Part shown: piece after piece, positions 1-64,000 of the stretch
Layout: each line of letters begins with the position of its first letter
Position numbering within the stretch: position 1 is the stretch's first letter
NCBI GenBank assembly: GCA_036567785.1
Contig: DATCTV010000027.1
Span: 97,384-161,383 of the forward strand
Length of the DNA: 64,000 bases
Direction of reading: 5' to 3'
Source: Desulfomonilia bacterium
GTDB taxonomy: Bacteria; Desulfobacterota; Desulfomonilia; UBA1062
Translations under genes and position numbers: made by a program
Notes under the pieces: generated by a model
The model's input: only the letters and a program-made list of their open reading frames with translations
The model's database searches: none
Told to the model about the DNA's origin: nothing

Positions 1-406
1 TATTTTTGAGCTGGCATATGCGGCGCAGGCTTGATGTGCCCACCCGGGCCGATTCGGGAAGGTTCCTGATGGTGTATCCGCAACTTGAAAAGAGCATGTC
101 ACAGGGGTCTTCACGCAAAAGATAGGCTGCAATAGTGAGCCCTTCAGGCGATATCGACTGCATGTCCTTCAGGCTGTGAACGGCCATGTCAATTCCCCCG
201 GAAAGAAGATAGTTTTCAATTTCTTTTACAAAAACACCCTTGCCTCCGATAACTGCAAGCGGTTCCGTTGAGACATCTCCCTCCGTCTTTATAACCATCA
301 CCTCTATGTTGAGGCCTGGATCTGCTGACAGCATCAGATTTTTAACGATCTCTGTCTGGGCCAGCGCAAGGGCGCTACCCCTTGTGCCTATCCTTATATT
401 CTTCAT
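1..406 (-). CDS. hemC: Porphobilinogen deaminase (hydroxymethylbilane synthase), 3'-truncated by the window edge
   Basis: Reverse-complement translation from the ATG at 406 gives MKNIRIGTRGSALALAQTEIV...GGKGVFVKEIE, the canonical HemC N-terminus. The frame is open to the window edge. Its 5' end overlaps hemA's 3' end by about 32 bp. Confidence 0.8.
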   Translation of the reverse strand, partial: MKNIRIGTRGSALALAQTEIVKNLMLSADPGLNIEVMVIKTEGDVSTEPLAVIGGKGVFVKEIENYLLSGGIDMAVHSLKDMQSISPEGLTIAAYLLREDPCDMLFSSCGYTIRNLPESARVGTSSLRRICQLKN

Positions 407-1610
407 CAAGTTTAAAAAGCCTCCTGGCATATTCTATATGTACAGCTGCCGGATGGTCATTCAAAAAGCTTACCGGTCTGTGCAGGAATCTTTTCAATCC
501 GGATTTCAGGGCTGTTTCGAAAGCCATCTTTTCTCCGTCCGGGAGTTCCTGCAAGGATGACTGCTCTTTTGCATATGATTCAATGAGGTTGTACAAGTCT
601 TTTACTGTGTCCTGGGCATTAAGGCGTGAAAGCCATCTTTCGAATAAATCAACCTCATAGTTGATTATCTCGATGGCCTTTCCCGTATGCAGAAGCCTTT
701 TTGAGTAATGTTTGTCTGCAATCGATTTGAGGGCATCGATGTCATAGAGAAAGCAGTTATAAAGCCGGGAGACTTCGCTCTCTACGTCTCTCGGTACGGC
801 GATGTCGATGATTATAACCTCCCTGTTCTTCCTGTGCTTCATTACCTCTGACATCATTTCCTTCGTGATGATCGGTATGAGGGAGCCTGTTGACGTGATG
901 ATGATATCAGAGGCGACGAGCTCTTCCTTCAGTGAATCGAATGGTTTCGGGATGCCGTCTAGCTCTGAAGCAAGCAGGCATGCGTTTTCATAAGTCCTGT
1001 TGAGGACAGTTATTGTGTTTACGCCTTTTACCCTGAGCCTTTTGCCGGCAATGGATGCCATATCGCCTGCTCCTATGATAAGAGCCCTGCTTTTCTTTAT
1101 GTCGTCGAAAATATGGCAGGCAAGTTCGACTGCCTCCGATGCCACCGATACGGGGTAATTGCCTATATCGGTTTCAGTCCTTACGCGTTTGGCGGCCTTG
1201 AATGTCCTGTGAAGGGCCTTGTCCAGATAGATCGAGGTGATGCCGTGAGCGACGGATTCCCGATATGCATCCTTGACCTGGCCCAGTATCTGCGGTTCGC
1301 CTAATACAAGTGAATCAAGGCCGGAAGCGACCGTGAAGAGATGCCTTAAGGCCTCCTGCCCTGAAAAAGACTCGGAATAGGTTTTGAGCTCTTCGGTGTC
1401 AATTCCAGAGATCCCTGTCAGAACTTCCCATATGCTGTTTTCGACGGCGTTTACCCAGTATATTTCCGTTCTGTTGCATGTGCAGAGCACATATGCTTCC
1501 ATGCCGTCCGAAAGGATGCCGCTCATGTCCGATGGTTTTATCATAAGCCTTTCCCTGACTGAAAGAGGAGCAGTGCGGTGGTTTATGCTGATGCAGTTTA
1601 TGGGGTTCAT
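375..1610 (-). CDS. hemA: Glutamyl-tRNA reductase
   Basis: ORF 375..1769 (-). The conserved HemA N-terminus MNPINCISINHRTAPLSVRERL begins at an internal ATG (1610). This ATG overlaps the upstream gene's TGA by 4 bp (ATGA), and an AGGA ribosome-binding site lies 7 nt upstream. A C-terminal NAD(P) Rossmann motif (IIGAGDMA) is present. Confidence 0.9.
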   Translation of the reverse strand: MNPINCISINHRTAPLSVRERLMIKPSDMSGILSDGMEAYVLCTCNRTEIYWVNAVENSIWEVLTGISGIDTEELKTYSESFSGQEALRHLFTVASGLDSLVLGEPQILGQVKDAYRESVAHGITSIYLDKALHRTFKAAKRVRTETDIGNYPVSVASEAVELACHIFDDIKKSRALIIGAGDMASIAGKRLRVKGVNTITVLNRTYENACLLASELDGIPKPFDSLKEELVASDIIITSTGSLIPIITKEMMSEVMKHRKNREVIIIDIAVPRDVESEVSRLYNCFLYDIDALKSIADKHYSKRLLHTGKAIEIINYEVDLFERWLSRLNAQDTVKDLYNLIESYAKEQSSLQELPDGEKMAFETALKSGLKRFLHRPVSFLNDHPAAVHIEYARRLFKLDEEYKDRHKG

Positions 1611-2413
1611 GTGAGGATCCTGAGTCCGTGCGCCCCCGGGAAAAAGATTTCGATAGATATGGTAAGCACGGCCATGACAACAAATCCTGCGAGGGTGATT
1701 GCTGCTGTGCGTCTGCCTCTCCAGCCTATTGCAAAGCGCTGGTGAAGGATAAAAGCGAATATCAACCACATTACGGCGCCGGAAATTATTTTGGGTGCGA
1801 TGAGCGAAAGCTTCAATCCGGCATTTGATGCCCAGAATCCCCCGATAATCATGCCTAATGTCATTGCAACGAATCCGGCGCTGAGCGTTGATGCTGTCAA
1901 TTTATCCAGCAGTACAAGCGGTGGAAGGTTGGATGCGGCGCTGTGGATTGTTCCTTTTTTGATGGACCTGTCATGGATGAGATAAACAACAGAGGCTATG
2001 CCGGATACCAGGAACAGAGCGTCTCCTGTAATTACACAGGATGTATGCAGGAAGAACCAGAATCCCGATTTCTGGACACCGATATGATACAGACCCAGAG
2101 ATTGCGATACAAGCGAGAGCGTGAATATAGCAAAAGGGGCGAAAAACGCACCGAACGATATGGTATTTTTCAGTAAAACGGCAGAGGTAAAGATAATGGA
2201 TGCAATGAGAATGGTCATGTTAACGGCCTGTGGAACGTCTGCAATAGGGAATTCACCTATGCGTATTCCCAGGAGGATGGTATAGGCAAGATGGGAAGTG
2301 GCACTGGTTATGAGTGAAAGTGTAGATGCCTTTTTCAGCATATCGTTTCTGGTGAAGAGATGCATTACCGTAAGAATGGCGGTGATGCCATAAAAGATCA
2401 GTACTGCCGTCAC
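1607..2413 (-). CDS. CcsA/HemX-like cytochrome c assembly family integral membrane protein
   Basis: 268-aa polytopic membrane protein with a WxxxW-rich CcsA-like core. Its position immediately upstream of hemA, with 4-bp overlaps on both sides, is typical of hemX/ccsA-like genes in heme operons. Confidence 0.7.
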   Translation of the reverse strand: MTAVLIFYGITAILTVMHLFTRNDMLKKASTLSLITSATSHLAYTILLGIRIGEFPIADVPQAVNMTILIASIIFTSAVLLKNTISFGAFFAPFAIFTLSLVSQSLGLYHIGVQKSGFWFFLHTSCVITGDALFLVSGIASVVYLIHDRSIKKGTIHSAASNLPPLVLLDKLTASTLSAGFVAMTLGMIIGGFWASNAGLKLSLIAPKIISGAVMWLIFAFILHQRFAIGWRGRRTAAITLAGFVVMAVLTISIEIFFPGAHGLRILT

Positions 2414-3066
2414 AGTATTTCCTCCAGGTCGACTTCAACACCGATAGCCTGTTTCAATATGGATTTTACCTCATCTTTTCTAGATTTCCTTATGGCTTCC
2501 GGCAGGGACGAGTTGATAAGTATCTCAAAAACCCTTTTGTGAGCTTCATGTCCGCCGTTCTGAGAAACCACGATCGGTCTTATCCTGCCGAGAATCCTGG
2601 CGAGTATTTCGTATTCGCTTCCGAGAGCGGCGCTCAGTTCCTGCCGGAGTTTTTTTGAAAGGGCTGGCGATATTCCGCCTGTCGAGATTGCTATCTTGAT
2701 CGGCCCTTTTTCTACAACGGAAGGGACTATGAAACTGCAGAGTTCAGGCGTATCCACAACGTTGCAGAAGACATTAAGCTTTCGGGCATCCATGCTTACC
2801 GCCTTGTTCGTTTCTTCACTGTCGGTTGCGGCAAAGACCAGAAAGGCGTCTTTCAAATCGGATTTGTCGTACTCTTTCTTTCTGATCTCCAGGCCTTGAA
2901 ACCTTAAGATGGACCTGGATATTTCAGGTGCCACAACCCTTACGGCAGCCCCGTTGGCAAGAAGCGCCTCGATCTTTCTGAATGCAACCGCTCCCCCCCC
3001 GACGACAACGCAAAGCTTGTCTTCGAGGTCTAGAAAAACCGGGTAATATTTATTTTCCAGTTCCAT
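2410..3066 (-). CDS. sirC: Precorrin-2 dehydrogenase / sirohydrochlorin ferrochelatase (siroheme synthase N-terminal domain, Met8/SirC-like)
   Basis: N-terminal LCVVVGGGAVAFRKIEALLANGAAVRVVAP Rossmann motif and a 218-aa size match Met8/CysG-N. It is operonic with ccsA-hemA-hemC. Confidence 0.75.
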   Translation of the reverse strand: MELENKYYPVFLDLEDKLCVVVGGGAVAFRKIEALLANGAAVRVVAPEISRSILRFQGLEIRKKEYDKSDLKDAFLVFAATDSEETNKAVSMDARKLNVFCNVVDTPELCSFIVPSVVEKGPIKIAISTGGISPALSKKLRQELSAALGSEYEILARILGRIRPIVVSQNGGHEAHKRVFEILINSSLPEAIRKSRKDEVKSILKQAIGVEVDLEEIL

Positions 3067-3255
3067 ATTCTTTCTTCTTCCGAAGACCTTATTATAACAG
3101 TAAAATATAATTTCAATAGAAATAACCCGAATATTTCATATGCACCAAAGGCAATTCAGTTCTGTATGATTGCACTCAGAAAGAAGTTTTTTATCGTCCA
3201 TTGAGGATTGAATGGCAGGAAGGGGATGAGGTTAAGACAGTCTATCAGGGTTTTA

Positions 3256-3531
3256 TTACCTGTCTTCACGCTGACTATCGTTAGAAGCGCCTGAGCCGTC
3301 TCCGTCTAATCCTTTCTGTGCCCGTTCGGCCTCTTTTTTGTAACTCTCATCCAGTTTCTTCTCAATCATCTCCTTCTTTTTTACGGCATCCATTCCGGCG
3401 GCGGATTTCACAGTATCGTCAATGGACTTTCTTGATTCGGTGCCCTCACAGCCGGTATTTATAAGAATCATCGTTAATGAGAAAATGCAGATGATGGAAA
3501 AGGATATCAAGTTGCGCAGGTGTGATTTCAT
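3256..3531 (-). CDS. Small secreted lipoprotein, hypothetical
   Basis: Signal peptide with lipobox (LINTGC) followed by a charged, K/E-rich mature region. No recognisable domain. Confidence 0.45.
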   Translation of the reverse strand: MKSHLRNLISFSIICIFSLTMILINTGCEGTESRKSIDDTVKSAAGMDAVKKKEMIEKKLDESYKKEAERAQKGLDGDGSGASNDSQREDR

Positions 3532-3549
3532 AAGCAGGCTCCTTATTTA

Positions 3550-4335
3550 TTATCTGGTTTTTATAATATCCTTAAGTTTTATTTCAGGCTGATGGTATCT
3601 TTCATATTTAGGGGTATTCCTGCCATATTCAATTGCCTGCTCGGGACACCATTGGAGACATGCATAACACTGCTGGCATTTGTGGCTCCAGCAAGGCCTG
3701 CCTTCGATGTAGCTGATATTTTCCGCAGGGCAGACCCTGGCGCAGATGCCGCAGCTGTTGCACTTTTCGTTAAGCCAGAAGCTTTTGTCCATTCCCGGAA
3801 CCATTGAAAAGGTTAACCTGTATATGGCCGAGAAGACTATTCTTTGCCACAGCGGCCCTTTCTCCATATCTCTTGCCTCTTTATTGTTGATGACCGATGC
3901 AATGTTTAATATCTTTTCCTCAGCCTCTTTGTAGAGTTTCAGGCAGTGTTCTTTGGTGCCGGGACCGCCCCAGGGAATATAATTTGAAGGCATTTTGATT
4001 TCAAAACCGGAGGAAAGCTTTGATCCGTTCCTGTCCATGAATGTTTTAAGCTGCACGAGAGTGTTTGAAACCTGGCCCCCGTTGACTGCCACTGCAAAGA
4101 TATAATCACTCTTGATAGTCGTACTGTTTTTAACAAAATCTAGAACAGGTGCCGGGACGCCCCAGATATATACCGGAAAAACAAGGCCGATTATTCCGCC
4201 ATCCTGCATGTAGGGTTTTTCTTTCTTGCCGATCATTGGAATGATACTGACGGGATTATCAAGTTTTTCAGCAATCTTTCTTGCTGTCCATAATGAATTG
4301 CCGGTACCGGTGTAATAAAAAATTGTCCCGGGCAT
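3550..4335 (-). CDS. Flavodoxin-like domain fused to a 2x[4Fe-4S] ferredoxin (EFR1-type ferredoxin)
   Basis: N-terminal flavodoxin-like IFYYTGTGNSLWTARKIAEKL. Two CxxCxxCxxxCP motifs (CNSCGICARVCP, CQQCYACLQWCP). Confidence 0.65.
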   Translation of the reverse strand: MPGTIFYYTGTGNSLWTARKIAEKLDNPVSIIPMIGKKEKPYMQDGGIIGLVFPVYIWGVPAPVLDFVKNSTTIKSDYIFAVAVNGGQVSNTLVQLKTFMDRNGSKLSSGFEIKMPSNYIPWGGPGTKEHCLKLYKEAEEKILNIASVINNKEARDMEKGPLWQRIVFSAIYRLTFSMVPGMDKSFWLNEKCNSCGICARVCPAENISYIEGRPCWSHKCQQCYACLQWCPEQAIEYGRNTPKYERYHQPEIKLKDIIKTR

Positions 4336-4372
4336 GAAGGTCTCCTCTATAAAAATAATTTAAAAATAAAAA

Positions 4373-4398
4373 CTCCCGCACAAAAGAACGGGAGTTTG
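4373..4398 (-). terminator. Rho-independent terminator of the HU gene
   Basis: Stem CTCCCG / CGGGAG with a 10-nt loop. On the minus strand it is followed by a T-rich run (TTTTTATTTTTAAATT). Confidence 0.6.
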
Positions 4399-4418
4399 GA
4401 AAATTTTTTTAGATGATA

Positions 4419-4709
4419 CTACTTCTTTTTCTTTTTGCCGGCGACAAGCTCCTTCAGCCCTTTGCCTGCTTTGAACTTGGGTGCTTTTGTAGCTGCGATC
4501 TTTATGGGTTTCTTTGTCTGCGGATTGACACCCTGTCTGGCTGCCCTTTCGACAACCTCAAATGTTCCGAAGCCTACAAGTGTTACCTTGTCTCCCTTTT
4601 TGAGCGCGCCGCTGATGCCGTCGATTACTGCATTTACTGCTTTTTCGGCTGCCGCTTTGGAACCGCCTGCCTTTTCAGCTACAAATGCCACCAGATCCGT
4701 CTTTGTCAT
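4419..4709 (-). CDS. hup: HU family nucleoid DNA-binding protein with lysine-rich C-terminal tail
   Basis: MTKTDLVAFVAEKAGGSKAAAEKAVNAVIDGI...GFGTFEVVERAARQGVNPQT is the classic HU/IHF fold signature. The C-terminus ends in KAPKFKAGKGLKELVAGKKKKK. Confidence 0.85.
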   Translation of the reverse strand: MTKTDLVAFVAEKAGGSKAAAEKAVNAVIDGISGALKKGDKVTLVGFGTFEVVERAARQGVNPQTKKPIKIAATKAPKFKAGKGLKELVAGKKKKK

Positions 4710-5028
4710 CCTTTGTTCCTCCTTCTCTTATTTATATTATTTAGTTTTTTAACTCTGTTTCTATTCTGGCAAACGGGATGAGATATTCATGATGTAGTGC
4801 TGCTTTTTTGCCGTTCTTAAACTTATCGACCGCATGAATCCGCAACTTGAGATATTCTTTAAAAAATCATGTCTGCGGATACTCATAAACAGCATATGTA
4901 TGAATAATATAGTAGTATTTTTATCTGTCAACAGGAATTGTTATAAAAATATAAGATATTGCTTTAAATGGCCTCTCACTGTATTCTGTATAATCAGATT
5001 AGCTTTATTATATTAATAGGAGGATGTT

Positions 5029-6783
5029 ATGAGGGGAATGAAAAAGATATTTTATATCCTTATTCTGTTCTCTGCGGTGTCTCTATCCGGATGTGTTGAA
5101 AACGGCTCCAGCACAGCAGAAACAGCCGGTATTCAGTCATCCGGTGATAACAATCAGCCTTTGGATGCAGACAGACAGACCTCTGATTCTAAATCTCCGG
5201 CAGATCAGCCCGGACGCTATGTGCTGAACATGTACCATTTCAATCTGCAGTATGTCGCAGGCTGTGATATCTGTTATAAAAGGGTTATTCAGAGTTTCGA
5301 ACCGCTTGTGGATTTCTATATCGCGCATCCTGAATACGGAGCAGACTTCGAAATGCAGGGTCTGATGATTGAATACATGGCTGAAAATTATCCTGCCGTG
5401 CTGGAAAAATTCAGGAAAATAGTCAATTCAGGCCAGGTTGACCTTGTTTCTTTTCATTACTCCGACCAGCTTCTGATGGCTTATCCGGCACATGACCAGC
5501 AGTGGTCGATAGGTATAAACAATAAGGTATTTGAGAAGTACGGCATAAAAAGGTCAGGGACAATATTTGCACAGGAGGCCATGTTCAGCGAAGGTATGGC
5601 GGACATGGGCGCAAAAAACGGGTTCAATGTCGCGGTGATGACAGGCAGTATCTACGGCTGGTTCCAGAATGCAGCTGAACCGCCCTATTACACATGCAGA
5701 GGGCTGGATGTTCTGAGGCAGGGCGGTGCTGTTTTCCCGGGTTCCGGCATCGAAGTAAACTGGGAGTTTGTCGGAGACGGCGAAACAGTTACAAGCTTTG
5801 ATCCCTATTTCCCTGTCCTGAAGTGGTATGTGAAATATTCGATAAACCAGCTTGAAAAGAAATTCGCCGATTATGTGACAAAAGGCTACACGATATCGAC
5901 AGTAAGTAAATATGTCGATGCCCTAAGGGCTGCCGGTGAAGTGCCAACTCCTCTCAAACCGATCCTTGATACCCCCTGGCGCCCAAGTGATGGAAGCGGG
6001 GTTTACCAGTGGATGGGTAAATATGTATTCCCATGGGAAGAGGATTACACCCTTCTGACCGGCAACTGGACTGCCCGCTCATGCCTCATGGCATTTGAAC
6101 GCAAATACGGCAACATATATCCTGATAAGGTCGAAGAGGCCTGGAGAAATATGCTCAAGGCCGAGGTTTCTGACAGCACAGGCTGGAGGCCGTTCCCTTC
6201 AGAAATTGAATATACCAAGGAACATGCCGATGCAGTTCTGGCAATAATACAATCCGTTGACCCGTCGCTCCTTACAAACGCCTGGACAAGACCGGAACTG
6301 ACTCCTGAAGCATCAGGCCCTGTCGAAATCAAGATAAGCGGCAATCTCCTGAAGAAGCAGATAAAATGGTACAGCTTCCCCGGTCAGGAAAACGTGTGGG
6401 TTGCAGATGTCAATCTGAAGAAAATTCCTTTAATCCCGTCCGGTCTTGTAAGCATCGATTTCCCATATGATTCCGACCTTATTGAATACAGCCCAGCGAT
6501 GCTCGAAAACGAGGTCAGGACCATAAGCATAAACGATATAAAACACAACCCCATACATCTGGCCATTCCGAACGGCTTGATCGGACTTGGTGACGGACTG
6601 TACCTTATCCGCGACAACAACTTCGGTGTGCTTGCATCCAGGATTGATATAGACGGCAAAAAGATCAGCTATCAGGCGCTCAACCCGACGGAAAATGAAC
6701 TTCACATGAGGTTCTATCTGGTCAAAGGGGAGCAGGCTACGGCTCTTACCTGGGCTGATATGATAAACAATATCAATTTATAA
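5029..6783 (+). CDS. Lipoprotein, hypothetical; possibly a distant GH57-like (seven-stranded beta/alpha barrel) glycoside hydrolase fold
   Basis: Signal peptide with lipobox (LSGC), and an AGGAGG ribosome-binding site 5 nt upstream. The N-terminal region (MYHFNLQY... GQVDLVSFHYSDQLLMAYP ... TIFAQEAMF) loosely resembles the GH57 HxHQP and E-containing motifs, but His and Glu positions are substituted. The fold assignment is speculative. Confidence 0.4.
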   Translation: MRGMKKIFYILILFSAVSLSGCVENGSSTAETAGIQSSGDNNQPLDADRQTSDSKSPADQPGRYVLNMYHFNLQYVAGCDICYKRVIQSFEPLVDFYIAHPEYGADFEMQGLMIEYMAENYPAVLEKFRKIVNSGQVDLVSFHYSDQLLMAYPAHDQQWSIGINNKVFEKYGIKRSGTIFAQEAMFSEGMADMGAKNGFNVAVMTGSIYGWFQNAAEPPYYTCRGLDVLRQGGAVFPGSGIEVNWEFVGDGETVTSFDPYFPVLKWYVKYSINQLEKKFADYVTKGYTISTVSKYVDALRAAGEVPTPLKPILDTPWRPSDGSGVYQWMGKYVFPWEEDYTLLTGNWTARSCLMAFERKYGNIYPDKVEEAWRNMLKAEVSDSTGWRPFPSEIEYTKEHADAVLAIIQSVDPSLLTNAWTRPELTPEASGPVEIKISGNLLKKQIKWYSFPGQENVWVADVNLKKIPLIPSGLVSIDFPYDSDLIEYSPAMLENEVRTISINDIKHNPIHLAIPNGLIGLGDGLYLIRDNNFGVLASRIDIDGKKISYQALNPTENELHMRFYLVKGEQATALTWADMINNINL

Positions 6784-6827
6784 ATTGAAGGATGGCCGGT
6801 TTCAACCGGCCATCCCTACTGACTCAA

Positions 6828-8348
6828 TCAGGACATAAAAAGATTCTTTGTAGCAAAATCAGGGTCGCTCGTTACATTCACGCCAAGCCTTCTCAAGCCT
6901 GCCTCATCTCCCGGTGTAGGAATGTGAGTCATATGCACCTCGCAGCCCTTAAGTTCCTTGAGTTTTTCAACCGCGAGCTGGGCCGCCGGGTTTGTTGCGG
7001 CACTTATGCTTAAAGCAACGAGGGCTTCCTGCAGGTCAAGGCTTACTGCATGTTCTTCAAGGATATCCTGCTTGAAGTGACTCAATGAATCAGTGATGCT
7101 CGCAGGCAGAAGCTTTATCTTTCCCGGTATCTCGGCGAGGTGCTTCGCAGCATGAAGAACAACGCTCGATGCGGCATGCATAAGAGGTGAGTTGCAGCCA
7201 GTTACAATTGTACCGTCTTTGAGTTCGATGGCGGCACCGCAGAATATGCCCTCATTACCTTTCGTCTGTGTCAATTGAGCCTCAAGAGCCGCCTTCCTGG
7301 CTGGTTCAACAACTTTTCTGTATTCGGGCATAAGATCAAAATCCTTTACAAGCAATTCGGCACGCTGAACGGTATCCCTGTCAGTAAAGCCCATGGCGTA
7401 TTCACACTGGTAACGGAAGAATCGCCTGATGACTTCCTGCTTTGCCGCCTCCTGTACTATGTCATCATTAATGATGGCAAAGCCTGCCCGGTTCACACCC
7501 ATGTCGGTAGGTGACTTATAGACACTTTCCCCGCCAGTAATCCTTTCCAGAATACGCCTGACAACCGGGAATACCTCTATGTCGCGGTTATAGTTTACCG
7601 AAACTTCATTGTAGGCGTTGAGATGAAAAGGGTCGATCAGGTTGAAATCCCGGATATCGGCGGTTGCTGCTTCATAGGCAATGTTCACTGGGTGCTTAAG
7701 CGGTATGTTCCAGATAGGGAATGTCTCGAATTTTGCATATCCGGCCCCCAGTCCCCGCCTGTGGTCATGATAAAGCAGCGTCAGGCATGTAGCAAGTTTG
7801 CCGCTTCCGGGACCAGGTCCCGTTACGACGACAAGCGGCTTCTTTGTCTCAATATACTCATTCGCTCCGTAGCCCTCGTCGCTTACTATCTGTTCGACAT
7901 CGGTCGGGTAGCCTTTTGTAAAGCGGTGCGTATAGACCCTTATCCCGCGTCTTTCCAGCTTGTTTTTGAAGAGTATTGCCGAGGGCTGGGAATCGAAGCG
8001 TGTTATTACTATTCCTGCGACATCGATGTCCCAGCGCTTGAGGTCATCGATCATTTTCATGGCATCGGCGTCATAGGTATGGCCGAAGTCCGCCCTGATC
8101 TTTTTCCTTTCGATATCACCCGCATATATGCAGAGCAGTATATCCGCCTTATCTTTGAGCTTTTGCAGGAGCCTCATTTTCACATTCGGGTCATAACCGG
8201 GAAGAACGCGCGCGGCATGATAATCCCAGAGAAGTTTTCCGCCGAATTCCAGATAGAGTTTGTGATTGAAGCGATTGACCCTCTCGAGGATGTAATCTGC
8301 CTGCTCGCTCAGATACAGTTCATTATCGAAACCGATGCCGCTGTTCAT
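6828..8348 (-). CDS. DUF1846 / UPF0371 family protein
   Basis: Contains LYLEFGGKL, SDEGYG, VVTGPGPGSGKLATCL, FETFPIWNIPLKHPVN and TDMGVN blocks that I recall from UPF0371 family members. Length is 506 aa. Confidence 0.7.
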   Translation of the reverse strand: MNSGIGFDNELYLSEQADYILERVNRFNHKLYLEFGGKLLWDYHAARVLPGYDPNVKMRLLQKLKDKADILLCIYAGDIERKKIRADFGHTYDADAMKMIDDLKRWDIDVAGIVITRFDSQPSAILFKNKLERRGIRVYTHRFTKGYPTDVEQIVSDEGYGANEYIETKKPLVVVTGPGPGSGKLATCLTLLYHDHRRGLGAGYAKFETFPIWNIPLKHPVNIAYEAATADIRDFNLIDPFHLNAYNEVSVNYNRDIEVFPVVRRILERITGGESVYKSPTDMGVNRAGFAIINDDIVQEAAKQEVIRRFFRYQCEYAMGFTDRDTVQRAELLVKDFDLMPEYRKVVEPARKAALEAQLTQTKGNEGIFCGAAIELKDGTIVTGCNSPLMHAASSVVLHAAKHLAEIPGKIKLLPASITDSLSHFKQDILEEHAVSLDLQEALVALSISAATNPAAQLAVEKLKELKGCEVHMTHIPTPGDEAGLRRLGVNVTSDPDFATKNLFMS

Positions 8349-8385
8349 ATGTTTCCTCCATGTAAAGAATTAAATTTAAAATAAT

Positions 8386-8409
8386 GCGGCAGGTGATTTC
8401 ACCTGCCGC
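8386..8409 (-). terminator. Rho-independent terminator downstream of rocD
   Basis: Perfect GCGGCAGGTGA / TCACCTGCCGC stem with a 2-4 nt loop. On the minus strand it is followed by an A/T-rich run. Confidence 0.6.
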
Positions 8410-8420
8410 TCAAGTCTTCT

Positions 8421-9626
8421 TTAAAGTGTCGTCAGAACATTCTCAATATGCGTCATCGCCCAGTCGATTTCATCCTTCTTTATGATTAGCGGCGGGGCAA
8501 AACGTATGACGTGCTGATGCGTTTCCTTGCAGAGAAGGCCTTTTTCCATGAGGGCTTCACAGAAGCGCCTTGCTCCGCCGGCCGATGGATGAAGTTCCAG
8601 GCCGATGAGCAGGCCCCTGCCGCGGACCTCTTTGATGTGGGGGCTTTTTATCGATGAAAGCCTTTCCATCAGGTATGCGCCCATCTTTGCGGAATTTTCC
8701 ACCATGCCCTCTTCGATAAGGACCTTGAGCGCCATCCGCGCCACGGCGCATGCAAGCGGGTTGCCTCCGAACGTGCTTCCATGGTCGCCTGGCTGAAAGA
8801 CACCCAGTACTTCCTTGTTTGAGAGAACAGCCGAGATCGGATAATAGCCGCCGGAGAGCGCCTTTCCGATAAGGGTTAGATCCGCCTCGATGCCTTCATG
8901 CTCTTCAGCGAGCAGCCTGCCTGTACGGCCAAGGCCGGTCTGTATCTCATCAGTTATCATGGTAACGTTGTTTTCGGTGCAGATTCGCCTGACCTCTTTA
9001 AGATAGCCGTCAGGTGGAATGATGATTCCGGCTTCGCCCTGGATTGGTTCGAGAAGGAATGCAACTGTGTTAGGCGTGATGGCGTCTTCAAGCGCCTTTG
9101 AATCTCCGAATGGAATGATTTTGAATCCGGGAGTGAAAGGGGCATATCCATCGCGATACTGGAATTCGGTTGAGAAACCCACTATGGTTATTGTCCTGCC
9201 GTGGAAGTTATTTTCGCAGACGATTATCTCTGCCTGGCCTTCGGCAACGCCCTTTTCACGATAGCCCCATTTGCGTACAGCCTTTATACATGATTCGACC
9301 GCTTCGGCCCCGCTGTTCATGGGAAGGATGGTGTGGGAGTTTGTAAGCTCGCACAACTCTTTATAGAAAAGTCCGAGCTGGTCATTCCTGAAAGCGCGTG
9401 ATGTAAGCGTCAGAGTATCTGCCTGTTCCTTCATCACCTGAGCAATCCTCGGGTGGCAGTGTCCCTGGTTCACGGCGGAATACGCTGAAAGGAAATCAAG
9501 GTATTTTTTACCTTCGACATCCCAGACCCAGATGCCCTTTCCTTTTGTGAGAACAACATCAAGCGGTTTGTAATTTGTTGCCCCGTAGGTTGCTTCAAGC
9601 TGGATATAATCTTTTGTGTTCAGCAT
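8421..9626 (-). CDS. rocD: Ornithine--oxo-acid aminotransferase (class-III PLP aminotransferase)
   Basis: [59 protein letters not shown] is a close OAT signature. The PLP-lysine region [11 protein letters not shown] is present. Confidence 0.88.
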
Positions 9627-9706
9627 GCCTCACCTCTGATAGTTTGAATGATTTATGACAGTCCTGAACATAAACACTTAAAATATTATGTCAACATGCA
9701 GTTAAA

Positions 9707-9823
9707 AGTTGTGAGTTGTGAGTGGTTAGAAAAAACAAACCGGCAATACTGTTAAATGATAGACTTGTTTACGGTTAAGCCTGGAATAATGGCTTCCTGT
9801 TCTTCAACTCACCACTCACCACT
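9707..9823. repeat. Imperfect long-range inverted repeat built from tandem heptamers (GTGAGTT GTGAGTG G ... ACTCACC ACTCACC ACT) in the rocD/proC divergent intergenic region
   Basis: The left arm 9707-9725 matches the reverse complement of the right arm 9805-9823 at 17 of 20 positions. The spacer is about 80 nt. Each arm is itself a 2.5x tandem heptamer. Confidence 0.5.
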
Positions 9824-9907
9824 TCTGTTTTATTGACTTGCTTTTCTGTTGTGTGGCAATCTGTTTTCTGCAATTACTCAATTGAAAACGCAAAGATGGA
9901 GGGTCAA

Positions 9908-10714
9908 ATGATAGCAATAGGCTTTCTGGGTGCGGGAAACATGGCTGAGGCAATAATCGGCGGCATAATCAGGAAAAATCTCTACAGCCCTTCAGGCATT
10001 GCGGCATATGACATTAACAGCCAGCGTCTGGTGCATATGGAGTCGAGATTCGGGATGATTATCTCGGCATCTCCCAATGATCTGGCAAAGGCCTCGCGTG
10101 CGGTAGTAATAGCAATGAAACCGGCGCAGGTGCTGCCCGCGATAAAGAACATAAAAAATGAACTTGAAGGCAAGCTGATTATTACCATTGCAGCCGGCAT
10201 AACAATTGCGGCCATTCAATCCGTGCTCGGGGAGGATGCAAGGGTTGTGCGCGTGATGCCCAACACGCCTGCGCTGGTGCTGGAAGGGGCCAGTGCGATT
10301 GCAGGCTCGTCCACATGCACCCATGAGGACCTTGGAATTGCCCGTGACATATTCTCAGGGATAGGCATATGCGTAGAACTTAACGAATCCCAGATAGATG
10401 CAGTAACAGGCCTGTCAGGTTCGGGCCCGGCATACTGCTTTGCCCTGATAGAAGCGATGGCCGACGGCGGAGTAAGGGCCGGGCTTCCCAGGGATATCGC
10501 CATAAAGCTGGCCGCTGCCACACTGAAGGGCTCGGGCGCAATGGTGCTGGAGACGGGAAAGCACCCTGCCGAACTCAGGGATATGGTAACATCCCCGAGC
10601 GGCACAACAGCCGAGGGTCTCGCAATACTTGAAAACAGAGGATTTCGCGCCGCCGTGAGCGATGCGGTGTGGTTCGCCTACAAGCGCTCAATAGAACTGA
10701 GTTCAAAAGCTTAG
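9908..10714 (+). CDS. proC: Pyrroline-5-carboxylate reductase
   Basis: MIAIGFLGAGNMAEAIIGGII Rossmann N-terminus and C-terminal P5CR block GSGPAYCFALIEAMADGGV...SPSGTTAEGL. A GGAGGG ribosome-binding site lies 5 nt before the ATG at 9908. An upstream in-frame ATG exists at 9833/9896, but the ribosome-binding site favours 9908. Confidence 0.85.
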   Translation: MIAIGFLGAGNMAEAIIGGIIRKNLYSPSGIAAYDINSQRLVHMESRFGMIISASPNDLAKASRAVVIAMKPAQVLPAIKNIKNELEGKLIITIAAGITIAAIQSVLGEDARVVRVMPNTPALVLEGASAIAGSSTCTHEDLGIARDIFSGIGICVELNESQIDAVTGLSGSGPAYCFALIEAMADGGVRAGLPRDIAIKLAAATLKGSGAMVLETGKHPAELRDMVTSPSGTTAEGLAILENRGFRAAVSDAVWFAYKRSIELSSKA

Positions 10715-11827
10715 ATGAAAGATATCTCATTCAAACTCCTTGCCGAAGACGGGCGGGCGAGGAGAGGCGAATTCACGACAGAACACGGAACAGTCCAGAC
10801 ACCTGCATTCATGCCGGTAGGAACGGCGGGTTTCGTCAGGTCAACACCGGCCAGGGATGTCGCGGCGACAGGCTCGGAAGTGATCCTTGCAAACACCTAT
10901 CATCTTTCTCTAGGAGAGAGGCTCTTTTCTGTAAAGCATCTCGGCGGGCTCCATAAGTTCATGGGCTGGGACAAGACCATACTGACCGACTCCGGTGGAT
11001 TCCAGGTTTTTTCGCTGCCTGAAAGGGAAATAACCGAAGAAGGCGTTACATTCAAATATGAAGAGGACGGTGAGAAGATAACTCTTTCTCCCGAGCGCTC
11101 GATGGAAATACAGCGTGATCTTGGCGCCGATATAGTGATGGCGTTTGACGAGTGCGTGGCGTACCCTTCCGAGCATGATTATGTTAAGCGCTCTGTGGAA
11201 CGCACGACACGCTGGGCGAAAAGGTGCCGCGAGTTCAAGCTTGCCAGGCACCAGTTCCTGTTCGGTATAGTCCAAGGCGGTGTTTATGAGGATTTGCGCA
11301 AAAAGAGCGCAAAAGACATCACCTCGATTGATTTTGACGGCTATGCAATAGGTGGGGTGAGCGTGGGTGAAGGCCATGACCTTATGAAACAGGCCGTCAA
11401 GTTTGCCGCCCCTCTGCTGCCGGAGGATAAGCCCAGATACCTCATGGGCGTGGGTCTGCCCGAAGACCTTATCGCCGCCGCAGGCCTTGGCATGGATATG
11501 TTCGACTGCGTAATACCTACACGTTTTGCCAGGAACGCAACACTGTTCACACGCACCGGCAAGCTCCGTATTAAGGACAAGTCATACCGCAAAGACCGAT
11601 ACCCGGTAGACACGAAATGCGGCTGCTATACCTGCAGAACTTATCCGCGCATGGTGCTCAGATACATGTTCCACATAGGTGATCCGCTGGCTGAGACGCT
11701 TGCAACCATCCATAACCTCACATTCTACCAGGACCTCATGCGTGATATGAGAATGGCCATAGAAGAGGGCCGATTTTACCGCTTCGCTGAGACCTGGCTG
11801 GGGACGTATCTGAAGAAAAATTCATAG
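10715..11827 (+). CDS. tgt: Queuine tRNA-ribosyltransferase
   Basis: FTTEHGTVQTPAFMPVGTAGFVRS, LTDSGGFQVFSL, and a C-terminal zinc site CxCxxC...H (CGCYTCRTY). The start abuts the proC stop. Confidence 0.9.
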   Translation: MKDISFKLLAEDGRARRGEFTTEHGTVQTPAFMPVGTAGFVRSTPARDVAATGSEVILANTYHLSLGERLFSVKHLGGLHKFMGWDKTILTDSGGFQVFSLPEREITEEGVTFKYEEDGEKITLSPERSMEIQRDLGADIVMAFDECVAYPSEHDYVKRSVERTTRWAKRCREFKLARHQFLFGIVQGGVYEDLRKKSAKDITSIDFDGYAIGGVSVGEGHDLMKQAVKFAAPLLPEDKPRYLMGVGLPEDLIAAAGLGMDMFDCVIPTRFARNATLFTRTGKLRIKDKSYRKDRYPVDTKCGCYTCRTYPRMVLRYMFHIGDPLAETLATIHNLTFYQDLMRDMRMAIEEGRFYRFAETWLGTYLKKNS

Positions 11828-11876
11828 ATTATGATTTTATATTGCCATGAGATTAAGGGGTAAGTAAAATCATAAT
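11828..11876. repeat. Perfect 12-bp inverted repeat (ATTATGATTTTA ... TAAAATCATAAT) with a 25-nt spacer, lying exactly between the tgt stop and the DUF4258 start
   Basis: Read directly: 11828-11839 is the reverse complement of 11865-11876. Confidence 0.6.
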
Positions 11877-12200
11877 ATGTCAGAGTTTTTTGATAAAATA
11901 TCCAAATTGATCAATCGGGGTGAAGTTTTGATTTCAGATCATGGGTATGAGGAACTGGCAGCTGACAATATATACATTTCAGATATAATTAATGGAATAG
12001 ATGATGCTGAGATAATTGAATAGTATCCTGACTATAACAAAGGTCATTGTATACTCGTTATGCAAATGGATTCTGACAATAAACCAGTTCATGTATTATG
12101 GGGGATTCCAAAGGGAAAAAACAGACCTGCCGTCCTCGTAACAGCATATAGACCTGATTCGAAAAAATGGATGTCAGGGTTTACAAGGAGAAGAAAATGA
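11877..12200 (+). pseudogene. DUF4258-family (toxin-like) gene interrupted by an in-frame TAG at 12021-12023
   Basis: Both halves lie in one frame: [100 protein letters not shown]. The second half matches the DUF4258 consensus (IIEEYPDDxRGPSCLVLG...HVVxG...VITAYxPD). The TAG sits where a conserved Glu (GAG) is expected. Confidence 0.5.
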
Positions 12201-12412
12201 AAAAGAGCAAACAAACCAAGCTGATTCATGAAGGAGCATACATCGCTGAGGTGGATGTATTTATGCTTAGAAACGATGATGAGTGGTCTCCATATATTTC
12301 GCCTGCAGATGCCATGAAACTTGATGAAGTCAGAAAAGCTTTAAAAGAAGGCAATGTGGCAAAGGCGAGCAGAAAAGCCAGGGTATTCATGCTCACACCG
12401 GTTGCTGTATAA
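12197..12412 (+). CDS. Small hypothetical protein translationally coupled to the DUF4258 gene (possible antitoxin-like partner)
   Basis: ATG at 12197 overlaps the DUF4258 TGA (ATGA). An AGGAGA ribosome-binding site lies 6 nt upstream. The 71-aa product is K/E-rich. The listed ORF 12167 start is upstream and in-frame, but the coupled start is more plausible. Confidence 0.4.
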
Positions 12413-12696
12413 TTATTACTTCGCTTGGACCTGACTTAGGATGTACCTGATAAGGTGAAGAAGTGACAATGGAAATACATGAATGAGTTCCACATGGATA
12501 AGAAAAAGTATTCCAAGGATAGAATGATAGCATTGGAATATGTTGAATCGAAATCAAAAGACTGATTCATCCCGCTCTTTAAAAACAAATTTCGAAAGAT
12601 AATCTGATTGGTATTATCAAGAAAACCTGTTGAAACAATAACTTACTTCAAGTAATGTATTACGATAATACAATGAATTTCAGGAGGTGGAAAAAA

Positions 12697-13962
12697 ATGA
12701 GCACACCTGAAGAGATCAAGCAGCAGGCCTTAAAGGATTTTGCCGAATTCATCAACCCCATGAAGGTCAGGACAATGAAAAGCGCCGGCATAGACATCAT
12801 CGAAGAAAAGCGCAGCGGCGCATGTTCGTGGGACATTACCGGAAAGCGCTACATCGACTGCCAGACGGGCTCGGGCATTATGAATGTCGGCCGGGGCAAT
12901 CAGGAAATCGCTGCGGCCCTTAAAAAAGCGCTCGATACATACGACATCGGCGTCTTTCTTTTATGCTCAAAGCAGAAGGCTGACCTGGCGAAAAGACTTG
13001 CCGAGATAACGCCTGGCGACCTGAGCTGCACCATATTCGGTGCAGGCGGCGGCGAGGCTGTCGATGCTGCCATCAAGATTGCCAGGGGTTTCACGATGAA
13101 GCCCGGCATCATCTACACGGACAAGGCCTATCACGGTCATACGGGTTTTGCACTGTCTGCAATAGGGCGGGATGCCTATAAGGAATCATTTGAACCTCTC
13201 ATGCCGGGATTCACAAAAGTCCCGTTCGGCGATGCCGATGCGATAAGAAAAGCGGTGAACAAGGAAACAGCAGCCGTCATTCTTGAAACCATCCAGGGAG
13301 AAGGCGGAATTAATATCCCGCCTGAAGGCTATCTGGCCGAGGTCAGGAAGATATGCGACGAGAATGAAGTGCTGCTTATTCTTGACGAGATACAGACCGG
13401 CTTCGGCCGTACGGGAAAAATGTTTGCATGCGAACACTGGGGTGTCGTGCCTGACTTGATGACAGTTGCAAAATCGCTTGGCGGTGGCATCTATCCCATA
13501 TCGGCAACAATCTTCAAGGAGGAGATCAACGACTTTTTCATCCCGCATCCGTTCGTCCATCTGTCCACGTTCGGCGGTTCCGATCTGGGCTGCATAGTGG
13601 GTATGGCAGCAATCGATTACATAATAAAGAACGACCTGCCGGGTAATGCGGAAAGAATGGGGCAGCGTTTCAAAGCCGGGTTCGACAGGCTCCTGAAAGA
13701 ATATCCCGACCTGCTGCTCGAGGTCAGGCAGAAAGGGCTCATGATGGGCCTGCAATATACGAATGAATCAATCGGGCCACGCATGACGAAGAAACTTTCG
13801 GACAGGGGGGTGCTTGCGATTTATACGGGAAACGATCCGAGCATATGCAGATTCATGCCGCCCCTTGTGATTACACCTGAAGAAGTTGACGAGGTGTTGA
13901 ACGCCCTTGAAGATTCCATGAAGGAACTCTCTGGTGAGAAGGGAATAGGCAAGAACGATTAG
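12697..13962 (+). CDS. Class-III PLP-dependent aminotransferase (ArgD/GabT/putrescine-AT-like)
   Basis: [21 protein letters not shown] and TFGGSDLGC blocks. A GGAGGTGG ribosome-binding site lies 7 nt upstream of the ATG at 12697. The listed ORF start at 12655 is probably an N-terminal extension. Confidence 0.85.
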
Positions 13963-14023
13963 GACATGATTTCTTCCGGGCTGCTGCCGGGTCGAAATGA
14001 CATATAAGATGGGAGGGTAAAAA

Positions 14024-14383
14024 GTGGCTACATCACAGGAAATCTTGGATGCTCTGGCTGACTATCAGGTAAACTGCAATGAAAACAAGAGGCTTCGCAG
14101 GATGCAGCGCGACTGGACCAAGCTGCTGCATTTCAATGCCGAGGACACGGGAGACTGGTTCACCATGAACGTGATAAACGGTGAGATAGTCTCATTCAGC
14201 GCAGGTGCCGAAGGTACGCCGGATATCATTGTAACTACAATCAGCGAAAACCTTTGTGACATGTTCTGGGGAGACCTGAACCCGTCACAGAAGTACCTTC
14301 AGGGGGAGATCAGGGTCAAGGCGTCACAGGAGGATGTCGTCCGGCTTGACGCAATTACGATGATAATATGGCCTGACGCCTGA
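14024..14383 (+). CDS. SCP2 (sterol carrier protein-2-like) domain protein
   Basis: C-terminal GDLNPSQKYLQGEIRVKASQEDVVRLDAI resembles the SCP2 signature (G.LNPQKAFM.GKLKI.GNM). Confidence 0.55.
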   Translation: MATSQEILDALADYQVNCNENKRLRRMQRDWTKLLHFNAEDTGDWFTMNVINGEIVSFSAGAEGTPDIIVTTISENLCDMFWGDLNPSQKYLQGEIRVKASQEDVVRLDAITMIIWPDA

Positions 14384-14605
14384 TGCGGCGTGTGATAACT
14401 GTGCATACCAGCGTTGCTCCTCGATTCGTCGTTGCGGCATACCGTAAATGTATGCCTCACTCCTCTTCATCGTCGCGCCTTGGTCTGCTTTGTTCTAACA
14501 CGCCGCAATTTATTCTGACGCTCTGTAATAAAATATTTTGATTATGCTTAATAGCTCATCAGCTTAACAGCTAAGTAGCTTGCTGATTACTCCGGGAGGT
14601 AACAA

Positions 14606-16006
14606 ATGACCACACTGAAAAAGGTTTTGAAATTAAGGACAGTGACATCGGCATCGGCGGGTATGGCACTGGCTACATCATGCTATATTGCAGGTTTCCA
14701 GGTGGCGACCATTCTGGTGGGAGAGCTTGCATGGATATCTGTGCTCATCGCAGGAGTTCTATGCCTCCTCTCTGCCATGTGCTTTGCGGAACTTACGTCC
14801 CAATATCCGACAGCTGCCGGAATAAAGCTCTTTATCCAGAGGGCATTCAATGAAAAGGCTGCCATCATCATCGGGACATTTTATGTCATTCTCGGTATCT
14901 CGATGGTCGGTGCGGAAAGTTATCTTCTTTCCAGCGTCATTGTTCATGCATTTACCGTGATCGGCCCGCTTGTAGACAAGCTTTTCTGGATGACTTTCTT
15001 CATTGTCTTTGTTGCCGCCATAAATTATCGCGGGGTAAAGCTGACTGGTTTTGTCCAGGATGTCATGACCTATGTGATGATAGGCTTCCTTGTTCTGGTA
15101 TCCATTTACTCGATTTCAAAGTTCGGTGTGGACATCAAACCCGCACTGGCAAGCCCCAAGTTCAATCTTACCAATATAATTAATGCGGCGGGTGTAGGAG
15201 TGTTTCTATTTGTCGGCTTCGAATGGGTTACGCCTCTTGCGGAGGAAACCACCGACTACAGGCTGATCGGAAAGGGCATGTTCATAGCGATAGGCCTCCT
15301 TTCAATAACATACGCCCTGTTTACGGTCGGGATGTGGATCGGGTTGACGCCGGAACAGAAACTTTCCGGAACTCCGATTCCCCATATACTTCTCGGGCAG
15401 AATCTGTTTGGAAAAGTGGGCATAGGCCTTTTCATGCTCATGAGCATTCTGGCGTCTGTTACGTCCTTTAACTCAGGGCTTCTCAATACATCTCGTTTTG
15501 CCTATGCCATGTCGCGCGATAATGTCCTGCCGTCTGCCTTCAGCAGGCTTCATCCCGATTATGCGACACCCTGGGTGTCCATACTCGGGCTGATGATATT
15601 TGCGCTTCTTGTGAGCCTTCTCATCCTTTTTACAGGGAAATATCTTTTCATCATCGTGATGGCGGCAGCACTTGAATGCTTCATATATGTGGTTATGGCG
15701 GTATGCGTGATCAAACTCAGAAGAAAAATGCCTGATAACCCGAGGGATTTCAAGGTACCGGGCGGATATGTAATTCCAGTCATGACGATTGTTGTTTTTA
15801 CGGGCCTGCTTGTGGGTATATTCATTGATAAAAGCAGGGACTATGCGGGGAATATCCTTTTCTCCAACTACTGGGTTGCTGTTGTGATGGCTGTATTCTT
15901 TGTTCTATGCGCACTTTATACCATTACTGTTGTACCTATCTTTAAGAAAAAGGCTGCGGCAAAGGCATCTGCAAGGGTCAAGAGAAGACCCGGAAAAGTT
16001 TCCTAG
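14606..16006 (+). CDS. APC-family amino acid permease
   Basis: 466 aa with about 12 TM segments. An APC-type N-terminal region and FVGFEWVTPLAEE motif are present. Confidence 0.85.
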   Translation: MTTLKKVLKLRTVTSASAGMALATSCYIAGFQVATILVGELAWISVLIAGVLCLLSAMCFAELTSQYPTAAGIKLFIQRAFNEKAAIIIGTFYVILGISMVGAESYLLSSVIVHAFTVIGPLVDKLFWMTFFIVFVAAINYRGVKLTGFVQDVMTYVMIGFLVLVSIYSISKFGVDIKPALASPKFNLTNIINAAGVGVFLFVGFEWVTPLAEETTDYRLIGKGMFIAIGLLSITYALFTVGMWIGLTPEQKLSGTPIPHILLGQNLFGKVGIGLFMLMSILASVTSFNSGLLNTSRFAYAMSRDNVLPSAFSRLHPDYATPWVSILGLMIFALLVSLLILFTGKYLFIIVMAAALECFIYVVMAVCVIKLRRKMPDNPRDFKVPGGYVIPVMTIVVFTGLLVGIFIDKSRDYAGNILFSNYWVAVVMAVFFVLCALYTITVVPIFKKKAAAKASARVKRRPGKVS

Positions 16007-16023
16007 AAATAGATTTAAAGAAA

Positions 16024-16072
16024 CTCCCTATAAATTCCGATAGTTTGTTTTGGCTGCTAAATTCATAGGGAG
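16024..16072 (+). promoter_or_regulatory. 8-bp perfect inverted repeat (CTCCCTAT ... ATAGGGAG) whose right arm carries the Shine-Dalgarno sequence of the histidine kinase gene; potential ribosome-binding-site-sequestering leader hairpin
   Basis: 16024-16031 is the reverse complement of 16065-16072. GGGAG lies within the right arm, 5 nt before the ATG at 16077. Confidence 0.4.
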
Positions 16073-16076
16073 AAGT

Positions 16077-18989
16077 ATGCACTTCAGGAAAAGGATAGCA
16101 CTTGATATTATCGCCATGCTCGGAGCGGCCTTTCTTCTATGCTGTCTGGTGTCGGGTTGCGCCGGAGAGACAAGTTCCCGGCAGCCCGCAGCAATAAATG
16201 GAGTTCTGGATCTCAGTCGGTGGGACTTTAATAGAAACGGCAATGTGAAGCTTGTCGGACAATGGGAGTTTTATTGGAAGGAATTGCTTACACCGGAAGA
16301 TTTTGACAGAGCCTCAAAGCCCGAAATGACCACATTAGCTGAACTTCCGGCTTACTGGAATGATATCAAAGTAAATGGAAAAACCCTGCCGGCAAAGGGC
16401 TATGCCACATACCGCCTGAAGATCCTTACAAACGGGAATGTGGACAAGCTTTCCTTATATATCGGTCTGATCAATGTGGCCTATAAACTCTTTGTCAACG
16501 GCCGGCTTGTTGCGGCTGAGGGAAAGGTCGGGACATCATTGAAAGATGAAATTCCGCTCAACAGACCCGGCGTATTTGACTGCAGCATTTCGGGAAAAGA
16601 GGCCGAGATCATCCTTCAGATATCCAATTTCCGTTACGTAAACGGCGGTCCGGGCGAAATAATATACTTTGGCCCGGAAAGCGGCATGGAAAGGATTTTC
16701 GGGAAAAAGATATTCTATGACTTTTTTATACTGGGGAGCCTTTTGATTATCGGGCTTTATCAGATCATATTTTTCCTGCAGCGCCGCAGAGATGCCGCAT
16801 ATCTTTATTTCGGACTGTTCTGTCTGGGTGCGGCAATCGTGCTGATCTCTTCTTATTCTCAGGTTTATTTCTTCACGCTTTTTTTCCCGGAAATCCCTAG
16901 GGACATTCTGTTTAAAGCCTTAAATGTCGGTCTGTATCTTATTCCTCCATCGCTTTTGTCTTTTTTCTGTTCGACATTCCCGGATGAGGGTTTCAAAATA
17001 ACGGAGAAGGTCGTCTGGATCATTTCCGCCGTTGCAGCGGTGATTGCAGTTCTCACTCCTACCTATATAAGTTCATATGTGCTGCAGGCAGGCATGCTTG
17101 AGATTATAGTCGTCCTTGTCCTGTGTCTGATTATCAATATATCCGCGGTTATAAGAAAACGCGATGATGCCGTCCTTATATTGACTGCATTCTTTTTGAT
17201 TTTTGTCTGTATGATTATTGATGTCATGACATCGAACAATATCATTTTTTCACGCAATATCGCTTTAACTCCATATGCCATGTTCATATTTGTCCTTGTT
17301 CTTTCGTACCAGCTTTCAATACGCCTATCCAGGGCATTTGCCGCAGAGGAAAAGATAGCGAAGGAACTGGTGAAAAGAACCGGCCAACTCCATGAAAAGA
17401 ATATCGAACTGGACAGGGATATCGAAGAAAGAAAAAGAGTTGAAAATAAATTGACCCAGACGTGGACATATCTGAACAAGGTATTCAATTCGCTCTCTTC
17501 AATACTTGTATCTGTAAATGGTGAAGGTATTGTAAGTCAATGGAACACGCCAGCGGAGAAGATTACAGGGATTTCCTCAAGCGATGCCAAAGGCAAGCCG
17601 GTCTGGAATATACTGCCTCTCCTCAGTGAACATAAGGAAGATCTTCAAAGGGTTATCAGTTCAGGAAAATCGGTTTTGCTGGAGAGGGTAAAGCTTGAAA
17701 ACGGTATTGACAGATTTTTCAATATCGCCATAACACCGCTTGAACCCGGTGAACCTGGAGATGCTGTTATCCTTGCCGATGATATCACGGAACTTGAAAA
17801 GAAAGAACAGCAGCTGCGCCACATGCAGAGGATGGAGACTCTGGGAACGCTCGCCGGAGGTATAGCGCACGATTTCAACAACGCCTTGATGGGTATCGTA
17901 AGCCCCCTTTCCCTTGTCCAGTATATACGCAGGAAAGACAAACCGATTGACCCGGCTTATCTGGACAAACAGCTTTTGATTATGGAAGAGTCGTCTAACA
18001 GGGCAATAGATATGGTGAGAAGGCTTCTGGCAATATCTCGCAAACAGGAGTTTTCCTATGTCCCTGTGGACCTCAACAGTTCAATAAAGCATGTAATAAA
18101 TATCTGCGAGAGCTCTCTCGACAAAAGAATCGAGATCATGGAAAGCGTCTACAGCGAACCTGCAATCGTATTTGCAGACAAGACACAGATGGAGCAGATG
18201 CTTCTGAATCTTTGCATAAATGCCGCTCATGCAATGACAACCATGAGGGGTCCGGAAGAACCTGCCGGAGGGAAACTGAGCGTCGAAATTGAAAAAATAT
18301 ATGCCGACTCCCGTTTTTGTGCCGCTCATCCAGAGGCCGCAATAGGTGATTACTGGATGGTGAGTGTAACCGATACGGGCGTAGGGATACCCGAAGAGCT
18401 TTTCTCAAAGATATTTGATCCTTTCTTTACCACAAAGAAGGTTCAGGAGGGAACCGGGCTTGGTCTGGCAATGGTTTATGGTATTGTAAAGGAGCACAAG
18501 GGGTTCATTACGGTATATTCGGAACCGGGTATAGGCTCCAGGTTTAATGTTTTCCTGCCTGTATATTTAGGGAAGAAAACAATGGAAACCGAAGCTGAAA
18601 TTGACGAAAGTGTATTCAAAGGGGAACTTATACTTGTTGTGGATGATGACAGGCTGTCCCTTAAATCGATATGTGAAATGCTTGATTTGATCGGATTAAG
18701 AACTATCACGGCATCTGACGGCGAGGAGGCGGTTGATTTGTTCAGAAGGCATTATAAGGATATTGCAGTTGTGATGCTTGATATGAATATGCCGCTCAGA
18801 TCCGGCAGGGAAACATACCTTGAAATGAAGAAGGTGGATAACGGCGTCAAGGTGATAATCAGCTCAGGTTATGCCAAAGACAATCGTATCGAGGCTCTGA
18901 TTGCGCTTGGAGTAAGGGCTTTTATTCCGAAACCGTACAGCATCGGCAAGCTTAAAGAGGTGCTGAACGAGATTATAGGCAATATCTGA
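16077..18989 (+). CDS. Hybrid sensor histidine kinase with 7TMR-DISM extracellular and 7TM domains, PAS, HisKA, HATPase_c and a C-terminal receiver
   Basis: N-terminal signal/TM, a periplasmic domain, then 7 TM helices (DISM 7TM). A coiled coil and PAS domain follow. The H-box is METLGTLAGGIAHDFNNALMGI and the ATPase G-box is GTGLGLAMVYGIV. The receiver has LVVDDD...MLDMNMP...K. The ATG at 16077 is preferred over the upstream TTG at 16050. Confidence 0.85.
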   Translation: MHFRKRIALDIIAMLGAAFLLCCLVSGCAGETSSRQPAAINGVLDLSRWDFNRNGNVKLVGQWEFYWKELLTPEDFDRASKPEMTTLAELPAYWNDIKVNGKTLPAKGYATYRLKILTNGNVDKLSLYIGLINVAYKLFVNGRLVAAEGKVGTSLKDEIPLNRPGVFDCSISGKEAEIILQISNFRYVNGGPGEIIYFGPESGMERIFGKKIFYDFFILGSLLIIGLYQIIFFLQRRRDAAYLYFGLFCLGAAIVLISSYSQVYFFTLFFPEIPRDILFKALNVGLYLIPPSLLSFFCSTFPDEGFKITEKVVWIISAVAAVIAVLTPTYISSYVLQAGMLEIIVVLVLCLIINISAVIRKRDDAVLILTAFFLIFVCMIIDVMTSNNIIFSRNIALTPYAMFIFVLVLSYQLSIRLSRAFAAEEKIAKELVKRTGQLHEKNIELDRDIEERKRVENKLTQTWTYLNKVFNSLSSILVSVNGEGIVSQWNTPAEKITGISSSDAKGKPVWNILPLLSEHKEDLQRVISSGKSVLLERVKLENGIDRFFNIAITPLEPGEPGDAVILADDITELEKKEQQLRHMQRMETLGTLAGGIAHDFNNALMGIVSPLSLVQYIRRKDKPIDPAYLDKQLLIMEESSNRAIDMVRRLLAISRKQEFSYVPVDLNSSIKHVINICESSLDKRIEIMESVYSEPAIVFADKTQMEQMLLNLCINAAHAMTTMRGPEEPAGGKLSVEIEKIYADSRFCAAHPEAAIGDYWMVSVTDTGVGIPEELFSKIFDPFFTTKKVQEGTGLGLAMVYGIVKEHKGFITVYSEPGIGSRFNVFLPVYLGKKTMETEAEIDESVFKGELILVVDDDRLSLKSICEMLDLIGLRTITASDGEEAVDLFRRHYKDIAVVMLDMNMPLRSGRETYLEMKKVDNGVKVIISSGYAKDNRIEALIALGVRAFIPKPYSIGKLKEVLNEIIGNI

Positions 18990-19054
18990 TACCGGCATCA
19001 ATAATTATGTTGCAGGGATTTTCCTGACGGTGGATAATTTGCACAGGTGAGCAT

Positions 19055-19378
19055 ATGCCTGATAAAAATGCCCCGATTGAATATGCCGACGAGAATACGA
19101 AGCTGCTTCCCGAGCACGGGATCAAGCTTCCCAGAATGTTCAGGGTAATCATTCACAATGATCATTACACGACAATGGAGTTTGTTGTGGAAGTCCTTGT
19201 TTCGGTCTTTCACAAACCGGCGGCGGAAGCCACAATGTTGATGATGGATGTGCATAAGAAAGGCAGAGGTGTCGCAGGTGTTTATACGCTCGATATCGCA
19301 CTTACCAAAATAATGCAGGTCCACAGCATGGCCAAAGAGCGTGGGTATCCGCTGAAATGCTCATATGAAGAAGCGTAA
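19055..19378 (+). CDS. clpS: ATP-dependent Clp protease adaptor ClpS
   Basis: MFRVIIHNDHYTTMEFVVEVLVSVFHK...AAEATMLMMDVHKKGRGVAGVYTLDIA is the ClpS signature. Confidence 0.9.
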   Translation: MPDKNAPIEYADENTKLLPEHGIKLPRMFRVIIHNDHYTTMEFVVEVLVSVFHKPAAEATMLMMDVHKKGRGVAGVYTLDIALTKIMQVHSMAKERGYPLKCSYEEA

Positions 19379-19391
19379 GAGGGTAAGAACC

Positions 19392-21647
19392 ATGGAAAAC
19401 AGCGAAAGCCTCAACCTTGTCATCATGGCTGCGTTGAGTGAGGCCAAAAACCGAGGACATGAATATCTGACGCCGGAGCATCTCTTATATGCGATGCTTT
19501 TCTCACCCGAAGGCATCGAAATAATCGAAAACTGCGGCGGCGACATTGAAACGCTCAAGAAAAACCTCAACCGTCACTTCGATGAAAGAATCCCTAAAAT
19601 ATTTAACAGGGAACCTGTCATATCCGAACAGTTCCACAGTGTCATGGAGCGTACGTTCATTCACTCGGCATCCGCGCAGAAAGAAATCCTTGATATAGGC
19701 GATATAATCGTATCCCTGTTTGATGAAGAGGAATCATTTGCGTCGTATTATCTGTCAAGTCAGGGCATAACCCGGCTTGACATACTGAATTTTATATCCC
19801 ACGGGATATCTCTTCTTCCCGGCGGTACACAGGAAGAAGGCGCAAGCGAAGAAGCGGAAACCTCTGAAGAAAAAATGGAGGGTAAAGCCAAGAAAAGCTT
19901 CCTCGAGATGTTTACGACCGAACTTGTGGAAAAGGCGAAGCTTGGGGAAATGGATCCTCTCATAGGAAGGGAAGACATAATAGAGCGGACAGTGCAGGTT
20001 CTTTGCCGCAGGCTCAAGAACAACCCCATCCATGTGGGAGAACCAGGTGTCGGCAAAACTGCAATCACCGAAGGGCTTGCCCAGCGGATTGCGGAAGGCA
20101 GGGTTCCAAAACCTCTCGCTGGAGCAAAGATATATTCCCTCGATATGGGTGCGCTCTTGGCGGGCACAAGATACAGGGGCGATTTTGAAGAAAGGCTGAA
20201 AAGGGTGCTTGCAGAACTCAACAGCAGGGAGAATGTAATACTCTTTATTGATGAGATTCATACCATTGTCGGCGCAGGGGCGGTTTCCGGAGGTTCAATG
20301 GATGCGTCAAATATCCTGAAACCAGCGCTGGCACTGGGGAAGATGCGTTGCATAGGTTCCACGACGTTCGAGGAATACAGAAAACATTTTGACCGCGACC
20401 GGGCATTGTCCAGGCGATTTCAGAAGATCGACATCACCGAACCCAGCATTGAAGAAACCAGGACAATACTTGCCGGGCTGAAGGAACGATATGAAAAACA
20501 CCACGATGTTGTTTACAGTGATGAGGCGATCCTGGCGGCAGCCGAGCTTTCGGCAAAGTACATAAATGACCGCCACCTGCCCGACAAGGCGATAGACGTG
20601 ATAGACGAGGCGGGCGCATATGCGCGGATGAACAGGCCGGACGGCCTTTCAGGCGCAGTGACAATTACACGCGAGGCCATAGAGAAGGTAGTATCGAAAA
20701 TAGCCAGGATTCCGGAAAGAAGCGTTTCATCTACGGAGACCTTCAAACTCAAAAATCTGGAAGATGAACTCAAGTCGCAGATATTCGGCCAGGACAAGGC
20801 GATAGACACCGTCGTATCTGCCATCAAGCGCTCGCGTGCAGGATTCGGCTCCGCTGACAAGCCTGTGGCGAGCCTGCTCTTTGTCGGGCCCACGGGCGTC
20901 GGCAAGACCGAGCTTGCACGCCAGCTTGCTTCAAGCCTGGGCGTGTCACTGCATCGTTTCGATATGAGCGAATATCAGGAAAAGCATACGGTAGCCAGAC
21001 TGGTGGGCGCTCCTCCCGGTTATGTCGGCTATGAAGAGGGCGGCCTCCTTACCGAAGCGATAAGGAAGACACCTTATGCCGTGCTTCTGCTGGACGAGAT
21101 TGAAAAGGCCCATCAGGACATCTTCAATACGCTTCTTCAGGTCATGGACTATGCCACGCTTACCGACAATGCAGGCAAGAAGGCGGATTTCAGAAATGTC
21201 ATCATTATAATGACATCAAATGCGGGGGCCAGGGAACTTGGCAAAAAACAGGTCGGTTTCACACATGATGAACCGCTCAGGACCGATGCCTTAACCGATG
21301 CGGTCAACAGGATATTCGCACCGGAATTCAGGAATCGTCTGGATGGTGTCGTTGTTTTCAACGGCCTAGATATAGGCATAACCGAGCAGATCGTCAGAAA
21401 GGAGATAGGCATTTTCGCCAGTCAGCTCCTCGAGAAAAAGGTAAACATTGAAGTCTCTGACGATGCATATCTGCACCTTGCGAAAAAAGGGTTTTCAACC
21501 GAATTCGGGGCCCGCCAGATTGCAAGGCTTATTCAGGATGAGATAAAGGCATTCTTTGTCGATAAGGTGCTGTTCGGCTCTCTTGCCGGAGGCGGCCGTG
21601 TCAGTATTGATGTAAAGGACAACCGCATTTTCATTAAAGTGCTTTGA
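19392..21647 (+). CDS. clpA: ATP-dependent Clp protease ATP-binding subunit ClpA
   Basis: Two AAA+ modules with Walker A motifs (GEPGVGKTAI and GPTGVGKTEL). The ClpA N-domain begins MENSESLNLVIMAALSEAKNRGHEYLTPEHLL. The ATG at 19392 lies 13 nt after the clpS stop. Confidence 0.9.
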   Translation: MENSESLNLVIMAALSEAKNRGHEYLTPEHLLYAMLFSPEGIEIIENCGGDIETLKKNLNRHFDERIPKIFNREPVISEQFHSVMERTFIHSASAQKEILDIGDIIVSLFDEEESFASYYLSSQGITRLDILNFISHGISLLPGGTQEEGASEEAETSEEKMEGKAKKSFLEMFTTELVEKAKLGEMDPLIGREDIIERTVQVLCRRLKNNPIHVGEPGVGKTAITEGLAQRIAEGRVPKPLAGAKIYSLDMGALLAGTRYRGDFEERLKRVLAELNSRENVILFIDEIHTIVGAGAVSGGSMDASNILKPALALGKMRCIGSTTFEEYRKHFDRDRALSRRFQKIDITEPSIEETRTILAGLKERYEKHHDVVYSDEAILAAAELSAKYINDRHLPDKAIDVIDEAGAYARMNRPDGLSGAVTITREAIEKVVSKIARIPERSVSSTETFKLKNLEDELKSQIFGQDKAIDTVVSAIKRSRAGFGSADKPVASLLFVGPTGVGKTELARQLASSLGVSLHRFDMSEYQEKHTVARLVGAPPGYVGYEEGGLLTEAIRKTPYAVLLLDEIEKAHQDIFNTLLQVMDYATLTDNAGKKADFRNVIIIMTSNAGARELGKKQVGFTHDEPLRTDALTDAVNRIFAPEFRNRLDGVVVFNGLDIGITEQIVRKEIGIFASQLLEKKVNIEVSDDAYLHLAKKGFSTEFGARQIARLIQDEIKAFFVDKVLFGSLAGGGRVSIDVKDNRIFIKVL

Positions 21648-21651
21648 GATC

Positions 21652-22302
21652 ATGCCCATATTCCTGCTGAATGATGAACTTGTGTTTCCTGATGTGGAGT
21701 ATGCAACAGATGAAGGGATTGTTGCAATAGGCGGCGACTTGAGGCCCGAGAGACTTTTGCTGGGCTATGCTTCAGGGATATTTCCCTGGTATTCCAATGG
21801 TGAACCCATCATATGGTGGTCGCCCGACCCGCGTTTTGTGCTCTTTCCCTCGGAACTTAAGGTTTCCAGGTCAATGCGTAAGATCCTCAGGCAGCGCGTT
21901 TTCAGCATCACCTTCGACAAGGCATTCGAGCAGGTAATCGAGCACTGCAGAAGAATAAAAAGAAAAGGCCAGCGCGGCACCTGGATAACGCCTGAAATGC
22001 AGAAAGCCTATATCCGTCTTCATAAGATGGGCTTTGCGCATTCTGTCGAGGCATGGAAAGACGGGGAACTTGCCGGAGGCCTTTACGGTGTTTCCCTGGG
22101 AAAGGTTTTTTTCGGCGAGTCCATGTTTTCAAGGGTTAGCAATGCATCGAAGGCATGCCTTATTACACTGGTGGAGCATCTTTCAAAACAGGGAATCGAA
22201 CTGATTGATTCACAGGTGTACACCAGACATGTGGAAACACTCGGCGCTCGTGAAATTCCAAGAAGTGAATATCTTGCACTTCTTAAAAATCTTGTTGTTT
22301 GA
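21652..22302 (+). CDS. aat: Leucyl/phenylalanyl-tRNA--protein transferase
   Basis: GIFPWYSNGEPIIWWSPDPRFVLFP and the GGLYGVSLGKVFFGESMFS block. It lies 4 nt after the clpA stop. Confidence 0.9.
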   Translation: MPIFLLNDELVFPDVEYATDEGIVAIGGDLRPERLLLGYASGIFPWYSNGEPIIWWSPDPRFVLFPSELKVSRSMRKILRQRVFSITFDKAFEQVIEHCRRIKRKGQRGTWITPEMQKAYIRLHKMGFAHSVEAWKDGELAGGLYGVSLGKVFFGESMFSRVSNASKACLITLVEHLSKQGIELIDSQVYTRHVETLGAREIPRSEYLALLKNLVV

Positions 22303-22381
22303 AGAGCGTTTGTTTGCCGGCGGAAAGAAAGTAAACTATATTATCATTTCAAGTTATATCTTAGTTGTGTCGATTGATGTT

Positions 22382-22387
22382 TATAAT
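22382..22387 (+). promoter_or_regulatory. Possible -10 element (TATAAT) for ppk2
   Basis: Perfect TATAAT about 25 nt upstream of the ppk2 ribosome-binding site. Only a weak -35 is present. Confidence 0.25.
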
Positions 22388-22405
22388 AGATTGTTCTAAG
22401 GGAGG

Positions 22406-23335
22406 TTGAATCACATGGAGATAAAAGGTCCCAAAATAAAAAAGTATATGGAAGAGTTTATTGTCAAGCCGGGCAAAGATATTAAACTAAAAAAGTTCAA
22501 CACAGGCTGGGCGATAAAAGAGGAGCTCAAGAAATTCGACGACAGCGAGGCCAAGACCAAGGCCCAAGAGATACTGGAGAGGGACAAGGACAGGCTGGCA
22601 AAGGCTCAGGAGCTTCTTTATGCAGACAAGAGCTATGCATTGCTGATAGTTCTTCAAGGCATGGATACTGCAGGCAAGGACGGCGCCATCAGACATGTCA
22701 TGTCAGGAGTCAATCCGCAGGGCTGCTCGGTATCGGGGTTCAAGGTGCCTTCGTCGATGGAGCACTCGCATAATTTTCTATGGAGATATTCAAACTGCCT
22801 GCCGCAGCGCGGTATGATAGGCATTTTCAACCGTTCACACTATGAAGATGTCCTGGCGGTCAAGGTCCATCCTGACAGACTGGAAAAGCTTCCAAAAGAA
22901 CTCGTGAAGACGGAAAATGGTACATTCTGGGACTGGCGGTACAATGACATAAGAAATTTTGAAAAGCATCTGGTCAGAAATGGAACGGTTATCCTCAAAT
23001 TCTACCTTCACATTTCGAAAAAGGAACAGAAGAAAAGGCTAATGGAGAGGTTCAACAATAAGGATAAATACTGGAAGATTTCACCTTTCGATGTGGAGGA
23101 AAGGGCATACTGGAACGATTATGAAAAGGCCTACGAAGAAATGCTTGCCGCCACCAGCACTGATTATGCGCCGTGGTTTGTCATACCTTCCGATTACAAA
23201 TGGGCTGCCAGGGCGTTTATAGCCGAGGTGATAGTAACCGCCATCGAAGGGCTCAACCTCAAATATCCCGAAGTTACCAAAGAACAGATCGCCAGACTAA
23301 TGGAGGCTAAAAAGAAACTGGAAAGCGGAAAGTAA
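22406..23335 (+). CDS. ppk2: Polyphosphate kinase 2 family protein (PPK2; polyphosphate:nucleotide phosphotransferase)
   Basis: Walker-A-like LIVLQGMDTAGKDGAIRHV. Also WRYSNCLPQRGMIGIFNRSHYEDVL and the lid region YKWAARAFIAE. Size and blocks match PF03976. Confidence 0.85.
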   Translation: MNHMEIKGPKIKKYMEEFIVKPGKDIKLKKFNTGWAIKEELKKFDDSEAKTKAQEILERDKDRLAKAQELLYADKSYALLIVLQGMDTAGKDGAIRHVMSGVNPQGCSVSGFKVPSSMEHSHNFLWRYSNCLPQRGMIGIFNRSHYEDVLAVKVHPDRLEKLPKELVKTENGTFWDWRYNDIRNFEKHLVRNGTVILKFYLHISKKEQKKRLMERFNNKDKYWKISPFDVEERAYWNDYEKAYEEMLAATSTDYAPWFVIPSDYKWAARAFIAEVIVTAIEGLNLKYPEVTKEQIARLMEAKKKLESGK

Positions 23336-23382
23336 ACCGCCGGATATTGATTTATCATATATTCAAATACTCAACCAACCTT

Positions 23383-23514
23383 CTGCATTTTCTAGGCAAC
23401 CTGGGCATGAGCGCCCTTATCAGGATAATGGGACTCTTTACCCTGGCGATTGGCGTACAGTTTATACTGGACGGGGTATCAAAATTTTTTCCCGGCCTGA
23501 TGGGAACCATGTAG
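23383..23514 (+). pseudogene. MarC-family (UPF0056) membrane protein 3' remnant
   Basis: The frame reads ...NLLHFLGNLGMSALIRIMGLFTLAIGVQFILDGVSKFFPGLMGTM*, resembling the conserved MarC C-terminus (LG..G..V.TRIMGL.L.AIAVQ.I..G). No N-terminal 170 aa are present, and the frame runs open back into the ppk2 3' end. Confidence 0.4.
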
Positions 23515-23539
23515 AATACTGAACCGTAAGCGAAATATA

Positions 23540-23920
23540 TCAGGAGATAACCCCCGCTTCACGGAGGCGGCGTTCCTTCTCAAGTTTCTCAAGATAATCT
23601 CTGAGCTCTTTTTCTTTGAAGCGCTTCAGGAATTTAGGTGTCTGCATGTAATGAATGGTGCTGGCGAGGAATGAATCCAGAAGTGATTTTTTCACATCCT
23701 CGACAACGCTTTCATGCACGGCCGGACGTTCGATAAGCTTTGTCCTGACAATCTTCTCACCGAAGTACCTGCGCAGTTCCTCGTCGGCATTTTCGAGATG
23801 GCAGGTTGTTGTGATTTCCAGTTTGATAAACCAGAGGTCGCCGGAAAGGATTTTGCTTTTGTCCTTTATGCTCAAAACCAGACCGTTATCCAGAACGCGT
23901 TCTTTGGTGTCACAGTTCAT
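23540..23920 (-). CDS. Hypothetical protein (about 126 aa), overlapping the upstream FmdB-like gene by 8 nt
   Basis: ATG at 23920 (MNCDTKERV...) lies within the sequence ATGAACTGTGA, which contains the stop of the upstream gene. The charged C-terminal half is a coiled coil. The listed ORF start at 24088 would overlap the upstream gene by 179 nt and is unlikely. Confidence 0.4.
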   Translation of the reverse strand: MNCDTKERVLDNGLVLSIKDKSKILSGDLWFIKLEITTTCHLENADEELRRYFGEKIVRTKLIERPAVHESVVEDVKKSLLDSFLASTIHYMQTPKFLKRFKEKELRDYLEKLEKERRLREAGVIS

Positions 23921-24398
23921 ACAGGGTCTCATCCACTTTCGGTCTTCGTTTCTGCGATCTGATCCCTGCCGGGGATGTCTGCTGAAAGGGGTCTTCACCT
24001 TCAAAGATATCTCCCATTTCCTGCTCGATTGTTTCAGGATCTTCCCCGCGCTCAAGCCTGGACAGTGCCTCCTGGAATCCGGGACCAAGGTTCAGGCCTG
24101 CAGCATCGGAAAGCTTTCTGAGCAGATTTGCCGCTTGTTTCGGGTCGTCCTCATTTATGGAGCCTGCTTCGCGGCCGAGCATCGCCATTGCCTTTTCTAG
24201 ACGGCTTTCATCAATGTTCGGCATGCCGTCTTCGGACTCCTTTGCCTTTCCTGACGGGGTGTTGAAAAGTGAGATTTTTTTCTTGAGCTTTATTGTTTTG
24301 CATTCGGGGCATTCAGGAATCCGGTCGTTATTGATCCTTCGCGAAAAAAAATTATATACGGTGTTGCACCTTTCGCAATAGAACTCGTAAACAGGCAT
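23910..24398 (-). CDS. FmdB-family zinc-ribbon protein with long acidic disordered tail
   Basis: MPVYEFYCERCNTVYNFFSRRINNDRIPECPECKT is the FmdB CxxC-x15-CxxC ribbon. The ATG at 24398 is preferred over 24458. Confidence 0.65.
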   Translation of the reverse strand: MPVYEFYCERCNTVYNFFSRRINNDRIPECPECKTIKLKKKISLFNTPSGKAKESEDGMPNIDESRLEKAMAMLGREAGSINEDDPKQAANLLRKLSDAAGLNLGPGFQEALSRLERGEDPETIEQEMGDIFEGEDPFQQTSPAGIRSQKRRPKVDETLYEL

Positions 24399-24454
24399 TT
24401 TCAACCTCTCATGAATTCGCTGTTCAGTCTGAATAGTGTCTGCGAATAAATTTG

Positions 24455-25327
24455 TCAATCAGCTGAAATCATGCGCCATGTTCCGTTATCAAGGATTACC
24501 CGTGACGGCTTCCCTTGCATGGACGGGAGCTTCAATTCCGCATTGGAATAGTCCGGGTCATTGGGCAGTCTCACGCCGGCAGTCGATCCTTCGACGAAGC
24601 CTTCGGGTATTATTACCGGGATGTCTTTTGTAGATGCATTACTTAAAAGTTCCGAAACCGAGTTGAAAGATAAAAGCTCATTAAGGGTTATCATGGTCGG
24701 CGGCAGAAGCATGATTTCGCCCGCCATGTTTTTTTCAAGGGCATCGCAAGGCGTCAGCCAGGCGGCACTTGTAAGCTCTTCGTTGTCATGGACAGCAACC
24801 TGTCCATGAGGAAGCCTTGCAAGAAAAAACCATGTATCAAACCGTGTCTTCTGAAAAACGGGAGTGATCCAGTGTGCGAACGGGACAAGCGCTTCGGGCT
24901 TATAAACAATGCCTTCAATCTCAGCCAGTTCGACGAGAGTCATTTCCTTGGCATGTATGGCCTTACGGTATTTTCTGAAACGGCTTAAATCAGGCTCTTT
25001 TGAAAAATCAAGCGGCTCCCCCGAAACCTTTTGGGCGATAAGGATGAAGGCTTCTTCAAACAGTTCCCTGATTGCAGCGAAAAACAAGCCTGATGAAGCA
25101 TTCATATCCGGGTCCGGGTTATTAAGTATCTTCCGGGCTATTGCATCATCAAAACCGCCTGAAAAGTCTGCAAGCCCGGTATCGGAATCCGAGTCGTCAA
25201 CCGCACCTCCCGGGTAGACAGTTGCCTTTGCCATGAAGGAATCATGTGTACTCCTCTGCATAAGAAGGACTTCCACGGGGTCTCTTAATAGTATGACAGT
25301 GGATGCTTTTTTTGGCGGTTCATTCAT
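24455..25327 (-). CDS. NUDIX hydrolase
   Basis: Nudix box GGAVDDSDSD...AIRELFEEAF (Gx5Ex7REUxEE-like). 290 aa. Confidence 0.7.
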   Translation of the reverse strand: MNEPPKKASTVILLRDPVEVLLMQRSTHDSFMAKATVYPGGAVDDSDSDTGLADFSGGFDDAIARKILNNPDPDMNASSGLFFAAIRELFEEAFILIAQKVSGEPLDFSKEPDLSRFRKYRKAIHAKEMTLVELAEIEGIVYKPEALVPFAHWITPVFQKTRFDTWFFLARLPHGQVAVHDNEELTSAAWLTPCDALEKNMAGEIMLLPPTMITLNELLSFNSVSELLSNASTKDIPVIIPEGFVEGSTAGVRLPNDPDYSNAELKLPSMQGKPSRVILDNGTWRMISAD

Positions 25328-25330
25328 TGT

Positions 25331-25972
25331 TTATAATTCTCCCTCATGTTCCCTTACAAAGCGCTCAAAAAATTCTTTCATGAAGGCATGCCTGCCTTCC
25401 GCCATACGTCTGCCCTCTTTCGTGAGCATCTTCTCATGTATTTTTGAAAGCTTGACGACATATTCCCGGTAGCCCGTGTCGTCTTTTGTGTATGGAATCG
25501 TATCATAAGGGTCGGCATGCGGGTTATGGAGCATGGCGCCTATTTCACCGGCAAAGAGAAAATCCCTGGCGATTCCGACGGCGCCGATTGCATCAAGTTT
25601 GTCCGCATCGAACAGGACTTTTGCTTCGATTGTAGCGGGTTCATGGCTGTTCCTGTAGCGGTGACAGAGTACGGAGTGGATTATGTTGTCCTTTTTTTCT
25701 TTGGCTATATCATATTTATTGAGGATATCCTCTGCAATTGCAGCACCGACTTCAGCGTGGCAGACCTTGCCTTTCGCCATATCCTGTGCAGCTCTGCCGA
25801 TGTCATGAAGGAAAGCTGCAATTGCTAGAACCTCAAGGTCTGCATTCTCGATTTTCCCTATATGCATACAGAGTTTGTAGACTCGCTCGGTATGGTCCCA
25901 ATTATGACTGCGCTTGGCTTCTCTGAAAGCATTTTCACAATAATCGCGAATTTCGGCTATGATTTCTTTCAT
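25331..25972 (-). CDS. HD-domain phosphohydrolase
   Basis: H...HD motif (WDHTERV ... FLHDIGR ... DADKLD). 213 aa. Confidence 0.8.
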   Translation of the reverse strand: MKEIIAEIRDYCENAFREAKRSHNWDHTERVYKLCMHIGKIENADLEVLAIAAFLHDIGRAAQDMAKGKVCHAEVGAAIAEDILNKYDIAKEKKDNIIHSVLCHRYRNSHEPATIEAKVLFDADKLDAIGAVGIARDFLFAGEIGAMLHNPHADPYDTIPYTKDDTGYREYVVKLSKIHEKMLTKEGRRMAEGRHAFMKEFFERFVREHEGEL

Positions 25973-26028
25973 GTTTTTCCCGCTAACATATAAGCAACAT
26001 ATTATCTTCCAAAAATATTGTATGTCTT

Positions 26029-26340
26029 TTATTCCATTTTTCCATGTTTTTTCTTGTCCGGCACCTTATAATATTTTTCCACATCTTTATGAAACTTTGC
26101 CCCGATGGCTTCCCTGTAAATGATCAGCTCATGTTTCCTTGTCAGGGCTTCTTCCCTGACTTTGTTGAATCTGTCAATCAGTGCATCATATTCTTCTGTA
26201 TTTGATGCAGTCTTCATCTCATTTTCAATGCCGGCAAGTTCATTGAGCTTTTCTTCAAGACGGTATCCGGCAAAACCAAGGGTCCTGGCCTTTTCTTCGA
26301 GTATTTCCTTGTCAGTTTTCGAAACAGCGTCTTCCTTCAT
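26029..26340 (-). CDS. Hypothetical coiled-coil protein
   Basis: 103 aa, K/E-rich. No recognisable domain. Confidence 0.4.
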   Translation of the reverse strand: MKEDAVSKTDKEILEEKARTLGFAGYRLEEKLNELAGIENEMKTASNTEEYDALIDRFNKVREEALTRKHELIIYREAIGAKFHKDVEKYYKVPDKKKHGKME

Positions 26341-26474
26341 GCCTGAATTCTATCATGACTGCTCGTAGATGATAAGATATCAAGCTTATGATATGAATCC
26401 GGATGTTGTGTAATCTATATTGAGGTTTTAAAGACCGAAAACCTGCCATACCTGTTGCTGACCTTTATTCCCTT

Positions 26475-26506
26475 GACATGAAAACTATCCATATTATACG
26501 CATTCG
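26475..26506 (+). promoter_or_regulatory. Sigma70-like promoter candidate upstream of the trans-sulfuration gene
   Basis: TTGACA at 26475-26480, followed at 15-17 nt by TATTAT/TATACG-like -10 candidates. Confidence 0.3.
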
Positions 26507-26538
26507 GCTATTATTCCAGCGTTACCGGAGGATAAAAA

Positions 26539-27732
26539 ATGTGGAGAGATAAGGGTAAAACATTCGGTAAATTGTCAACACGGGCAGTTCATGCCGGAGA
26601 GGGAAGGCTTAAATATGCGGATTCCCTGACAACGCCGATTGTCCAGACTTCGACATTCACCTTCAAGGACAGCAAGGAAATACAGGCCTATACGAAAGAC
26701 AAAAAGGAAAGGTTCGAATACGGCAGATACGGCAATCCAACCGAGAAGATAGCTGAACAAAGACTTGCCGATTTGGAGGGCGCTGAAGACTGCGTCGTGT
26801 TCTCATCAGGCATGATGGCGATAACAACCACGATCCTTTCACTTGTACATACCGGAGACCACATCATAATGACTGACGACTGCTATAAGAAGACGCTTGA
26901 ATTCTGCAACAAGTATCTCAAGCGCTTCGGTGTGGAATGCACGATAGTTCCATTCGGTGATTATGAAATGCTGGAAAAAGCGATAAAGGCCAATACCAGA
27001 TTCATATTTTCGGAGTCGCCCACTAACCCGTATCTTAACGTGTTCGACCTTGAGAAATTCAGGGACATCTGCAAAAGGCGCAACCTGATTTCCATAATCG
27101 ACAGTACTTTCGCCACCCCCTACAATCAGAGACCTATAGAATTCGGAATCGATCTCGTTATTCAGAGCGCAACCAAATACCTTGCCGGACATAACGATAT
27201 ATTGGCAGGCGCGGTCCTCGGATCGAAAGAACAGCTAGATAAAATCCGGGCGCTGCACAAATCCATGGGAGGTCTCATCGATCCACACTGCTGCTATCTG
27301 CTGCTGAGGGGATTGAAGACGTTTCCTCTGAGAGTCAGGCAGCAGAATGAGAGCGCATTAAAAATCGCCGGGTTCCTTGAATCTCACAACAAGGTACAGA
27401 AGGTCTATTATCCATTTCTGCCCAGCCACAGGCATTATTCGATAGCCAAAGCGCAAATGACCGGCGGAGGTGGTGTGGTTTCCTTCGACATAAAAGGCGA
27501 TCTCGAAACGGCTAAACGCTTCATGGATGCCCTCGAAATGATTTACATAGCACCGAGTCTGGGCGGCGTGGAGACTCTTATCACTCATCCCGCCATAGTC
27601 AGCTATTATGACTATTCAAGGGAAGAACGGTATGAACTGGGCATAACCGACACCCTGTTCAGGCTTGCCGTGGGTATCGAAGATACTGACGATATTATAC
27701 GTGATCTTGATAATGCCCTTGGTAAATTGTAA
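26539..27732 (+). CDS. metB: Cys/Met-metabolism PLP-dependent enzyme (cystathionine gamma-synthase / O-acylhomoserine sulfhydrylase / beta-lyase family)
   Basis: LSTRAVHAGE...TPIVQTSTFTF N-terminal signature and the PLP-lysine region SATKYLAGHNDILAG. The exact reaction cannot be assigned. Confidence 0.8.
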   Translation: MWRDKGKTFGKLSTRAVHAGEGRLKYADSLTTPIVQTSTFTFKDSKEIQAYTKDKKERFEYGRYGNPTEKIAEQRLADLEGAEDCVVFSSGMMAITTTILSLVHTGDHIIMTDDCYKKTLEFCNKYLKRFGVECTIVPFGDYEMLEKAIKANTRFIFSESPTNPYLNVFDLEKFRDICKRRNLISIIDSTFATPYNQRPIEFGIDLVIQSATKYLAGHNDILAGAVLGSKEQLDKIRALHKSMGGLIDPHCCYLLLRGLKTFPLRVRQQNESALKIAGFLESHNKVQKVYYPFLPSHRHYSIAKAQMTGGGGVVSFDIKGDLETAKRFMDALEMIYIAPSLGGVETLITHPAIVSYYDYSREERYELGITDTLFRLAVGIEDTDDIIRDLDNALGKL

Positions 27733-27747
27733 AGCTTTGAAATAAAT

Positions 27748-27768
27748 ACTGCCCGCATAACGGGCAGT
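27748..27768 (+). terminator. GC-rich stem-loop after the trans-sulfuration gene (weak terminator candidate)
   Basis: ACTGCCCG-cataa-CGGGCAGT. The T-run is delayed (TTTTTTT near 27808). Confidence 0.3.
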
Positions 27769-27918
27769 CCATGCCTTATATGGGGGACTTCCTGCTCTTA
27801 TCCTACTTTTTTTAATTAAGCCTTACCTGGACGCTAAAAAACACTTTTATACATGGATATATTAATGTAATGATTTGCAGGATTCTCTTTTCTGTTACTT
27901 TAAACAAATTCAGAGGAG

Positions 27919-29322
27919 TTGGTTATGTCCAAGGCAAAAATGAGTACCCGTGATCTGATTACACTTATAATGCTGTTTGCAATGACAACGATTCTTTATG
28001 CAGACCAGAGCATCATGTCAGCAATACTTCCCGAACTTTCAAAGACCTTTAATGTTGATGAAAGCACGCTGGGTTACATTAATTTCGCTTTTGTGGTTGT
28101 CGGGGCTATCATGAGCCTGACTTTCGGTTATCTGGCGGACAAGCAATCTCGCAAAATGCTTTTCGTAACTGCAGTTCTGATTGGTGAAATTCCTTGCATC
28201 CTGACTGGAGTGGAATTTGTTACACCGGATATTTATTGGTTTGCCGGTTTGAGAATCCTTTCCGGAATCGGACTGGGGGCATTGTTCCCGATTACACATT
28301 CAGTCCTGGCTGATTATTTCACCGAAGAACACAGGGCATTTGCCGCTGCCTGGATGGGAGCCGCTTGGGGTATTGGAAGTGCCCTTGGAGTAATGGTTGC
28401 CGGTTATCTGACAAATGTGAATCTGTTCGGTCTGGGTTGGCGAATTGCATTTATTATAATCGGTGTTCCCAATATACCTATTGTTCTTGCTTTCTGGGCG
28501 TATGCGAAGGAACCTGAACGGGGAAGATCAGAGGAAGCCCTGGAAGAACTCATTCAAGAAGGTGTGGTATATAAACAAACCATTAATATGCAGGACTTTA
28601 AGGTCATTGCCGCAAACAAGACAAATCTATATACCATGATACAGGGAATCCCCGGATCTTTGCCATGGGGTGTTTTCGGATTTTTTCTTATCACATACCT
28701 GAGAACCGTCAGGGGAGTTTCACTGGAAATGGCTACAACCATCTTTTTCATTCTTGGACTAGGGTCCACAATAGGAGGAGTATTCTGGGCCTATATCGGA
28801 GACAGATTATATAAGAAAGACCCGAGGTATATGCCTATGCTTTGTGGTGTGGTAGTGCTTATCGGAATAATTCCAACGGCTTTGATATTGAATATAACGA
28901 TGAACAACACCATTTACATGGTTTTCGGATTCATAACAGGATTTATAGTATCAGTGGCTGCTGCAAACTATAAAGCCATTCTTATGAATGTAAACAAACC
29001 GGAGAACAGGGGAAGCGTTTTTGCAGTTTCGAACATTGTTGCAGACAATATAGGAGCTGGCGTCGGAACACTGGTTGGATCACTGCTGATTTCCAAAGGT
29101 TTTGAGTCAATGATGAATTCAGCTACATTACGCATAAATGATATTCTGAATATTCAACTGGTCTATAACGCTAAACAGTTCATGATGAATTTTGCAATTG
29201 CATGGTGGATTCCCTGCGGAATACTTTTCCTTATGGCCGCAAAATATATAACCAAGGACAGGGACGCGCTTCAGTCATATCTTGCGGAACAGGCAAAGAT
29301 AATGGAAAAGGAAACGGCCTGA
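27919..29322 (+). CDS. MFS transporter (Spinster-like), paralog 1
   Basis: 12-TM MFS. GYLADKQSRKMLF motif. 60-70% identical to the next gene across most of its length. Confidence 0.8.
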   Translation: MVMSKAKMSTRDLITLIMLFAMTTILYADQSIMSAILPELSKTFNVDESTLGYINFAFVVVGAIMSLTFGYLADKQSRKMLFVTAVLIGEIPCILTGVEFVTPDIYWFAGLRILSGIGLGALFPITHSVLADYFTEEHRAFAAAWMGAAWGIGSALGVMVAGYLTNVNLFGLGWRIAFIIIGVPNIPIVLAFWAYAKEPERGRSEEALEELIQEGVVYKQTINMQDFKVIAANKTNLYTMIQGIPGSLPWGVFGFFLITYLRTVRGVSLEMATTIFFILGLGSTIGGVFWAYIGDRLYKKDPRYMPMLCGVVVLIGIIPTALILNITMNNTIYMVFGFITGFIVSVAAANYKAILMNVNKPENRGSVFAVSNIVADNIGAGVGTLVGSLLISKGFESMMNSATLRINDILNIQLVYNAKQFMMNFAIAWWIPCGILFLMAAKYITKDRDALQSYLAEQAKIMEKETA

Positions 29323-29387
29323 GAAGTATGGCAGACACTGAATAATGAATTATATTATTTCTTGATGAGAAATAAGAGGAGATTGCG

Positions 29388-30713
29388 ATGGCAAGGATTA
29401 AAATGAGCAGGCAGGACAAGTTCACGCTGGTCATGCTTTTCTTCATGACTACTATACTCTACGCCGATCAGCTTATCATCAACGCTATAATCCCTCAGCT
29501 TTCGGCTGAATACCACGTGAATGAAAGCAAGGTCGGAATGGTCGGCTCCGCATTCATCATTGTGGGAGTCATCATGAGCCTGACCTTCGGATACTTTGCC
29601 GACAAGGCTTCCAGAAAAGCGCTTTTCATCATCGCAATCCTAGTGGGAGAAGTCCCATGCGTCCTGACAGGAATAAAATATTTCACCCCGGACTTCACGA
29701 GCTTCGTAGCAATGAGGATATTATCCGGAATAGGCCTGGGAGCGATTTACCCGCTTTCCCATTCGATACTCTCCGATTACTTCAAGGAAGACCATCGAGC
29801 GGCTGCATCGGCCTGGATGGGGACGGCCTGGTCGGTCGGAGGGCTTCTCGGGGTAAATATTGCAGGATTTTTTACAAATGCGGAATGGAACACCCTGGGG
29901 TGGAGATTGTCGTTCATCATTATTGGTGTGCCGAATATACCGGTTGCACTTTTGTTCTGGGCCTTTGCCAGGGAGCCGGAACGCGGGAGGACGGAAGACG
30001 CCCTGGAAGAACTTATCCGTGATGGTAAGGTTTACAAACAGACCATAGGGTTGAAGGATTTCAAGACCATTTTCACGAATAAGACCAATATATTCACTTT
30101 GATCCAGGGCATTCCAGGCACTATCCCATGGGGCGTGCTCACTTTCTGGTTCATTGCATATTTCGAGGCATACCGGAAACTTTCCAAGGAATCGGCAACT
30201 CTTATGTTCGATGTTCTGGGAGGTGGGACGCTTGTCGGAACAATCGTATTTGCATATATAGGGGAGCGTCTTTACAGAAAGGATCCGAAATATATGCCTA
30301 TATTGTGTGGAACGGGGATCATCTTCGGGATAATACCATCGGCAATCCTGATCAATATGCCGAACTCCAACATGACCCTTTATATGATCCTTGGGTTTCT
30401 GACCGGATTTTTCGTATCTGTGGCAGGGGCCAACTATAAAGCGATCCTCATGAATGTCAACAAACCTGAGAACAGGGGCAGCGTGTTTGCGGTGTCAAAC
30501 CTTACGGATAACATCGGCATGGGTCTTGGACCTCTGGTGGGAGCTCTGCTTCTGCCTTATGGCTATCAGCTGATGGTCAATTTTGCGATCGTATGGTGGT
30601 TGCCATGCGGACTCCTTTTCCTGCTCGTATCGAAGTTCATCGATAAAGACAGGCTTGCCTTAAGGGCTTATCTTGATGAAAAAGCAAGGGCACTTCAAGA
30701 AGGAAAAGAATAG
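29388..30713 (+). CDS. MFS transporter (Spinster-like), paralog 2
   Basis: Tandem paralog of 27919..29322. The same blocks are retained (TTILYADQ, GAIMSLTFGY, ILSGIGLGA, MNVNKPENRGSVFAVSN). Confidence 0.8.
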   Translation: MARIKMSRQDKFTLVMLFFMTTILYADQLIINAIIPQLSAEYHVNESKVGMVGSAFIIVGVIMSLTFGYFADKASRKALFIIAILVGEVPCVLTGIKYFTPDFTSFVAMRILSGIGLGAIYPLSHSILSDYFKEDHRAAASAWMGTAWSVGGLLGVNIAGFFTNAEWNTLGWRLSFIIIGVPNIPVALLFWAFAREPERGRTEDALEELIRDGKVYKQTIGLKDFKTIFTNKTNIFTLIQGIPGTIPWGVLTFWFIAYFEAYRKLSKESATLMFDVLGGGTLVGTIVFAYIGERLYRKDPKYMPILCGTGIIFGIIPSAILINMPNSNMTLYMILGFLTGFFVSVAGANYKAILMNVNKPENRGSVFAVSNLTDNIGMGLGPLVGALLLPYGYQLMVNFAIVWWLPCGLLFLLVSKFIDKDRLALRAYLDEKARALQEGKE

Positions 30714-30753
30714 TAAACATACAAGTTTGATTTATCTGCAGCAGTGTATGTAA

Positions 30754-31407
30754 TTAGCGAGATCTGCTTACAGAAATCTTTTCACAAAATGAAGCTATCC
30801 TGCATTTCGAGCAAAACGGGCTTACTGGCATGCATAGATTCTGGCCATAGGGTACAAGCAGGTTGTTTATTTCCTTCCAGTATTTTCTAGGCAGTTTCTC
30901 TCTTAAGGCCATTTCGGTTTCATCGGGATTTTTTGTTTTAACATAGCCCCAACGATTGGTGATTCTGTGGACGTGGGTGTCCACACAAATTCCCATTTTA
31001 TCGAACCCGAGAATCAATACGAGATTTGCTGTTTTCCTTCCTACGCCAGGCAGTTTCAAGAGTTCGTCAAGGGTATCCGGCACCTTGCCATGATACCTGT
31101 CCGTAATTATTCCGGAGGCCTCAATAATGTTTTTTGCTTTTGTATGGTAAAAACCGACCGGGAATATGGCTTTTTCAATTTCTGCGATAGACAACTTGAT
31201 CATCTTATCCGGTCTGTCGGCAATTAAGAAAAGCTTCCTGCTGGCTGCATCCGTTGTAGAGTCTTTTGTCCTGAGGCTCAGTATCGTCGATATAAGAACT
31301 TTGTATGGTTCATGTTCTCTGGCTATTCTGCCGACTATCGGCTCCTGCCATGCCGATACCATTCTTCTGAGAATGTTGAAGGCCTTGCCTATATTAATAT
31401 TGTCCAT
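30754..31407 (-). CDS. nth: Endonuclease III (HhH-GPD DNA glycosylase with [4Fe-4S])
   Basis: HhH motif LPGVGRKTANLVL, a catalytic K/D region, and C-terminal Cx6Cx2Cx5C (CMPVSPFCSKCRIASFC). The ATG at 31407 (MDNINIGKAF) is preferred over 31503. Confidence 0.85.
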   Translation of the reverse strand: MDNINIGKAFNILRRMVSAWQEPIVGRIAREHEPYKVLISTILSLRTKDSTTDAASRKLFLIADRPDKMIKLSIAEIEKAIFPVGFYHTKAKNIIEASGIITDRYHGKVPDTLDELLKLPGVGRKTANLVLILGFDKMGICVDTHVHRITNRWGYVKTKNPDETEMALREKLPRKYWKEINNLLVPYGQNLCMPVSPFCSKCRIASFCEKISVSRSR

Positions 31408-31542
31408 AAAAATCTTTTTACAGATATTCCAATTTCTGCTCAATCGATTATATTGTTTCCCGGGTGAAATTAAATTCAGAGACTGAGGAAAAAATTTCCG
31501 CATTAATCCTGAATTAAGTTAATTTGAACACCTTTAACCTTA

Positions 31543-31566
31543 GTAACTATATGATAATATAGTTAC
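31543..31566. promoter_or_regulatory. Perfect 10-bp palindrome GTAACTATAT-gata-ATATAGTTAC in the nth/NRPS divergent promoter region (candidate operator)
   Basis: Read directly. It lies 29 bp upstream of the GTG at 31595 and 95 bp upstream of the ATG at 31661, and 14 bp downstream of a -35-like TTGAAC (31524-31529). Confidence 0.6.
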
Positions 31567-31660
31567 ATTTTAATATTGATTATAGGCATAGTTCGTGCAA
31601 ATAAATATTGTTGATGTTATACAATATTTTAAATACTGGGATTCACGGGGGACACGATTG

Positions 31661-33400
31661 ATGGAATACATACATTCAAGAGATTCAATAAGTAGAGGAC
31701 CGGAACTCAATATCCTTCCTTATTTTGCCAGGACGCTGCCCGAGCTTCTAAGAAATTCCATAGTCGTAGGTCCGGACAGGGGTGTGATCTTTGTTGATGC
31801 AGATGGAACTGAAACAAAGCTATCATATAAAAATCTGCTCGAAGACGCATCAAAGGTTTTAACCGGTCTTAGATTGAACGGTTTAGAGCCCGAAGACAAG
31901 GTTGTTTTACAGATTGAAAATGACAGGCTCTTCCTGACAGTTTTCTGGGGAGTTGTTCTGGGAGGCGGCATCCCGGTGCCTCTTGCTCTCCCGAACAGTT
32001 TTCCAATAAGCGAAGGCTCGGAAAAAGTTGCAAATGTATGTGCTCTTATCGGGGATCCCTTTATTGTAACGGACAAAGCTCCTTCAGAATATAAAGATAT
32101 TGTTTCAAGGTCCGTATTGCTGGCAGATGAGTTGACGGTAAACATTCCCGCACAGGATTATCATAATCCGGACCCTGATGATATTGCTTATATACAGTTC
32201 TCTTCGGGATCAACAGGCGATGCCAAAGGTGTAACCCTTACACACAGGAACATACTTACCAACATATATGCGATACTCGAGGCCTCTACCAACCAGGAGC
32301 AGCTCGCTTTACGAGACGAACTCTTAAGCCATCCTTTAAAAGAATATAACATCCCATACAGTGTGTGCAGCTGGTTGCCATATTCGCACGATATGGGGTT
32401 GATCGGATTCCATCTTACACCTATGGCAGGAAGCATGCTTCAGATAAAAATGTCGACCACGACCTTTGTAATCAATCCGACATTAAATCTTATCCTGATA
32501 GATAAGTACAGAGTAACGCAGATACCGAGCCCTAATTTCGGTCTTCTCTGGATGCTTTACATGATTAAGGACGAAAGCATAAAGGGAATTGACCTGTCGT
32601 GTATCGAGGTCCTTTTTAACGGGGCAGAGCCGATATCGCCTCTTGCCGTAAGACTGTTTATCGACCGATTCAGACAATATGGTTTTAATCCGAAAGCCAT
32701 GTTTCCTGTATACGGTATGGCAGAAGCAGCACTTATGGTTACCGCGCCACCTATGGGCACGGATATTCTGTATCATATGCTGGACAGGGAATCATTTACA
32801 AAAGAACATGTTGCGATTGAGGCAAAAGCGGATCTTCCTGTTATTGAATTTGTTGATGAAGGTTATCCTGCTATGGGAATGGAGCTGAGAATTGTCGATA
32901 ATGAAGATAATGTGGTCAAGGAGGGGACTGTCGGCCATATACAGATCAAGGGGCCGAATGTAACGAGCGGTTATTATAAAAAAGAAGAATTGAATTCGGA
33001 GCTCTTCTGCGACGGGTGGCTGAGGACAGGCGATCTCGGTTTTCTGCTTAACGGAAGACTGACTGTTACAGGACGACATAAGGATGTCATATTTGTGAAT
33101 GGTCAGAATTATTATTCGCATGACATTGAAGAAGAGCTTCAGCAGCTGCCTTTTGTCGGCTTTAAAAACATGGTGGTCTGTGGTGTGACCGATCATTCCA
33201 GAGGCACCGAGAGCATTGTGCTTTTCATCAAGACTAAAAAATCCAAAGAAAGCCTTATCGAATTGCTTGGAAAAATTAACAAACATCTTGCGAACAAGAT
33301 AAGGGTTGGCATTGAATCCATTGTCCCGATGCATGATATACCAAGAACCACAAGCGGCAAGGCCCAGAGATTTATACTCAGGGAGAGATATGAAGCCGGT
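31661..33400 (+). other. FAAL domain 1 (approximate bounds), not followed by a carrier domain
   Basis: The adenylate-forming motifs are intact, including the A10 Lys. A linker of about 60 aa with no GxDS(L/I) carrier motif follows before FAAL domain 2. Confidence 0.7.
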
Positions 33401-36400
33401 GACTTCAGGGACAGAGAGGCAAAAAGGCTTGAACCGAACATTTACAATGAAAATGTCCCCAAGGTTGTGCAACCGCCATTAAAAAGAGAAGGGGTATCAG
33501 CCAGAAAGAAGGATTTAAACCTAAACGGTTTGATAAATGACCTTCCTTTTGCAATAGCTGAATCAAAAGTCCACCAGTTTCTTCCCCAGGTCGTAAAGAA
33601 TCTGCCACAGGTATTGAGGATCGCATGCACTATAGCACCGGATTCAGGTATCCTGCATGTCGATGAAAATGGTAATGAGCACCTTCAGACATATGCAAGC
33701 CTTATGAACTCGGCCGAGAAAGTTCTACGGGGATTAAGGGCCCATGGATATAAACCTGGAGATCAGGCCATCCTGCAAATCGAGAATTCCGACGAATTTC
33801 TTGTAGCCTTCTGGGGAATAATCCTTGCAGGAGTAATACCGGTTCCTTTACCTATCCCTGGGACATTCCCCATCAGTGAGGGTATGGAGAGGATAACAAA
33901 AGTTTGCGGCGTACTGGATAAGTTCTGTATAATTTCGGACCAGCCTGAAAGGTCTTACCGCTCTCTTGGAAAAGTCGATTTTCTGAGTATCGAAGAACTG
34001 CTTACATATGAACCTGACAAGAATCACCACAATCCGGATACTGACGATGTCGCATATCTCCAGTTCTCTTCAGGCTCTACAGGCGATCCGAAGGGCGTAA
34101 TGCTGACACATTACAATCTTATATATACTATAGATGCCTCGGCGAAATGCATGTTTGATGTCAGAGGAAACGATATAAGGCCGACTCTCGGATATGGTAT
34201 CCACATATTGAAGCATAAATTTGGCAGAAACAAAGGTGTCGGCGGTTTTGCAAAACTTCTGAATAAGATATCCATGAGCGGTCTGGGTGAAAAAATAAGC
34301 TCATCAAAATATGGCAAATATATTCTTGATACGGCGCTCATATTCAGCGGCATCAAGGTTTCCGCATATACGGATATGCGGATAGATGAGATAAAGATCG
34401 TAAACTGGATGCCTTATTCCCATGACATGGGGCTTATCGGCTTCCACCTTGCCCCTACCATGGGAGGAATGGACCAGATTAAGCTTGAACCGAAGACTTT
34501 TATTCAGAAACCCGCACTTTTCTTGAAACTGATTGACAAATACAGGGGAACACACGTTCCGTGCCCTAATTTTGCTGCTCAGTGGCTGACAACGCAGGTG
34601 GATGACGATGACATAAAGGGTATAGACCTTTCATGCATAAAGTCTCTAACGAATGGTTCCGAACCGATTTCACCGCTGGTTTCAAGGGATTTTATAAAAA
34701 AATACGAAAAATTCGGACTGGATTCCAGGTCGATGTTCATGTGCTATGGCATGGCTGAGGCATCACTTCAGGTAACTGCCCCGCCGGTATTTACTGAACC
34801 TGTTTTCCATAAAGCGGATAAGGATGTCTTTTTAAAGGATCAGATAATACTTCCAACAGTTTCTGATGAAGACAGTATTGAACTTACAGATGTAGGTGGA
34901 CCTGTTGCGGGTATGAAAATAAGGATTGTCGATGACAACGATAATCTTGTCCATGAATTCACGATTGGACATATCCAGATTCAGGGCCCGAATGTTGTCA
35001 AGGGCTATTACAACAATGAAGCGGCCAATAAGGACCTGTTCTGCGGAGAGTGGCTCCGTACAGGCGACATGGGTTTTATGAAAAACGGCCGGATAACAAT
35101 AACAGGAAGACGCAAGGATATAATTTTCGTCAACGGTCAGAACCTGTATGCCCATGATATCGAGGAACAGATTAGACGTGTTCCGGGTATGGCATTCCGT
35201 GAATTTGCGATTGCAGGCCTCAGAGATCTGGACAGTGACAGCGAAAAGATCATTTTTTTCATCAATACAGCAGAGTCAATAACATCCCTTTCATCTCTTC
35301 TCTCCAGAATAAACGAAAATCTTGTATCAACGATCGGTATCAAACTTGATTTCATAGTGCCTGTTCCAGAAATACCCAGGACGCCAAGTGCGAAGGTCAA
35401 ACGCTACAGTCTCAGGGAACAGTTCGAAAAGGGCATGTATGAAACCGTTGTATCGGTAAATGATATCGGCGAAGTACTCGCTGCTTCAAGAGACGAAAAG
35501 GGATTTGAACTTACAGCGGTTGAGCAGCGTATTATCGAGATATGGAGGGATGTCCTTGGTATAGATGCAATATCAAAATTCGATAACTTTTTCGATCTCG
35601 GAGGCAATTCCCTTCGTGCTACGAAAGTCACTTCGAGACTTAGAGAGGAATTCAGTATTGAACTCGGATTAAAGGTCATCTTCGAACATCAGACGGTTGA
35701 AACGCTTGCAGAAGCAGTTGAATCTTTGACTCGGACGGAGAGGGAGAAGTTTCCCGAGATCAAACGCCTGGAAAAGGCAGAATATTACGAACTGTCTCAT
35801 GCCCAGAAAAGGCTTTGGCTGCTTGATAAAGTTGTTCCAGACAGCCCCTTCTACAACATTCCCGGAGCGGTCCTGATTGACGGTGTTGAACTTGATTTTG
35901 CTGTACTTAGGGATTCGCTTCAGGCCGTCGCTGACCGGCATGAAACGCTGAGAACGGTTTTCGTGACCGTTAATGACGAGCCGGTACAGGTTGTAAATGA
36001 TTCATTCAAAGTTGAAATGCCGGTGTACGACCTGAGACATGAAGAGGGTAAGGAAGAAAGGCTTCAGGCAATAATATCTGAAGAAAAAGTAAGGCCTTTT
36101 GATCTGGAAAAAGGCCCGCTGTTCAGGGTTATGATTATAAGGCTTTCAGAAACGAAGAATGTGTTCATGATAGTAATGAACCATATCATCTCGGACGGAT
36201 GGTCCATGTCGATACTTGTCCAGGAGGTTATCGGAAATTATCTGGCGCTGAATTCAAAGTCACCGTCACCCTATTCCGAATTGCCCGTACAATACAGGGA
36301 CTTTGCCTTCTGGCAGAACAGACTGCTGGAGGGTGAGGGCATAAAAGTACAGGAAAAATACTGGCTTGAAAATCTGTCCGGAAAGCTGCCCTTGCTTAAT

Positions 36401-39400
36401 CTGCCCACAGACAGGCCCAGACCCGCCATCCAGACTCAGAATGCGGGTACGGCAAGAATAAAGATTGATCAGAAGACTTTAAACGGCATCAAGGAGCTTG
36501 CAAGAAAAGAAGACGTGACAATGTTCATGCTTACCCTGGCCCTTTTCGATGTAATGCTTTCAAAACTTTCAGGCCAGGAGGATATTATAATTGGTGCACC
36601 TATTGCCGGCCGCAACAATTCCCAGATCGAACCTCTGATAGGATTCTTTGTGAATGTTCTGCCCATGAGGATTGACCTTTCCGGGAACCCTGATCTTTCA
36701 GAGCTTCTGAAACGCGTTAAGAAAACAGCAATTGGCGCCTATGCAAACCAGGAGTACCCGTTTGACAGGCTCGTTGAAGTTCTTAACCCGGTGAGGGATC
36801 TCAGCAGGACTCCAATCTTCGATATCACGTTCGAATTCCGCGAGGCATCGGCAAATCCGTTTGCCGGTTCCGGGATATCGGGAATAACAATAAAGGATGT
36901 TACGGGAGACGATCCGAATTCGAGGTTCGACATGAGCGTCACCGGTTATGAGGAGCCTGACGGAATAACGATGCGCTTCGAATATAATGCCGATCTGTTC
37001 AAAAGAGAGACCATCGAACGCTTCATGGAATACTATAAGCATATAATTGAAGATGTGCTTATGAATCCTGAGAAGCGCATTGCTGACATAGAAATGCTCT
37101 CCTCTTCCGAGAAAACACGGATTCTAAAGGAATTCAACGAATCCGCATTTCCCGTACCAGAGGGTGAGACAATGCCTTCGATCATCTCTGCGAAGGTAAG
37201 GGAATTCTCTGATCGTCCTGCAATTATTTTTAAAGATGAGGAAATAACATATGCCGGCGTTGATATTTTATCAAACAGGGTTGCGACATTTCTTATAAGC
37301 AAAGGTGTTGCACCAGGTGACATGGTGGCCATACTTTCAAACAGATGTCCCGAAATGATCATAGCGTGTCTGGGTATCTGGAAAGCAGGTGCGGCCTATG
37401 TGCCCATTGACCCTGATTATCCTTCTGAAAGAATCCGGCTGATGATTGAAGATTCAGGTGCAAAGGTATTGTTCCTGCAGAGAGATCTTTTAAACATGAT
37501 ACCTGAATGCGGTATCGTAACAGCAGCTCTGGACAAGGGATCAGAAGTCTGGCAGTCATCAGGCAACGCCCCCGATATTCATATCAAGCCTGATATGCTT
37601 GCTTATATAATCTATACTTCCGGTTCTACGGGCAGACCTAAAGGAACCATGATACCGCATAAGAATGTAATCAATTTTGCATTGTGGTACAGCCGGTTTT
37701 TCAATTTCACTGAACATGACAGAGGCACCAATCTTTCCGGTGTTGCATTTGATGCAACCGTTCTTGAAATATGGCCTTGTCTTGCATCCGGTGCCTGTAT
37801 TGTATCACTGGACCGCCGTCTCGGAGAAATGATGCCGGAAGAGCTTGCACAATGGATGATAGACAAGAAAGTCACCAAGACTTTCATCCCGACAAAGCTT
37901 GCAGAAATATTTGTGGGTATGGATTTTGAAGGGCTTTCACTGAATCTTATGACTACCGGCGGAGACAGATTGAGCTTTGTGCCGAGACATCCTTCATATG
38001 CCTTATTCAATGTGTATGGTCCGACCGAAACAACGGTTCTGTCGACCTATATGGATATCAGCAGATGGAACAATGAGGACGGCAATCCGCCTATCGGCCG
38101 TCCGACAGGCAATACACTGATATACATTCTGGACAAATACCTTAAACCGGTTCCGGTTGGTGTAGTCGGACAGATATACATCGGCGGAGCAGGCGTGGGC
38201 AGAGGGTATTTTAACGATCCCGAAAAGACAGCAAAGTCTTTCATCCCTGACCCGTTCAAAGGGGGGGAAGCCAGGATGTATGCATCAGGCGACCTCGGCA
38301 GATGGCTGCCGGATGGTAATATAGATTTCATAGGACGTTCTGATTTCCAGATCGAGATAAGGGGCTACAGGGTTGAGATGGGAGAGATAGAAGCGGTCCT
38401 GTCATCACATGAGCAAATCAGGGAATGTGTTGTCATCGACAAGAAGGATTCGGAGGACCAGATAAGGCTTGCTGCCTTCTATCTGGCCGAATCTCCTTTG
38501 TCCAATGAGGAGTTACATTCATATCTGAAGATTTACCTGCCTCATTATATGATACCTTCTCAGTTCATATACCTGGAAAGCCTCCCGATGACGCCGAACG
38601 GAAAACTGGACCGTGAAGCCCTTATCAGAATGGTCACACTTGAAGCAAGCCAGACTGAATATATTGAACCTCGTACAGAGACCGAGCGCCTTCTCGTTGA
38701 TATCTGGAAGGACATACTGAATGTCGAGCGCATAGGGGTCATGGATAATTTCTTTGACCTAGGCGGCCATTCGTTGAAAGCCACTCGTGTAATGTCGCGC
38801 ATAAAAAGTTCACTTAATGTCGATGTACCTTTGAGGGTTATGTTTGAACAGCCGACAATCAGAGATCTGGCTCTGGCAATTCAAGGAATGAAATCGGGAG
38901 AATCAGTTTCATCGGATATCCCGGTACTTGAAAAAAGGGATTATTACGAGATATCAAATGCACAGAAGCGGTTATGGTTCCTCGACAAACTTATACTTGA
39001 TCCTTCCTCATACAATGTACATGCGGATGTACTCCTGGAAGGAAAACTTGATACCGATGTCTTAAGAAAAGCTTTTCAGGCGGTTGTTGATCGTCAGGAA
39101 GGACTCAGGACTACATTCTCAACGGTTAACGGAAGACCTGTCCAGGTAATAACAGACAGGCTTGAAGTCGAGATGCCCGTTGTTGATATGACAGGTAAAA
39201 GCGAGGATGGGCCCGAGGTTAAACTCGTTATTGATCTGGAAGGCGCCTATCATTTCAATCTCGAAAAGGGCCCGCTTTTCAGGATCAAGATGCTGAAGCT
39301 GGGTGATGACAAACATATTCTCATGCTCACAATGCACCATATAATTTCTGACGGATGGTCGCTCGGCATACTCCTAAGGGAGGTTGCTGCGGAATATGCG

Positions 39401-42400
39401 GCTTTCATCAATAATGCCGAATCGGTGCTCCCGCCTCTCAAGATACAGTATCGCGATTTTTCCGCATGGCAGAAAAGCCTGCTGGAAAACGGCTTATTAA
39501 AAGACCAGGAAGATTACTGGGTGAAAAAACTGGGAGGGCCGCTGCCTTTCCTTGACCTTCCTGTTGACCGCCCGAGGCCTCCTATACAGACAAACAACGG
39601 TGCCGTTCATACGATAAAGCTTGATGAGACACTTACTCAAAATCTCAGAAATTGTGCAAAAACTCAGGATATAACTCTGTTCATGCTTCTTCTTTCATCT
39701 TTCGGGGTATTGCTGAGCAAATTGAGTCAGCAGCAGGATATAATAGTCGGTTCGCCGATAGCCGGACGGAATCATCACGATCTGGAAGAGCTTATCGGAT
39801 TTTTCATCAATACACTGGCGCTTCGCATGGATATGTCCGGCGATCCGGAATTTAACAAACTGCTTGCCCAGGTGAAACAGACCTGCCTTGATGCCTATGC
39901 AAACCAGGACTATCCGTTCGACCGTCTTATAGACATCCTTAATCCTACTCGTGATACCAGCGCCACGCCTGTTTTCAACGTCATGTTTGTCCTTGAGAAT
40001 GCAACTGATGACCTGAGCGAGGCAAGACTGGGAGATCTGAGGTTTAAGAACATTACACATGATCGTGGCGTAGCAAAATTCGATATAACCCTGATTGCTT
40101 CAGAAGAAGCAGGTCTGATAAAGATGCAGTTCGAGTACAACACTGACCTGTTCAATAAGGAAACTATCGAGAGATTCGGCAATTTCTATGTCAAACTGCT
40201 CAATGAGATATCGGCTGATCCAACAAAGAAACTGAGCGCCCTGGACATTCTTGACGGTGCCGAGCTCAATAAAATCCTTGTGGAATTCAATGCTACTGAT
40301 TCATTTTATCCGAAAGACAAATGTCCATATGACCTCTTCGAAGAACAGGTAAACAAGACTCCCGATAAGACGGCCGTTGTATTCGAAGGCAAGGAGCTTA
40401 CCTACCGCGAGCTCAATGAGAAATCAAACATGCTTGCGCGGTATCTGCGTGCCAGGGGTGTGGAGAAAGAAGTAAAGGTGGGTCTTCTTGTCGAACGTTC
40501 AGATGACATAATCACGAGCGTTCTTGCCGTTCACAAGGCGGGTGGTGCCTATGTGCCGATGGATCCTGCATATCCTAAGGCCAGACTCGAATATATGCTG
40601 GAGGATTCAAAGAGCCCTGTTCTGATTACTCAGAGCCATCTGCTGGAAAGGATTGCCAACTGTCCGGCAACCGCCGTATGCCTTGATACTGACTGGCCGG
40701 AAATTTCAACAGAGAGCGGAGATAATCTGGAGCCTGTCGCAGGTCCGGAAAATATTTCGCATCTAATATACACATCCGGTTCAACCGGACTTCCTAAAGG
40801 TGTCATGATTGAACACCGCAATGTAACCGCCTTTTTATACTGGTGCCTTGAGGAATTCAGCTTCGATGAATATGAGGAGATGATATTCTCAACCTCGATG
40901 TGTTTCGATCTATCTGTCTTTGAAATGCTTCTGCCTTTGATAACAGGGGCAAAGGTCATTGTGCTCAGAAGTTCGCTTGACCTTGATGATTATTTCAGTT
41001 CAGGCAATACCGCCACTATGGTTAATACCGTTCCTTCCGCCCTTAAACACCTCTTGAACATAGCAGGAAGAAAGCACAGGATAAAGGCTGTAAATCTTGC
41101 AGGAGAGCCTCTCAAGCTTGATCTGGTCAAAGAGGCATATTCCAAACTTGACGTTGATATGGTTCGAAATCTTTACGGACCGACTGAGGACACCACATAT
41201 TCGACAAATTTCCGTGTTAACAGGAATTTCAACAGGCAGCCGCTCATAGGAAGGCCCATTTCAAACACGAAGGCATATATACTCGATAAGCATATGAAGC
41301 CGGTACCCATTGGCGTCAAAGGAGAAATATATCTCTCCGGCCACGACCTTGCCAGGGGGTACTGGAATGCCCCGGAAAAAACCGCGCAACGCTTTATCCC
41401 CAATCCATTCAGCAGCGAGTTCTGTCCTTATATCTACAAGACTGGAGACCTGGGAAGCTGGCTGCCTGACGGCAATATTGAATTTCACGGACGTGTAGAT
41501 TACCAGGTGAAAATCAGAGGCAACCGCATCGAAATGGGTGAGATCGAAACGCGGCTTTCAGAACACCCTTCGATAACCGATGCTGTGGTTATTGACAAGG
41601 ACGATGCGGAAGGGAACAAGTACCTGGCAGCCTATTATGTGGCTGACGAAGATATATCGGTCACTGATCTGCGCGCCTATCTGAAAGAATCGCTTCCCGA
41701 CTATATGATTCCTTCACGTTTTATCTTCATGGAGAGTCTGCCGTTGACTCCGAACGGAAAAGTCGACCGTAATGCATTGCCTGAGCCCGAAGGCCTCCGG
41801 CCATCGGTCGAATCAGAATATGTTGCGCCAAGGGATGAGATTGAAAAGATACTGGCTGAAATATGGCAGGAGATCCTGGGAATCGAGAAGGTCGGAATCT
41901 TTGATAATTTCTTCGAACTCGGCGGCGATTCCATAATAAGCCTCCAGGTGGTCAACCGTCTGAATCAACACGGTTACAGGCTGCATCCGAAGGATATACT
42001 TCAAAGACAGACAATAGCTGAACTTTCGAGTGCTGTGGTCGCCATCGAAACCGCTTCTGCCGAGCAAGCGCCAGTAAGCGGTGTTTCACCTCTCACACCT
42101 ATCCAGCACTGGTTCTTCAATCAGAATCCTGAAAATGAAAACCATTACAATCAGGCCCTGCTATTTGTGTCGAAGGACCGCCTTAACGGGGGCGACATAC
42201 TCCATAAGGCCCTGCAGGGAATATTGGATCACCATGATGTTCTGCGTTCCCGTTTTATTGATGGTGAACAGAGAATAGAGGGCCTTGGTGAAAAAGTGAA
42301 CTTTATTACAAAAAAGATTGATTCCGAAGACGTTCTGGATGAAGAGATCGATAAAGTTCAATCTTCACTGAACATCAAAGAGGGCCCTGTATTCCGTGCG

Positions 42401-43426
42401 GCTCTGTTCCAGGCTCCTGAGAACGATTATCTGCTGCTTGTTGCCCACCATCTTGTTGTAGACGGGGTATCCTGGAGAATATTGCTTGAAGACCTGCTTG
42501 ACGGTTCGGCAAAGGCCGCTACAGGTCAGGAGATCGTGCTGCCGCCGAAGACCACTTCATTTATGGAATGGGCCAGCCGCCAGTCAAAATATGCCGGTGA
42601 GGAAAGGGTCCAGAACGAGCTTGAATTCTGGAATAATGAAATCAGTAAAATAAATCCTGATATTCCGCTTGACCATGACAGTGGTGTAAATAATGTCGAA
42701 TCCTCCGATTTCGTCCGTTTCGACCTCACGCATGAAGAAACGGATAACCTTTTGAAGCATGCACATCATGCATACAATACCGATGTGAATGATTTGCTTA
42801 TTACTGCTTTGATGAGGGTAGTGCTGTCATGGACGGGAAAAACGGATATGGCCTTTGATCTGGAAGGTCATGGAAGGGAAGATGTAATATCAGGTGTCGA
42901 TATTACGAGAACCGTCGGATGGTTCACCACTCTGTTTCCTGTAGTACTGAAGACTCCGGGAAACGAGCTTTCATCTCAGATTAAATATGTCAAAGAGAAG
43001 CTCCATACGATTCCTTTCAAGGGTTTCAATTATGGAGTGCTTAAACATCTTTGCGGTAAGGATCTCAATTCCGGCTCGCTTATCAGTTTCAATTATCTCG
43101 GACAGATAATTGCGGGAAGCGCAGACGGATCGTTCAAGCTGGCGAGGACAAATGTACCGCATGTGATAGCGGGCAGGAACAAAAGGGCTTTCCTCATCGA
43201 TATCATTGCGATGGTTATGGACGGAAAATTGAGAATAGACTGGATTTTCAGCAGAAACAAACACCGCCGGGAAACGATTGAAGGGCTTACCCGGATGTTC
43301 AGAAATGAAATTGTAAAGGTGGTTGAACACTGCATGAATCCGGACAGTTTTGATATCACACCTTCGGATTTCGGTCTTGCAGGTCTGAATCAGGATGAAT
43401 TAAACAGACTGTCCGATTTTGAATGA
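31661..43426 (+). CDS. NRPS 1: FAAL-FAAL-ACP-C-A-T-C-A-T-E (lipoinitiation plus modules 1-2)
   Basis: Two complete fatty acyl-AMP ligase domains: SSGSTGDAKG...YGMAEA...WLRTGDLG...GRHKDVIFVNGQNYY...TSGKAQR, and SSGSTGDPKG...YGMAEA...WLRTGDMG...GRRKDIIFVNGQNLY...PSAKVKR. Carrier GGNSL. C domains MNHIISDGWS and HHIISDGWS. A cores YTSGSTGRPKG and YTSGSTGLPKG. T domains GGHSL and GGDSI. E domain HHLVVDGVSW. Acidic COM-like C-terminus ...PSDFGLAGLNQDELNRLSDFE. The start is either ATG 31661 (GGGGGA ribosome-binding site) or GTG 31595. Confidence 0.9.
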   Translation: MEYIHSRDSISRGPELNILPYFARTLPELLRNSIVVGPDRGVIFVDADGTETKLSYKNLLEDASKVLTGLRLNGLEPEDKVVLQIENDRLFLTVFWGVVLGGGIPVPLALPNSFPISEGSEKVANVCALIGDPFIVTDKAPSEYKDIVSRSVLLADELTVNIPAQDYHNPDPDDIAYIQFSSGSTGDAKGVTLTHRNILTNIYAILEASTNQEQLALRDELLSHPLKEYNIPYSVCSWLPYSHDMGLIGFHLTPMAGSMLQIKMSTTTFVINPTLNLILIDKYRVTQIPSPNFGLLWMLYMIKDESIKGIDLSCIEVLFNGAEPISPLAVRLFIDRFRQYGFNPKAMFPVYGMAEAALMVTAPPMGTDILYHMLDRESFTKEHVAIEAKADLPVIEFVDEGYPAMGMELRIVDNEDNVVKEGTVGHIQIKGPNVTSGYYKKEELNSELFCDGWLRTGDLGFLLNGRLTVTGRHKDVIFVNGQNYYSHDIEEELQQLPFVGFKNMVVCGVTDHSRGTESIVLFIKTKKSKESLIELLGKINKHLANKIRVGIESIVPMHDIPRTTSGKAQRFILRERYEAGDFRDREAKRLEPNIYNENVPKVVQPPLKREGVSARKKDLNLNGLINDLPFAIAESKVHQFLPQVVKNLPQVLRIACTIAPDSGILHVDENGNEHLQTYASLMNSAEKVLRGLRAHGYKPGDQAILQIENSDEFLVAFWGIILAGVIPVPLPIPGTFPISEGMERITKVCGVLDKFCIISDQPERSYRSLGKVDFLSIEELLTYEPDKNHHNPDTDDVAYLQFSSGSTGDPKGVMLTHYNLIYTIDASAKCMFDVRGNDIRPTLGYGIHILKHKFGRNKGVGGFAKLLNKISMSGLGEKISSSKYGKYILDTALIFSGIKVSAYTDMRIDEIKIVNWMPYSHDMGLIGFHLAPTMGGMDQIKLEPKTFIQKPALFLKLIDKYRGTHVPCPNFAAQWLTTQVDDDDIKGIDLSCIKSLTNGSEPISPLVSRDFIKKYEKFGLDSRSMFMCYGMAEASLQVTAPPVFTEPVFHKADKDVFLKDQIILPTVSDEDSIELTDVGGPVAGMKIRIVDDNDNLVHEFTIGHIQIQGPNVVKGYYNNEAANKDLFCGEWLRTGDMGFMKNGRITITGRRKDIIFVNGQNLYAHDIEEQIRRVPGMAFREFAIAGLRDLDSDSEKIIFFINTAESITSLSSLLSRINENLVSTIGIKLDFIVPVPEIPRTPSAKVKRYSLREQFEKGMYETVVSVNDIGEVLAASRDEKGFELTAVEQRIIEIWRDVLGIDAISKFDNFFDLGGNSLRATKVTSRLREEFSIELGLKVIFEHQTVETLAEAVESLTRTEREKFPEIKRLEKAEYYELSHAQKRLWLLDKVVPDSPFYNIPGAVLIDGVELDFAVLRDSLQAVADRHETLRTVFVTVNDEPVQVVNDSFKVEMPVYDLRHEEGKEERLQAIISEEKVRPFDLEKGPLFRVMIIRLSETKNVFMIVMNHIISDGWSMSILVQEVIGNYLALNSKSPSPYSELPVQYRDFAFWQNRLLEGEGIKVQEKYWLENLSGKLPLLNLPTDRPRPAIQTQNAGTARIKIDQKTLNGIKELARKEDVTMFMLTLALFDVMLSKLSGQEDIIIGAPIAGRNNSQIEPLIGFFVNVLPMRIDLSGNPDLSELLKRVKKTAIGAYANQEYPFDRLVEVLNPVRDLSRTPIFDITFEFREASANPFAGSGISGITIKDVTGDDPNSRFDMSVTGYEEPDGITMRFEYNADLFKRETIERFMEYYKHIIEDVLMNPEKRIADIEMLSSSEKTRILKEFNESAFPVPEGETMPSIISAKVREFSDRPAIIFKDEEITYAGVDILSNRVATFLISKGVAPGDMVAILSNRCPEMIIACLGIWKAGAAYVPIDPDYPSERIRLMIEDSGAKVLFLQRDLLNMIPECGIVTAALDKGSEVWQSSGNAPDIHIKPDMLAYIIYTSGSTGRPKGTMIPHKNVINFALWYSRFFNFTEHDRGTNLSGVAFDATVLEIWPCLASGACIVSLDRRLGEMMPEELAQWMIDKKVTKTFIPTKLAEIFVGMDFEGLSLNLMTTGGDRLSFVPRHPSYALFNVYGPTETTVLSTYMDISRWNNEDGNPPIGRPTGNTLIYILDKYLKPVPVGVVGQIYIGGAGVGRGYFNDPEKTAKSFIPDPFKGGEARMYASGDLGRWLPDGNIDFIGRSDFQIEIRGYRVEMGEIEAVLSSHEQIRECVVIDKKDSEDQIRLAAFYLAESPLSNEELHSYLKIYLPHYMIPSQFIYLESLPMTPNGKLDREALIRMVTLEASQTEYIEPRTETERLLVDIWKDILNVERIGVMDNFFDLGGHSLKATRVMSRIKSSLNVDVPLRVMFEQPTIRDLALAIQGMKSGESVSSDIPVLEKRDYYEISNAQKRLWFLDKLILDPSSYNVHADVLLEGKLDTDVLRKAFQAVVDRQEGLRTTFSTVNGRPVQVITDRLEVEMPVVDMTGKSEDGPEVKLVIDLEGAYHFNLEKGPLFRIKMLKLGDDKHILMLTMHHIISDGWSLGILLREVAAEYAAFINNAESVLPPLKIQYRDFSAWQKSLLENGLLKDQEDYWVKKLGGPLPFLDLPVDRPRPPIQTNNGAVHTIKLDETLTQNLRNCAKTQDITLFMLLLSSFGVLLSKLSQQQDIIVGSPIAGRNHHDLEELIGFFINTLALRMDMSGDPEFNKLLAQVKQTCLDAYANQDYPFDRLIDILNPTRDTSATPVFNVMFVLENATDDLSEARLGDLRFKNITHDRGVAKFDITLIASEEAGLIKMQFEYNTDLFNKETIERFGNFYVKLLNEISADPTKKLSALDILDGAELNKILVEFNATDSFYPKDKCPYDLFEEQVNKTPDKTAVVFEGKELTYRELNEKSNMLARYLRARGVEKEVKVGLLVERSDDIITSVLAVHKAGGAYVPMDPAYPKARLEYMLEDSKSPVLITQSHLLERIANCPATAVCLDTDWPEISTESGDNLEPVAGPENISHLIYTSGSTGLPKGVMIEHRNVTAFLYWCLEEFSFDEYEEMIFSTSMCFDLSVFEMLLPLITGAKVIVLRSSLDLDDYFSSGNTATMVNTVPSALKHLLNIAGRKHRIKAVNLAGEPLKLDLVKEAYSKLDVDMVRNLYGPTEDTTYSTNFRVNRNFNRQPLIGRPISNTKAYILDKHMKPVPIGVKGEIYLSGHDLARGYWNAPEKTAQRFIPNPFSSEFCPYIYKTGDLGSWLPDGNIEFHGRVDYQVKIRGNRIEMGEIETRLSEHPSITDAVVIDKDDAEGNKYLAAYYVADEDISVTDLRAYLKESLPDYMIPSRFIFMESLPLTPNGKVDRNALPEPEGLRPSVESEYVAPRDEIEKILAEIWQEILGIEKVGIFDNFFELGGDSIISLQVVNRLNQHGYRLHPKDILQRQTIAELSSAVVAIETASAEQAPVSGVSPLTPIQHWFFNQNPENENHYNQALLFVSKDRLNGGDILHKALQGILDHHDVLRSRFIDGEQRIEGLGEKVNFITKKIDSEDVLDEEIDKVQSSLNIKEGPVFRAALFQAPENDYLLLVAHHLVVDGVSWRILLEDLLDGSAKAATGQEIVLPPKTTSFMEWASRQSKYAGEERVQNELEFWNNEISKINPDIPLDHDSGVNNVESSDFVRFDLTHEETDNLLKHAHHAYNTDVNDLLITALMRVVLSWTGKTDMAFDLEGHGREDVISGVDITRTVGWFTTLFPVVLKTPGNELSSQIKYVKEKLHTIPFKGFNYGVLKHLCGKDLNSGSLISFNYLGQIIAGSADGSFKLARTNVPHVIAGRNKRAFLIDIIAMVMDGKLRIDWIFSRNKHRRETIEGLTRMFRNEIVKVVEHCMNPDSFDITPSDFGLAGLNQDELNRLSDFE
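33600..35435 (+). other. FAAL domain 2 (approximate bounds) with a roughly 70-aa insertion between the A3 and A4 cores (about 34130-34400), followed by an ACP (about 35500-35730)
   Basis: THYNLIYTIDASAKCMFDVRGNDIRPTLGYGIHILKHKFGRNKGVGGFAKLLNKISMSGLGEKISSSKYGKYILDTALIFSGIKVSAYTDMRIDEIKIVNWMPYSHDMG. The equivalent segment in FAAL1 is THRNILTNIYAILEASTNQEQLALRDELLSHPLKEYNIPYSVCSWLPYSHDMG. Confidence 0.65.
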
Positions 43427-43436
43427 GGAGATTGTA

Positions 43437-46400
43437 ATGTCATATCTGACGAAGCAGAACATAGCAGATATATATCCCTTATCGCCCATGCAGCAGGGCA
43501 TGCTCTTCCACACGCTGTATGATTCGGAGACTTCCGCTTATTTCGAACAGTTCAGCTGCAGGATTGAAGGGCCTCTGGATCTGCCATGCCTTGAGAAGGC
43601 ATGGAACCACCTCATCGATGCATATCCGGTTTTCAGGACCGTCTTCAACTGGAAGGACACCTCAAAACCTGTTCAGATCGTTTTGAAGAAGTATCCCATT
43701 GTCCTTGGCGTCCACGATATTAAAGACCTTGATGAAAGTTCCCAGAAAGAATGGATCAGGGATTTTCTTGCAAAGGACAAGGCCTCCTCATTCGATCTTG
43801 GCAAAGGGCCTCTTATGAGGCTGAATGTAATTGAACTGGGGCATAATGTTTACTATTTTCTCTGGAGTTATCACCATATACTTCTTGACGGCTGGTGTCT
43901 TTCTCTTATCATGAGCGATTTTTTCAGCTCTTATACCACTTTGAAATCAGGTCAGCCTTTGTCCCGCATAACACGTCCTCCTTATAAGGAGTATATAGCC
44001 TGGCTTTCCAGACAGGACAGGAAAAAGGCCGATCAGTTCTGGGGTGAATATCTGAGGGATTTTGATACTCCGACTGCCCTGCCATGCGACAGACCTCATG
44101 AGGGAGGCCTAAACGTAAAAGAAATACAGCTGGAACTCAGTGAAGAGACGACAAACAGGCTTGAGGCATTTGCCAGAGAACAGCGCACAACACTGAGCAC
44201 CGTTATTCAGGGTATCTGGGCAGTGCAACTGAGCCGCTACAGCGGAACCGATGACTGTGTTTTCGGCATAACCGTTTCAGGACGGCCGCCCCAGCTTAAA
44301 GGTTCCGATGCCATGGTCGGCCTGTTCATAAATACCCTTCCGGTAAGGGCCTTGATTGACAGACAGAGCACCTTTTCTTCGTTTCTGAAGAAATTCAAGG
44401 AAAGTTCAACGAGCGTAATGGAATACGAATATTCGTTTCTGCCAGATATACGTGCATGCAGTGCGGTTTCACCCGGCATGAACCTGTTTGACAGCATTAT
44501 AGTCTTCGAAAATTATCCCCTGGACACCTTTGCCGTCGGTTCCGATATGAAGGTATCGGATATCAGCGCTAAAGAGGCGACAAACTATGATATCTGCATT
44601 GTATGCGCACCCGGAAAGAAGCTCGTTCTGAAATACCTCTATAACGAGGAAAAACTGTATCCTGAGAGTATGGAGCGTATCAAAGGCCATACCCTGACGC
44701 TCATCAGTGAGGTGCTGAACAAGCCTGATACACCGCTTTCAGAGCTGGAGATCATGACACCCGAAGAATATGAGCAGGTCGTCACCGGTTTCAACTCTAC
44801 CAGAAGACCATTCCCTGAAGATAGGTGTCCATATCAGCTCTTCGAGGAACAGGTTTTGAAGACACCTGATAATATTGCAGTGAGCTTTGAGGGCGACTCC
44901 ATTAATTATAAAGGGCTCAATGAACGTGCCAACAGACTGGCGCACTATCTAAGGTCGAAAGGTGTCGGGCCGGAATCCAAGGTTGGTCTCATGGTAAGCC
45001 GCTCAATCGATATGCTCGTGGCAATCCTCGGGATACATAAGGCAGGCGGGGGTTATGTCCCCATGGATCCCGAATATCCCGGAGCAAGACTTGAGTACAT
45101 GCTGGAAGATTCCGAGAGTCCCGTGCTTGTCACGCAGAGCTTCCTTCTTGACAGGATAACGAACCGGCCGGGCAACATAGTGCTGCTTGACAATGATTGG
45201 GCTGAAATCGAAAAGGAAAGCCCGGACAATCCGGAACCGGTTGCCGGGCCGAAAAACCTGTCCCATCTGATATATACTTCCGGTTCGACCGGTGTCCCGA
45301 AAGGTGTCATGATCGAACACCGCAATGTAACGGCATTTCTTTACTGGTGTCTGGACGAGTTCACCTTCGATGAGTATGAAGAAATGATATACTCGACATC
45401 TATGTGTTTCGATTTGTCAATATTTGAGATGCTGCTTCCTCTGACAACGGGAGCCAGGGTGATCGTACTGAAGAGTTCACTCGATATCGATGATTACCTT
45501 AGCGCCGGAGGAACCGTCACCATGGTCAATACGGTTCCGTCAGCACTGAAGCATCTGGTAAATATTGCCGGGAAAAGGTACAGAATCAAGGCGATATGCC
45601 TTGCAGGTGAGCCACTCAAGCTCGATCTGGTAAAAGACGCCTATGCCAGGCTCGATGTGGATGTAATAAGAAACCTCTACGGCCCGACCGAGGATACCAC
45701 ATATTCCACGGGATTCAGAGTCCCAAAGGATTTTGACCGTCAGCCCCTTATCGGAAAGCCTCTGTCCAACGGCCAGGCTTATATACTGGATAAGAACCTG
45801 AAGCCTGTTCCCATAGGCGTGCTTGGCGAGATATATCTATCAGGCGCCGGGCTTGCGCGTGGGTACTGGAACGCACCCGAAAAAACCGCTCAGCGGTTTC
45901 TTCCGAATCCGTTCAGTACGGGTGAGTATCCTTTTATCTATAAAACCGGAGACCTTGGACGATGGCTTTCAGACGGCAATATAGAGTTTCACGGAAGGGT
46001 TGACTATCAGGTAAAGATACGTGGAAACCGTATCGAGATGGGTGAAATCGAGGCCCGTCTGGCTGAACATGAAAAGATTTCCGATATTGTTGTTATTGAT
46101 AAGGATGACAGGGAAGGGAACAAGTTCCTCGTTGCCTATTATGTAGCCTCAGAAGAGCTGTCAATTTCGGAATTAAGGGCATTTCTCAAAGAAAAACTGC
46201 CCGACTATATGGTGCCGTCACGCATGATAAGACTGGAAAGCCTTCCGCTTACACCAAACGGCAAGGTGGACAGAAAGGCGCTTCCCGAGCCTGAAGGCAT
46301 GCAGCCTCAGGTTGAAACGGAATATGTCGCACCCAGGGACAAGCTTGAACAGCTGATTGCCCAAATCTGGCAGGAGGTCCTTGGTGTTGACCGTATAGGC

Positions 46401-47921
46401 ATTAATGACAACTTCTTCGAACTCGGCGGTGATTCCATCATAAGTTTACAGGTTGTAAGCAGGCTGAAAAAAGATGGCTATGAAATAAGGCCGCGCGACA
46501 TATTCGAGCACCAGAGTATTGCCGAACTTGTAACGGTTGTCAAACATGCGGCCTCTGCTGTGGCGGACCAGGGTGCGGTTGTCGGCATCGCGCCTTTGAC
46601 GCCTGTCCAGAGATGGTTTTTCGAACTGCCGCTTGTCAACAGGAATCATTTCAACCAGGCATTGATGTTTAAATCAAACATCAGACTGGATGATGAAAAA
46701 CTGAAGAAAGCGCTTCAGGCTATCATCGACAATCATGATGTCTTAAGGGCCCGTTTTATGCCCGATAAACAGGAGTTCATGCCTATTGGGGCGGAGGCGA
46801 AACTGACGGTTAAATCCGTATCCGATGAGAACATGGACAATGAGATAAAAGCCTTGCAATCATCGCTCGACATAGGAAAGGGGCCTTTAATTGCGGCAGG
46901 ACTTTATCATGCGCCGGGGTGTGACTATCTTTTGCTTGCGGCACATCATCTTGCAATCGACGGCGTATCATGGAGAATTTTGCTGGAAGATCTTTTTGAA
47001 GGATATGCAGCCTTATCAGACGGCAAGGCAATTAAACTTCCGGCCAAAACGACCTCTTTCCTGGAGTGGTCCATAAAGCAGGGCCAATATGCATCAGGCA
47101 AGGATGTACAGAAGGAATCCGGCTTCTGGGAAAAGAGCCTGGCAGATTTGAAAGTTGATCTGCCTCTGGATATTGATTCAGGACCCAATATCATGGAAAC
47201 TGCTGATGTTGTAACAATTGATATTGATGAAGAAACGACAGGATATCTGTTGCGTGATGCTCACAAGGCCTATGGCACCGAGGTGAACGATCTGCTCATA
47301 ACGGCACTGATGCAGATAATTTGTAAATGGACTGGCTCAAAGAGTATTGCGTTTACGCTTGAGGGGCATGGCCGGGAGGATGTTATCAGCGATGTGGATA
47401 TATCCCGTACGGTCGGCTGGTTCACCACGATGTATCCGGTGGTTCTAAATTGCCCTGAATCAAACGACCTTGGGGATCATGTGAAATATGTCAAAGAATG
47501 CCTGCATACAATACCTTTTAGAGGGTTTAATTTTGGAGTCCTCAAATATCTCTCCGGCAGGGACTGGCCTGTCAATATGGGCATAAGCTTCAATTATCTG
47601 GGGCAGCTTGCTGCATCCGGGCTAGGGGGAGTTCTTGATCTTGCCAGGGCCGATGTGCCCTTTACCGTGGACGGGCGAAATCCTCGTGCAAATCTGATTG
47701 ATATAATCTGTGCGGTAAAAGGATCACAGCTCAGTATCAATATGGTCTTCAGTACAAATAAACATAATAAAGAAACAATCATGAAACTTGCCGAAAAATA
47801 CCGGGAGGAACTGGTTAAGATTATCAGCCATTGCATGAAACCTGAGAGTTTTGATGTCACACCATCTGATTTCAAACTTGCCAAACTGGATCAGGAGGAT
47901 CTTGACAACATTTACGAATAG
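43437..47921 (+). CDS. NRPS 2: C(DCL-type)-A-T-E (module 3)
   Basis: N-terminal COM-like acceptor MSYLTKQNIADIYPLSPMQQGMLFH. HHILLDGWC. YTSGSTGVPKG. GGDSIISLQ. HHLAIDGVSW. The ATG at 43437 has a GGAG ribosome-binding site. A TTG at 43419 overlaps the NRPS 1 stop. The A-T-E unit is about 80% identical to module 2 of NRPS 1. Confidence 0.9.
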   Translation: MSYLTKQNIADIYPLSPMQQGMLFHTLYDSETSAYFEQFSCRIEGPLDLPCLEKAWNHLIDAYPVFRTVFNWKDTSKPVQIVLKKYPIVLGVHDIKDLDESSQKEWIRDFLAKDKASSFDLGKGPLMRLNVIELGHNVYYFLWSYHHILLDGWCLSLIMSDFFSSYTTLKSGQPLSRITRPPYKEYIAWLSRQDRKKADQFWGEYLRDFDTPTALPCDRPHEGGLNVKEIQLELSEETTNRLEAFAREQRTTLSTVIQGIWAVQLSRYSGTDDCVFGITVSGRPPQLKGSDAMVGLFINTLPVRALIDRQSTFSSFLKKFKESSTSVMEYEYSFLPDIRACSAVSPGMNLFDSIIVFENYPLDTFAVGSDMKVSDISAKEATNYDICIVCAPGKKLVLKYLYNEEKLYPESMERIKGHTLTLISEVLNKPDTPLSELEIMTPEEYEQVVTGFNSTRRPFPEDRCPYQLFEEQVLKTPDNIAVSFEGDSINYKGLNERANRLAHYLRSKGVGPESKVGLMVSRSIDMLVAILGIHKAGGGYVPMDPEYPGARLEYMLEDSESPVLVTQSFLLDRITNRPGNIVLLDNDWAEIEKESPDNPEPVAGPKNLSHLIYTSGSTGVPKGVMIEHRNVTAFLYWCLDEFTFDEYEEMIYSTSMCFDLSIFEMLLPLTTGARVIVLKSSLDIDDYLSAGGTVTMVNTVPSALKHLVNIAGKRYRIKAICLAGEPLKLDLVKDAYARLDVDVIRNLYGPTEDTTYSTGFRVPKDFDRQPLIGKPLSNGQAYILDKNLKPVPIGVLGEIYLSGAGLARGYWNAPEKTAQRFLPNPFSTGEYPFIYKTGDLGRWLSDGNIEFHGRVDYQVKIRGNRIEMGEIEARLAEHEKISDIVVIDKDDREGNKFLVAYYVASEELSISELRAFLKEKLPDYMVPSRMIRLESLPLTPNGKVDRKALPEPEGMQPQVETEYVAPRDKLEQLIAQIWQEVLGVDRIGINDNFFELGGDSIISLQVVSRLKKDGYEIRPRDIFEHQSIAELVTVVKHAASAVADQGAVVGIAPLTPVQRWFFELPLVNRNHFNQALMFKSNIRLDDEKLKKALQAIIDNHDVLRARFMPDKQEFMPIGAEAKLTVKSVSDENMDNEIKALQSSLDIGKGPLIAAGLYHAPGCDYLLLAAHHLAIDGVSWRILLEDLFEGYAALSDGKAIKLPAKTTSFLEWSIKQGQYASGKDVQKESGFWEKSLADLKVDLPLDIDSGPNIMETADVVTIDIDEETTGYLLRDAHKAYGTEVNDLLITALMQIICKWTGSKSIAFTLEGHGREDVISDVDISRTVGWFTTMYPVVLNCPESNDLGDHVKYVKECLHTIPFRGFNFGVLKYLSGRDWPVNMGISFNYLGQLAASGLGGVLDLARADVPFTVDGRNPRANLIDIICAVKGSQLSINMVFSTNKHNKETIMKLAEKYREELVKIISHCMKPESFDVTPSDFKLAKLDQEDLDNIYE

Positions 47922-47935
47922 ACGGAGGAACTCAA

Positions 47936-50900
47936 ATGACGTTTGTGACCAAGGAAAACACGCAGGATATATATCCCCTGTCTCCGACACAAAAGGGGAT
48001 GCTGTTTCATACCCTTTACGATGAAACAACTCCTGTGTATTTCGAGCAGGTCGCTTTTACAATCAACGGACAGCTGGATATAGATAAACTAAAAGAGGCA
48101 TGGACCAGACTGATTGCCATAACCCCGGTATTCAGAACGGTTTTCAAATGGTCAAAGGTCAAAGACCCGCTGCAGATTGTACTCAAGGAACTCCCAGTCA
48201 TTTTCGAGGTGCATGACATCAAGGGATTGGATGATAAGGAGCAGCAGCGGCGCATCGGGGAATTCCTGAAAAAAGACAAAAGAAATCTTTTCGATATGGA
48301 AGAAGGGCCGCTTACAAGACTCAACATCTTTATCCTGGCAGGGAATAAATACAAATTCATATGGAGCTATCACCATATAATTCTGGACGGCTGGTGCCTG
48401 CCTATAATTCTTAACGACCTTTTCTCGATATATCTTGCTGTAGCGACGGGCGGTGCAATGCCAAGAATTACCCGGAGGCCATACAAAGACTATATCGCCT
48501 GGTACCTGGATCAGGATAAGGAAGAGGCTGTTGATTTCTGGAAAGGGCTTCTCGGGGACTTTCAGGCTGCAACGCCGCTGCCTCTTGACAGAAGGACGGC
48601 CGACGGTGCCGTAACATCCATGGGTGAAGAGAAGGTTCTTCTTTCTCCTGAAATGACCGAGGCCCTGCTGGCCCTAAGCAGAAAGGAACATGTTACGCCC
48701 AGCACTGTGATGCAATCTGCATGGTCCGTTCTTTTAAGCCGCTACAGCAACAGTGATGATGTCGTTTTCGGTACAACAGTCTCAGGCAGACCTGACAAAC
48801 TGAAAGGTTCTGATGAAATGGTCGGCCTGTTTATCAATACCCTGCCTGTAAGGGTTCGCTTTGCTCCCGGCATGAAGATTTCCGAGCTGCTCGGCTATTT
48901 GCAGAAGCTTTCTCTCTCAATCAGGGAATACGAATACTCTTTCCTTCCGGAAATAAAGGCTTTAACCGCTCTTCCCAAAACGCAGAATCTGTTTGACAGC
49001 AATGTGGTGTTCGAGAACTATCCGCTCGCTTCTGCCGGAGGCGGGTCAGGTATGGGCATTACTGATGTGCAGTCCGTAGAAATGACCAATTTTCCCATTA
49101 CCCTTTTGGTCATACCCGGCGAAAGTATGGAAATGGCGATCCAGTATGACCGTGCAAGATTTGACAGTAAAACAATAAGCCGGATGCTCGGGCATATGCT
49201 TCAGGTATTGTCGGCATTTATAAAAGATCCTTTCCAGGAAGTGGGCCGCATTGAAATACTGACTGAACCTGAGAAGGAAATGCTGAACTCATTCAATTCT
49301 ACTGAGGTACCGTATCCTGATACATTATGTATCCAGGAACTGTTCGATCGCCAGGTTGATATAAGTCCTGACAGGACAGCCATCATTTCTGGCGAGAAAA
49401 GCTTGAGTTATATCGAACTCGAAAGAAAATCGAATCAGATTGCACACTTCCTGAGGGATAAGGGCATCAAACCGGATAGTGTAGTGGGTATTTTTATTGA
49501 GCGTTCCGTTGAAATGATAACAGGTGTGCTCGGGATAATAAAAGCAGGCGGGGCTTACGTGCCCCTTGATCCTGAATACCCGGCGGCGCGTCTGGAATAC
49601 ATGCTTTCCGACTGCGGTGCGCCGCTTATACTTACGAAATCCGATATGCTTTCCAGGATGCCTGCTTTTTCCGGGGAAGTACTGTGTCTTGATGACGACT
49701 GGGACAGGATCGAACAGATGCCGTCCGTAAGGCCCGAACTTGTAAATACGAGCAGGGACCTTGTTTATGTCATCTACACATCAGGATCCACGGGCAATCC
49801 GAAGGGGATAGAAATAGAGCACAGAGGTCTTGTCAATTACATTACGTGGGCTGCGGGTGCTTATGATGTTCCGGGCCATGGCTCTTTCCCGCTCTATACA
49901 TCCATGTCATTTGACCTTACGGTTACCAGCATGTTTCTCCCCCTTGTCTCAGGCGAGTACATATCTATCATGCCGAGCGGCATCGATCCGACAACACTTG
50001 TTGAACATGTCCTGACATCTGGTACGGATATCGCAAAATTGACGCCTGCCCACCTGGAGATTGCGGACAATCTTACCGAGAACGGACTGGAGAAATCGGC
50101 GTCGCTCAACCGCTTCATCCTGGGTGGGGAAGCCCTTTCAGCAAAGACATCACGATCGTTTCTAATCCGGCATCCGGGTTCGGTAATTTTCAATGAATAC
50201 GGACCAGCCGAAACAGTTGTCGGCTGTATAGTATATGCATTCTCAGAGATCGATTCAGAGTGCACGAATGTGCCTATCGGGAAACCTATTGCAAACACAA
50301 AGATCTACATCATGGACAAAGACCGTAGACTTGTCCCGATAGGCGTACCGGGTGAGATCTATATTGAAAGTCCCGGTGTTGCGCGCGGCTATCTGAATAA
50401 GCCCGAAATCTCGGCAAAAAGCTTTGTGCCGAGTCCTTTTGATCCGGCAAAGACCATTTACCGGACTGGTGATCTTGCCAGGTGGTTTGCAGACGGAAAT
50501 ATTGAGTATCTCGGCAGGGTCGATCATCAGGTCAAGATACGGGGCTACAGGATTGAACTCGGTGAGGTTGAGGCGCTTCTGGCAAGCTATAACGGAATAC
50601 ACGATTGTGTTGTTGTTGACAGGGATGACAGGGCGTCGGGGAAATACCTTGTGGGATACTATGTTTCAGAAGATGAGATACCTGTAACAGACATAAAGAA
50701 CTTCATGAAAGAGAAGCTTCCCGAATACATGGTTCCGGCACGTTTCATGAAACTGGATATGCTGCCGCTTACTCCCAACGGCAAGGTTGACCGTAAAGCC
50801 CTTCCGGAAGTTGACAACGTCATCTCCGGTGACGAGAGCTCGTTCGTGGCGCCCCGGACTGAAATCGAGCATGTAATTGCAGATGTATGGTGCCAGGTTC

Positions 50901-52447
50901 TCAAGCTTAACAAAGTGGGGATACATGATAATTTCTTTGATCTCGGCGGAGATTCCATCATCAGTCTTCAGGTTGCGGGACGTCTAAAAAAACAGGGCTA
51001 TGAGATCAAGCCCAGGGATATATTCGAAAACCAGACAATTGCGGAACTTGCTCTTGTTGCCGGAAAAGCCCGTTCAGCTCTTGCCGAACAGGGAGATGTG
51101 ACAGGTGAAGCCCCTTTGACGCCTGTTCAAAAATGGCTGTTCGAACTTGATTTGAATAATATCAATCATTTCAATCAGGCCATTATTTTGAAGACTTCTA
51201 TGGCTCTTGATGAGGATGCCTTGAAGAAGAGCCTACAGCTTGTTATCAATCACCATGATGTTCTCAGATCACGTTTTAAAGGCGGAATGCAGGTTTATCT
51301 GCCGTCCGGCGAAGAGCCTGTCCTGGTGAAAGCTTCTGTGTCAGATGAGGATGAATTGAAGGTGGATATAGATAAACTGCAATCTTCACTTGATATCTGT
51401 GCAGGACCGGTGTTTGTTTCGGGTCTGTTTACATTCGGAGAGTACGTATATCTCGCCCTTGTGGCACATCACCTTGTGGTGGATGGTGTTTCATGGCGGA
51501 TTATTGTCGAAGATATGTTCAGCGCCTACGGCGAGATTTTGCATGGTTCTCAACCGGCAATGCCGGAGAAGACCTCATCGTTCAAGGAGTGGGCGGTAAA
51601 AATCAGGAATTACGCAGATCAGATAAAGGATGAAGCCGGTTTCTTAAACGAAATGATAAAGGAAAATCATGCCCTGATAACCGAAGATTTCAAATCAGGG
51701 CCAAATGACATGGCATCAGTGGCCGTAGTTCATGAAACGCTTTCGAAAGAGGATACTGACCTTCTTCTGAAGGGTGCCCACGACGCGTTTAATACAGAAA
51801 TCAACGACATCCTTGTACTTTCGCTGGCTAGAACACTGGCTGCCAAAACCGGCAGCGATCATGTATGTTTTAATATGGAGGGCCACGGAAGAGAGGATAT
51901 CTTTACGGGAATTGATATATCCCGCACAGTGGGATGGTTCACCACGCTTTTTCCTGTTTCTGTGCAAATAGACCCTGCAGATGAAATGGACGAACAGATA
52001 AAAACAGTCAAAGAAACACTAAGGAACATGCCGAACAAGGGACTGGATTATGGTGTCCTAAGGTATCTCAGCCCGAATTCGGGTATTGTCAAGGTGGAAC
52101 CTCAGGTATGTTTCAATTACCTCGGGCAGTTTGACAATGCGGGAATGGAAGGTGTTTTTGAGCTTGTTACAGGCATACCGTCATCTCCAGGTGACCCCCG
52201 GAATGAAAGGCCGTATGCCCTGGATATCAACTGCACCGTGGAAAATTCATGTCTCAACGTATATGTCAATTACAGCCGCAACAGATTCAGCGAAGATACG
52301 ATAATCGATCTTGCAAAAAAATTCTTGGAAGAAATCAGAAATGTATTAAACTACTGCATGCAAGGTCATGCCGGTTATACACCATCCGATTTTGATTTGG
52401 CAGGCATGTCCCAGGATCAATTGGATGACCTTATAGGCGACCTTTGA
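47936..52447 (+). CDS. NRPS 3: C(DCL-type)-A-T-E (module 4)
   Basis: MTFVTKENTQDIYPLSPTQKGMLFH. HHIILDGWC. YTSGSTGNPKG. GGDSIISLQ. HHLVVDGVSW. A GGAGG ribosome-binding site lies 7 nt upstream. Confidence 0.9.
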   Translation: MTFVTKENTQDIYPLSPTQKGMLFHTLYDETTPVYFEQVAFTINGQLDIDKLKEAWTRLIAITPVFRTVFKWSKVKDPLQIVLKELPVIFEVHDIKGLDDKEQQRRIGEFLKKDKRNLFDMEEGPLTRLNIFILAGNKYKFIWSYHHIILDGWCLPIILNDLFSIYLAVATGGAMPRITRRPYKDYIAWYLDQDKEEAVDFWKGLLGDFQAATPLPLDRRTADGAVTSMGEEKVLLSPEMTEALLALSRKEHVTPSTVMQSAWSVLLSRYSNSDDVVFGTTVSGRPDKLKGSDEMVGLFINTLPVRVRFAPGMKISELLGYLQKLSLSIREYEYSFLPEIKALTALPKTQNLFDSNVVFENYPLASAGGGSGMGITDVQSVEMTNFPITLLVIPGESMEMAIQYDRARFDSKTISRMLGHMLQVLSAFIKDPFQEVGRIEILTEPEKEMLNSFNSTEVPYPDTLCIQELFDRQVDISPDRTAIISGEKSLSYIELERKSNQIAHFLRDKGIKPDSVVGIFIERSVEMITGVLGIIKAGGAYVPLDPEYPAARLEYMLSDCGAPLILTKSDMLSRMPAFSGEVLCLDDDWDRIEQMPSVRPELVNTSRDLVYVIYTSGSTGNPKGIEIEHRGLVNYITWAAGAYDVPGHGSFPLYTSMSFDLTVTSMFLPLVSGEYISIMPSGIDPTTLVEHVLTSGTDIAKLTPAHLEIADNLTENGLEKSASLNRFILGGEALSAKTSRSFLIRHPGSVIFNEYGPAETVVGCIVYAFSEIDSECTNVPIGKPIANTKIYIMDKDRRLVPIGVPGEIYIESPGVARGYLNKPEISAKSFVPSPFDPAKTIYRTGDLARWFADGNIEYLGRVDHQVKIRGYRIELGEVEALLASYNGIHDCVVVDRDDRASGKYLVGYYVSEDEIPVTDIKNFMKEKLPEYMVPARFMKLDMLPLTPNGKVDRKALPEVDNVISGDESSFVAPRTEIEHVIADVWCQVLKLNKVGIHDNFFDLGGDSIISLQVAGRLKKQGYEIKPRDIFENQTIAELALVAGKARSALAEQGDVTGEAPLTPVQKWLFELDLNNINHFNQAIILKTSMALDEDALKKSLQLVINHHDVLRSRFKGGMQVYLPSGEEPVLVKASVSDEDELKVDIDKLQSSLDICAGPVFVSGLFTFGEYVYLALVAHHLVVDGVSWRIIVEDMFSAYGEILHGSQPAMPEKTSSFKEWAVKIRNYADQIKDEAGFLNEMIKENHALITEDFKSGPNDMASVAVVHETLSKEDTDLLLKGAHDAFNTEINDILVLSLARTLAAKTGSDHVCFNMEGHGREDIFTGIDISRTVGWFTTLFPVSVQIDPADEMDEQIKTVKETLRNMPNKGLDYGVLRYLSPNSGIVKVEPQVCFNYLGQFDNAGMEGVFELVTGIPSSPGDPRNERPYALDINCTVENSCLNVYVNYSRNRFSEDTIIDLAKKFLEEIRNVLNYCMQGHAGYTPSDFDLAGMSQDQLDDLIGDL

Positions 52448-52475
52448 TACATGTGCGAGAAGGAGATAACAAGAT

Positions 52476-55400
52476 ATGGTCCAGAAAAAAGCAGAAAAAA
52501 AAGTAGAGGACATCTATCCGCTTTCACCTATGCAACAGGGTATGCTTTTTTATGCCCTTCTGGAACCGGACTCTCCTATATATTCCGAACGCTTTACCTA
52601 TACAATTGAGGGAGACCTCAATGTCGATGCTTTTTTAAAGGCCTGGCAGCACCTCGGTAATGTCCATCCTCTGTTTCGTACGGTATTCAGGTGGGAAGGA
52701 GTCAACGAGCCGGTACAGATAGTGCTGAAGGACAGGTCACCTGAAATCGAGCTTCATGACTTCTCCGGAATGTCAGGAGAAGAGGAAAAGCATAACATTA
52801 AAAATTTTCTTTCAACAGAAAGCAAACGCAGATTCGATCTGGCAAACGGTCCGCTGGTAAGGCTTCATTTGTTTATTCTCAAAAATCAGAGATTCTTCTT
52901 TTCATGGTCCTTCCACCATATACTGACAGACGGTTGGTGCATTCCTCTGATCCTCTCCGACCTATTCGTGACATATCTGTCCATTCTTGAGAACAAGCCC
53001 CTTCCATCCATAAAGAGGCCTCAATACAGGAATTACATTGCATGGCTAAAAAAGCAGGACAAAACAAAGGCCGAGAAATACTGGAAAAAAATTCTCGGCA
53101 GCTTCGAGGCGCCGACTCCGCTGCCTCAGGATTTTCATCCGAAGGAGCGCGGAATTTCGAATGTAGGAAAGAAGAGTCTTATCCTGGATGAAAAGTTGAC
53201 TGCGGCGCTGAATGAAACCGCACGGAAACAGCGAATCACTCTGAGTACCCTTGTGCAAACGGCATGGTCGATACTTCTCGGCCGTTACAGCAGACAGGAG
53301 GATGTGGTCTTCGGTGTTACTTTATCTGGAAGGCCGGCCGACCTGCCGGGCTCAGACGAAATGATAGGCCTGTTCATCAACACGCTCCCCGTTCGTGCGA
53401 ACTTTGAGAATGGTATTACAATAGAAGAGCTGATGACTGACCTTCAATCGCAGGCTCTCAAAATAGAGGAATTCGGCTATTCATTCCTGCCCGAGGTAAA
53501 GGCCTGTAGTGCCGTGCCTGGAAAGGCCAACCTCTTCAACAACCTCTTCATCTTCGAGAATTACCCTGTGAACATGGGAGAAATGACCGGGGATTCCACA
53601 ATACGCATTACTGACTCAACGATTGAGGAAATGACGCATTATGACCTTACACTAGTGATTACACCCGGGAAGAAGCTTGATATAAACCTCGGATATGCGC
53701 TTGATCTCTTTGCACCTGAAACCATCGATCGCATGCTGTCCCATTTGAAAATAATTCTCGAACAGATAACGATAGACATAAAGCAGCCGGCTTCAACAGT
53801 TGACATAATGAGCCCGCAGGAAAAAGAAATGGTCTTGTTCGGGTTTAATTCAACTGCTAGCGAATATTCAAGAGATGCAACAATTGTAGATGTATTTGAA
53901 GCCCGGGTGCAGAAGAATCCGGACAGTACAGCTGTTGTTTTCAGAGAGAATTCACTGAGTTTCGAAGAACTGAATATCAGGGCCAACAAACTTGCACGTG
54001 CACTCATCTCAAACGGAGTCAAACCGGGAGCACTGGTGGGCATGATGGTAGGCGACCCGCTTGAGACCATACTTTCAATTCTGGGCATATTGAAGGCCGG
54101 CGGCGCTTATATGCCGATCGATCCTGACTTTCCTGAAGCACGCATAGATTTCATGCTGGATGACAGCTGTACTCCAGTTGTAATCAGCAGGGAGGAGTTT
54201 GCCGACAAGGTTCCCCTCTCTCAAAAGGTGCTGTACCTTGACAGAGACTGGCATGAGATAGAGAAGCAGGACCCTTCCAATCCGGGGATTAAAATCAGTG
54301 CAGAAGATATTGCCTATTCAATCTACACGTCGGGCTCCACAGGAAAACCCAAGGGTACGCTTATACCGCACCGCGGGGTAATAAATCTTGTTCATGGTCT
54401 TGTAAAGATACTCTATTCCTATTATGAAGGGCATCTGAGGGTTGCGCAGCTGGCTTCATTCAGTTTCGACGCCTCGGTTCAGCAGATATTCGCATCGCTC
54501 CTCCTGGGTCATACACTTTATCCCATTCCAGGGAGCATAAAAAAGGACCTGGGACAGCTGATCCCTTACATCCTGAAAAATGAAATCGAGGTAATAGACG
54601 GGACGCCTTCGTTGTGGGAACTCCTAGTTGGCAGCGGCATCATGGATGAACCCGAATTGAAACTCAGGCATGTGATCATAGGCGGGGAAGCCCTGCCGGT
54701 AGATCTTGTCCGGAGATATCATGACGGGGTTTACGGGAAATCCACAAGATGGACAAATGTTTACGGAGTCACTGAATCGAGCGTCGATTCCACATCGTAT
54801 CTTGTTGATATCGATGCGCTTAAGAACAGAATATCTGTGCCGATCGGGGCACCCATTGTAAATACATGGATATACATACTTGACGGCAACAGGAATCCTG
54901 TGCCTGTAGGTGTACCCGGAGAGCTTTATATAGGCGGTGACGGTCTTGCAAAGGGTTATCTCAACAATCCCGAACGGACGGAACAGAACTTCGTCCCCGA
55001 TCCCTTCCGTGATGGCGAGCTTATGTACAGGACAGGCGACCTTGGCAAATGGCTTCTGGACGGGAACATAGATTTTCTGGGGCGTATAGATTTCCAGATC
55101 AAAATAAGGGGATTCAGAATAGAGCTGGGTGAAATAGAATCCGCAATGTCGTCATATCCCGGTATTGAAGATTGTGTGGTTGTCGACAGAATCGATGCGG
55201 CCGGAGACAGGTATCTTATAGGGTTCTATGTGGCCAGCAATGAGATATCAATACCGGACCTGCGCAACAGTCTGGCCGGGGCCCTGCCTGACTATATGGT
55301 TCCGGGCAGGTTCATGAGACTTGATGCCCTGCCGCTCAACACAAGCGGCAAGGTGGACAGGAACTCGCTGCCCGAGCCTGAAGACAGCTTCAACGCAAGT

Positions 55401-58400
55401 GAAACCGAATATGTAGCTCCAAGAAATGATACGGAAAAGGCCCTGGCGCTTATATGGCAGGATGTCCTGGCAATCGATAAGGTGGGAGTGAAAGACAACT
55501 TCTTCGATATAGGAGGCCATTCCCTCAAAGCTACGAAGGTCGTTTCCCGTATCAAAAAGGATATGAATATCGAACTGCCGCTGAGGGCCATTTTCGAAGA
55601 CCCCACAATTGAAGGCCTTGGCAGAGCCATCTCTTCAATGCAGGGGCAGAAGCTGGGCGAGATACCGAAACTGCCGCATAAGGACGCATACGAGCTCTCT
55701 CATGCGCAGAAAAGGCTCTGGTTCCTCGAGCAGATGACCCCTGGGTCTTCAACATATAATATCCCCATGGCGCTTATGATAGAAGGGGAGATACAGACAG
55801 ACCTGATGGAAAAGGCCCTTAACAGTGTAGCACTGCGCCATGAAACACTCAGGACATCATTTTCAAGTGTGGACGGTGAACCTGTTCAAATTATCGAACC
55901 TTCGATTCACGTTGATCTTAATTTGACTGACATGACTGATAAAACCGAAGAACAGATTTCCCTGGCAGTCATAAATGAAATTTCCGGTTCATTCGACCTG
56001 GCTGCAACGCCGCTCTTCAGGGCGTGTCTTTATAAGCTTGGGGAAAACAAACACCTCTTCGTGTTTACTATTCATCATATCATTTCAGACGGATGGTCAA
56101 CCGAGGTGCTCCTTAAGGAACTGATCGGGACATATATGTCGCTTATGACCGAGACCAAAGCGGCGCTCCCTGACCTCAAAGTTCAATATAAGGATTATGC
56201 ATCATGGCAGAACAGACTGATTGAAGAAGGCATGCTCAAGGGTCAGGAGGAATACTGGGTCAAGAAACTTGCAGCTCCTCTCCCGGTGCTCGACCTGCCG
56301 ACAGACAGACCCAGGCCTCCATTACAGACTTATAATGGAGCGGTTTACAAATTTGAATTCGACGGGGATGTTGCTAAACAATTGAACTCCTTTGCAAAGA
56401 AGCAGGGAGCCACAATGTTCATGACCATCCTTAGCGCTTTCACTGTCCTAATCAACAGGCTCAGTAATCAGGAGGATATTATAATAGGAACGCCCATTGC
56501 CGGCCGCAATCATCCCGATCTCGAACCTCTGATAGGGTTCTTTGTCAATACTCTTGCATTACGGGTTGATGTGAGCGACAACCCGAGCTTTACTGAGCTT
56601 GTAAAAAGGGTGAAATCCGTCTGCATTGAGGCATATGCGAATCAGGACTACCCGTTTGACGGCTTGATAGATGTCCTGAACCCGGTCAGGGATGTAAGCA
56701 GAAATGCTATATTCGGCGTAATGTACATACACCAGAACATGACCGATCTTTTCGGTATGAAGACGGGTCTTTCAATCAAACCGGTCGAAGCAGACCTGAC
56801 TACCACCAAATTTGATCTGACGTTTTCATCAGTTGAGATTGGTGAGCGTCTGCTGGGATATCTTGAATACAATACCGACCTGTTCGACAGGACTACAATC
56901 GAGGGCTTTGCAGGGTTTATCAAAAATATCCTTGCAGAGGCGTCTGTGAAGCCTGAAACCAGGGTTTTTGCTTTCGATGTGCTGGGCGAAGAAGAAAGGC
57001 ATAAGCTTCTGGTTGAATTCAATGATACGGACAAACCCTATGACCTAAGCAGATGTACATACCAGATGTTCGAGGAGCAAGCGGCAAAGACTCCTGACAG
57101 GATTGCCGTTACCGCTTATGACGGGCGGAAACTTACTTACCGCGAATTGAACGAAAGGATGAACCAGCTCGCAAGACGGCTTAGAAAGCTAGGTGTAGGC
57201 GCAGAGACAATGGTTGCGGTAATGCTTGAGCGTTCGATTGAAATGGAGATCGCTCTTCTTGGCATAAACAAGGCGGGCGGAGCATATGTGCCTATGGGGA
57301 CGGACTATCCCGAGGCGCGTGTGGATTATATCCTTAAAGATACAAATGCACCGGTGGTTCTGGTACAGGAAAAATATGCGTCGAAGTTCGAAGGCAAGAA
57401 TATTATCGTGATTTCTCTGGACAGCGGATGGGATGATATTTCATCTGAAGACACCTCAAACCCCGAACCAGTCAGCGGTCCCGAGAACCTGGCCTATGTC
57501 CTGTATACTTCAGGTTCCACCGGCGTGCCCAAAGGCGTAGCGTGCATACACATAGGACTTACCAACAGGCTGATATGGATGCAGGAAGCCTACGGACTCA
57601 AAGAGGACGACTGCATACTGCAGAAGACGCCATACACTTTCGACGTCTCGGGCTGGGAATTTCACTGGCCGATAATGTACGGAGCGCGTCTGCACTTCCT
57701 GATGCCCGACGGACAAAAGGACCCCTCGCACATCATGGAAGTAATTAACGAGCAGAAGGTAACGACTCTTCATTTCGTTCCTTCCATGCTGGGCGGATTT
57801 CTACAGGTTGTCGATGATTCCAATAAGGCCAGTCTGGCATCGTTGAGGCGTGTAATCTGTTCAGGCGAGGCCCTTCTTGCAGAGCACCGCGATACGTTCT
57901 TCCGTTATATCGACTGCGAACTGCACAACCTTTATGGTCCGACTGAGGCCTCGATAGACGTGACGTATTACGAATTGAGTCCCGATGACAAATCAAACAT
58001 CGTCCCCATTGGCAAGCCTCTTGCCAATACGAGGATATACATACTCAACAAGCATATGCAGCTTGTCCCTGTAGGCGTGCCCGGCCAGATATTCCTTGCA
58101 GGTGTACAGCTCGCTAGAGGCTATGTGAATCAGCCTGAAAAGACAGCGGACGCATTCATCGATTTCAATATTTCCAGGGATAACCGGTTGTACAAAACCG
58201 GAGATCTCGGTGCATGGATGCATGACGGGAATATAGAATACCTTGGCCGTATAGACCATCAGGTAAAGATACGTGGTAACCGGGTTGAACTGGGAGAGGT
58301 CGAATCCGCTCTGTGCAGGTTCAGCGGGGTCCGTGAATGCGTTGTGGTTGACAAGACTGACCCGTCGGGAAGCAAATATCTTGTGGGCTATTATGCCTCC

Positions 58401-60008
58401 GATAATGAACTGCCTGTTGATGAACTTCGCAGATTCCTGCATGATTTCCTGCCCGAATATATGATTCCGACGCGCTTCATATGCATGCCGGGCCTACCCC
58501 TTAATGCGAACGGCAAGGTGGACAGAAAGCAGCTGCCCGAAATCGAAAGCGTGCGGCCTGAGATGGCCAATGAGTATGTGGCCCCATCCACCGATGTCGA
58601 AAAGCTGCTGGCACAAGTCTGGAAGGAAGTTCTGGGAGTGGAAAGAGTGGGAATCAACGACAATTTCTTCGACCTGGGAGGCCATTCACTGCTTATCATG
58701 AAGGTAATCGCCAAGGTAAAGATGTCGTTGCCTTTAACCGTTCAGGACTTTTTCGATAACCAGACAATTTCAGGCCTTGCTAAATGCGTTGAGGAGAAGG
58801 CGCTTGCCGCACGAAAGACATCGTCTCAAAAAGAATTGATTGAAGAGAAATTCGATGGCTTCAAGGTGGACATACCCGTCTCGGGAAAAACCGAAGAAAT
58901 GAAGTCGATTCTTATGACCGGTGCAAGCGGCTATCTTGGTTCCCATCTCTTGAGAGACCTGCTGAATGATACTGATGCGGATATCATATGCCTTCTTCCG
59001 GGGAAGAATGTTGATGATGCAAGGAAGATGCTTTTTGAAGCAATCGATTTCTATTTCAGGGATGAAGGGCTTGATACCTCGCGTCTGAAAATTTTTGCAA
59101 GCGATATCGGCATTGACGGGTTAGGTCTGGACGGTGATGCCCTTGAACTCATAAAGAATACGGACACCGTAATTCATGTGGCGGCTGATGTAAGGCATTT
59201 TGGTGATTACAAGCATTTCAGGAATATCAATGTTCTCGGCACCAAACGTGTGCTCTCTCTCGCTGAAACCGGAAAGGCCAAACGTTTCCATCATGTTTCA
59301 ACACTCAGTGTTGCTGGAGATTTTGTTCCAGGCTTTTCCAAGGTGGTATTCAAGGAGACCGATTATGACCGAGGACAGGAGCTCGGGAATGTATATGCGA
59401 AAAGCAAATTCGAAGCCGAAGGTGTTGTCCGTGAAGCAATGGCCAGGGGTGTCAAGTGCACCATATACCGTATCGGCAACCTTGTCGGAGAATCCCGATC
59501 AGGCCTTTTCCAGAAAAACATAGACGGAAGTTCCTTTTACGGACTGCTCAAATCGATTATCGAAACAGGGGTGATACCTGACGGCGACGGTGGAATGTTC
59601 GACTTTACACCCGTCGACTGCTGCAGCAAGGCGATAGCAACCCTGGCTCGCATTCCCGAAACATCAGGCCGGTGTCTGCACCTCTTTAATCCCGACTTGA
59701 TTTCACTGAAGGGACTTGTTGAAATCATGAATTCAAACGGTTACCACATAAGAATAGTCAATGTCGAAGAATATGCACTGGCTCTAGGAACAGCCCAGGC
59801 CGAAAAGGGCAGCAAGGCTATAGAAGGACTGCTGCCGTATCTGGAGGCAAAATCCGTGACACAATATGTTCTCGACAACAGCTATTCAAGACATTTCCTT
59901 GACGGCCTGGGTTTTTCATGGCCTGAAGTTGATGAGGCCTTTATAGGAAAGCTTCTTGGCTACTGCGCAAAGGTCGGATTTATAGGGAAGCCGCAGGTCG
60001 GTAAATAA
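52476..60008 (+). CDS. NRPS 4: C(DCL-type)-A-T-C(LCL)-A-T-R (modules 5-6 plus terminal thioester reductase)
   Basis: HHILTDGWC. YTSGSTGKPKG. GGHSLKAT. HHIISDGWS. YTSGSTGVPKG. GGHSLLIMKV. The R domain has LMTGASGYLGSHLL (Rossmann) and YAKSK (YxxxK). An AAGGAG ribosome-binding site is present. Confidence 0.9.
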   Translation: MVQKKAEKKVEDIYPLSPMQQGMLFYALLEPDSPIYSERFTYTIEGDLNVDAFLKAWQHLGNVHPLFRTVFRWEGVNEPVQIVLKDRSPEIELHDFSGMSGEEEKHNIKNFLSTESKRRFDLANGPLVRLHLFILKNQRFFFSWSFHHILTDGWCIPLILSDLFVTYLSILENKPLPSIKRPQYRNYIAWLKKQDKTKAEKYWKKILGSFEAPTPLPQDFHPKERGISNVGKKSLILDEKLTAALNETARKQRITLSTLVQTAWSILLGRYSRQEDVVFGVTLSGRPADLPGSDEMIGLFINTLPVRANFENGITIEELMTDLQSQALKIEEFGYSFLPEVKACSAVPGKANLFNNLFIFENYPVNMGEMTGDSTIRITDSTIEEMTHYDLTLVITPGKKLDINLGYALDLFAPETIDRMLSHLKIILEQITIDIKQPASTVDIMSPQEKEMVLFGFNSTASEYSRDATIVDVFEARVQKNPDSTAVVFRENSLSFEELNIRANKLARALISNGVKPGALVGMMVGDPLETILSILGILKAGGAYMPIDPDFPEARIDFMLDDSCTPVVISREEFADKVPLSQKVLYLDRDWHEIEKQDPSNPGIKISAEDIAYSIYTSGSTGKPKGTLIPHRGVINLVHGLVKILYSYYEGHLRVAQLASFSFDASVQQIFASLLLGHTLYPIPGSIKKDLGQLIPYILKNEIEVIDGTPSLWELLVGSGIMDEPELKLRHVIIGGEALPVDLVRRYHDGVYGKSTRWTNVYGVTESSVDSTSYLVDIDALKNRISVPIGAPIVNTWIYILDGNRNPVPVGVPGELYIGGDGLAKGYLNNPERTEQNFVPDPFRDGELMYRTGDLGKWLLDGNIDFLGRIDFQIKIRGFRIELGEIESAMSSYPGIEDCVVVDRIDAAGDRYLIGFYVASNEISIPDLRNSLAGALPDYMVPGRFMRLDALPLNTSGKVDRNSLPEPEDSFNASETEYVAPRNDTEKALALIWQDVLAIDKVGVKDNFFDIGGHSLKATKVVSRIKKDMNIELPLRAIFEDPTIEGLGRAISSMQGQKLGEIPKLPHKDAYELSHAQKRLWFLEQMTPGSSTYNIPMALMIEGEIQTDLMEKALNSVALRHETLRTSFSSVDGEPVQIIEPSIHVDLNLTDMTDKTEEQISLAVINEISGSFDLAATPLFRACLYKLGENKHLFVFTIHHIISDGWSTEVLLKELIGTYMSLMTETKAALPDLKVQYKDYASWQNRLIEEGMLKGQEEYWVKKLAAPLPVLDLPTDRPRPPLQTYNGAVYKFEFDGDVAKQLNSFAKKQGATMFMTILSAFTVLINRLSNQEDIIIGTPIAGRNHPDLEPLIGFFVNTLALRVDVSDNPSFTELVKRVKSVCIEAYANQDYPFDGLIDVLNPVRDVSRNAIFGVMYIHQNMTDLFGMKTGLSIKPVEADLTTTKFDLTFSSVEIGERLLGYLEYNTDLFDRTTIEGFAGFIKNILAEASVKPETRVFAFDVLGEEERHKLLVEFNDTDKPYDLSRCTYQMFEEQAAKTPDRIAVTAYDGRKLTYRELNERMNQLARRLRKLGVGAETMVAVMLERSIEMEIALLGINKAGGAYVPMGTDYPEARVDYILKDTNAPVVLVQEKYASKFEGKNIIVISLDSGWDDISSEDTSNPEPVSGPENLAYVLYTSGSTGVPKGVACIHIGLTNRLIWMQEAYGLKEDDCILQKTPYTFDVSGWEFHWPIMYGARLHFLMPDGQKDPSHIMEVINEQKVTTLHFVPSMLGGFLQVVDDSNKASLASLRRVICSGEALLAEHRDTFFRYIDCELHNLYGPTEASIDVTYYELSPDDKSNIVPIGKPLANTRIYILNKHMQLVPVGVPGQIFLAGVQLARGYVNQPEKTADAFIDFNISRDNRLYKTGDLGAWMHDGNIEYLGRIDHQVKIRGNRVELGEVESALCRFSGVRECVVVDKTDPSGSKYLVGYYASDNELPVDELRRFLHDFLPEYMIPTRFICMPGLPLNANGKVDRKQLPEIESVRPEMANEYVAPSTDVEKLLAQVWKEVLGVERVGINDNFFDLGGHSLLIMKVIAKVKMSLPLTVQDFFDNQTISGLAKCVEEKALAARKTSSQKELIEEKFDGFKVDIPVSGKTEEMKSILMTGASGYLGSHLLRDLLNDTDADIICLLPGKNVDDARKMLFEAIDFYFRDEGLDTSRLKIFASDIGIDGLGLDGDALELIKNTDTVIHVAADVRHFGDYKHFRNINVLGTKRVLSLAETGKAKRFHHVSTLSVAGDFVPGFSKVVFKETDYDRGQELGNVYAKSKFEAEGVVREAMARGVKCTIYRIGNLVGESRSGLFQKNIDGSSFYGLLKSIIETGVIPDGDGGMFDFTPVDCCSKAIATLARIPETSGRCLHLFNPDLISLKGLVEIMNSNGYHIRIVNVEEYALALGTAQAEKGSKAIEGLLPYLEAKSVTQYVLDNSYSRHFLDGLGFSWPEVDEAFIGKLLGYCAKVGFIGKPQVGK
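58900..60005 (+). other. Terminal NAD(P)H-dependent thioester reductase (R/TD) domain of NRPS 4 (approximate bounds)
   Basis: TGASGYLG glycine-rich loop and the YAKSK catalytic dyad, placed after the last T domain. Confidence 0.8.
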
Positions 60009-60028
60009 AATTGTAAACAGGGGACGAT

Positions 60029-60769
60029 ATGAAGATAGGAATAGTCACAGGGGCCGCATCCGGAATGGGCAGAGAGTTTGCCTGCCAGGTTGTGAATGCA
60101 TATCCGATGGATGAAATTTGGCTGATAGACAGGGAGGAAAATGGGCTTGAAGAAACCGCAAAACTGATAGGGAATATAAAGGCCGTCACAATAGCCCTTG
60201 ACCTTTCGAGAGAGGATGACCTGAAAAGACTAAGAGACAAGATAGTCAATGCAGCGCCCGAGATAACGGTGCTGAACAATAACGCCGGTTTCAGTTATAT
60301 ATGCCCGTTTATGGAGGCATCCCTTCCCAGGACGATGAATATGATAGATGTTAATGTCAAAGCAGTCGTGGCCATTGCTCATATGTGCGTGCCTTTTATG
60401 AAAAAAGGCTCCGTCATATTTCAGGTGGCGTCGTTGAACGCATTTCTTCCCGCTCCGAACGGGGCTGCATATTCGGGAACCAAGGCGTTTGTGCTGGCTT
60501 TCTCCCAGGCCCTTTACCAGGAGCTTAAGAGCAAGGGCATTCATGTAATGAGCATTTCACCGGGGCCTGTCAGGACGAATTTCATGAAGACGGCTTCCGA
60601 TGGGAATCTTCCGGACTTGAAGAATGCGCTTGAAGCCAAAGATGTGGTTCGTGCCGCGATTAATGATGCAAAGGCCGGCAAACTCAACTCGACATTCGGT
60701 TTTGTCAACCGCCTGAATATTTTTCTGACGCGCATATTAAGCAGGAAAACACTTCTGGGAATGTCTTAA
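60029..60769 (+). CDS. SDR-family short-chain dehydrogenase/reductase
   Basis: GIVTGAASGMGREF (TGxxxGxG), NNAG, and YSGTKAFV (YxxxK). It lies 20 nt after NRPS 4, and its position suggests tailoring, for example reduction of aldehyde to alcohol. Confidence 0.8.
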   Translation: MKIGIVTGAASGMGREFACQVVNAYPMDEIWLIDREENGLEETAKLIGNIKAVTIALDLSREDDLKRLRDKIVNAAPEITVLNNNAGFSYICPFMEASLPRTMNMIDVNVKAVVAIAHMCVPFMKKGSVIFQVASLNAFLPAPNGAAYSGTKAFVLAFSQALYQELKSKGIHVMSISPGPVRTNFMKTASDGNLPDLKNALEAKDVVRAAINDAKAGKLNSTFGFVNRLNIFLTRILSRKTLLGMS

Positions 60770-60791
60770 TCAAAATCAAGGAGAGCGGATT

Positions 60792-61544
60792 TTGGCGAAT
60801 GAATGGATAAAACTTTCTAGCGGCGAGGATGCGATAAGGCTATTCTGTTTCCCGTTTTCCGGCGGCACTGCACAGGTATACAGACCTCTGGCAAGACTCC
60901 TGCCTAACGGCATCTGCGTATTTGCATATGAGCTTCCCGGACGGGGCAGACGTTTTAACGACCCGGCTTTTGAAAATATATCCGATATGGTCAGTGATGC
61001 CATGAAGGCATTGATGCCTTTACTCTCGAATCCGAACTTTGCCTTTTTCGGATATTCTCTGGGGGGTCTTCTTGCATATGAAGCGGCACATGAACTGAGC
61101 AGAAAGGGAGTCAACCTGCCCAGGCATATTTTCGTGGCTGCATCGAGGGCCCCTCATCTGTCCCGCAGGGAAGATGAAACCTCCTATTATGATCTTCCCG
61201 ATGAGAAGTTCATAAGCAAACTGAAGGAAATGGGAGGAACCCCGCAGGAGGTTCTGGAAAATCAGGAAATACTCGAGCTCATGCTTCCGGTCATCAGGAA
61301 GGACTTTAAGGCTTATGAGACTTATAAGAACACAAATGATAAGCCGCTTAACTGCCCGATAACGGCATTCGGGGGGGAATTTGACAGGCTTGTGCTTCCC
61401 TCGGATGTCCAGGAGTGGTCGAAGCACACCGCGAAGCTGTTCCTGAAACATATGTATGAAGGGGACCATTTCTTCATTCAGACTTATGCGGAGAAGATGG
61501 CAGGCGCTATCACCAGGGCCCTTGCCATGCAAAGGCCATGGTAA
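60792..61544 (+). CDS. Type II thioesterase (alpha/beta hydrolase, NRPS editing TEII)
   Basis: LFCFPFSGGTAQVY and the GYSLGG nucleophile elbow. It appears to use a TTG start, with an AGGAGA ribosome-binding site 7 nt upstream. Confidence 0.8.
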   Translation: MANEWIKLSSGEDAIRLFCFPFSGGTAQVYRPLARLLPNGICVFAYELPGRGRRFNDPAFENISDMVSDAMKALMPLLSNPNFAFFGYSLGGLLAYEAAHELSRKGVNLPRHIFVAASRAPHLSRREDETSYYDLPDEKFISKLKEMGGTPQEVLENQEILELMLPVIRKDFKAYETYKNTNDKPLNCPITAFGGEFDRLVLPSDVQEWSKHTAKLFLKHMYEGDHFFIQTYAEKMAGAITRALAMQRPW

Positions 61545-61559
61545 TAAAAACTGGAAATA

Positions 61560-63029
61560 TTAAGGTGCGTACTCGTAAACACCCATGTCAGCGTAAGTAA
61601 TAAGACCGGTTCCCGTATTTGCAATAGAAAGGATATCCAGCCGGGCCTGCCCGTTTAGATCAAGGGCGGGGGCGGAATCCCCGTCGGCGGCGTCAATGCA
61701 TGGTGAGTTTGCCTGAAGCCTGTAATCTCCTGGGATCCATTTCTTGCTGATTTTGTCCCTCGAACCTGTTGCAACGAATTGAGGATTCTTCGATATATTT
61801 CCTGTCCCGCCTGCTCCACCCTGGATGCAGGAGTAGCTTGTTATAATTGTTGAATAATTGTCCTTGAATATCTCGGTGTCCGTATCACCCCATATTATGC
61901 AGTTCCTAGCAGTTGCAGTGCTTGAAAGATTATAAAGTGCGCCTCCCAGCAAGGCGTTATTACCGCTAATTGTACAATTTATGACAGACGGCGATGAGTG
62001 GCTGTTCCGTATGGCCCCTCCATAATATGCGTTATTGCCCTCGAAAAGACAATTGGTAATTTGAGCTGAACTCTCAGAGTTAAAGATACCACCTCCATAA
62101 TAGGCATTGTTATCAGTGAAGCGGCAATTTATGATTCTGGGTGAACTTCCTCCCTGGTTAGTCATACCACCGCCATAGCCCTTTGCATTGTTGTTTAAGA
62201 AACAGCAGTTTGAAATGATAAGGCTGTCACTGCAGTTATTGTTGAGCATTCCACCGCCTGTTTCCTCCTCCTTGATAATGATGGTGTTGTCAACAGTTGC
62301 GTCACCGTTTTGAATCGTGAATCCGTCTATCCTGGAGGACTGTATACCTTTAACTACATGATATATATTTTCCTGACCGTCGAGAATCGTTACGTTTGTT
62401 GAAACATTTCTTTCCGAACGGTATGTTTCAGTCCCTTTAAAACCCCCGTAAATCCTGACTCCTTCCTTCAGGGCAAGGACGGGTATTTCGGGTTTACTGC
62501 TGTCAATGGCATAGTATGTACCTTCTGCGACCCATATCTGATCACCTGATGTTGCCTTGTTCATGGCGTCCTGGGGATGCTTCAATGCATCAGACCAGCT
62601 CGACCCGCTATTTTCTGTTGAACCTGAAGTGGTGACATAGATGATTTTTCCAACTGTATCGACTGTTATCGTCACTGTTGCAGGGTTGCTTTTGATTGTG
62701 CCTTTGCTGAGAGTATAAACCAGTTTGTCGATTCCTGAAAAATCTTCATTCGGGGTATATTTCCAGGTTGCACCGCTTATCTGCTTTAGTGTCCCATGGG
62801 AAGGATAATTTTCGATATTGCATGATAAGACAGATATGTCCGTATCAAGGGCATTCATTGTAAATTCTATGGCATCACCTTCTGTCGTGCTTACGGATAA
62901 ATCAACCGCCTGAATATTTGTTACCTCGGGCTCTGGTGAGCTTGAATTGCCGCCGCCCCCGCCGCCTCCACCGCAGGCGGAGAGGGATATAAACAAAACA
63001 AGGAGTGCCAGGATAATTGATTTTTTCAT
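61560..63029 (-). CDS. Lipoprotein with poly-Gly linker and right-handed parallel beta-helix repeats (pectate-lyase-like fold)
   Basis: Signal peptide with lipobox LSAC followed by GGGGGGGGNSSSPEPE. Repeated NNA(Y)YGG(G/A)(I/M)xN...I(I/T)NC units are typical of PbH1 beta-helix repeats. The gene is convergent with TEII, with a 15-bp gap. Confidence 0.65.
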   Translation of the reverse strand: MKKSIILALLVLFISLSACGGGGGGGGNSSSPEPEVTNIQAVDLSVSTTEGDAIEFTMNALDTDISVLSCNIENYPSHGTLKQISGATWKYTPNEDFSGIDKLVYTLSKGTIKSNPATVTITVDTVGKIIYVTTSGSTENSGSSWSDALKHPQDAMNKATSGDQIWVAEGTYYAIDSSKPEIPVLALKEGVRIYGGFKGTETYRSERNVSTNVTILDGQENIYHVVKGIQSSRIDGFTIQNGDATVDNTIIIKEEETGGGMLNNNCSDSLIISNCCFLNNNAKGYGGGMTNQGGSSPRIINCRFTDNNAYYGGGIFNSESSAQITNCLFEGNNAYYGGAIRNSHSSPSVINCTISGNNALLGGALYNLSSTATARNCIIWGDTDTEIFKDNYSTIITSYSCIQGGAGGTGNISKNPQFVATGSRDKISKKWIPGDYRLQANSPCIDAADGDSAPALDLNGQARLDILSIANTGTGLITYADMGVYEYAP

Positions 63030-63176
63030 TGTAAAGTTCTCCTTTTGATCCTGATAACAAAGTTAGCAAACAACATGCCATGCGTAATATCATGATTATA
63101 CGAGTTAAATATCTTACTGATATATTTTTAAATGTATTTGAACCGAATATTTTAGGAACAATATTTCACATGGACA

Positions 63177-64000
63177 TCAATCAGCAAATTTCTGAAAGGG
63201 CTGATTCAACCTGAAATGAGTGATGCCAATAAATCCTGTTGGAGTGCCTTTCTGGTCCCTTCTGAGACAAAGAAGCAGATCTCCGAACATCAGTTTCCCA
63301 TCGCGGGTGTACTGTTCGATGGAGATAACCTTTCTGAATTGACGGCCGGGTTCTTTTGCTGAGTGAAGCCCTGAAATAAAGGCCTTAGCGAGTTTCAGAT
63401 GGGATGCTTCTGTAAGTGTAAGGCCTGCATTAAGCCGCATTGCTTCTTCTTGGTTGTACCCCAGCAGGTGTTCAACCGAAGGGCTTACATAGGTAAAAAA
63501 AAGCTCCATGTCGGTAATCCATATAAGATTGGTGGAATATTTCATAAGTTCATTGTATTCGAGGAGCCTGTCGTCCGTGGCAGTCGTTGACGACATGTTT
63601 ACGATCAGGAATATGAAGCCGTTCTTTATGCCGTTTTTTATAAATTGTTTGATTCCAATCCTTGCGATCATGCTTATTCCCGATTTCAAGACCATTTTAT
63701 ATACATCGACGTTTCTTTTGCCGTTCTTTGCAAGCTCGAGATTTGCTTTTGCTTTCGCATGGTCTTCAGGATGCACAAATTCCCAGAGCTCTTTACCGAT
63801 GATCTCATCCTGTATGAACCCGCCCAGTTCCGCTATTCTGCCGCTCACGGCGGTAATCCTGAGTGACTCATCAACTGTAGCTATCCCTTCCGTCACCTCG
63901 TTCAGCATAAGAGAGAGCTGTTCATCCGCCTGTTTGAGATCGTTCAGCATCTCCGAGAGGAAGACATTGTTCGAGAGGTCAATGGATTCTTTAAGAAGCA
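63177..64000 (-). CDS. PAS-domain protein, N-terminus beyond the window
   Basis: The ORF from 63950 stays open to the window edge (...LLKESIDLSNNVFLSEMLNDLKQ...). PAS-like blocks are present. Confidence 0.55.
   Translation of the reverse strand, partial: LLKESIDLSNNVFLSEMLNDLKQADEQLSLMLNEVTEGIATVDESLRITAVSGRIAELGGFIQDEIIGKELWEFVHPEDHAKAKANLELAKNGKRNVDVYKMVLKSGISMIARIGIKQFIKNGIKNGFIFLIVNMSSTTATDDRLLEYNELMKYSTNLIWITDMELFFTYVSPSVEHLLGYNQEEAMRLNAGLTLTEASHLKLAKAFISGLHSAKEPGRQFRKVISIEQYTRDGKLMFGDLLLCLRRDQKGTPTGFIGITHFRLNQPFQKFAD

Follow-up and report, generated by a model that had tools for sequence, protein, structure and literature searches.

As its sequence reads, the segment 31661-60008 of the 64,000-nucleotide stretch of DNA analysed here (the window) is an intact six-module nonribosomal peptide synthetase (NRPS) line encoded by four co-linear genes of an uncultured anaerobe-type bacterium. 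[quoted passage not shown] Two complete FAALs before one carrier, or three in sister species, appear to be an unusual variant of lipoinitiation that is new in comparison with the FAAL reviews and that passed unnoticed in an earlier, sequence-only reading of this DNA.

The four open reading frames, like all features given below, lie on the + strand and occupy 31595/31661-43426, 43419-47921, 47936-52447 and 52476-60008. According to Pfam and a motif map, they encode six amino-acid A domains, nine Condensation-family domains, seven carriers and one terminal NAD_binding_4 domain. The line has the order [FAAL-FAAL-T]-[C-A-T]-[C-A-T-E] / [C-A-T-E] / [C-A-T-E] / [C-A-T]-[C-A-T-R], where a slash marks a gene boundary, and it is followed by a short-chain dehydrogenase/reductase (SDR) and a type II thioesterase. 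The repeated C-A-T modules, intact core motifs and GGxS carrier serine (Pfam, motif map) are those of a modular (type I) NRPS. The ORF calls, Pfam and the motif map agree with the sequence-only reading, which had proposed four collinear NRPS genes with six A domains, and so do the COM-like docking tails that it had placed at the gene boundaries: acidic C-terminal tails with TPSDF, facing short N-terminal tails, are found at 3/3 junctions.

The first gene, N1 (31661..43426, within ORF 31595-43426), encodes FAAL(a)-FAAL(z)-T0-C1-A1-T1-C2-A2-T2-E2 by Pfam and motifs. Its likely start is the ATG at 31661, which has a Shine-Dalgarno-like GGGGGA run 8-13 nt upstream and is used equally in the homologues P0001 and L001. 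The cluster start given earlier, 31543, has to be corrected, since this position falls in the nth-NRPS intergenic region (31504..31660; promoter/leader). This region bears a 10-nt palindrome, GTAACTATAT-gata-ATATAGTTAC, at 31544-31567 and is about 97% identical to its counterparts in L001 and L003 despite a coding dS of about 0.7. Sigma-70-like hexamers at 31534-31563 were no more frequent than expected by chance, and an Rfam search of 31504..31660 returned zero family matches.

The N1 protein opens with the upstream FAAL-like domain Fa (aa 23-613, 31661..33433; PF00501 E=1.6e-44) and the carrier-proximal FAAL-like domain Fz (aa 651-1292, 33545..35470; PF00501 E=1e-47). The 37-aa linker between them is devoid of a carrier motif, and the loading carrier T0 (35525..35719; PF00550 at aa 1311-1375, GGNSL) is the sole carrier for both. 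Thus, the FAAL-ACP lipoinitiation unit suggested earlier holds as regards FAAL-type loading ahead of the modules, but it is really FAAL-FAAL-ACP and is fused to the first NRPS instead of forming a separate unit. For both domains the top NCBIfam family is NF006624, fatty acyl-AMP ligase, with 337 bits for Fa and 294 bits for Fz, both below the curated cut-off of 600. The best PDB sequence matches of Fa are 6ULX, McyG, EcFAAL (3PBK) and LpFAAL (3KXW), and those of the N1 FAAL domains together also include FadD32. The AF2 model of Fz (pLDDT 86) finds LpFAAL, McyG and EcFAAL as its best Foldseek matches, with TM of 0.74/0.85 to 3PBK; judged from this model, Fz has a FAAL fold, and by the NCBIfam and PDB sequence matches FAAL is the nearest family for both domains. 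Fa and Fz are 45-51% identical and share a long segment in the A5-A6 interval, and Fz has in addition a helix-forming insertion of about 60-80 aa (about 34157-34399) restricted to this clade. McyG (phenylpropanoid) is among the closest structural relatives, as is a keto-acid A domain, so the starter may be other than a plain fatty acid; the prediction of FAAL substrate specificity is described as rudimentary (PMC11837247).

The comparison with related genomes shows that the number of upstream FAALs is one or two across close species: the sister species L002 and L003 have FAAL-FAAL-FAAL-ACP, i.e., three copies. The single-FAAL relatives P0003 and P0004 carry the Fz type alone, which makes Fz the ancestral loader and Fa an add-on. 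Motifs A3-A10 (A3, A4, A5, A7, A8 and the A10 Lys) are intact in every FAAL copy, including those of the relatives, and dN/dS is 0.05-0.07 for both FAAL types (0.05 for Fa). By this measure, about 0.05, each copy is under strong purifying selection.

These data bear on the question of whether the upstream FAAL loads at all. It could be a non-loading structural, regulatory or redundant partner, with the carrier-proximal FAAL alone loading the starter. This would match what is known of PyrG (pyridomycin) and AurA (auriculamide): there, too, two adenylation domains share one NRPS module, and the first of them either is dispensable or is defective, lacking both A3 residues and the catalytic Lys (PMC10510592). 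The single-FAAL relatives, working with the Fz type alone, would fit this, and the variation of the upstream copy number between one and two in close species suggests that the exact number is not critical. We nevertheless consider this explanation unlikely: unlike the inactive PyrG A domain, all FAAL copies keep their motifs, the dN/dS of Fa equals that of Fz, and the Fa clade is retained across genomes where Fa has diverged to 55-60% identity (P0002, P0242). For the same reasons, namely intact motifs in all copies and dN/dS of 0.05, a degenerate tandem of the PyrG/AurA type was rejected.

The functional model that we favour, at close to even chances and as the least secure part of our reading, treats the tandem FAALs as alternative starters delivering different acyl chains to the same carrier, thereby widening the lipid-tail repertoire. 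It is drawn by analogy with PuwC and PuwI, two alternative FAAL starters of one line (puwainaphycin/minutissamide) with different chain-length ranges, which give lipopeptides with C10-C14 and C16-C18 fatty acids (PMC9016887). PuwC and PuwI are, however, two separate loading modules, whereas the FAALs described here are joined in cis and rely on a single carrier. In this model Fa would have to reach T0, and the specificities of Fa and Fz would have to be different. Fa and Fb of L002, recent duplicates that are 92% identical and differ mainly in a variable loop, are a poor fit to selection for a new specificity.

Alternatively, the upstream FAAL or FAALs might serve a second acylation, O-acylating a hydroxyl of the product, either on the side chain of Ser6 or on the serinol that reduction leaves, to give a di- or tri-acylated, lipid-like molecule. 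The predicted reduced Ser C-terminus (see below) offers one or two free hydroxyls, and the upstream FAALs are one or two in number; an unrelated FAAL-FAAL-ACP protein (L009) adjoins an MBOAT O-acyltransferase; and the didomain of eukaryotic DIP2 is reported to be required for the conversion of DAG to TAG (PMC9342972). This idea is, however, entirely speculative and in our opinion quite improbable: FAALs are defined by transfer to the phosphopantetheine thiol (PMC8460268), acyltransferases are absent from the window, and Fa and Fz are mutual nearest relatives, forming sister clades among bacterial FAALs, so that they have no specific tie to DIP2. The last point also indicates that the duplication occurred independently of DIP2. 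Membership in the DIP2 family itself was rejected on this ground and because Pfam detects no DMAP1-binding domain. DIP2 (FLD1-FLD2) resembles the N1 protein in having two FAAL-like domains in tandem, both needed or conserved, but it carries a DMAP1-binding domain, is devoid of carriers and of C and A domains, functions in DAG metabolism and is only about 16% identical to bacterial FAALs.

The alternative-starter model applies to an arrangement whose counterparts in described systems are partial. In FAAL-initiated lines such as those for vioprolide, hapalosin and puwainaphycin, a FAAL fused to the NRPS likewise loads the acyl group on a carrier feeding the first C domain; the difference is that here two or three complete FAALs stand head-to-tail before one carrier. 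In the FAAL reviews, eukaryotic DIP2 is the one case described with FAAL-like domains in tandem: the 2025 review distinguishes stand-alone, didomain and multidomain forms, does not use the word 'tandem' and speaks of a pair of FAAL-like domains for DIP2C alone (PMC11837247).

To predict the peptide, the ten-residue codes were obtained by alignment to GrsA, whose sequence was verified against 1AMU. The sequence-only reading had allowed for degenerate A domains; none was found, as Asp235 and Lys517 (the A10 Lys) are present in 6/6, and D is the first and K the last letter of every code. Except where a published list is cited below, the assignments follow the Stachelhaus table. The A1 code (37193..38605; DALFTGVVLK), by GrsA alignment, points to a hydrophobic residue of uncertain identity; it varies among relatives and lacks a close known match. 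A1 is followed by the module 1 carrier T1 (38690..38875; PF00550, GGHSL). The codes of A2-A6 correspond to those for Ala, Ala-like, Asn, Gln/Glu and Ser. They belong to module 2 (38936..43423; C2 of LCL type, A2 with DLFNNALTYK for Ala, T2 with GGDSI, and E2), gene N2, i.e., module 3 (43419..47921; DCL-type C3, A3 with DLFNCALTYK, Ala-like, T3 and E3), gene N3, i.e., module 4 (47936..52447; DCL-type C4, A4 with DLTKIGEVGK for Asn, T4 and E4), and gene N4 with modules 5 and 6 (52476..60008; DCL-type C5, A5 with DAQDIGVVDK for Gln/Glu, T5, LCL-type C6, A6 with DVWHISLIDK for Ser, T6 and R). The codes of A2, A3, A5 and A6 are identical in the relatives where they are readable. DLTKIGEVGK and DAQDLGVVDK are both listed in PMC12283262, where the A5 code type is reported for Gln as well as Glu. 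The predicted product is acyl-X1(hydrophobic)-D-Ala-D-Ala-D-Asn-Gln(or Glu)-Ser with a reduced C-terminus. An N-acyl-D-Asn prodrug motif of the colibactin/xenocoumacin type was rejected, as D-Asn is residue 4, not 1, and an S12 peptidase is absent from the window; a beta-lactamase-fold protein was seen only in the distant cluster L007/L008.

The D-configured core of this prediction follows from the epimerisation and condensation domains. Domain tools do detect E domains after modules 2, 3 and 4, where they had been claimed (TIGR01720 scores of 130, 122 and 137 bits, the cut-off being 74), and each has the HHxxxDGxS and EGHGRE motifs and a GGDSI-type carrier upstream. The C domains were subtyped by motif signatures, which are reportedly those of Rausch et al. 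2007, and by three-way clustering of the cluster's own domains. C1, C2 and C6 form one group with 44-48% mutual identity, YELSHAQKRLW-type N-termini and (H/N)HIISDGWS; C3, C4 and C5 form another (42-48%; IYPLSP..QxGMLF, HHI(L/I)xDG); and the E domains make up the third, with between-group identities of 17-28%. The acyl-accepting C1 (35777..37123; PF00668 E=9e-118, NHIISDGWS) is LCL-like: in this comparison within the cluster its identity to C2 and C6, both of LCL type, is 44-47%, and its N-terminus also resembles that type. DCL-type domains sit solely after E domains and the LCL type follows the non-epimerised modules, in line with the earlier reading. The C-domain types thus support an L-D-D-D-L-L backbone, and the domain models, motifs and clustering together lend support to the N-acyl hexapeptide with a D-D-D core at residues 2-4 that had been proposed.

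The line ends, as had been noted, in a thioester reductase (R) domain instead of a TE (58908..59984; PF07993 E=1e-49, GASGYLG, YAKSK; TIGR01746 238 bits against a cut-off of 213). The discrete SDR (60029..60769; PF00106 E=2e-38, TGAASGMG, YSGTK) and type II thioesterase (60792..61544; PF00975 E=1.5e-43, GYSLG) expected downstream are also there; the latter is a discrete in-cluster protein of the about 250 aa class with GxSxG and a putative editing role. Sister genomes keep the trio of R domain, SDR and thioesterase, and so does a distant cluster that also ends in an R domain and whose SDR is only 52% identical. A terminal R domain of the TIGR01746 type likewise replaces the TE in linear gramicidin LgrD, myxochelin MxcG and aureusimine AusA; the NCBIfam AusA and MxcG models gave only partial matches here, far below their equivalog cut-offs (238 vs 2500 and 218 vs 2300). 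LgrE is a second discrete reductase adjoining the LgrD R domain, as the SDR does here, and the two provide a parallel for a two-step reduction to the alcohol. The discrete reductase described here is, however, an SDR and not an aldo-keto reductase, and the peptide and organism also differ from those of the three systems.

Aldehyde or alcohol release had both been envisaged, the former as a protease inhibitor. Reductive release is supported, and the conservation of the SDR beside the R domain even in the distant cluster favours further reduction to a C-terminal alcohol, so that the aldehyde inhibitor is only one option. A free lipopeptide aldehyde acting as a protease or proteasome inhibitor, with the SDR working elsewhere, e.g., on the acyl chain, retains an appreciable though minor share of the probability: R domains acting by themselves commonly go no further than the aldehyde, the one found here is intact, and the NCBIfam families that the SDR matches are all generic. 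On the other hand, a serinal terminus is chemically labile, and the SDR lies directly downstream of an R-terminated synthetase not only in this window but also in the sister species and the distant cluster, a pattern of adjacency that argues for a release-linked role. We therefore keep the peptide alcohol as the preferred end product.

As to the origin of the cluster, nth, clpS/clpA, hemA and two MFS genes were found in the window, in accord with the housekeeping context described earlier. The tandem MFS genes (27919..30713; PF07690) are candidate, possible exporters of the product; relatives have a single copy in the same place. No MbtH or PPTase gene was detected in the window either by Pfam on the scanned ORFs of at least 150 aa or by a six-frame motif scan, which bears out the absence noted before. 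This absence, together with the housekeeping neighbours and an N1 GC3 of 0.47, a little lower than the 0.56-0.60 of ClpA, Tgt and ProC, could speak for a recently acquired genomic island, an idea raised in the sequence-only reading. The compositional comparison argues against it: cluster and flank have nearly the same GC (0.469 and 0.468), and the tetranucleotide correlation between them (0.81-0.90) equals the within-flank values, showing no break. No tRNA or integrase was seen when searched for, and the insertion point with both flanks (ClpA-Aat-PPK2-...-PLP-MFS-Nth, the NRPS, Big_9-PAS) is kept in L003 and in L001+L004, with L002 keeping the upstream flank too; synteny of the two flanks extends to three related genomes. 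Recent acquisition is thus very improbable, and by the same evidence the pathway reads as chromosomal and vertically inherited. The relatives are labelled Desulfomonilia or 'Bacteriovoracaceae' MAGs.

A search of 5.8 billion proteins with N4 gave one match at 99%, from metagenomes, and four further unnamed sequences (P0377-P0380) at 51-52% over 84% of N4, while named proteins did not exceed 42% identity. Named matches of the FAAL region were at most 43%, the exceptions being two MAG proteins, a partial one from Thermodesulfobacteriota (57%) and one from Spirochaetota (54%). We rate the locus, on its sequence, as an orphan NRPS cluster whose general architecture is of a known kind and whose lipoinitiation variant appears to be new.

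Most probably, the line would work as follows. A carboxylic acid, most likely fatty, would be adenylated by a FAAL and loaded on T0, and C1 would pass the acyl group to the hydrophobic residue 1. Elongation would then give acyl-X1-D-Ala2-D-Ala3-D-Asn4-L-Gln(or Glu)5-L-Ser6, the E domains inverting residues 2-4 and the DCL-type C domains accepting them. The R domain would free the thioester reductively as a peptide aldehyde, which the adjacent conserved SDR probably reduces to the alcohol, a peptidyl-serinol, and the type II thioesterase may clear mis-primed carriers. In a wider sense, arrays of two or three intact FAALs feeding or standing alongside one carrier might be an unrecognised bacterial lipoinitiation device, in which copy number and type would programme a mixture of tails or the multiple acylation of one peptide-alcohol scaffold. 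Such a device, which we regard as an unlikely extension of our data, would amount to a bacterial analogue, arisen independently, of the DIP2 didomain of eukaryotes.

The four synthetase ORFs, N1 (31595-43426), N2 (43419-47921), N3 (47936-52447) and N4 (52476-60008), all lie on the plus strand and are followed by a fifth ORF for an SDR (60029-60769; Pfam adh_short, motifs TGAASGMG and YSGTK) and a sixth for a type II thioesterase, TEII (60792-61544; Pfam Thioesterase, motif GYSLG). Pfam searches on sub-fragments combined with a motif map gave the domain order FAAL-FAAL-T-C-A-T-C-A-T-E for N1, C-A-T-E for N2 and N3, and C-A-T-C-A-T-R for N4, with Condensation, AMP-binding, AMP-binding_C and PP-binding matches all along the synthetases and NAD_binding_4 at the C-terminus of N4. 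This confirms the six amino-acid modules, the epimerisation (E) domains after modules 2, 3 and 4 and the terminal thioester reductase (R) described in the sequence-only reading, whose finding is real and was mostly read correctly. In NCBIfam, the E-associated region TIGR01720 scored 130, 122 and 137 bits (cut-off 74), and TIGR01746 (thioester reductase) scored 238 bits (cut-off 213) on the R domain, which carries GASGYLG and YAKSK. The true start of N1 is likely the ATG at 31661, which is preceded by GGGGGA and at which the homologues P0001 and L001 also begin. Exact-sequence look-ups of the window's TEII and SDR gave no record, whereas P0376 is a 99% match to N4. Two independent metagenomes contain N4 at 99% identity; otherwise its best matches are four unnamed sequences at 51-52%. 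Since no named protein exceeds 42% identity to N4, near-identity to a characterised cluster is unlikely.

The start of the assembly line departs from the FAAL-ACP unit proposed earlier: initiation by a FAAL and a carrier stood, whereas the single FAAL did not. N1 opens with two complete FAAL-like domains, Fa (aa 23-613) and Fz (aa 651-1292), joined by a 37-residue linker without a carrier motif and followed by a single loading carrier, T0 (aa 1311-1375). Fa and Fz are 45-51% identical, and for both the best NCBIfam family is NF006624 'fatty acyl-AMP ligase', at 337 (Fa) and 294 (Fz) bits, below the curated cut-off of 600. By sequence, the top matches of Fa among solved structures are a keto-acid-selecting A domain (6ULX/6ULW), McyG, EcFAAL (3PBK), LpFAAL (3KXW) and mycobacterial FadD23/28/32. 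The AlphaFold model of Fz (pLDDT 86) has LpFAAL, McyG, EcFAAL and the olefin-synthase FAAL as its best fold matches (TM 0.74/0.85 against 3PBK). After motif A3, Fz bears an insertion of about 60-80 residues (window 34157-34399, N1 aa ~855-935), modelled as a four-helix subdomain; it is conserved and confined to the Fz clade, including the single-FAAL relatives P0003, P0004 and P0008-P0012.

Scanning one genome per species turned up three related loci, L001, L002 and L003. L001 has the same FAAL-FAAL-T layout as the window, and in L002 and L003 (first genes of 4530 and 4541 aa) three consecutive FAALs precede one carrier. Among 2552 matches to a FAAL-FAAL-T query, only P0001 (88% identity) and P0002 (57%, a partial sequence with at least three FAALs) were covered over more than about 55% of the query; the remainder have one FAAL only, as FAAL-T(-C-A-T). 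When Fa was run exhaustively with HMMER against 1.84 billion representatives, four proteins scored above 1000 bits (P0241, P0001, P0242 and P0002), and the next best reached 621 bits. P0242 (2889 aa) has the order Fa-Fz-T-C-A-T-E and belongs to another NRPS cluster. A re-scan of new proteins among the listed representatives added one further direct tandem, P0337, a stand-alone FAAL-FAAL-ACP protein of 1347 aa from a different FAAL subfamily. Within the set covered here, namely the best 150 of 13,217 matches with E <=1e-30, the tandem-FAAL architecture is thus rare, which given this scope is a lower-bound statement, but it has arisen more than once. The P0337 gene (L009 4743-8786; GCA_020200995.1, JAIVHQ010000012.1) is followed by an Sfp-type PPTase gene, with an MBOAT gene nearby; this independent system, outside any NRPS, possibly acylates an envelope component.

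In a neighbour-joining tree, the upstream FAALs (Fa, and Fb, the second upstream copy of the three-FAAL relatives) form their own clade with 100% bootstrap, and their sister clade, also at 100%, unites Fz with the single-FAAL proteins P0003, P0004, P0008, P0010 and P0012. All Fa-clade members that were found sit in tandem arrays. With the single-FAAL relatives on the Fz side and the Fa clade met only in such arrays, Fz is the ancestral loader, to which a domain duplication added Fa. FAAL duplication is ongoing: Fa and Fb share 92% identity in L002 (dS 0.28) and 76% in L003. The Fa/Fb differences of L002 cluster at domain residues 350-400, taken to be the variable FAAL-insertion region, and are uninformative on a change of specificity.

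As for the role of the additional copies, one possibility is that an extra FAAL serves as a non-loading partner. In the tandem A domains of PyrG and AurA, one partner is defective or dispensable (PMC10510592), whereas in every FAAL copy here motifs A3, A4, A5, A6, A7 and A8 and the A10 lysine are intact; between species, Fa has a dN/dS of 0.05 and Fz one of 0.06-0.07. A rival reading has the extra FAAL provide a second acylation of the product. We favour a third, in which the extra FAALs would activate parallel starters for the shared T0, by analogy with PuwC and PuwI, where alternative starters yield C10-C14 and C16-C18 tails (PMC9016887). A 2025 review of bacterial FAALs describes stand-alone, FAAL-ACP and multidomain forms; the word 'tandem' is absent from it, it gives no bacterial case of such a didomain, and two FAAL-like domains are mentioned only for human DIP2C (PMC11837247). 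The tandem FAAL-like didomain of DIP2 is regarded as a novel organisation in the evolution of FAAL-like domains, and the architecture that joins it to a DMAP1-binding domain is stated not to be seen in prokaryotes (PMC9342972, PMC8460268). In FAAL reviews and in these DIP2 papers, a tandem FAAL didomain counts as something that eukaryotes invented. As a lipopeptide NRPS cluster, the present one adds a new member to a familiar kind, whereas its multi-FAAL loading module is a new form of lipoinitiation, of which we found no earlier description.

By standard NRPS logic, the starter acid would be converted to acyl-AMP and loaded onto T0, C1 would join the acyl group to residue 1, and five elongations with epimerisation at residues 2-4 would follow. 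The condensation domains accord with this stereochemistry. Among the nine condensation-fold domains, three groups stand apart, with 17-28% identity between groups: C1, C2 and C6 (44-48% identical; N-termini YE(L/I)SxAQKRLW, and (H/N)HIISDGWS), C3, C4 and C5 (42-48%; IYPLSPxQxGMLF and HHI(L/I)xDG), and E2, E3 and E4 (43-53%). We take these signatures to be those of the LCL, DCL and E subtypes, respectively, as reportedly described by Rausch et al. 2007. E domains precede only the C3/C4/C5 group, and the carriers ahead of E domains read GGDSI, the remaining ones GGHSL or GGNSL; the clustering and the signatures thus bear out the earlier claim of DCL domains after E domains and LCL domains elsewhere. 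So too with the docking tails proposed at gene boundaries: at all three protein junctions the donor ends in an acidic tail containing TPSDF and the acceptor has a short tail before IYPLSP, the layout that Hahn and Stachelhaus reportedly described for COM domains. In C1 (35777-37123), the window, L001 and L003 have Asn in place of the first His of HHxxxDG (NHIISDGWS), whereas L002, P0001, P0003 and P0242 have His there; the second His, which is catalytic, is retained.

Specificity codes were read by aligning the six A domains to GrsA, whose sequence gave DAWTIAAICK at the canonical positions and agreed with 1AMU over 528 residues except residue 2. All six retain Asp235 and Lys517, so none is degenerate. 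Presumably, in the Stachelhaus table, DLFNNALTYK (module 2) stands for Ala, DLFNCALTYK (module 3) for an Ala-like residue, DLTKIGEVGK (module 4) for Asn, DAQDIGVVDK (module 5) for Gln/Glu and DVWHISLIDK (module 6) for Ser. For the module 1 code, DALFTGVVLK, we know of no close match, the best presumably being the Tyr code DALVTGAVVK (7 of 10 positions); its position 278 comes from the first alignment, being gapped in a second, MAFFT one. As the code also varies among relatives, residue 1 is called only hydrophobic. DLTKIGEVGK is among the Asn-type codes, and DAQDLGVVDK serves Glu as well as Gln (PMC12283262). These codes predict the backbone acyl-X1-D-Ala-D-Ala-D-Asn-L-Gln(Glu)-L-Ser, in which the carboxyl of Ser would be reduced. 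An N-acyl-D-Asn prodrug mechanism was considered and rejected: the D-Asn is residue 4, and a peptidase is lacking.

The R domain would free the product reductively, and TEII would edit mis-primed carriers. An SDR gene directly follows the R-terminated synthetase in the window, in the sister species L004 and L005 and in the distant cluster L007/L008, where the SDR is only 52% identical to that of the window, so that R-SDR-TEII looks like a conserved release cassette. In linear gramicidin synthesis, the LgrD R domain and LgrE set a precedent for two-step reductive release. Because the SDR is kept beside the R-terminated synthetase even in the distant cluster, and by the LgrD/LgrE analogy, we lean towards an alcohol, to which the SDR would take the R-released aldehyde; it is possible that the product stays an aldehyde. 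Imine macrocyclisation of the nostocyclopeptide/koranimine type is unlikely, because the N-terminus would carry the acyl group and none of the residues brings a free amine. The distant NRPS (L007 5591-14192, L008 779-9380) ends in C-A-T-R and is followed by SDR, TEII, PPTase and a 567-aa beta-lactamase-fold protein; the peptidase-like gene of L007/L008 has no counterpart in the window.

The cluster has housekeeping genes as neighbours. Upstream of it lie hemA, a cytochrome c assembly gene, a sirohaem-type gene, proC and tgt, with an amino-acid permease, a hybrid histidine kinase, clpS, clpA, aat and PPK2 as further upstream neighbours; nearer are genes for an HD protein, a Cys/Met PLP enzyme and two MFS proteins, and nth on the opposite strand. 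Downstream are a Big_9/cadherin-like and a PAS protein. The suggestion that the cluster was acquired as an island was not upheld: its GC content is 0.469 vs. 0.468 upstream, cluster chunks correlate with flank chunks in tetranucleotide usage (0.81-0.90) just as flank chunks do with one another, and ARAGORN found no tRNA in the window. L003, and likewise L001 plus L004 (one contig), share the order ClpA-Aat-PPK2-Zn-ribbon-NUDIX-like-HD-PLP-MFS-Nth, NRPS, SDR-TEII-Big_9-PAS, of which L002 has the upstream part. Matching composition and synteny on both flanks indicate that the cluster is old in the lineage and no recent island. As the sequence-only reading noted, the window holds no PPTase or MbtH gene, so both must come from elsewhere if needed.

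The nth-N1 spacer (31504-31660) shares ~97% identity with its counterparts in L001 and L003, despite a synonymous divergence of ~0.7 in the adjoining genes. Within it lies a perfect 10-nt palindrome, GTAACTATAT-gata-ATATAGTTAC (31544-31567); the exact palindrome is absent from the relatives, which differ by one base in the alignment. The palindrome region probably acts on the cluster as its promoter or operator. A promoter/terminator scan of the spacer gave no more sites than shuffled sequences, and no Rfam family matched the window, which therefore has no known riboswitch or leader.

The MFS genes (27919-29322 and 29388-30713) form a tandem pair here and are single in three related genomes, so the duplication, immediately ahead of the cluster, is specific to this lineage; a role in export of the product is putative. 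At 23540-24458, three ORFs of ~180 aa overlap on both strands. The Zn-ribbon ORF (23910-24458, minus strand) is the only one with a family match and is kept in L002 and L003; the other two are probably not genes. Neighbouring proteins in the syntenic L001-L003 genomes are mostly 80-97% identical to those of the window, and these genomes carry different phylum labels: 'uncultured Bacteriovoracaceae' MAGs for L001 and L003, a Desulfomonilia MAG for L002. A RACo corrinoid activator and a faint Met_synt_B12 match among the neighbouring genes in L004, and GH57 and ferredoxin-type genes in the window, better fit an anaerobic organism of the Desulfobacterota type; at least one of the labels is probably wrong.

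Taken together, the data describe an orphan lipopeptide pathway in a lineage without a cultured representative, matching no named synthetase. Its product is predicted to be an N-acyl hexapeptide that has a D-Ala-D-Ala-D-Asn core and ends in a reduced serine; what the extra FAALs do is likewise a prediction. In this bacterial NRPS, two intact FAALs (three in sister species) stand in cis with one carrier; purifying selection on them is strong, and duplication is ongoing. Should the copies load different acids, they would offer a natural, compact route to diverse lipid tails that could be borrowed for lipopeptide engineering, as well as a tractable bacterial system in which to study why FAAL-like domains work in pairs.

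Follow-up and report, generated by a model that had tools for sequence, protein, structure and literature searches.

The lipid tail of a lipopeptide is chosen by the loading activity of a fatty acyl-AMP ligase (FAAL), and the membrane activity of the product is largely set by this tail. Canonical lipoinitiation in NRPS and PKS lines relies on a FAAL-ACP didomain or on a FAAL fused to the megasynthase, as in HapA and olefin synthase (PMC11837247, PMC8460268). The reviews and surveys of FAALs consulted, up to 2026, recognise stand-alone, FAAL-ACP and multidomain forms with one FAAL per carrier, and in them the tandem of FAAL-like domains counts as an invention of the opisthokont DIP2 (PMC11837247, PMC8460268). 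DIP2 / CPS1 of eukaryotes is such a tandem FAAL-like didomain (PMC9342972, PMC8460268). In NocH, the FAAL-ACP of nocuolin A, two different fatty acids are placed on a single loading carrier (PMC11837247). According to the account in PMC9016887, which cites Mares et al. 2019, PuwC and PuwI serve the puwainaphycin/minutissamide clusters as two FAAL starter modules that are alternatives to each other, and the acyl range is widened in this way (C10-C14 versus C16-C18). No bacterial description of serial FAALs ahead of one carrier was found in the searchable literature.

The window, which is the whole 64-kb stretch of DNA analysed here, contains four NRPS genes, all on the + strand. NRPS gene 1 (31661..43426, 3921 aa) has the order FAAL1-FAAL2-ACP-C-A-T-C-A-T-E. 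Its reading frame spans 31595-43426 and opens with a GTG at 31595, but the ATG at 31661 is the likely start since homologues (P0001, P0121) share the N-terminus MEYIHS; residues are numbered from this ATG. It is followed by gene 2 (C-A-T-E, 43419..47921), gene 3 (C-A-T-E, 47936..52447), gene 4 (C-A-T-C-A-T-R with a terminal thioester reductase, 52476..60008), a short-chain dehydrogenase (60029..60769) and a Type II thioesterase (60792..61544). Two MFS transporters lie upstream on the same strand (27919..30713) and are syntenic in L001 and L007; the family search was generic and they are possibly exporters. An LplT/Aas-like pairing was considered for them and dropped, as NCBIfam typing was only generic. 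Pfam detected three PP-binding domains in the gene 1 protein, and the first of these (residues 1289-1353, 35525..35719 +, GGNS with Ser1317 at 35609-35611) is the single ACP predicted downstream of the FAALs. The first condensation domain (35786..37126 +) carries NHIISDG at 36179-36199, in which the second, catalytic His is retained, and is presumed to be a lipoinitiation C domain. The first NRPS thus begins in the order of lipoinitiation, with activating domain, carrier and C domain, the activating domain being doubled. Judged from this organisation, the N-terminus of gene 1 is probably the module that loads the lipid in an NRPS lipopeptide line of six modules and reductive release, belonging to a Bacteriovoracaceae-like bacterium, a relative of predatory bacteria. 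Like canonical modules it combines an ANL fold bearing the FAAL-specific insertion with a directly following ACP and then a C domain, and by analogy the fatty acid would pass through acyl-AMP to the holo-ACP. It differs in that two FAALs (three in relatives) stand in series before the single ACP, whereas canonical modules have one FAAL per carrier.

Both FAALs are intact, and the coordinates and motifs listed in the original prediction proved accurate. FAAL1 (F1-type; 31661..33415 +, residues 1-585) has SSGSTG at residue 181 (P-loop 32201-32230), YGMAEA at 351 (A5, 32711-32728), RTGD at 455 (A7, 33023-33034), GRHKD at 471 (A8, 33071-33085) and the A10 Lys567 (33359-33361). The same motifs occur in FAAL2 (F2(ins)-type; 33536..35449 +, residues 626-1263), namely SSGSTG at 803 (34067-34096), YGMAEA at 1029 (34745-34762), RTGD at 1133 (35057-35068), GRRKD at 1149 (35105-35119) and Lys1245 (35393-35395). 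The two share the P-loop SSGSTGD(A/P)KG and the A8 motif GR(H/R)KD. Alignment confirmed every core motif in FAAL1, so it is not the dead duplicate which had been named as a possible refutation. AF2 models of both (pLDDT 85.1 for FAAL1; pLDDT 85.0 and pTM 0.83 for FAAL2) show complete FAAL folds, and Foldseek matched FAAL2 to solved FAAL structures. Acyl-CoA ligases are without the FAAL-specific insertion between A5 and A6. This insertion, which the prediction had proposed to inspect, is present in both domains. Residues 314-446 of FAAL1 align with FadD32 with gaps of at most 1 aa and also align across the matching spans of EcFAAL and FadD28, whereas the FACLs 1ult and 3g7s align to FAAL1 only past the insertion. 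FAAL2 has a segment of the same length, which forms strand-helix-strand in the model. The best NCBIfam match of both domains is PRK09192 'fatty acyl-AMP ligase' (337.7 and 294.3 bits, both under the curated cut-off of 600), and the score of 624.8 bits belongs to a query holding both FAAL domains together and not to either domain. PF23024 gives a weak match on the C-terminal subdomain of FAAL1 (30 bits, cut-off 27), with no stretch passing the E-value limit alone. Among proteins of solved structure, those nearest in sequence include a keto-acid-selecting A domain and McyG, and the substrate may therefore be something other than a plain fatty acid. In comparisons with two orthologues dN/dS was 0.047-0.048 for FAAL1 and 0.056 for FAAL2, equal to the adjacent ACP and C1, and the C-terminal subdomains were the most conserved parts of the FAALs (0.02-0.04). 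On these sequence features both FAALs are likely to be catalytically competent. It should be noted that intact motifs and purifying selection could also be seen if one FAAL had a structural role.

The linker between the FAALs had been described as about 60 aa long and free of a carrier motif. The second part of this description holds, while the truly variable portion is only about 40 aa (residues 586-625, 33416..33535 +; charged, poorly conserved, dN 0.13-0.24), and the rest belongs to an N-terminal extension that is conserved among FAAL2-type domains. The idea that the linker conceals a carrier was rejected because Pfam found no PP-binding domain between FAAL1 and FAAL2 and residues 561-700 gave zero matches even when scanned permissively (E<=10). 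The proposed insertion of about 70 aa in FAAL2 was located between A3 and A4 (34139..34396 +, residues 827-912, 86 aa). It amounts to a gain of about 73 aa over canonical FAALs. FAAL1 is not entirely free of extra sequence there: the site is occupied by 30 aa (32273..32362 +), about 18 aa above canonical FAALs and predicted to form one extra helix, and the net gain of FAAL2 over FAAL1 is 56 aa. The FAAL2 insertion is basic, is predicted to fold into four short helices as a four-helix subdomain (AF2), and is conserved across the F2(ins) clade (dN/dS 0.09-0.13). No Pfam family matched it at E<=0.1, and under the E<=10 limit only a chance-level DUF6624 match appeared (E=0.2, 11.5 bits). An interrupted adenylation domain with embedded MT, KR or Ox was also considered, and the insert was found to be without a recognisable catalytic domain. 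NRPSs with a single FAAL carry the same insertion, as do free-standing FAAL-ACP proteins. Since the clade occurs without the tandem, the insertion is a marker of a small FAAL clade and not, as first thought, something peculiar to the tandem.

The original prediction had offered, as a further reading, that the pair arose by recent duplication and that one copy is decaying; for the window this is refuted. FAAL1 and FAAL2 are 46-51% identical, F1 and F2 form sister clades with 100% bootstrap each (NJ tree) and are kept distinct in several phyla, and dN/dS is about 0.05 for each. Only six positions are fixed differently between the F1 and F2 clades, none of them tied to the acyl pocket. The FAAL-FAAL-ACP arrangement is genuinely rare, as had been supposed; the ranking-based search for it covered the best 150 matches. 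Relatives with one, two or three FAALs ahead of one ACP occur in independent assemblies, and this variation in FAAL number is new. Two loci have one FAAL only, of the FAAL2 type, and both adjoin PUFA-synthase-like genes. As there are single-FAAL NRPSs of the form F2(ins)-ACP-C-A-T-E, F2 is able to act as the only loader. At least four loci besides the window have two FAALs, and three are found in a 92%-identical Bacteriovoracaceae MAG (L007) and others. F1-type domains have so far been found only stacked ahead of FAAL2, in one or two copies, and unlike the F2-only loci those with F1 have no adjoining PUFA-synthase-like genes. The window and L007 differ by exactly one FAAL unit (619 aa), with the junction in the conserved A10 region at residue 568 (33362..33364 +). 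In the tree F1b falls outside the group of window, P0001 and L007-F1a, and the window and L007 are sisters; the difference may reflect either two losses or one lateral gain.

Two strains of another Bacteriovoracaceae lineage, L006 and the independent L092, have a catalytically dead F2 together with two intact F1-type domains. The P-loop of this F2 is destroyed (SSGSKRDSRG), A5 reads YDLAEA, the A8 arginine is gone and an 88-aa deletion takes out the A10 lysine. A sole ACP follows the array, so the F1-type domains must load it, and such loading would span the intervening FAAL body. The dead F2 has kept its insertion and has a dN/dS of 0.205 as against 0.14-0.21 for the intact F1 domains. A FAAL body which is dead and still constrained indicates that a member of the array can have a non-catalytic role. 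A related lineage thus does show decay, though there it is FAAL2 and not FAAL1 that has died.

Among the three readings offered originally, two different acyl starters is the best on the present sequence evidence. On balance, and with slightly better than even odds, we favour the view that FAAL1 and FAAL2 load one ACP in parallel, as alternatives to each other, and most likely prefer different fatty acids; that they share the ACP and differ in substrate is what we infer. Each FAAL would adenylate a free fatty acid and hand the acyl group to the phosphopantetheine of this one ACP, and the first C domain would then condense it onto amino acid 1. Because both would acylate the same ACP, the FAALs would act in parallel as alternative entry points. 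A functional precedent is puwainaphycin, where, in the published summary, two FAALs likewise feed one assembly line. PuwC and PuwI are separate loading modules there and the window FAALs are fused in series, a comparison of module separation and not of carrier arrangement. On the favoured view the module would be a fused, single-carrier counterpart of those two alternative starter modules. NocH differs in having a single promiscuous FAAL in place of two FAAL domains.

A bolder reading, which we regard as rather doubtful, is that the tandem arrays are a copy-number-variable cassette for acyl selection. In it an ancestral FAAL2(ins)-ACP loader would have gained F1-type domains stacked ahead of it, each FAAL being a separate lipid entry, and FAAL2 with its helical insertion would double as a scaffold presenting the ACP, having originally been specialised for the fatty acid of a cluster-encoded PUFA-synthase-like system. 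If true, this would explain why F2-only loci and not F1 loci lie beside PUFA-synthase-like genes, and why F2 can die without ever being deleted. The pair would then be a bacterial tandem obliged to work as a unit, having arisen independently of DIP2.

It is unlikely that only one FAAL loads the ACP and the other is a non-catalytic scaffold for dimerisation, ACP positioning, or docking to membrane or partner through the helical insertion. The dead FAAL2 of L006 and L092, retained with its insertion under purifying selection, is consistent with such a role, and related enzymes offer examples of pseudo-subdomains (6ulw, 'pseudo Asub'). If a domain were purely structural, its motifs should have been lost as in the L006 F2; both window FAALs instead keep all catalytic motifs, including the P-loop and the A10 lysine, and conservation is strongest in the C-terminal subdomains.

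Less probable still is a redundant array of the same specificity, stacked for loading flux, whose copy number drifts by unequal recombination. In line with it, close relatives differ by whole FAAL units whose junctions fall within the conserved A10 region, and the C-terminal subdomains of L007 F1a and F1b are nearly identical. However, F1 and F2 are old paralogues, and the F1a/F1b differences are concentrated in segments of the N-terminal domain (aa identity 0.53-0.68 in residues 1-80, 121-160, 201-240 and 361-400), with few in the catalytic segments. This pattern fits diverging specificity better than simple dosage.

We consider it very improbable that FAAL1 serves another acceptor, either a carrier elsewhere or a peptide nucleophile, and so adds a second lipid chain to give a diacylated product. 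About 680 residues separate FAAL1 from the ACP, and the last A domain has the code DVWHISLIDK, which we take to be Ser-like (derived through a GrsA reference sequence) and which would offer a hydroxyl group. Against this, neither a free-standing carrier nor an extra C domain or acyltransferase was found in the 64-kb window; its seven carrier serine motifs all lie within the NRPS genes, and the trans-acting FAAL of the original prediction likewise finds no support. In L006 and L092, moreover, no adenylating domain other than the F1 copies is live before the sole loading ACP, so F1-type domains do serve that ACP. A false tandem from a collapsed or chimeric repeat is hardly credible: the sequences are metagenome-derived and repeated domains are prone to misassembly, but the F1-F2 order stands in one uninterrupted frame across independent ENA, JGI, NCBI and Logan assemblies, with contigs of 262-884 kb among them, and the paralogues are too divergent (~50%) for a collapse.

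The series of one, two and three FAALs, together with the lineage whose ACP-proximal FAAL has died, provides a natural comparative system. It bears on how one carrier domain is served by several adenylating domains in cis, on how acyl-chain diversity is encoded, and on whether lipid tails can be engineered by adding or removing FAAL units. The module further points to a lipopeptide family, so far uncharacterised, among Bdellovibrionota-type predators and in MAGs of Spirochaetota and Thermodesulfobacteriota.

Tandem FAAL or FAAL-like domains occur elsewhere as well. Like the window protein, DIP2 has two FAAL-type domains joined head to tail in one polypeptide, both long retained in evolution. 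It has an N-terminal DMAP1-binding domain, neither carrier nor NRPS, and a function in diacylglycerol metabolism, whereas the window protein has an ACP and NRPS modules and gave no Pfam match to the DMAP1-binding domain. F1 and F2 are mutual nearest relatives within bacterial FAALs and group together in the tree, so the window duplication is independent of DIP2, and orthology with it was rejected. The database search also recovered P0217 (MCA1750364.1) of Flavobacteriales/Cryomorphaceae MAGs, in which FAAL-FAAL is followed by one PP-binding domain. Both of its domains have A3, A7, A8 and A10, and the A5 pattern (YGLAE) is matched only in the second. It is about 30% identical to the window FAALs and its halves are 47% identical to each other, the latter indicating an independent duplication. 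P0217 lies outside any NRPS and adjoins a PPTase and an MBOAT acyltransferase.

Two apparently intact fatty acyl-AMP ligase (FAAL) domains were found in series in NRPS gene 1, as the original prediction had claimed. P-loop, YGMAEA, RTGD, GRxKD and A10 lysine are complete in both FAAL1 (residues 1-585) and FAAL2 (residues 626-1263). The domains share a single long ORF (31595-43426, + strand), which probably starts at ATG 31661 because homologues have the same MEYIHS N-terminus; residue numbers count from this start. The predicted single ACP was also found, residues 1289-1353 (GGNS) being the only PP-binding stretch that Pfam places ahead of the first condensation domain (C1). The segment between the FAALs holds no carrier, as it has no Pfam match even at E<=10. 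The linker of ~60 aa proposed earlier is therefore carrier-free, but its extent was overestimated, as the variable, charged part comes to only ~40 residues and the remainder belongs to an N-terminal extension that is conserved and characteristic of FAAL2-type domains. A recent duplication with decay of one copy had also been considered and is contradicted by the data. FAAL1 and FAAL2 are 46-51% identical in pairwise alignment, and FAAL1-like (F1-type) and FAAL2-like (F2-type) domains form two clades in a neighbour-joining tree (100% bootstrap each), sister to one another (100% bootstrap) inside the wider FAAL family. Against the orthologous loci L001 and L007, FAAL1 has dN/dS values of 0.048/0.047 and FAAL2 of 0.056/0.056, like those of the ACP (0.04-0.05) and C1 (0.05-0.06); the FAAL2 insertion gives 0.09-0.13.

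The top NCBIfam family for FAAL1 and FAAL2 is PRK09192 'fatty acyl-AMP ligase', at 338 and 294 bits against a curated cut-off of 600; a score of 625 bits came from a query containing both domains together. The FAAL-specific insertion of FAAL1 aligns near gap-free with FadD32 over the A5-A6 region and has matching spans in EcFAAL and FadD28, whereas acyl-CoA ligases align to FAAL1 only past this segment. AlphaFold models, built on small alignments, reached pLDDT 85.1 and pTM 0.82 for FAAL1 and 85.0 and 0.83 for FAAL2. Foldseek neighbours of the FAAL2 model are the solved FAALs 3kxw, 3pbk, 7r7e, FadD23 and FadD32, together with the FAAL-like starter A domains 6ulx and McyG. The substrates are likely, but no more than likely, to be fatty acids, since among solved structures the sequence matches best with a keto-acid-selecting domain and with McyG.

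The NRPS gene 1 protein contains three Condensation, five AMP-binding and three PP-binding stretches (Pfam). Three more NRPS genes follow on the + strand, with overlapping or closely spaced starts. NRPS genes 2 (43419-47921) and 3 (47936-52447) each combine one A and one T domain with two stretches of the Condensation family; the second of these is read by analogy as an E domain, giving a putative order C-A-T-E. NRPS gene 4 (52476-60008) is C-A-T-C-A-T with an NAD-binding reductase at its end, and is directly followed by a short-chain dehydrogenase and a type II thioesterase. This domain content and the terminal reductase point to a six-module lipopeptide line that would release its product reductively. 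Rough, provisional Stachelhaus-type codes, read against a GrsA reference, cover four of the six A domains at 37748-58900: A1 (DALFTGVVLK), A2 (DLFN-ALTYK), A3 (DLFNCALTYK) and A6 (DVWHISLIDK, presumably Ser-like). The C1 motif (36179-36199) reads NHIISDG instead of HHxxxDG, with the second, catalytic His retained; the homologous protein P0001 has HHIISDG. One of the genes among the upstream housekeeping set (16050-18989) encodes a 7TMR-DISM hybrid histidine kinase that carries PAS and receiver domains and has no evident link to the cluster.

The number of FAALs ahead of the ACP varies among relatives. One FAAL, of F2 type, is present in P0003 (locus L002) and P0004 (L003). Two (F1-F2) are found in the window, P0001 (L001), P0121, P0122 (from Spirochaetae HGW-1, on contigs as long as 884 kb) and L094. 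Three or more occur in L007, L006, L092 and P0002, a Thermodesulfobacteriota MAG protein whose contig is truncated at both ends; L091 probably belongs here too, its contig ending after the second F1-type domain. The closest relative in the genome scan, L007, is a Bacteriovoracaceae (Bdellovibrionota) MAG with syntenic neighbours and a 92% identical FAAL2. Its NRPS ORF of 4541 aa places three FAALs, all intact (F1a-F1b-F2), ahead of a single ACP, and the window has exactly one 619-aa FAAL unit fewer, with the junction at residue 568, directly after the A10 lysine. The tandem was predicted to be unusual, and the database search agrees: among the matches listed from a library of representative proteins (1.84 billion), this family has no more than four clusters above 1000 bits, the next score being 621, and an unrelated FAAL-FAAL-ACP protein, P0217 (Flavobacteriales MAG), appears at rank ~113 with 408 bits among the best 150 matches. 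By these hits the architecture is rare, yet it has arisen at least twice; the census was ranked by score and may miss distant tandem FAALs. P0217 itself (1347 aa; L088:4743-8786, Flavobacteriales/Cryomorphaceae MAGs) has halves 47% identical, lies outside any NRPS and adjoins a PPTase and an MBOAT acyltransferase. In L094 (1968-13822) the NRPS is in two overlapping ORFs (1968-6869 and 6866-13822), broken just 3' of the C1 motif HHIISDG, either because the gene is naturally split or because of a frameshift.

A 2021 survey sorted bacterial FAALs into stand-alone, ACP-fused and PKS/NRPS-fused forms, and did not see the architecture of eukaryotic DIP2 (a DMAP1-binding domain and two tandem FAAL-like domains) in prokaryotes (PMC8460268). 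In a 2022 paper on DIP2, its tandem didomain counts as a novel organisation (PMC9342972). The three-way scheme returns in a 2025 review and in a 2026 survey covering 15,226 FAALs, neither of which mentions tandem FAALs, and a literature phrase search for tandem or two-domain FAALs returned DIP2 papers only. The multi-FAAL array is therefore a new form of lipoinitiation module, not a new enzyme class. A precedent for alternative loading is the puwainaphycin pair of starters, PuwC (C10-C14) and PuwI (C16-C18), which sit on separate starter modules, whereas the FAALs of the window are serial in one polypeptide (PMC9016887).

Read most economically, the FAALs would be parallel, alternative loaders of one ACP, each domain of the array offering an alternative entry point. 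The acyl substrates, the final product and the ACP's reach are all inferred. The rival that one FAAL serves only as a scaffold draws on a natural knock-out in two strains of one lineage (dS about 0.1 apart), the Bacteriovoracaceae MAG L006 and L092, a 262-kb JGI contig. Their FAAL2 (~6950-8600 in L006; ORF residues 1235-1790 in L092) has the P-loop SSGSKRDSRG, YDLAEA for YGMAEA and GGHKD, hence no A8 arginine, and about 88 aa, the A10 lysine among them, are deleted in frame; the N-terminal body and helical insertion are retained. Its dN/dS of 0.205, against 0.13-0.27 for neighbouring domains, indicates that the pseudo-domain remains under purifying selection, and this retention suggests that the FAAL2 body has a non-catalytic role as well. 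In the same strains both F1 copies are intact and precede one ACP, which argues that F1-type domains can load the ACP even with another FAAL body lying in between. Action of one FAAL on a different acceptor is a second rival. In a six-frame motif scan of the 64 kb the carrier serine motif turned up exactly seven times, each time within one of the four NRPS genes, so one carrier is available to both FAALs in the cluster; the housekeeping genes in the 31 kb upstream include no PKS, PPTase or carrier gene. Pure dosage would be served by the near-identical C-terminal subdomains of F1a and F1b in L007 (6257-9886). Their catalytic segments are nearly identical too, and their divergence sits mostly in N-terminal-domain segments, FAAL-specific insertion included (aa identity 0.53-0.68, against 0.88-0.95 in the C-terminal subdomains). 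This pattern fits better with diverging specificity than with plain dosage, and the near-identity of the C-terminal subdomains points to gene conversion, or else to a strong constraint on the end that faces the carrier. An artefactual tandem, a concern since all relatives are metagenomic sequences, would have to recur across these loci.

The insertion predicted in FAAL2 was confirmed at 86 residues (827-912; 34139-34396), against 30 in FAAL1 and about 12 in ordinary FAALs. It is a marker of the FAAL2-type clade, since it recurs with conserved positions in the single-FAAL NRPSs P0003 and P0004 (the latter from a Spirochaetota MAG), in free-standing 772-aa FAAL-ACP proteins (P0008-P0012) and in P0128, a FAAL-ACP-aminotransferase. 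The segment is basic, has no Pfam family and is modelled as four helices (model residues 215-230, 236-247, 249-254 and 258-271; pLDDT 68-88), placed after the canonical post-P-loop helix and before the strand leading into A4. FAAL1-type domains have 18 extra residues at this site, one helix in the model, which could be a remnant or a precursor. Both F2-only loci, L002 (1-10008) and L003 (1-4045 and 5229-5966), adjoin PUFA-synthase-like genes with KS-AT-ACP-KR, joined in L002 by KS-KS-AT-FabA-FabA; an NMO-type enoyl reductase and a PPTase lie beside the F2-only NRPS in L003/L004 only. No such PUFA-synthase-like genes were near any F1-containing locus inspected. These two loci suggest that the insertion-bearing FAAL first took a fatty acid produced by the cluster itself. 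P0128 (L171:10001-13600) fuses the insertion-type FAAL and ACP to a class I/II, alpha-oxoamine-synthase-like aminotransferase beside FabA-domain, MMPL, UbiA and DAG-kinase genes, and thus gives a third context for this clade. P0008 (L089:8708-12803) is flanked by an MFS transporter gene on one side and a PilZ protein gene on the other, and shares one MAG assembly, GCA_964513375.1 (contig CAZEMO010000003.1), with the three-FAAL NRPS.
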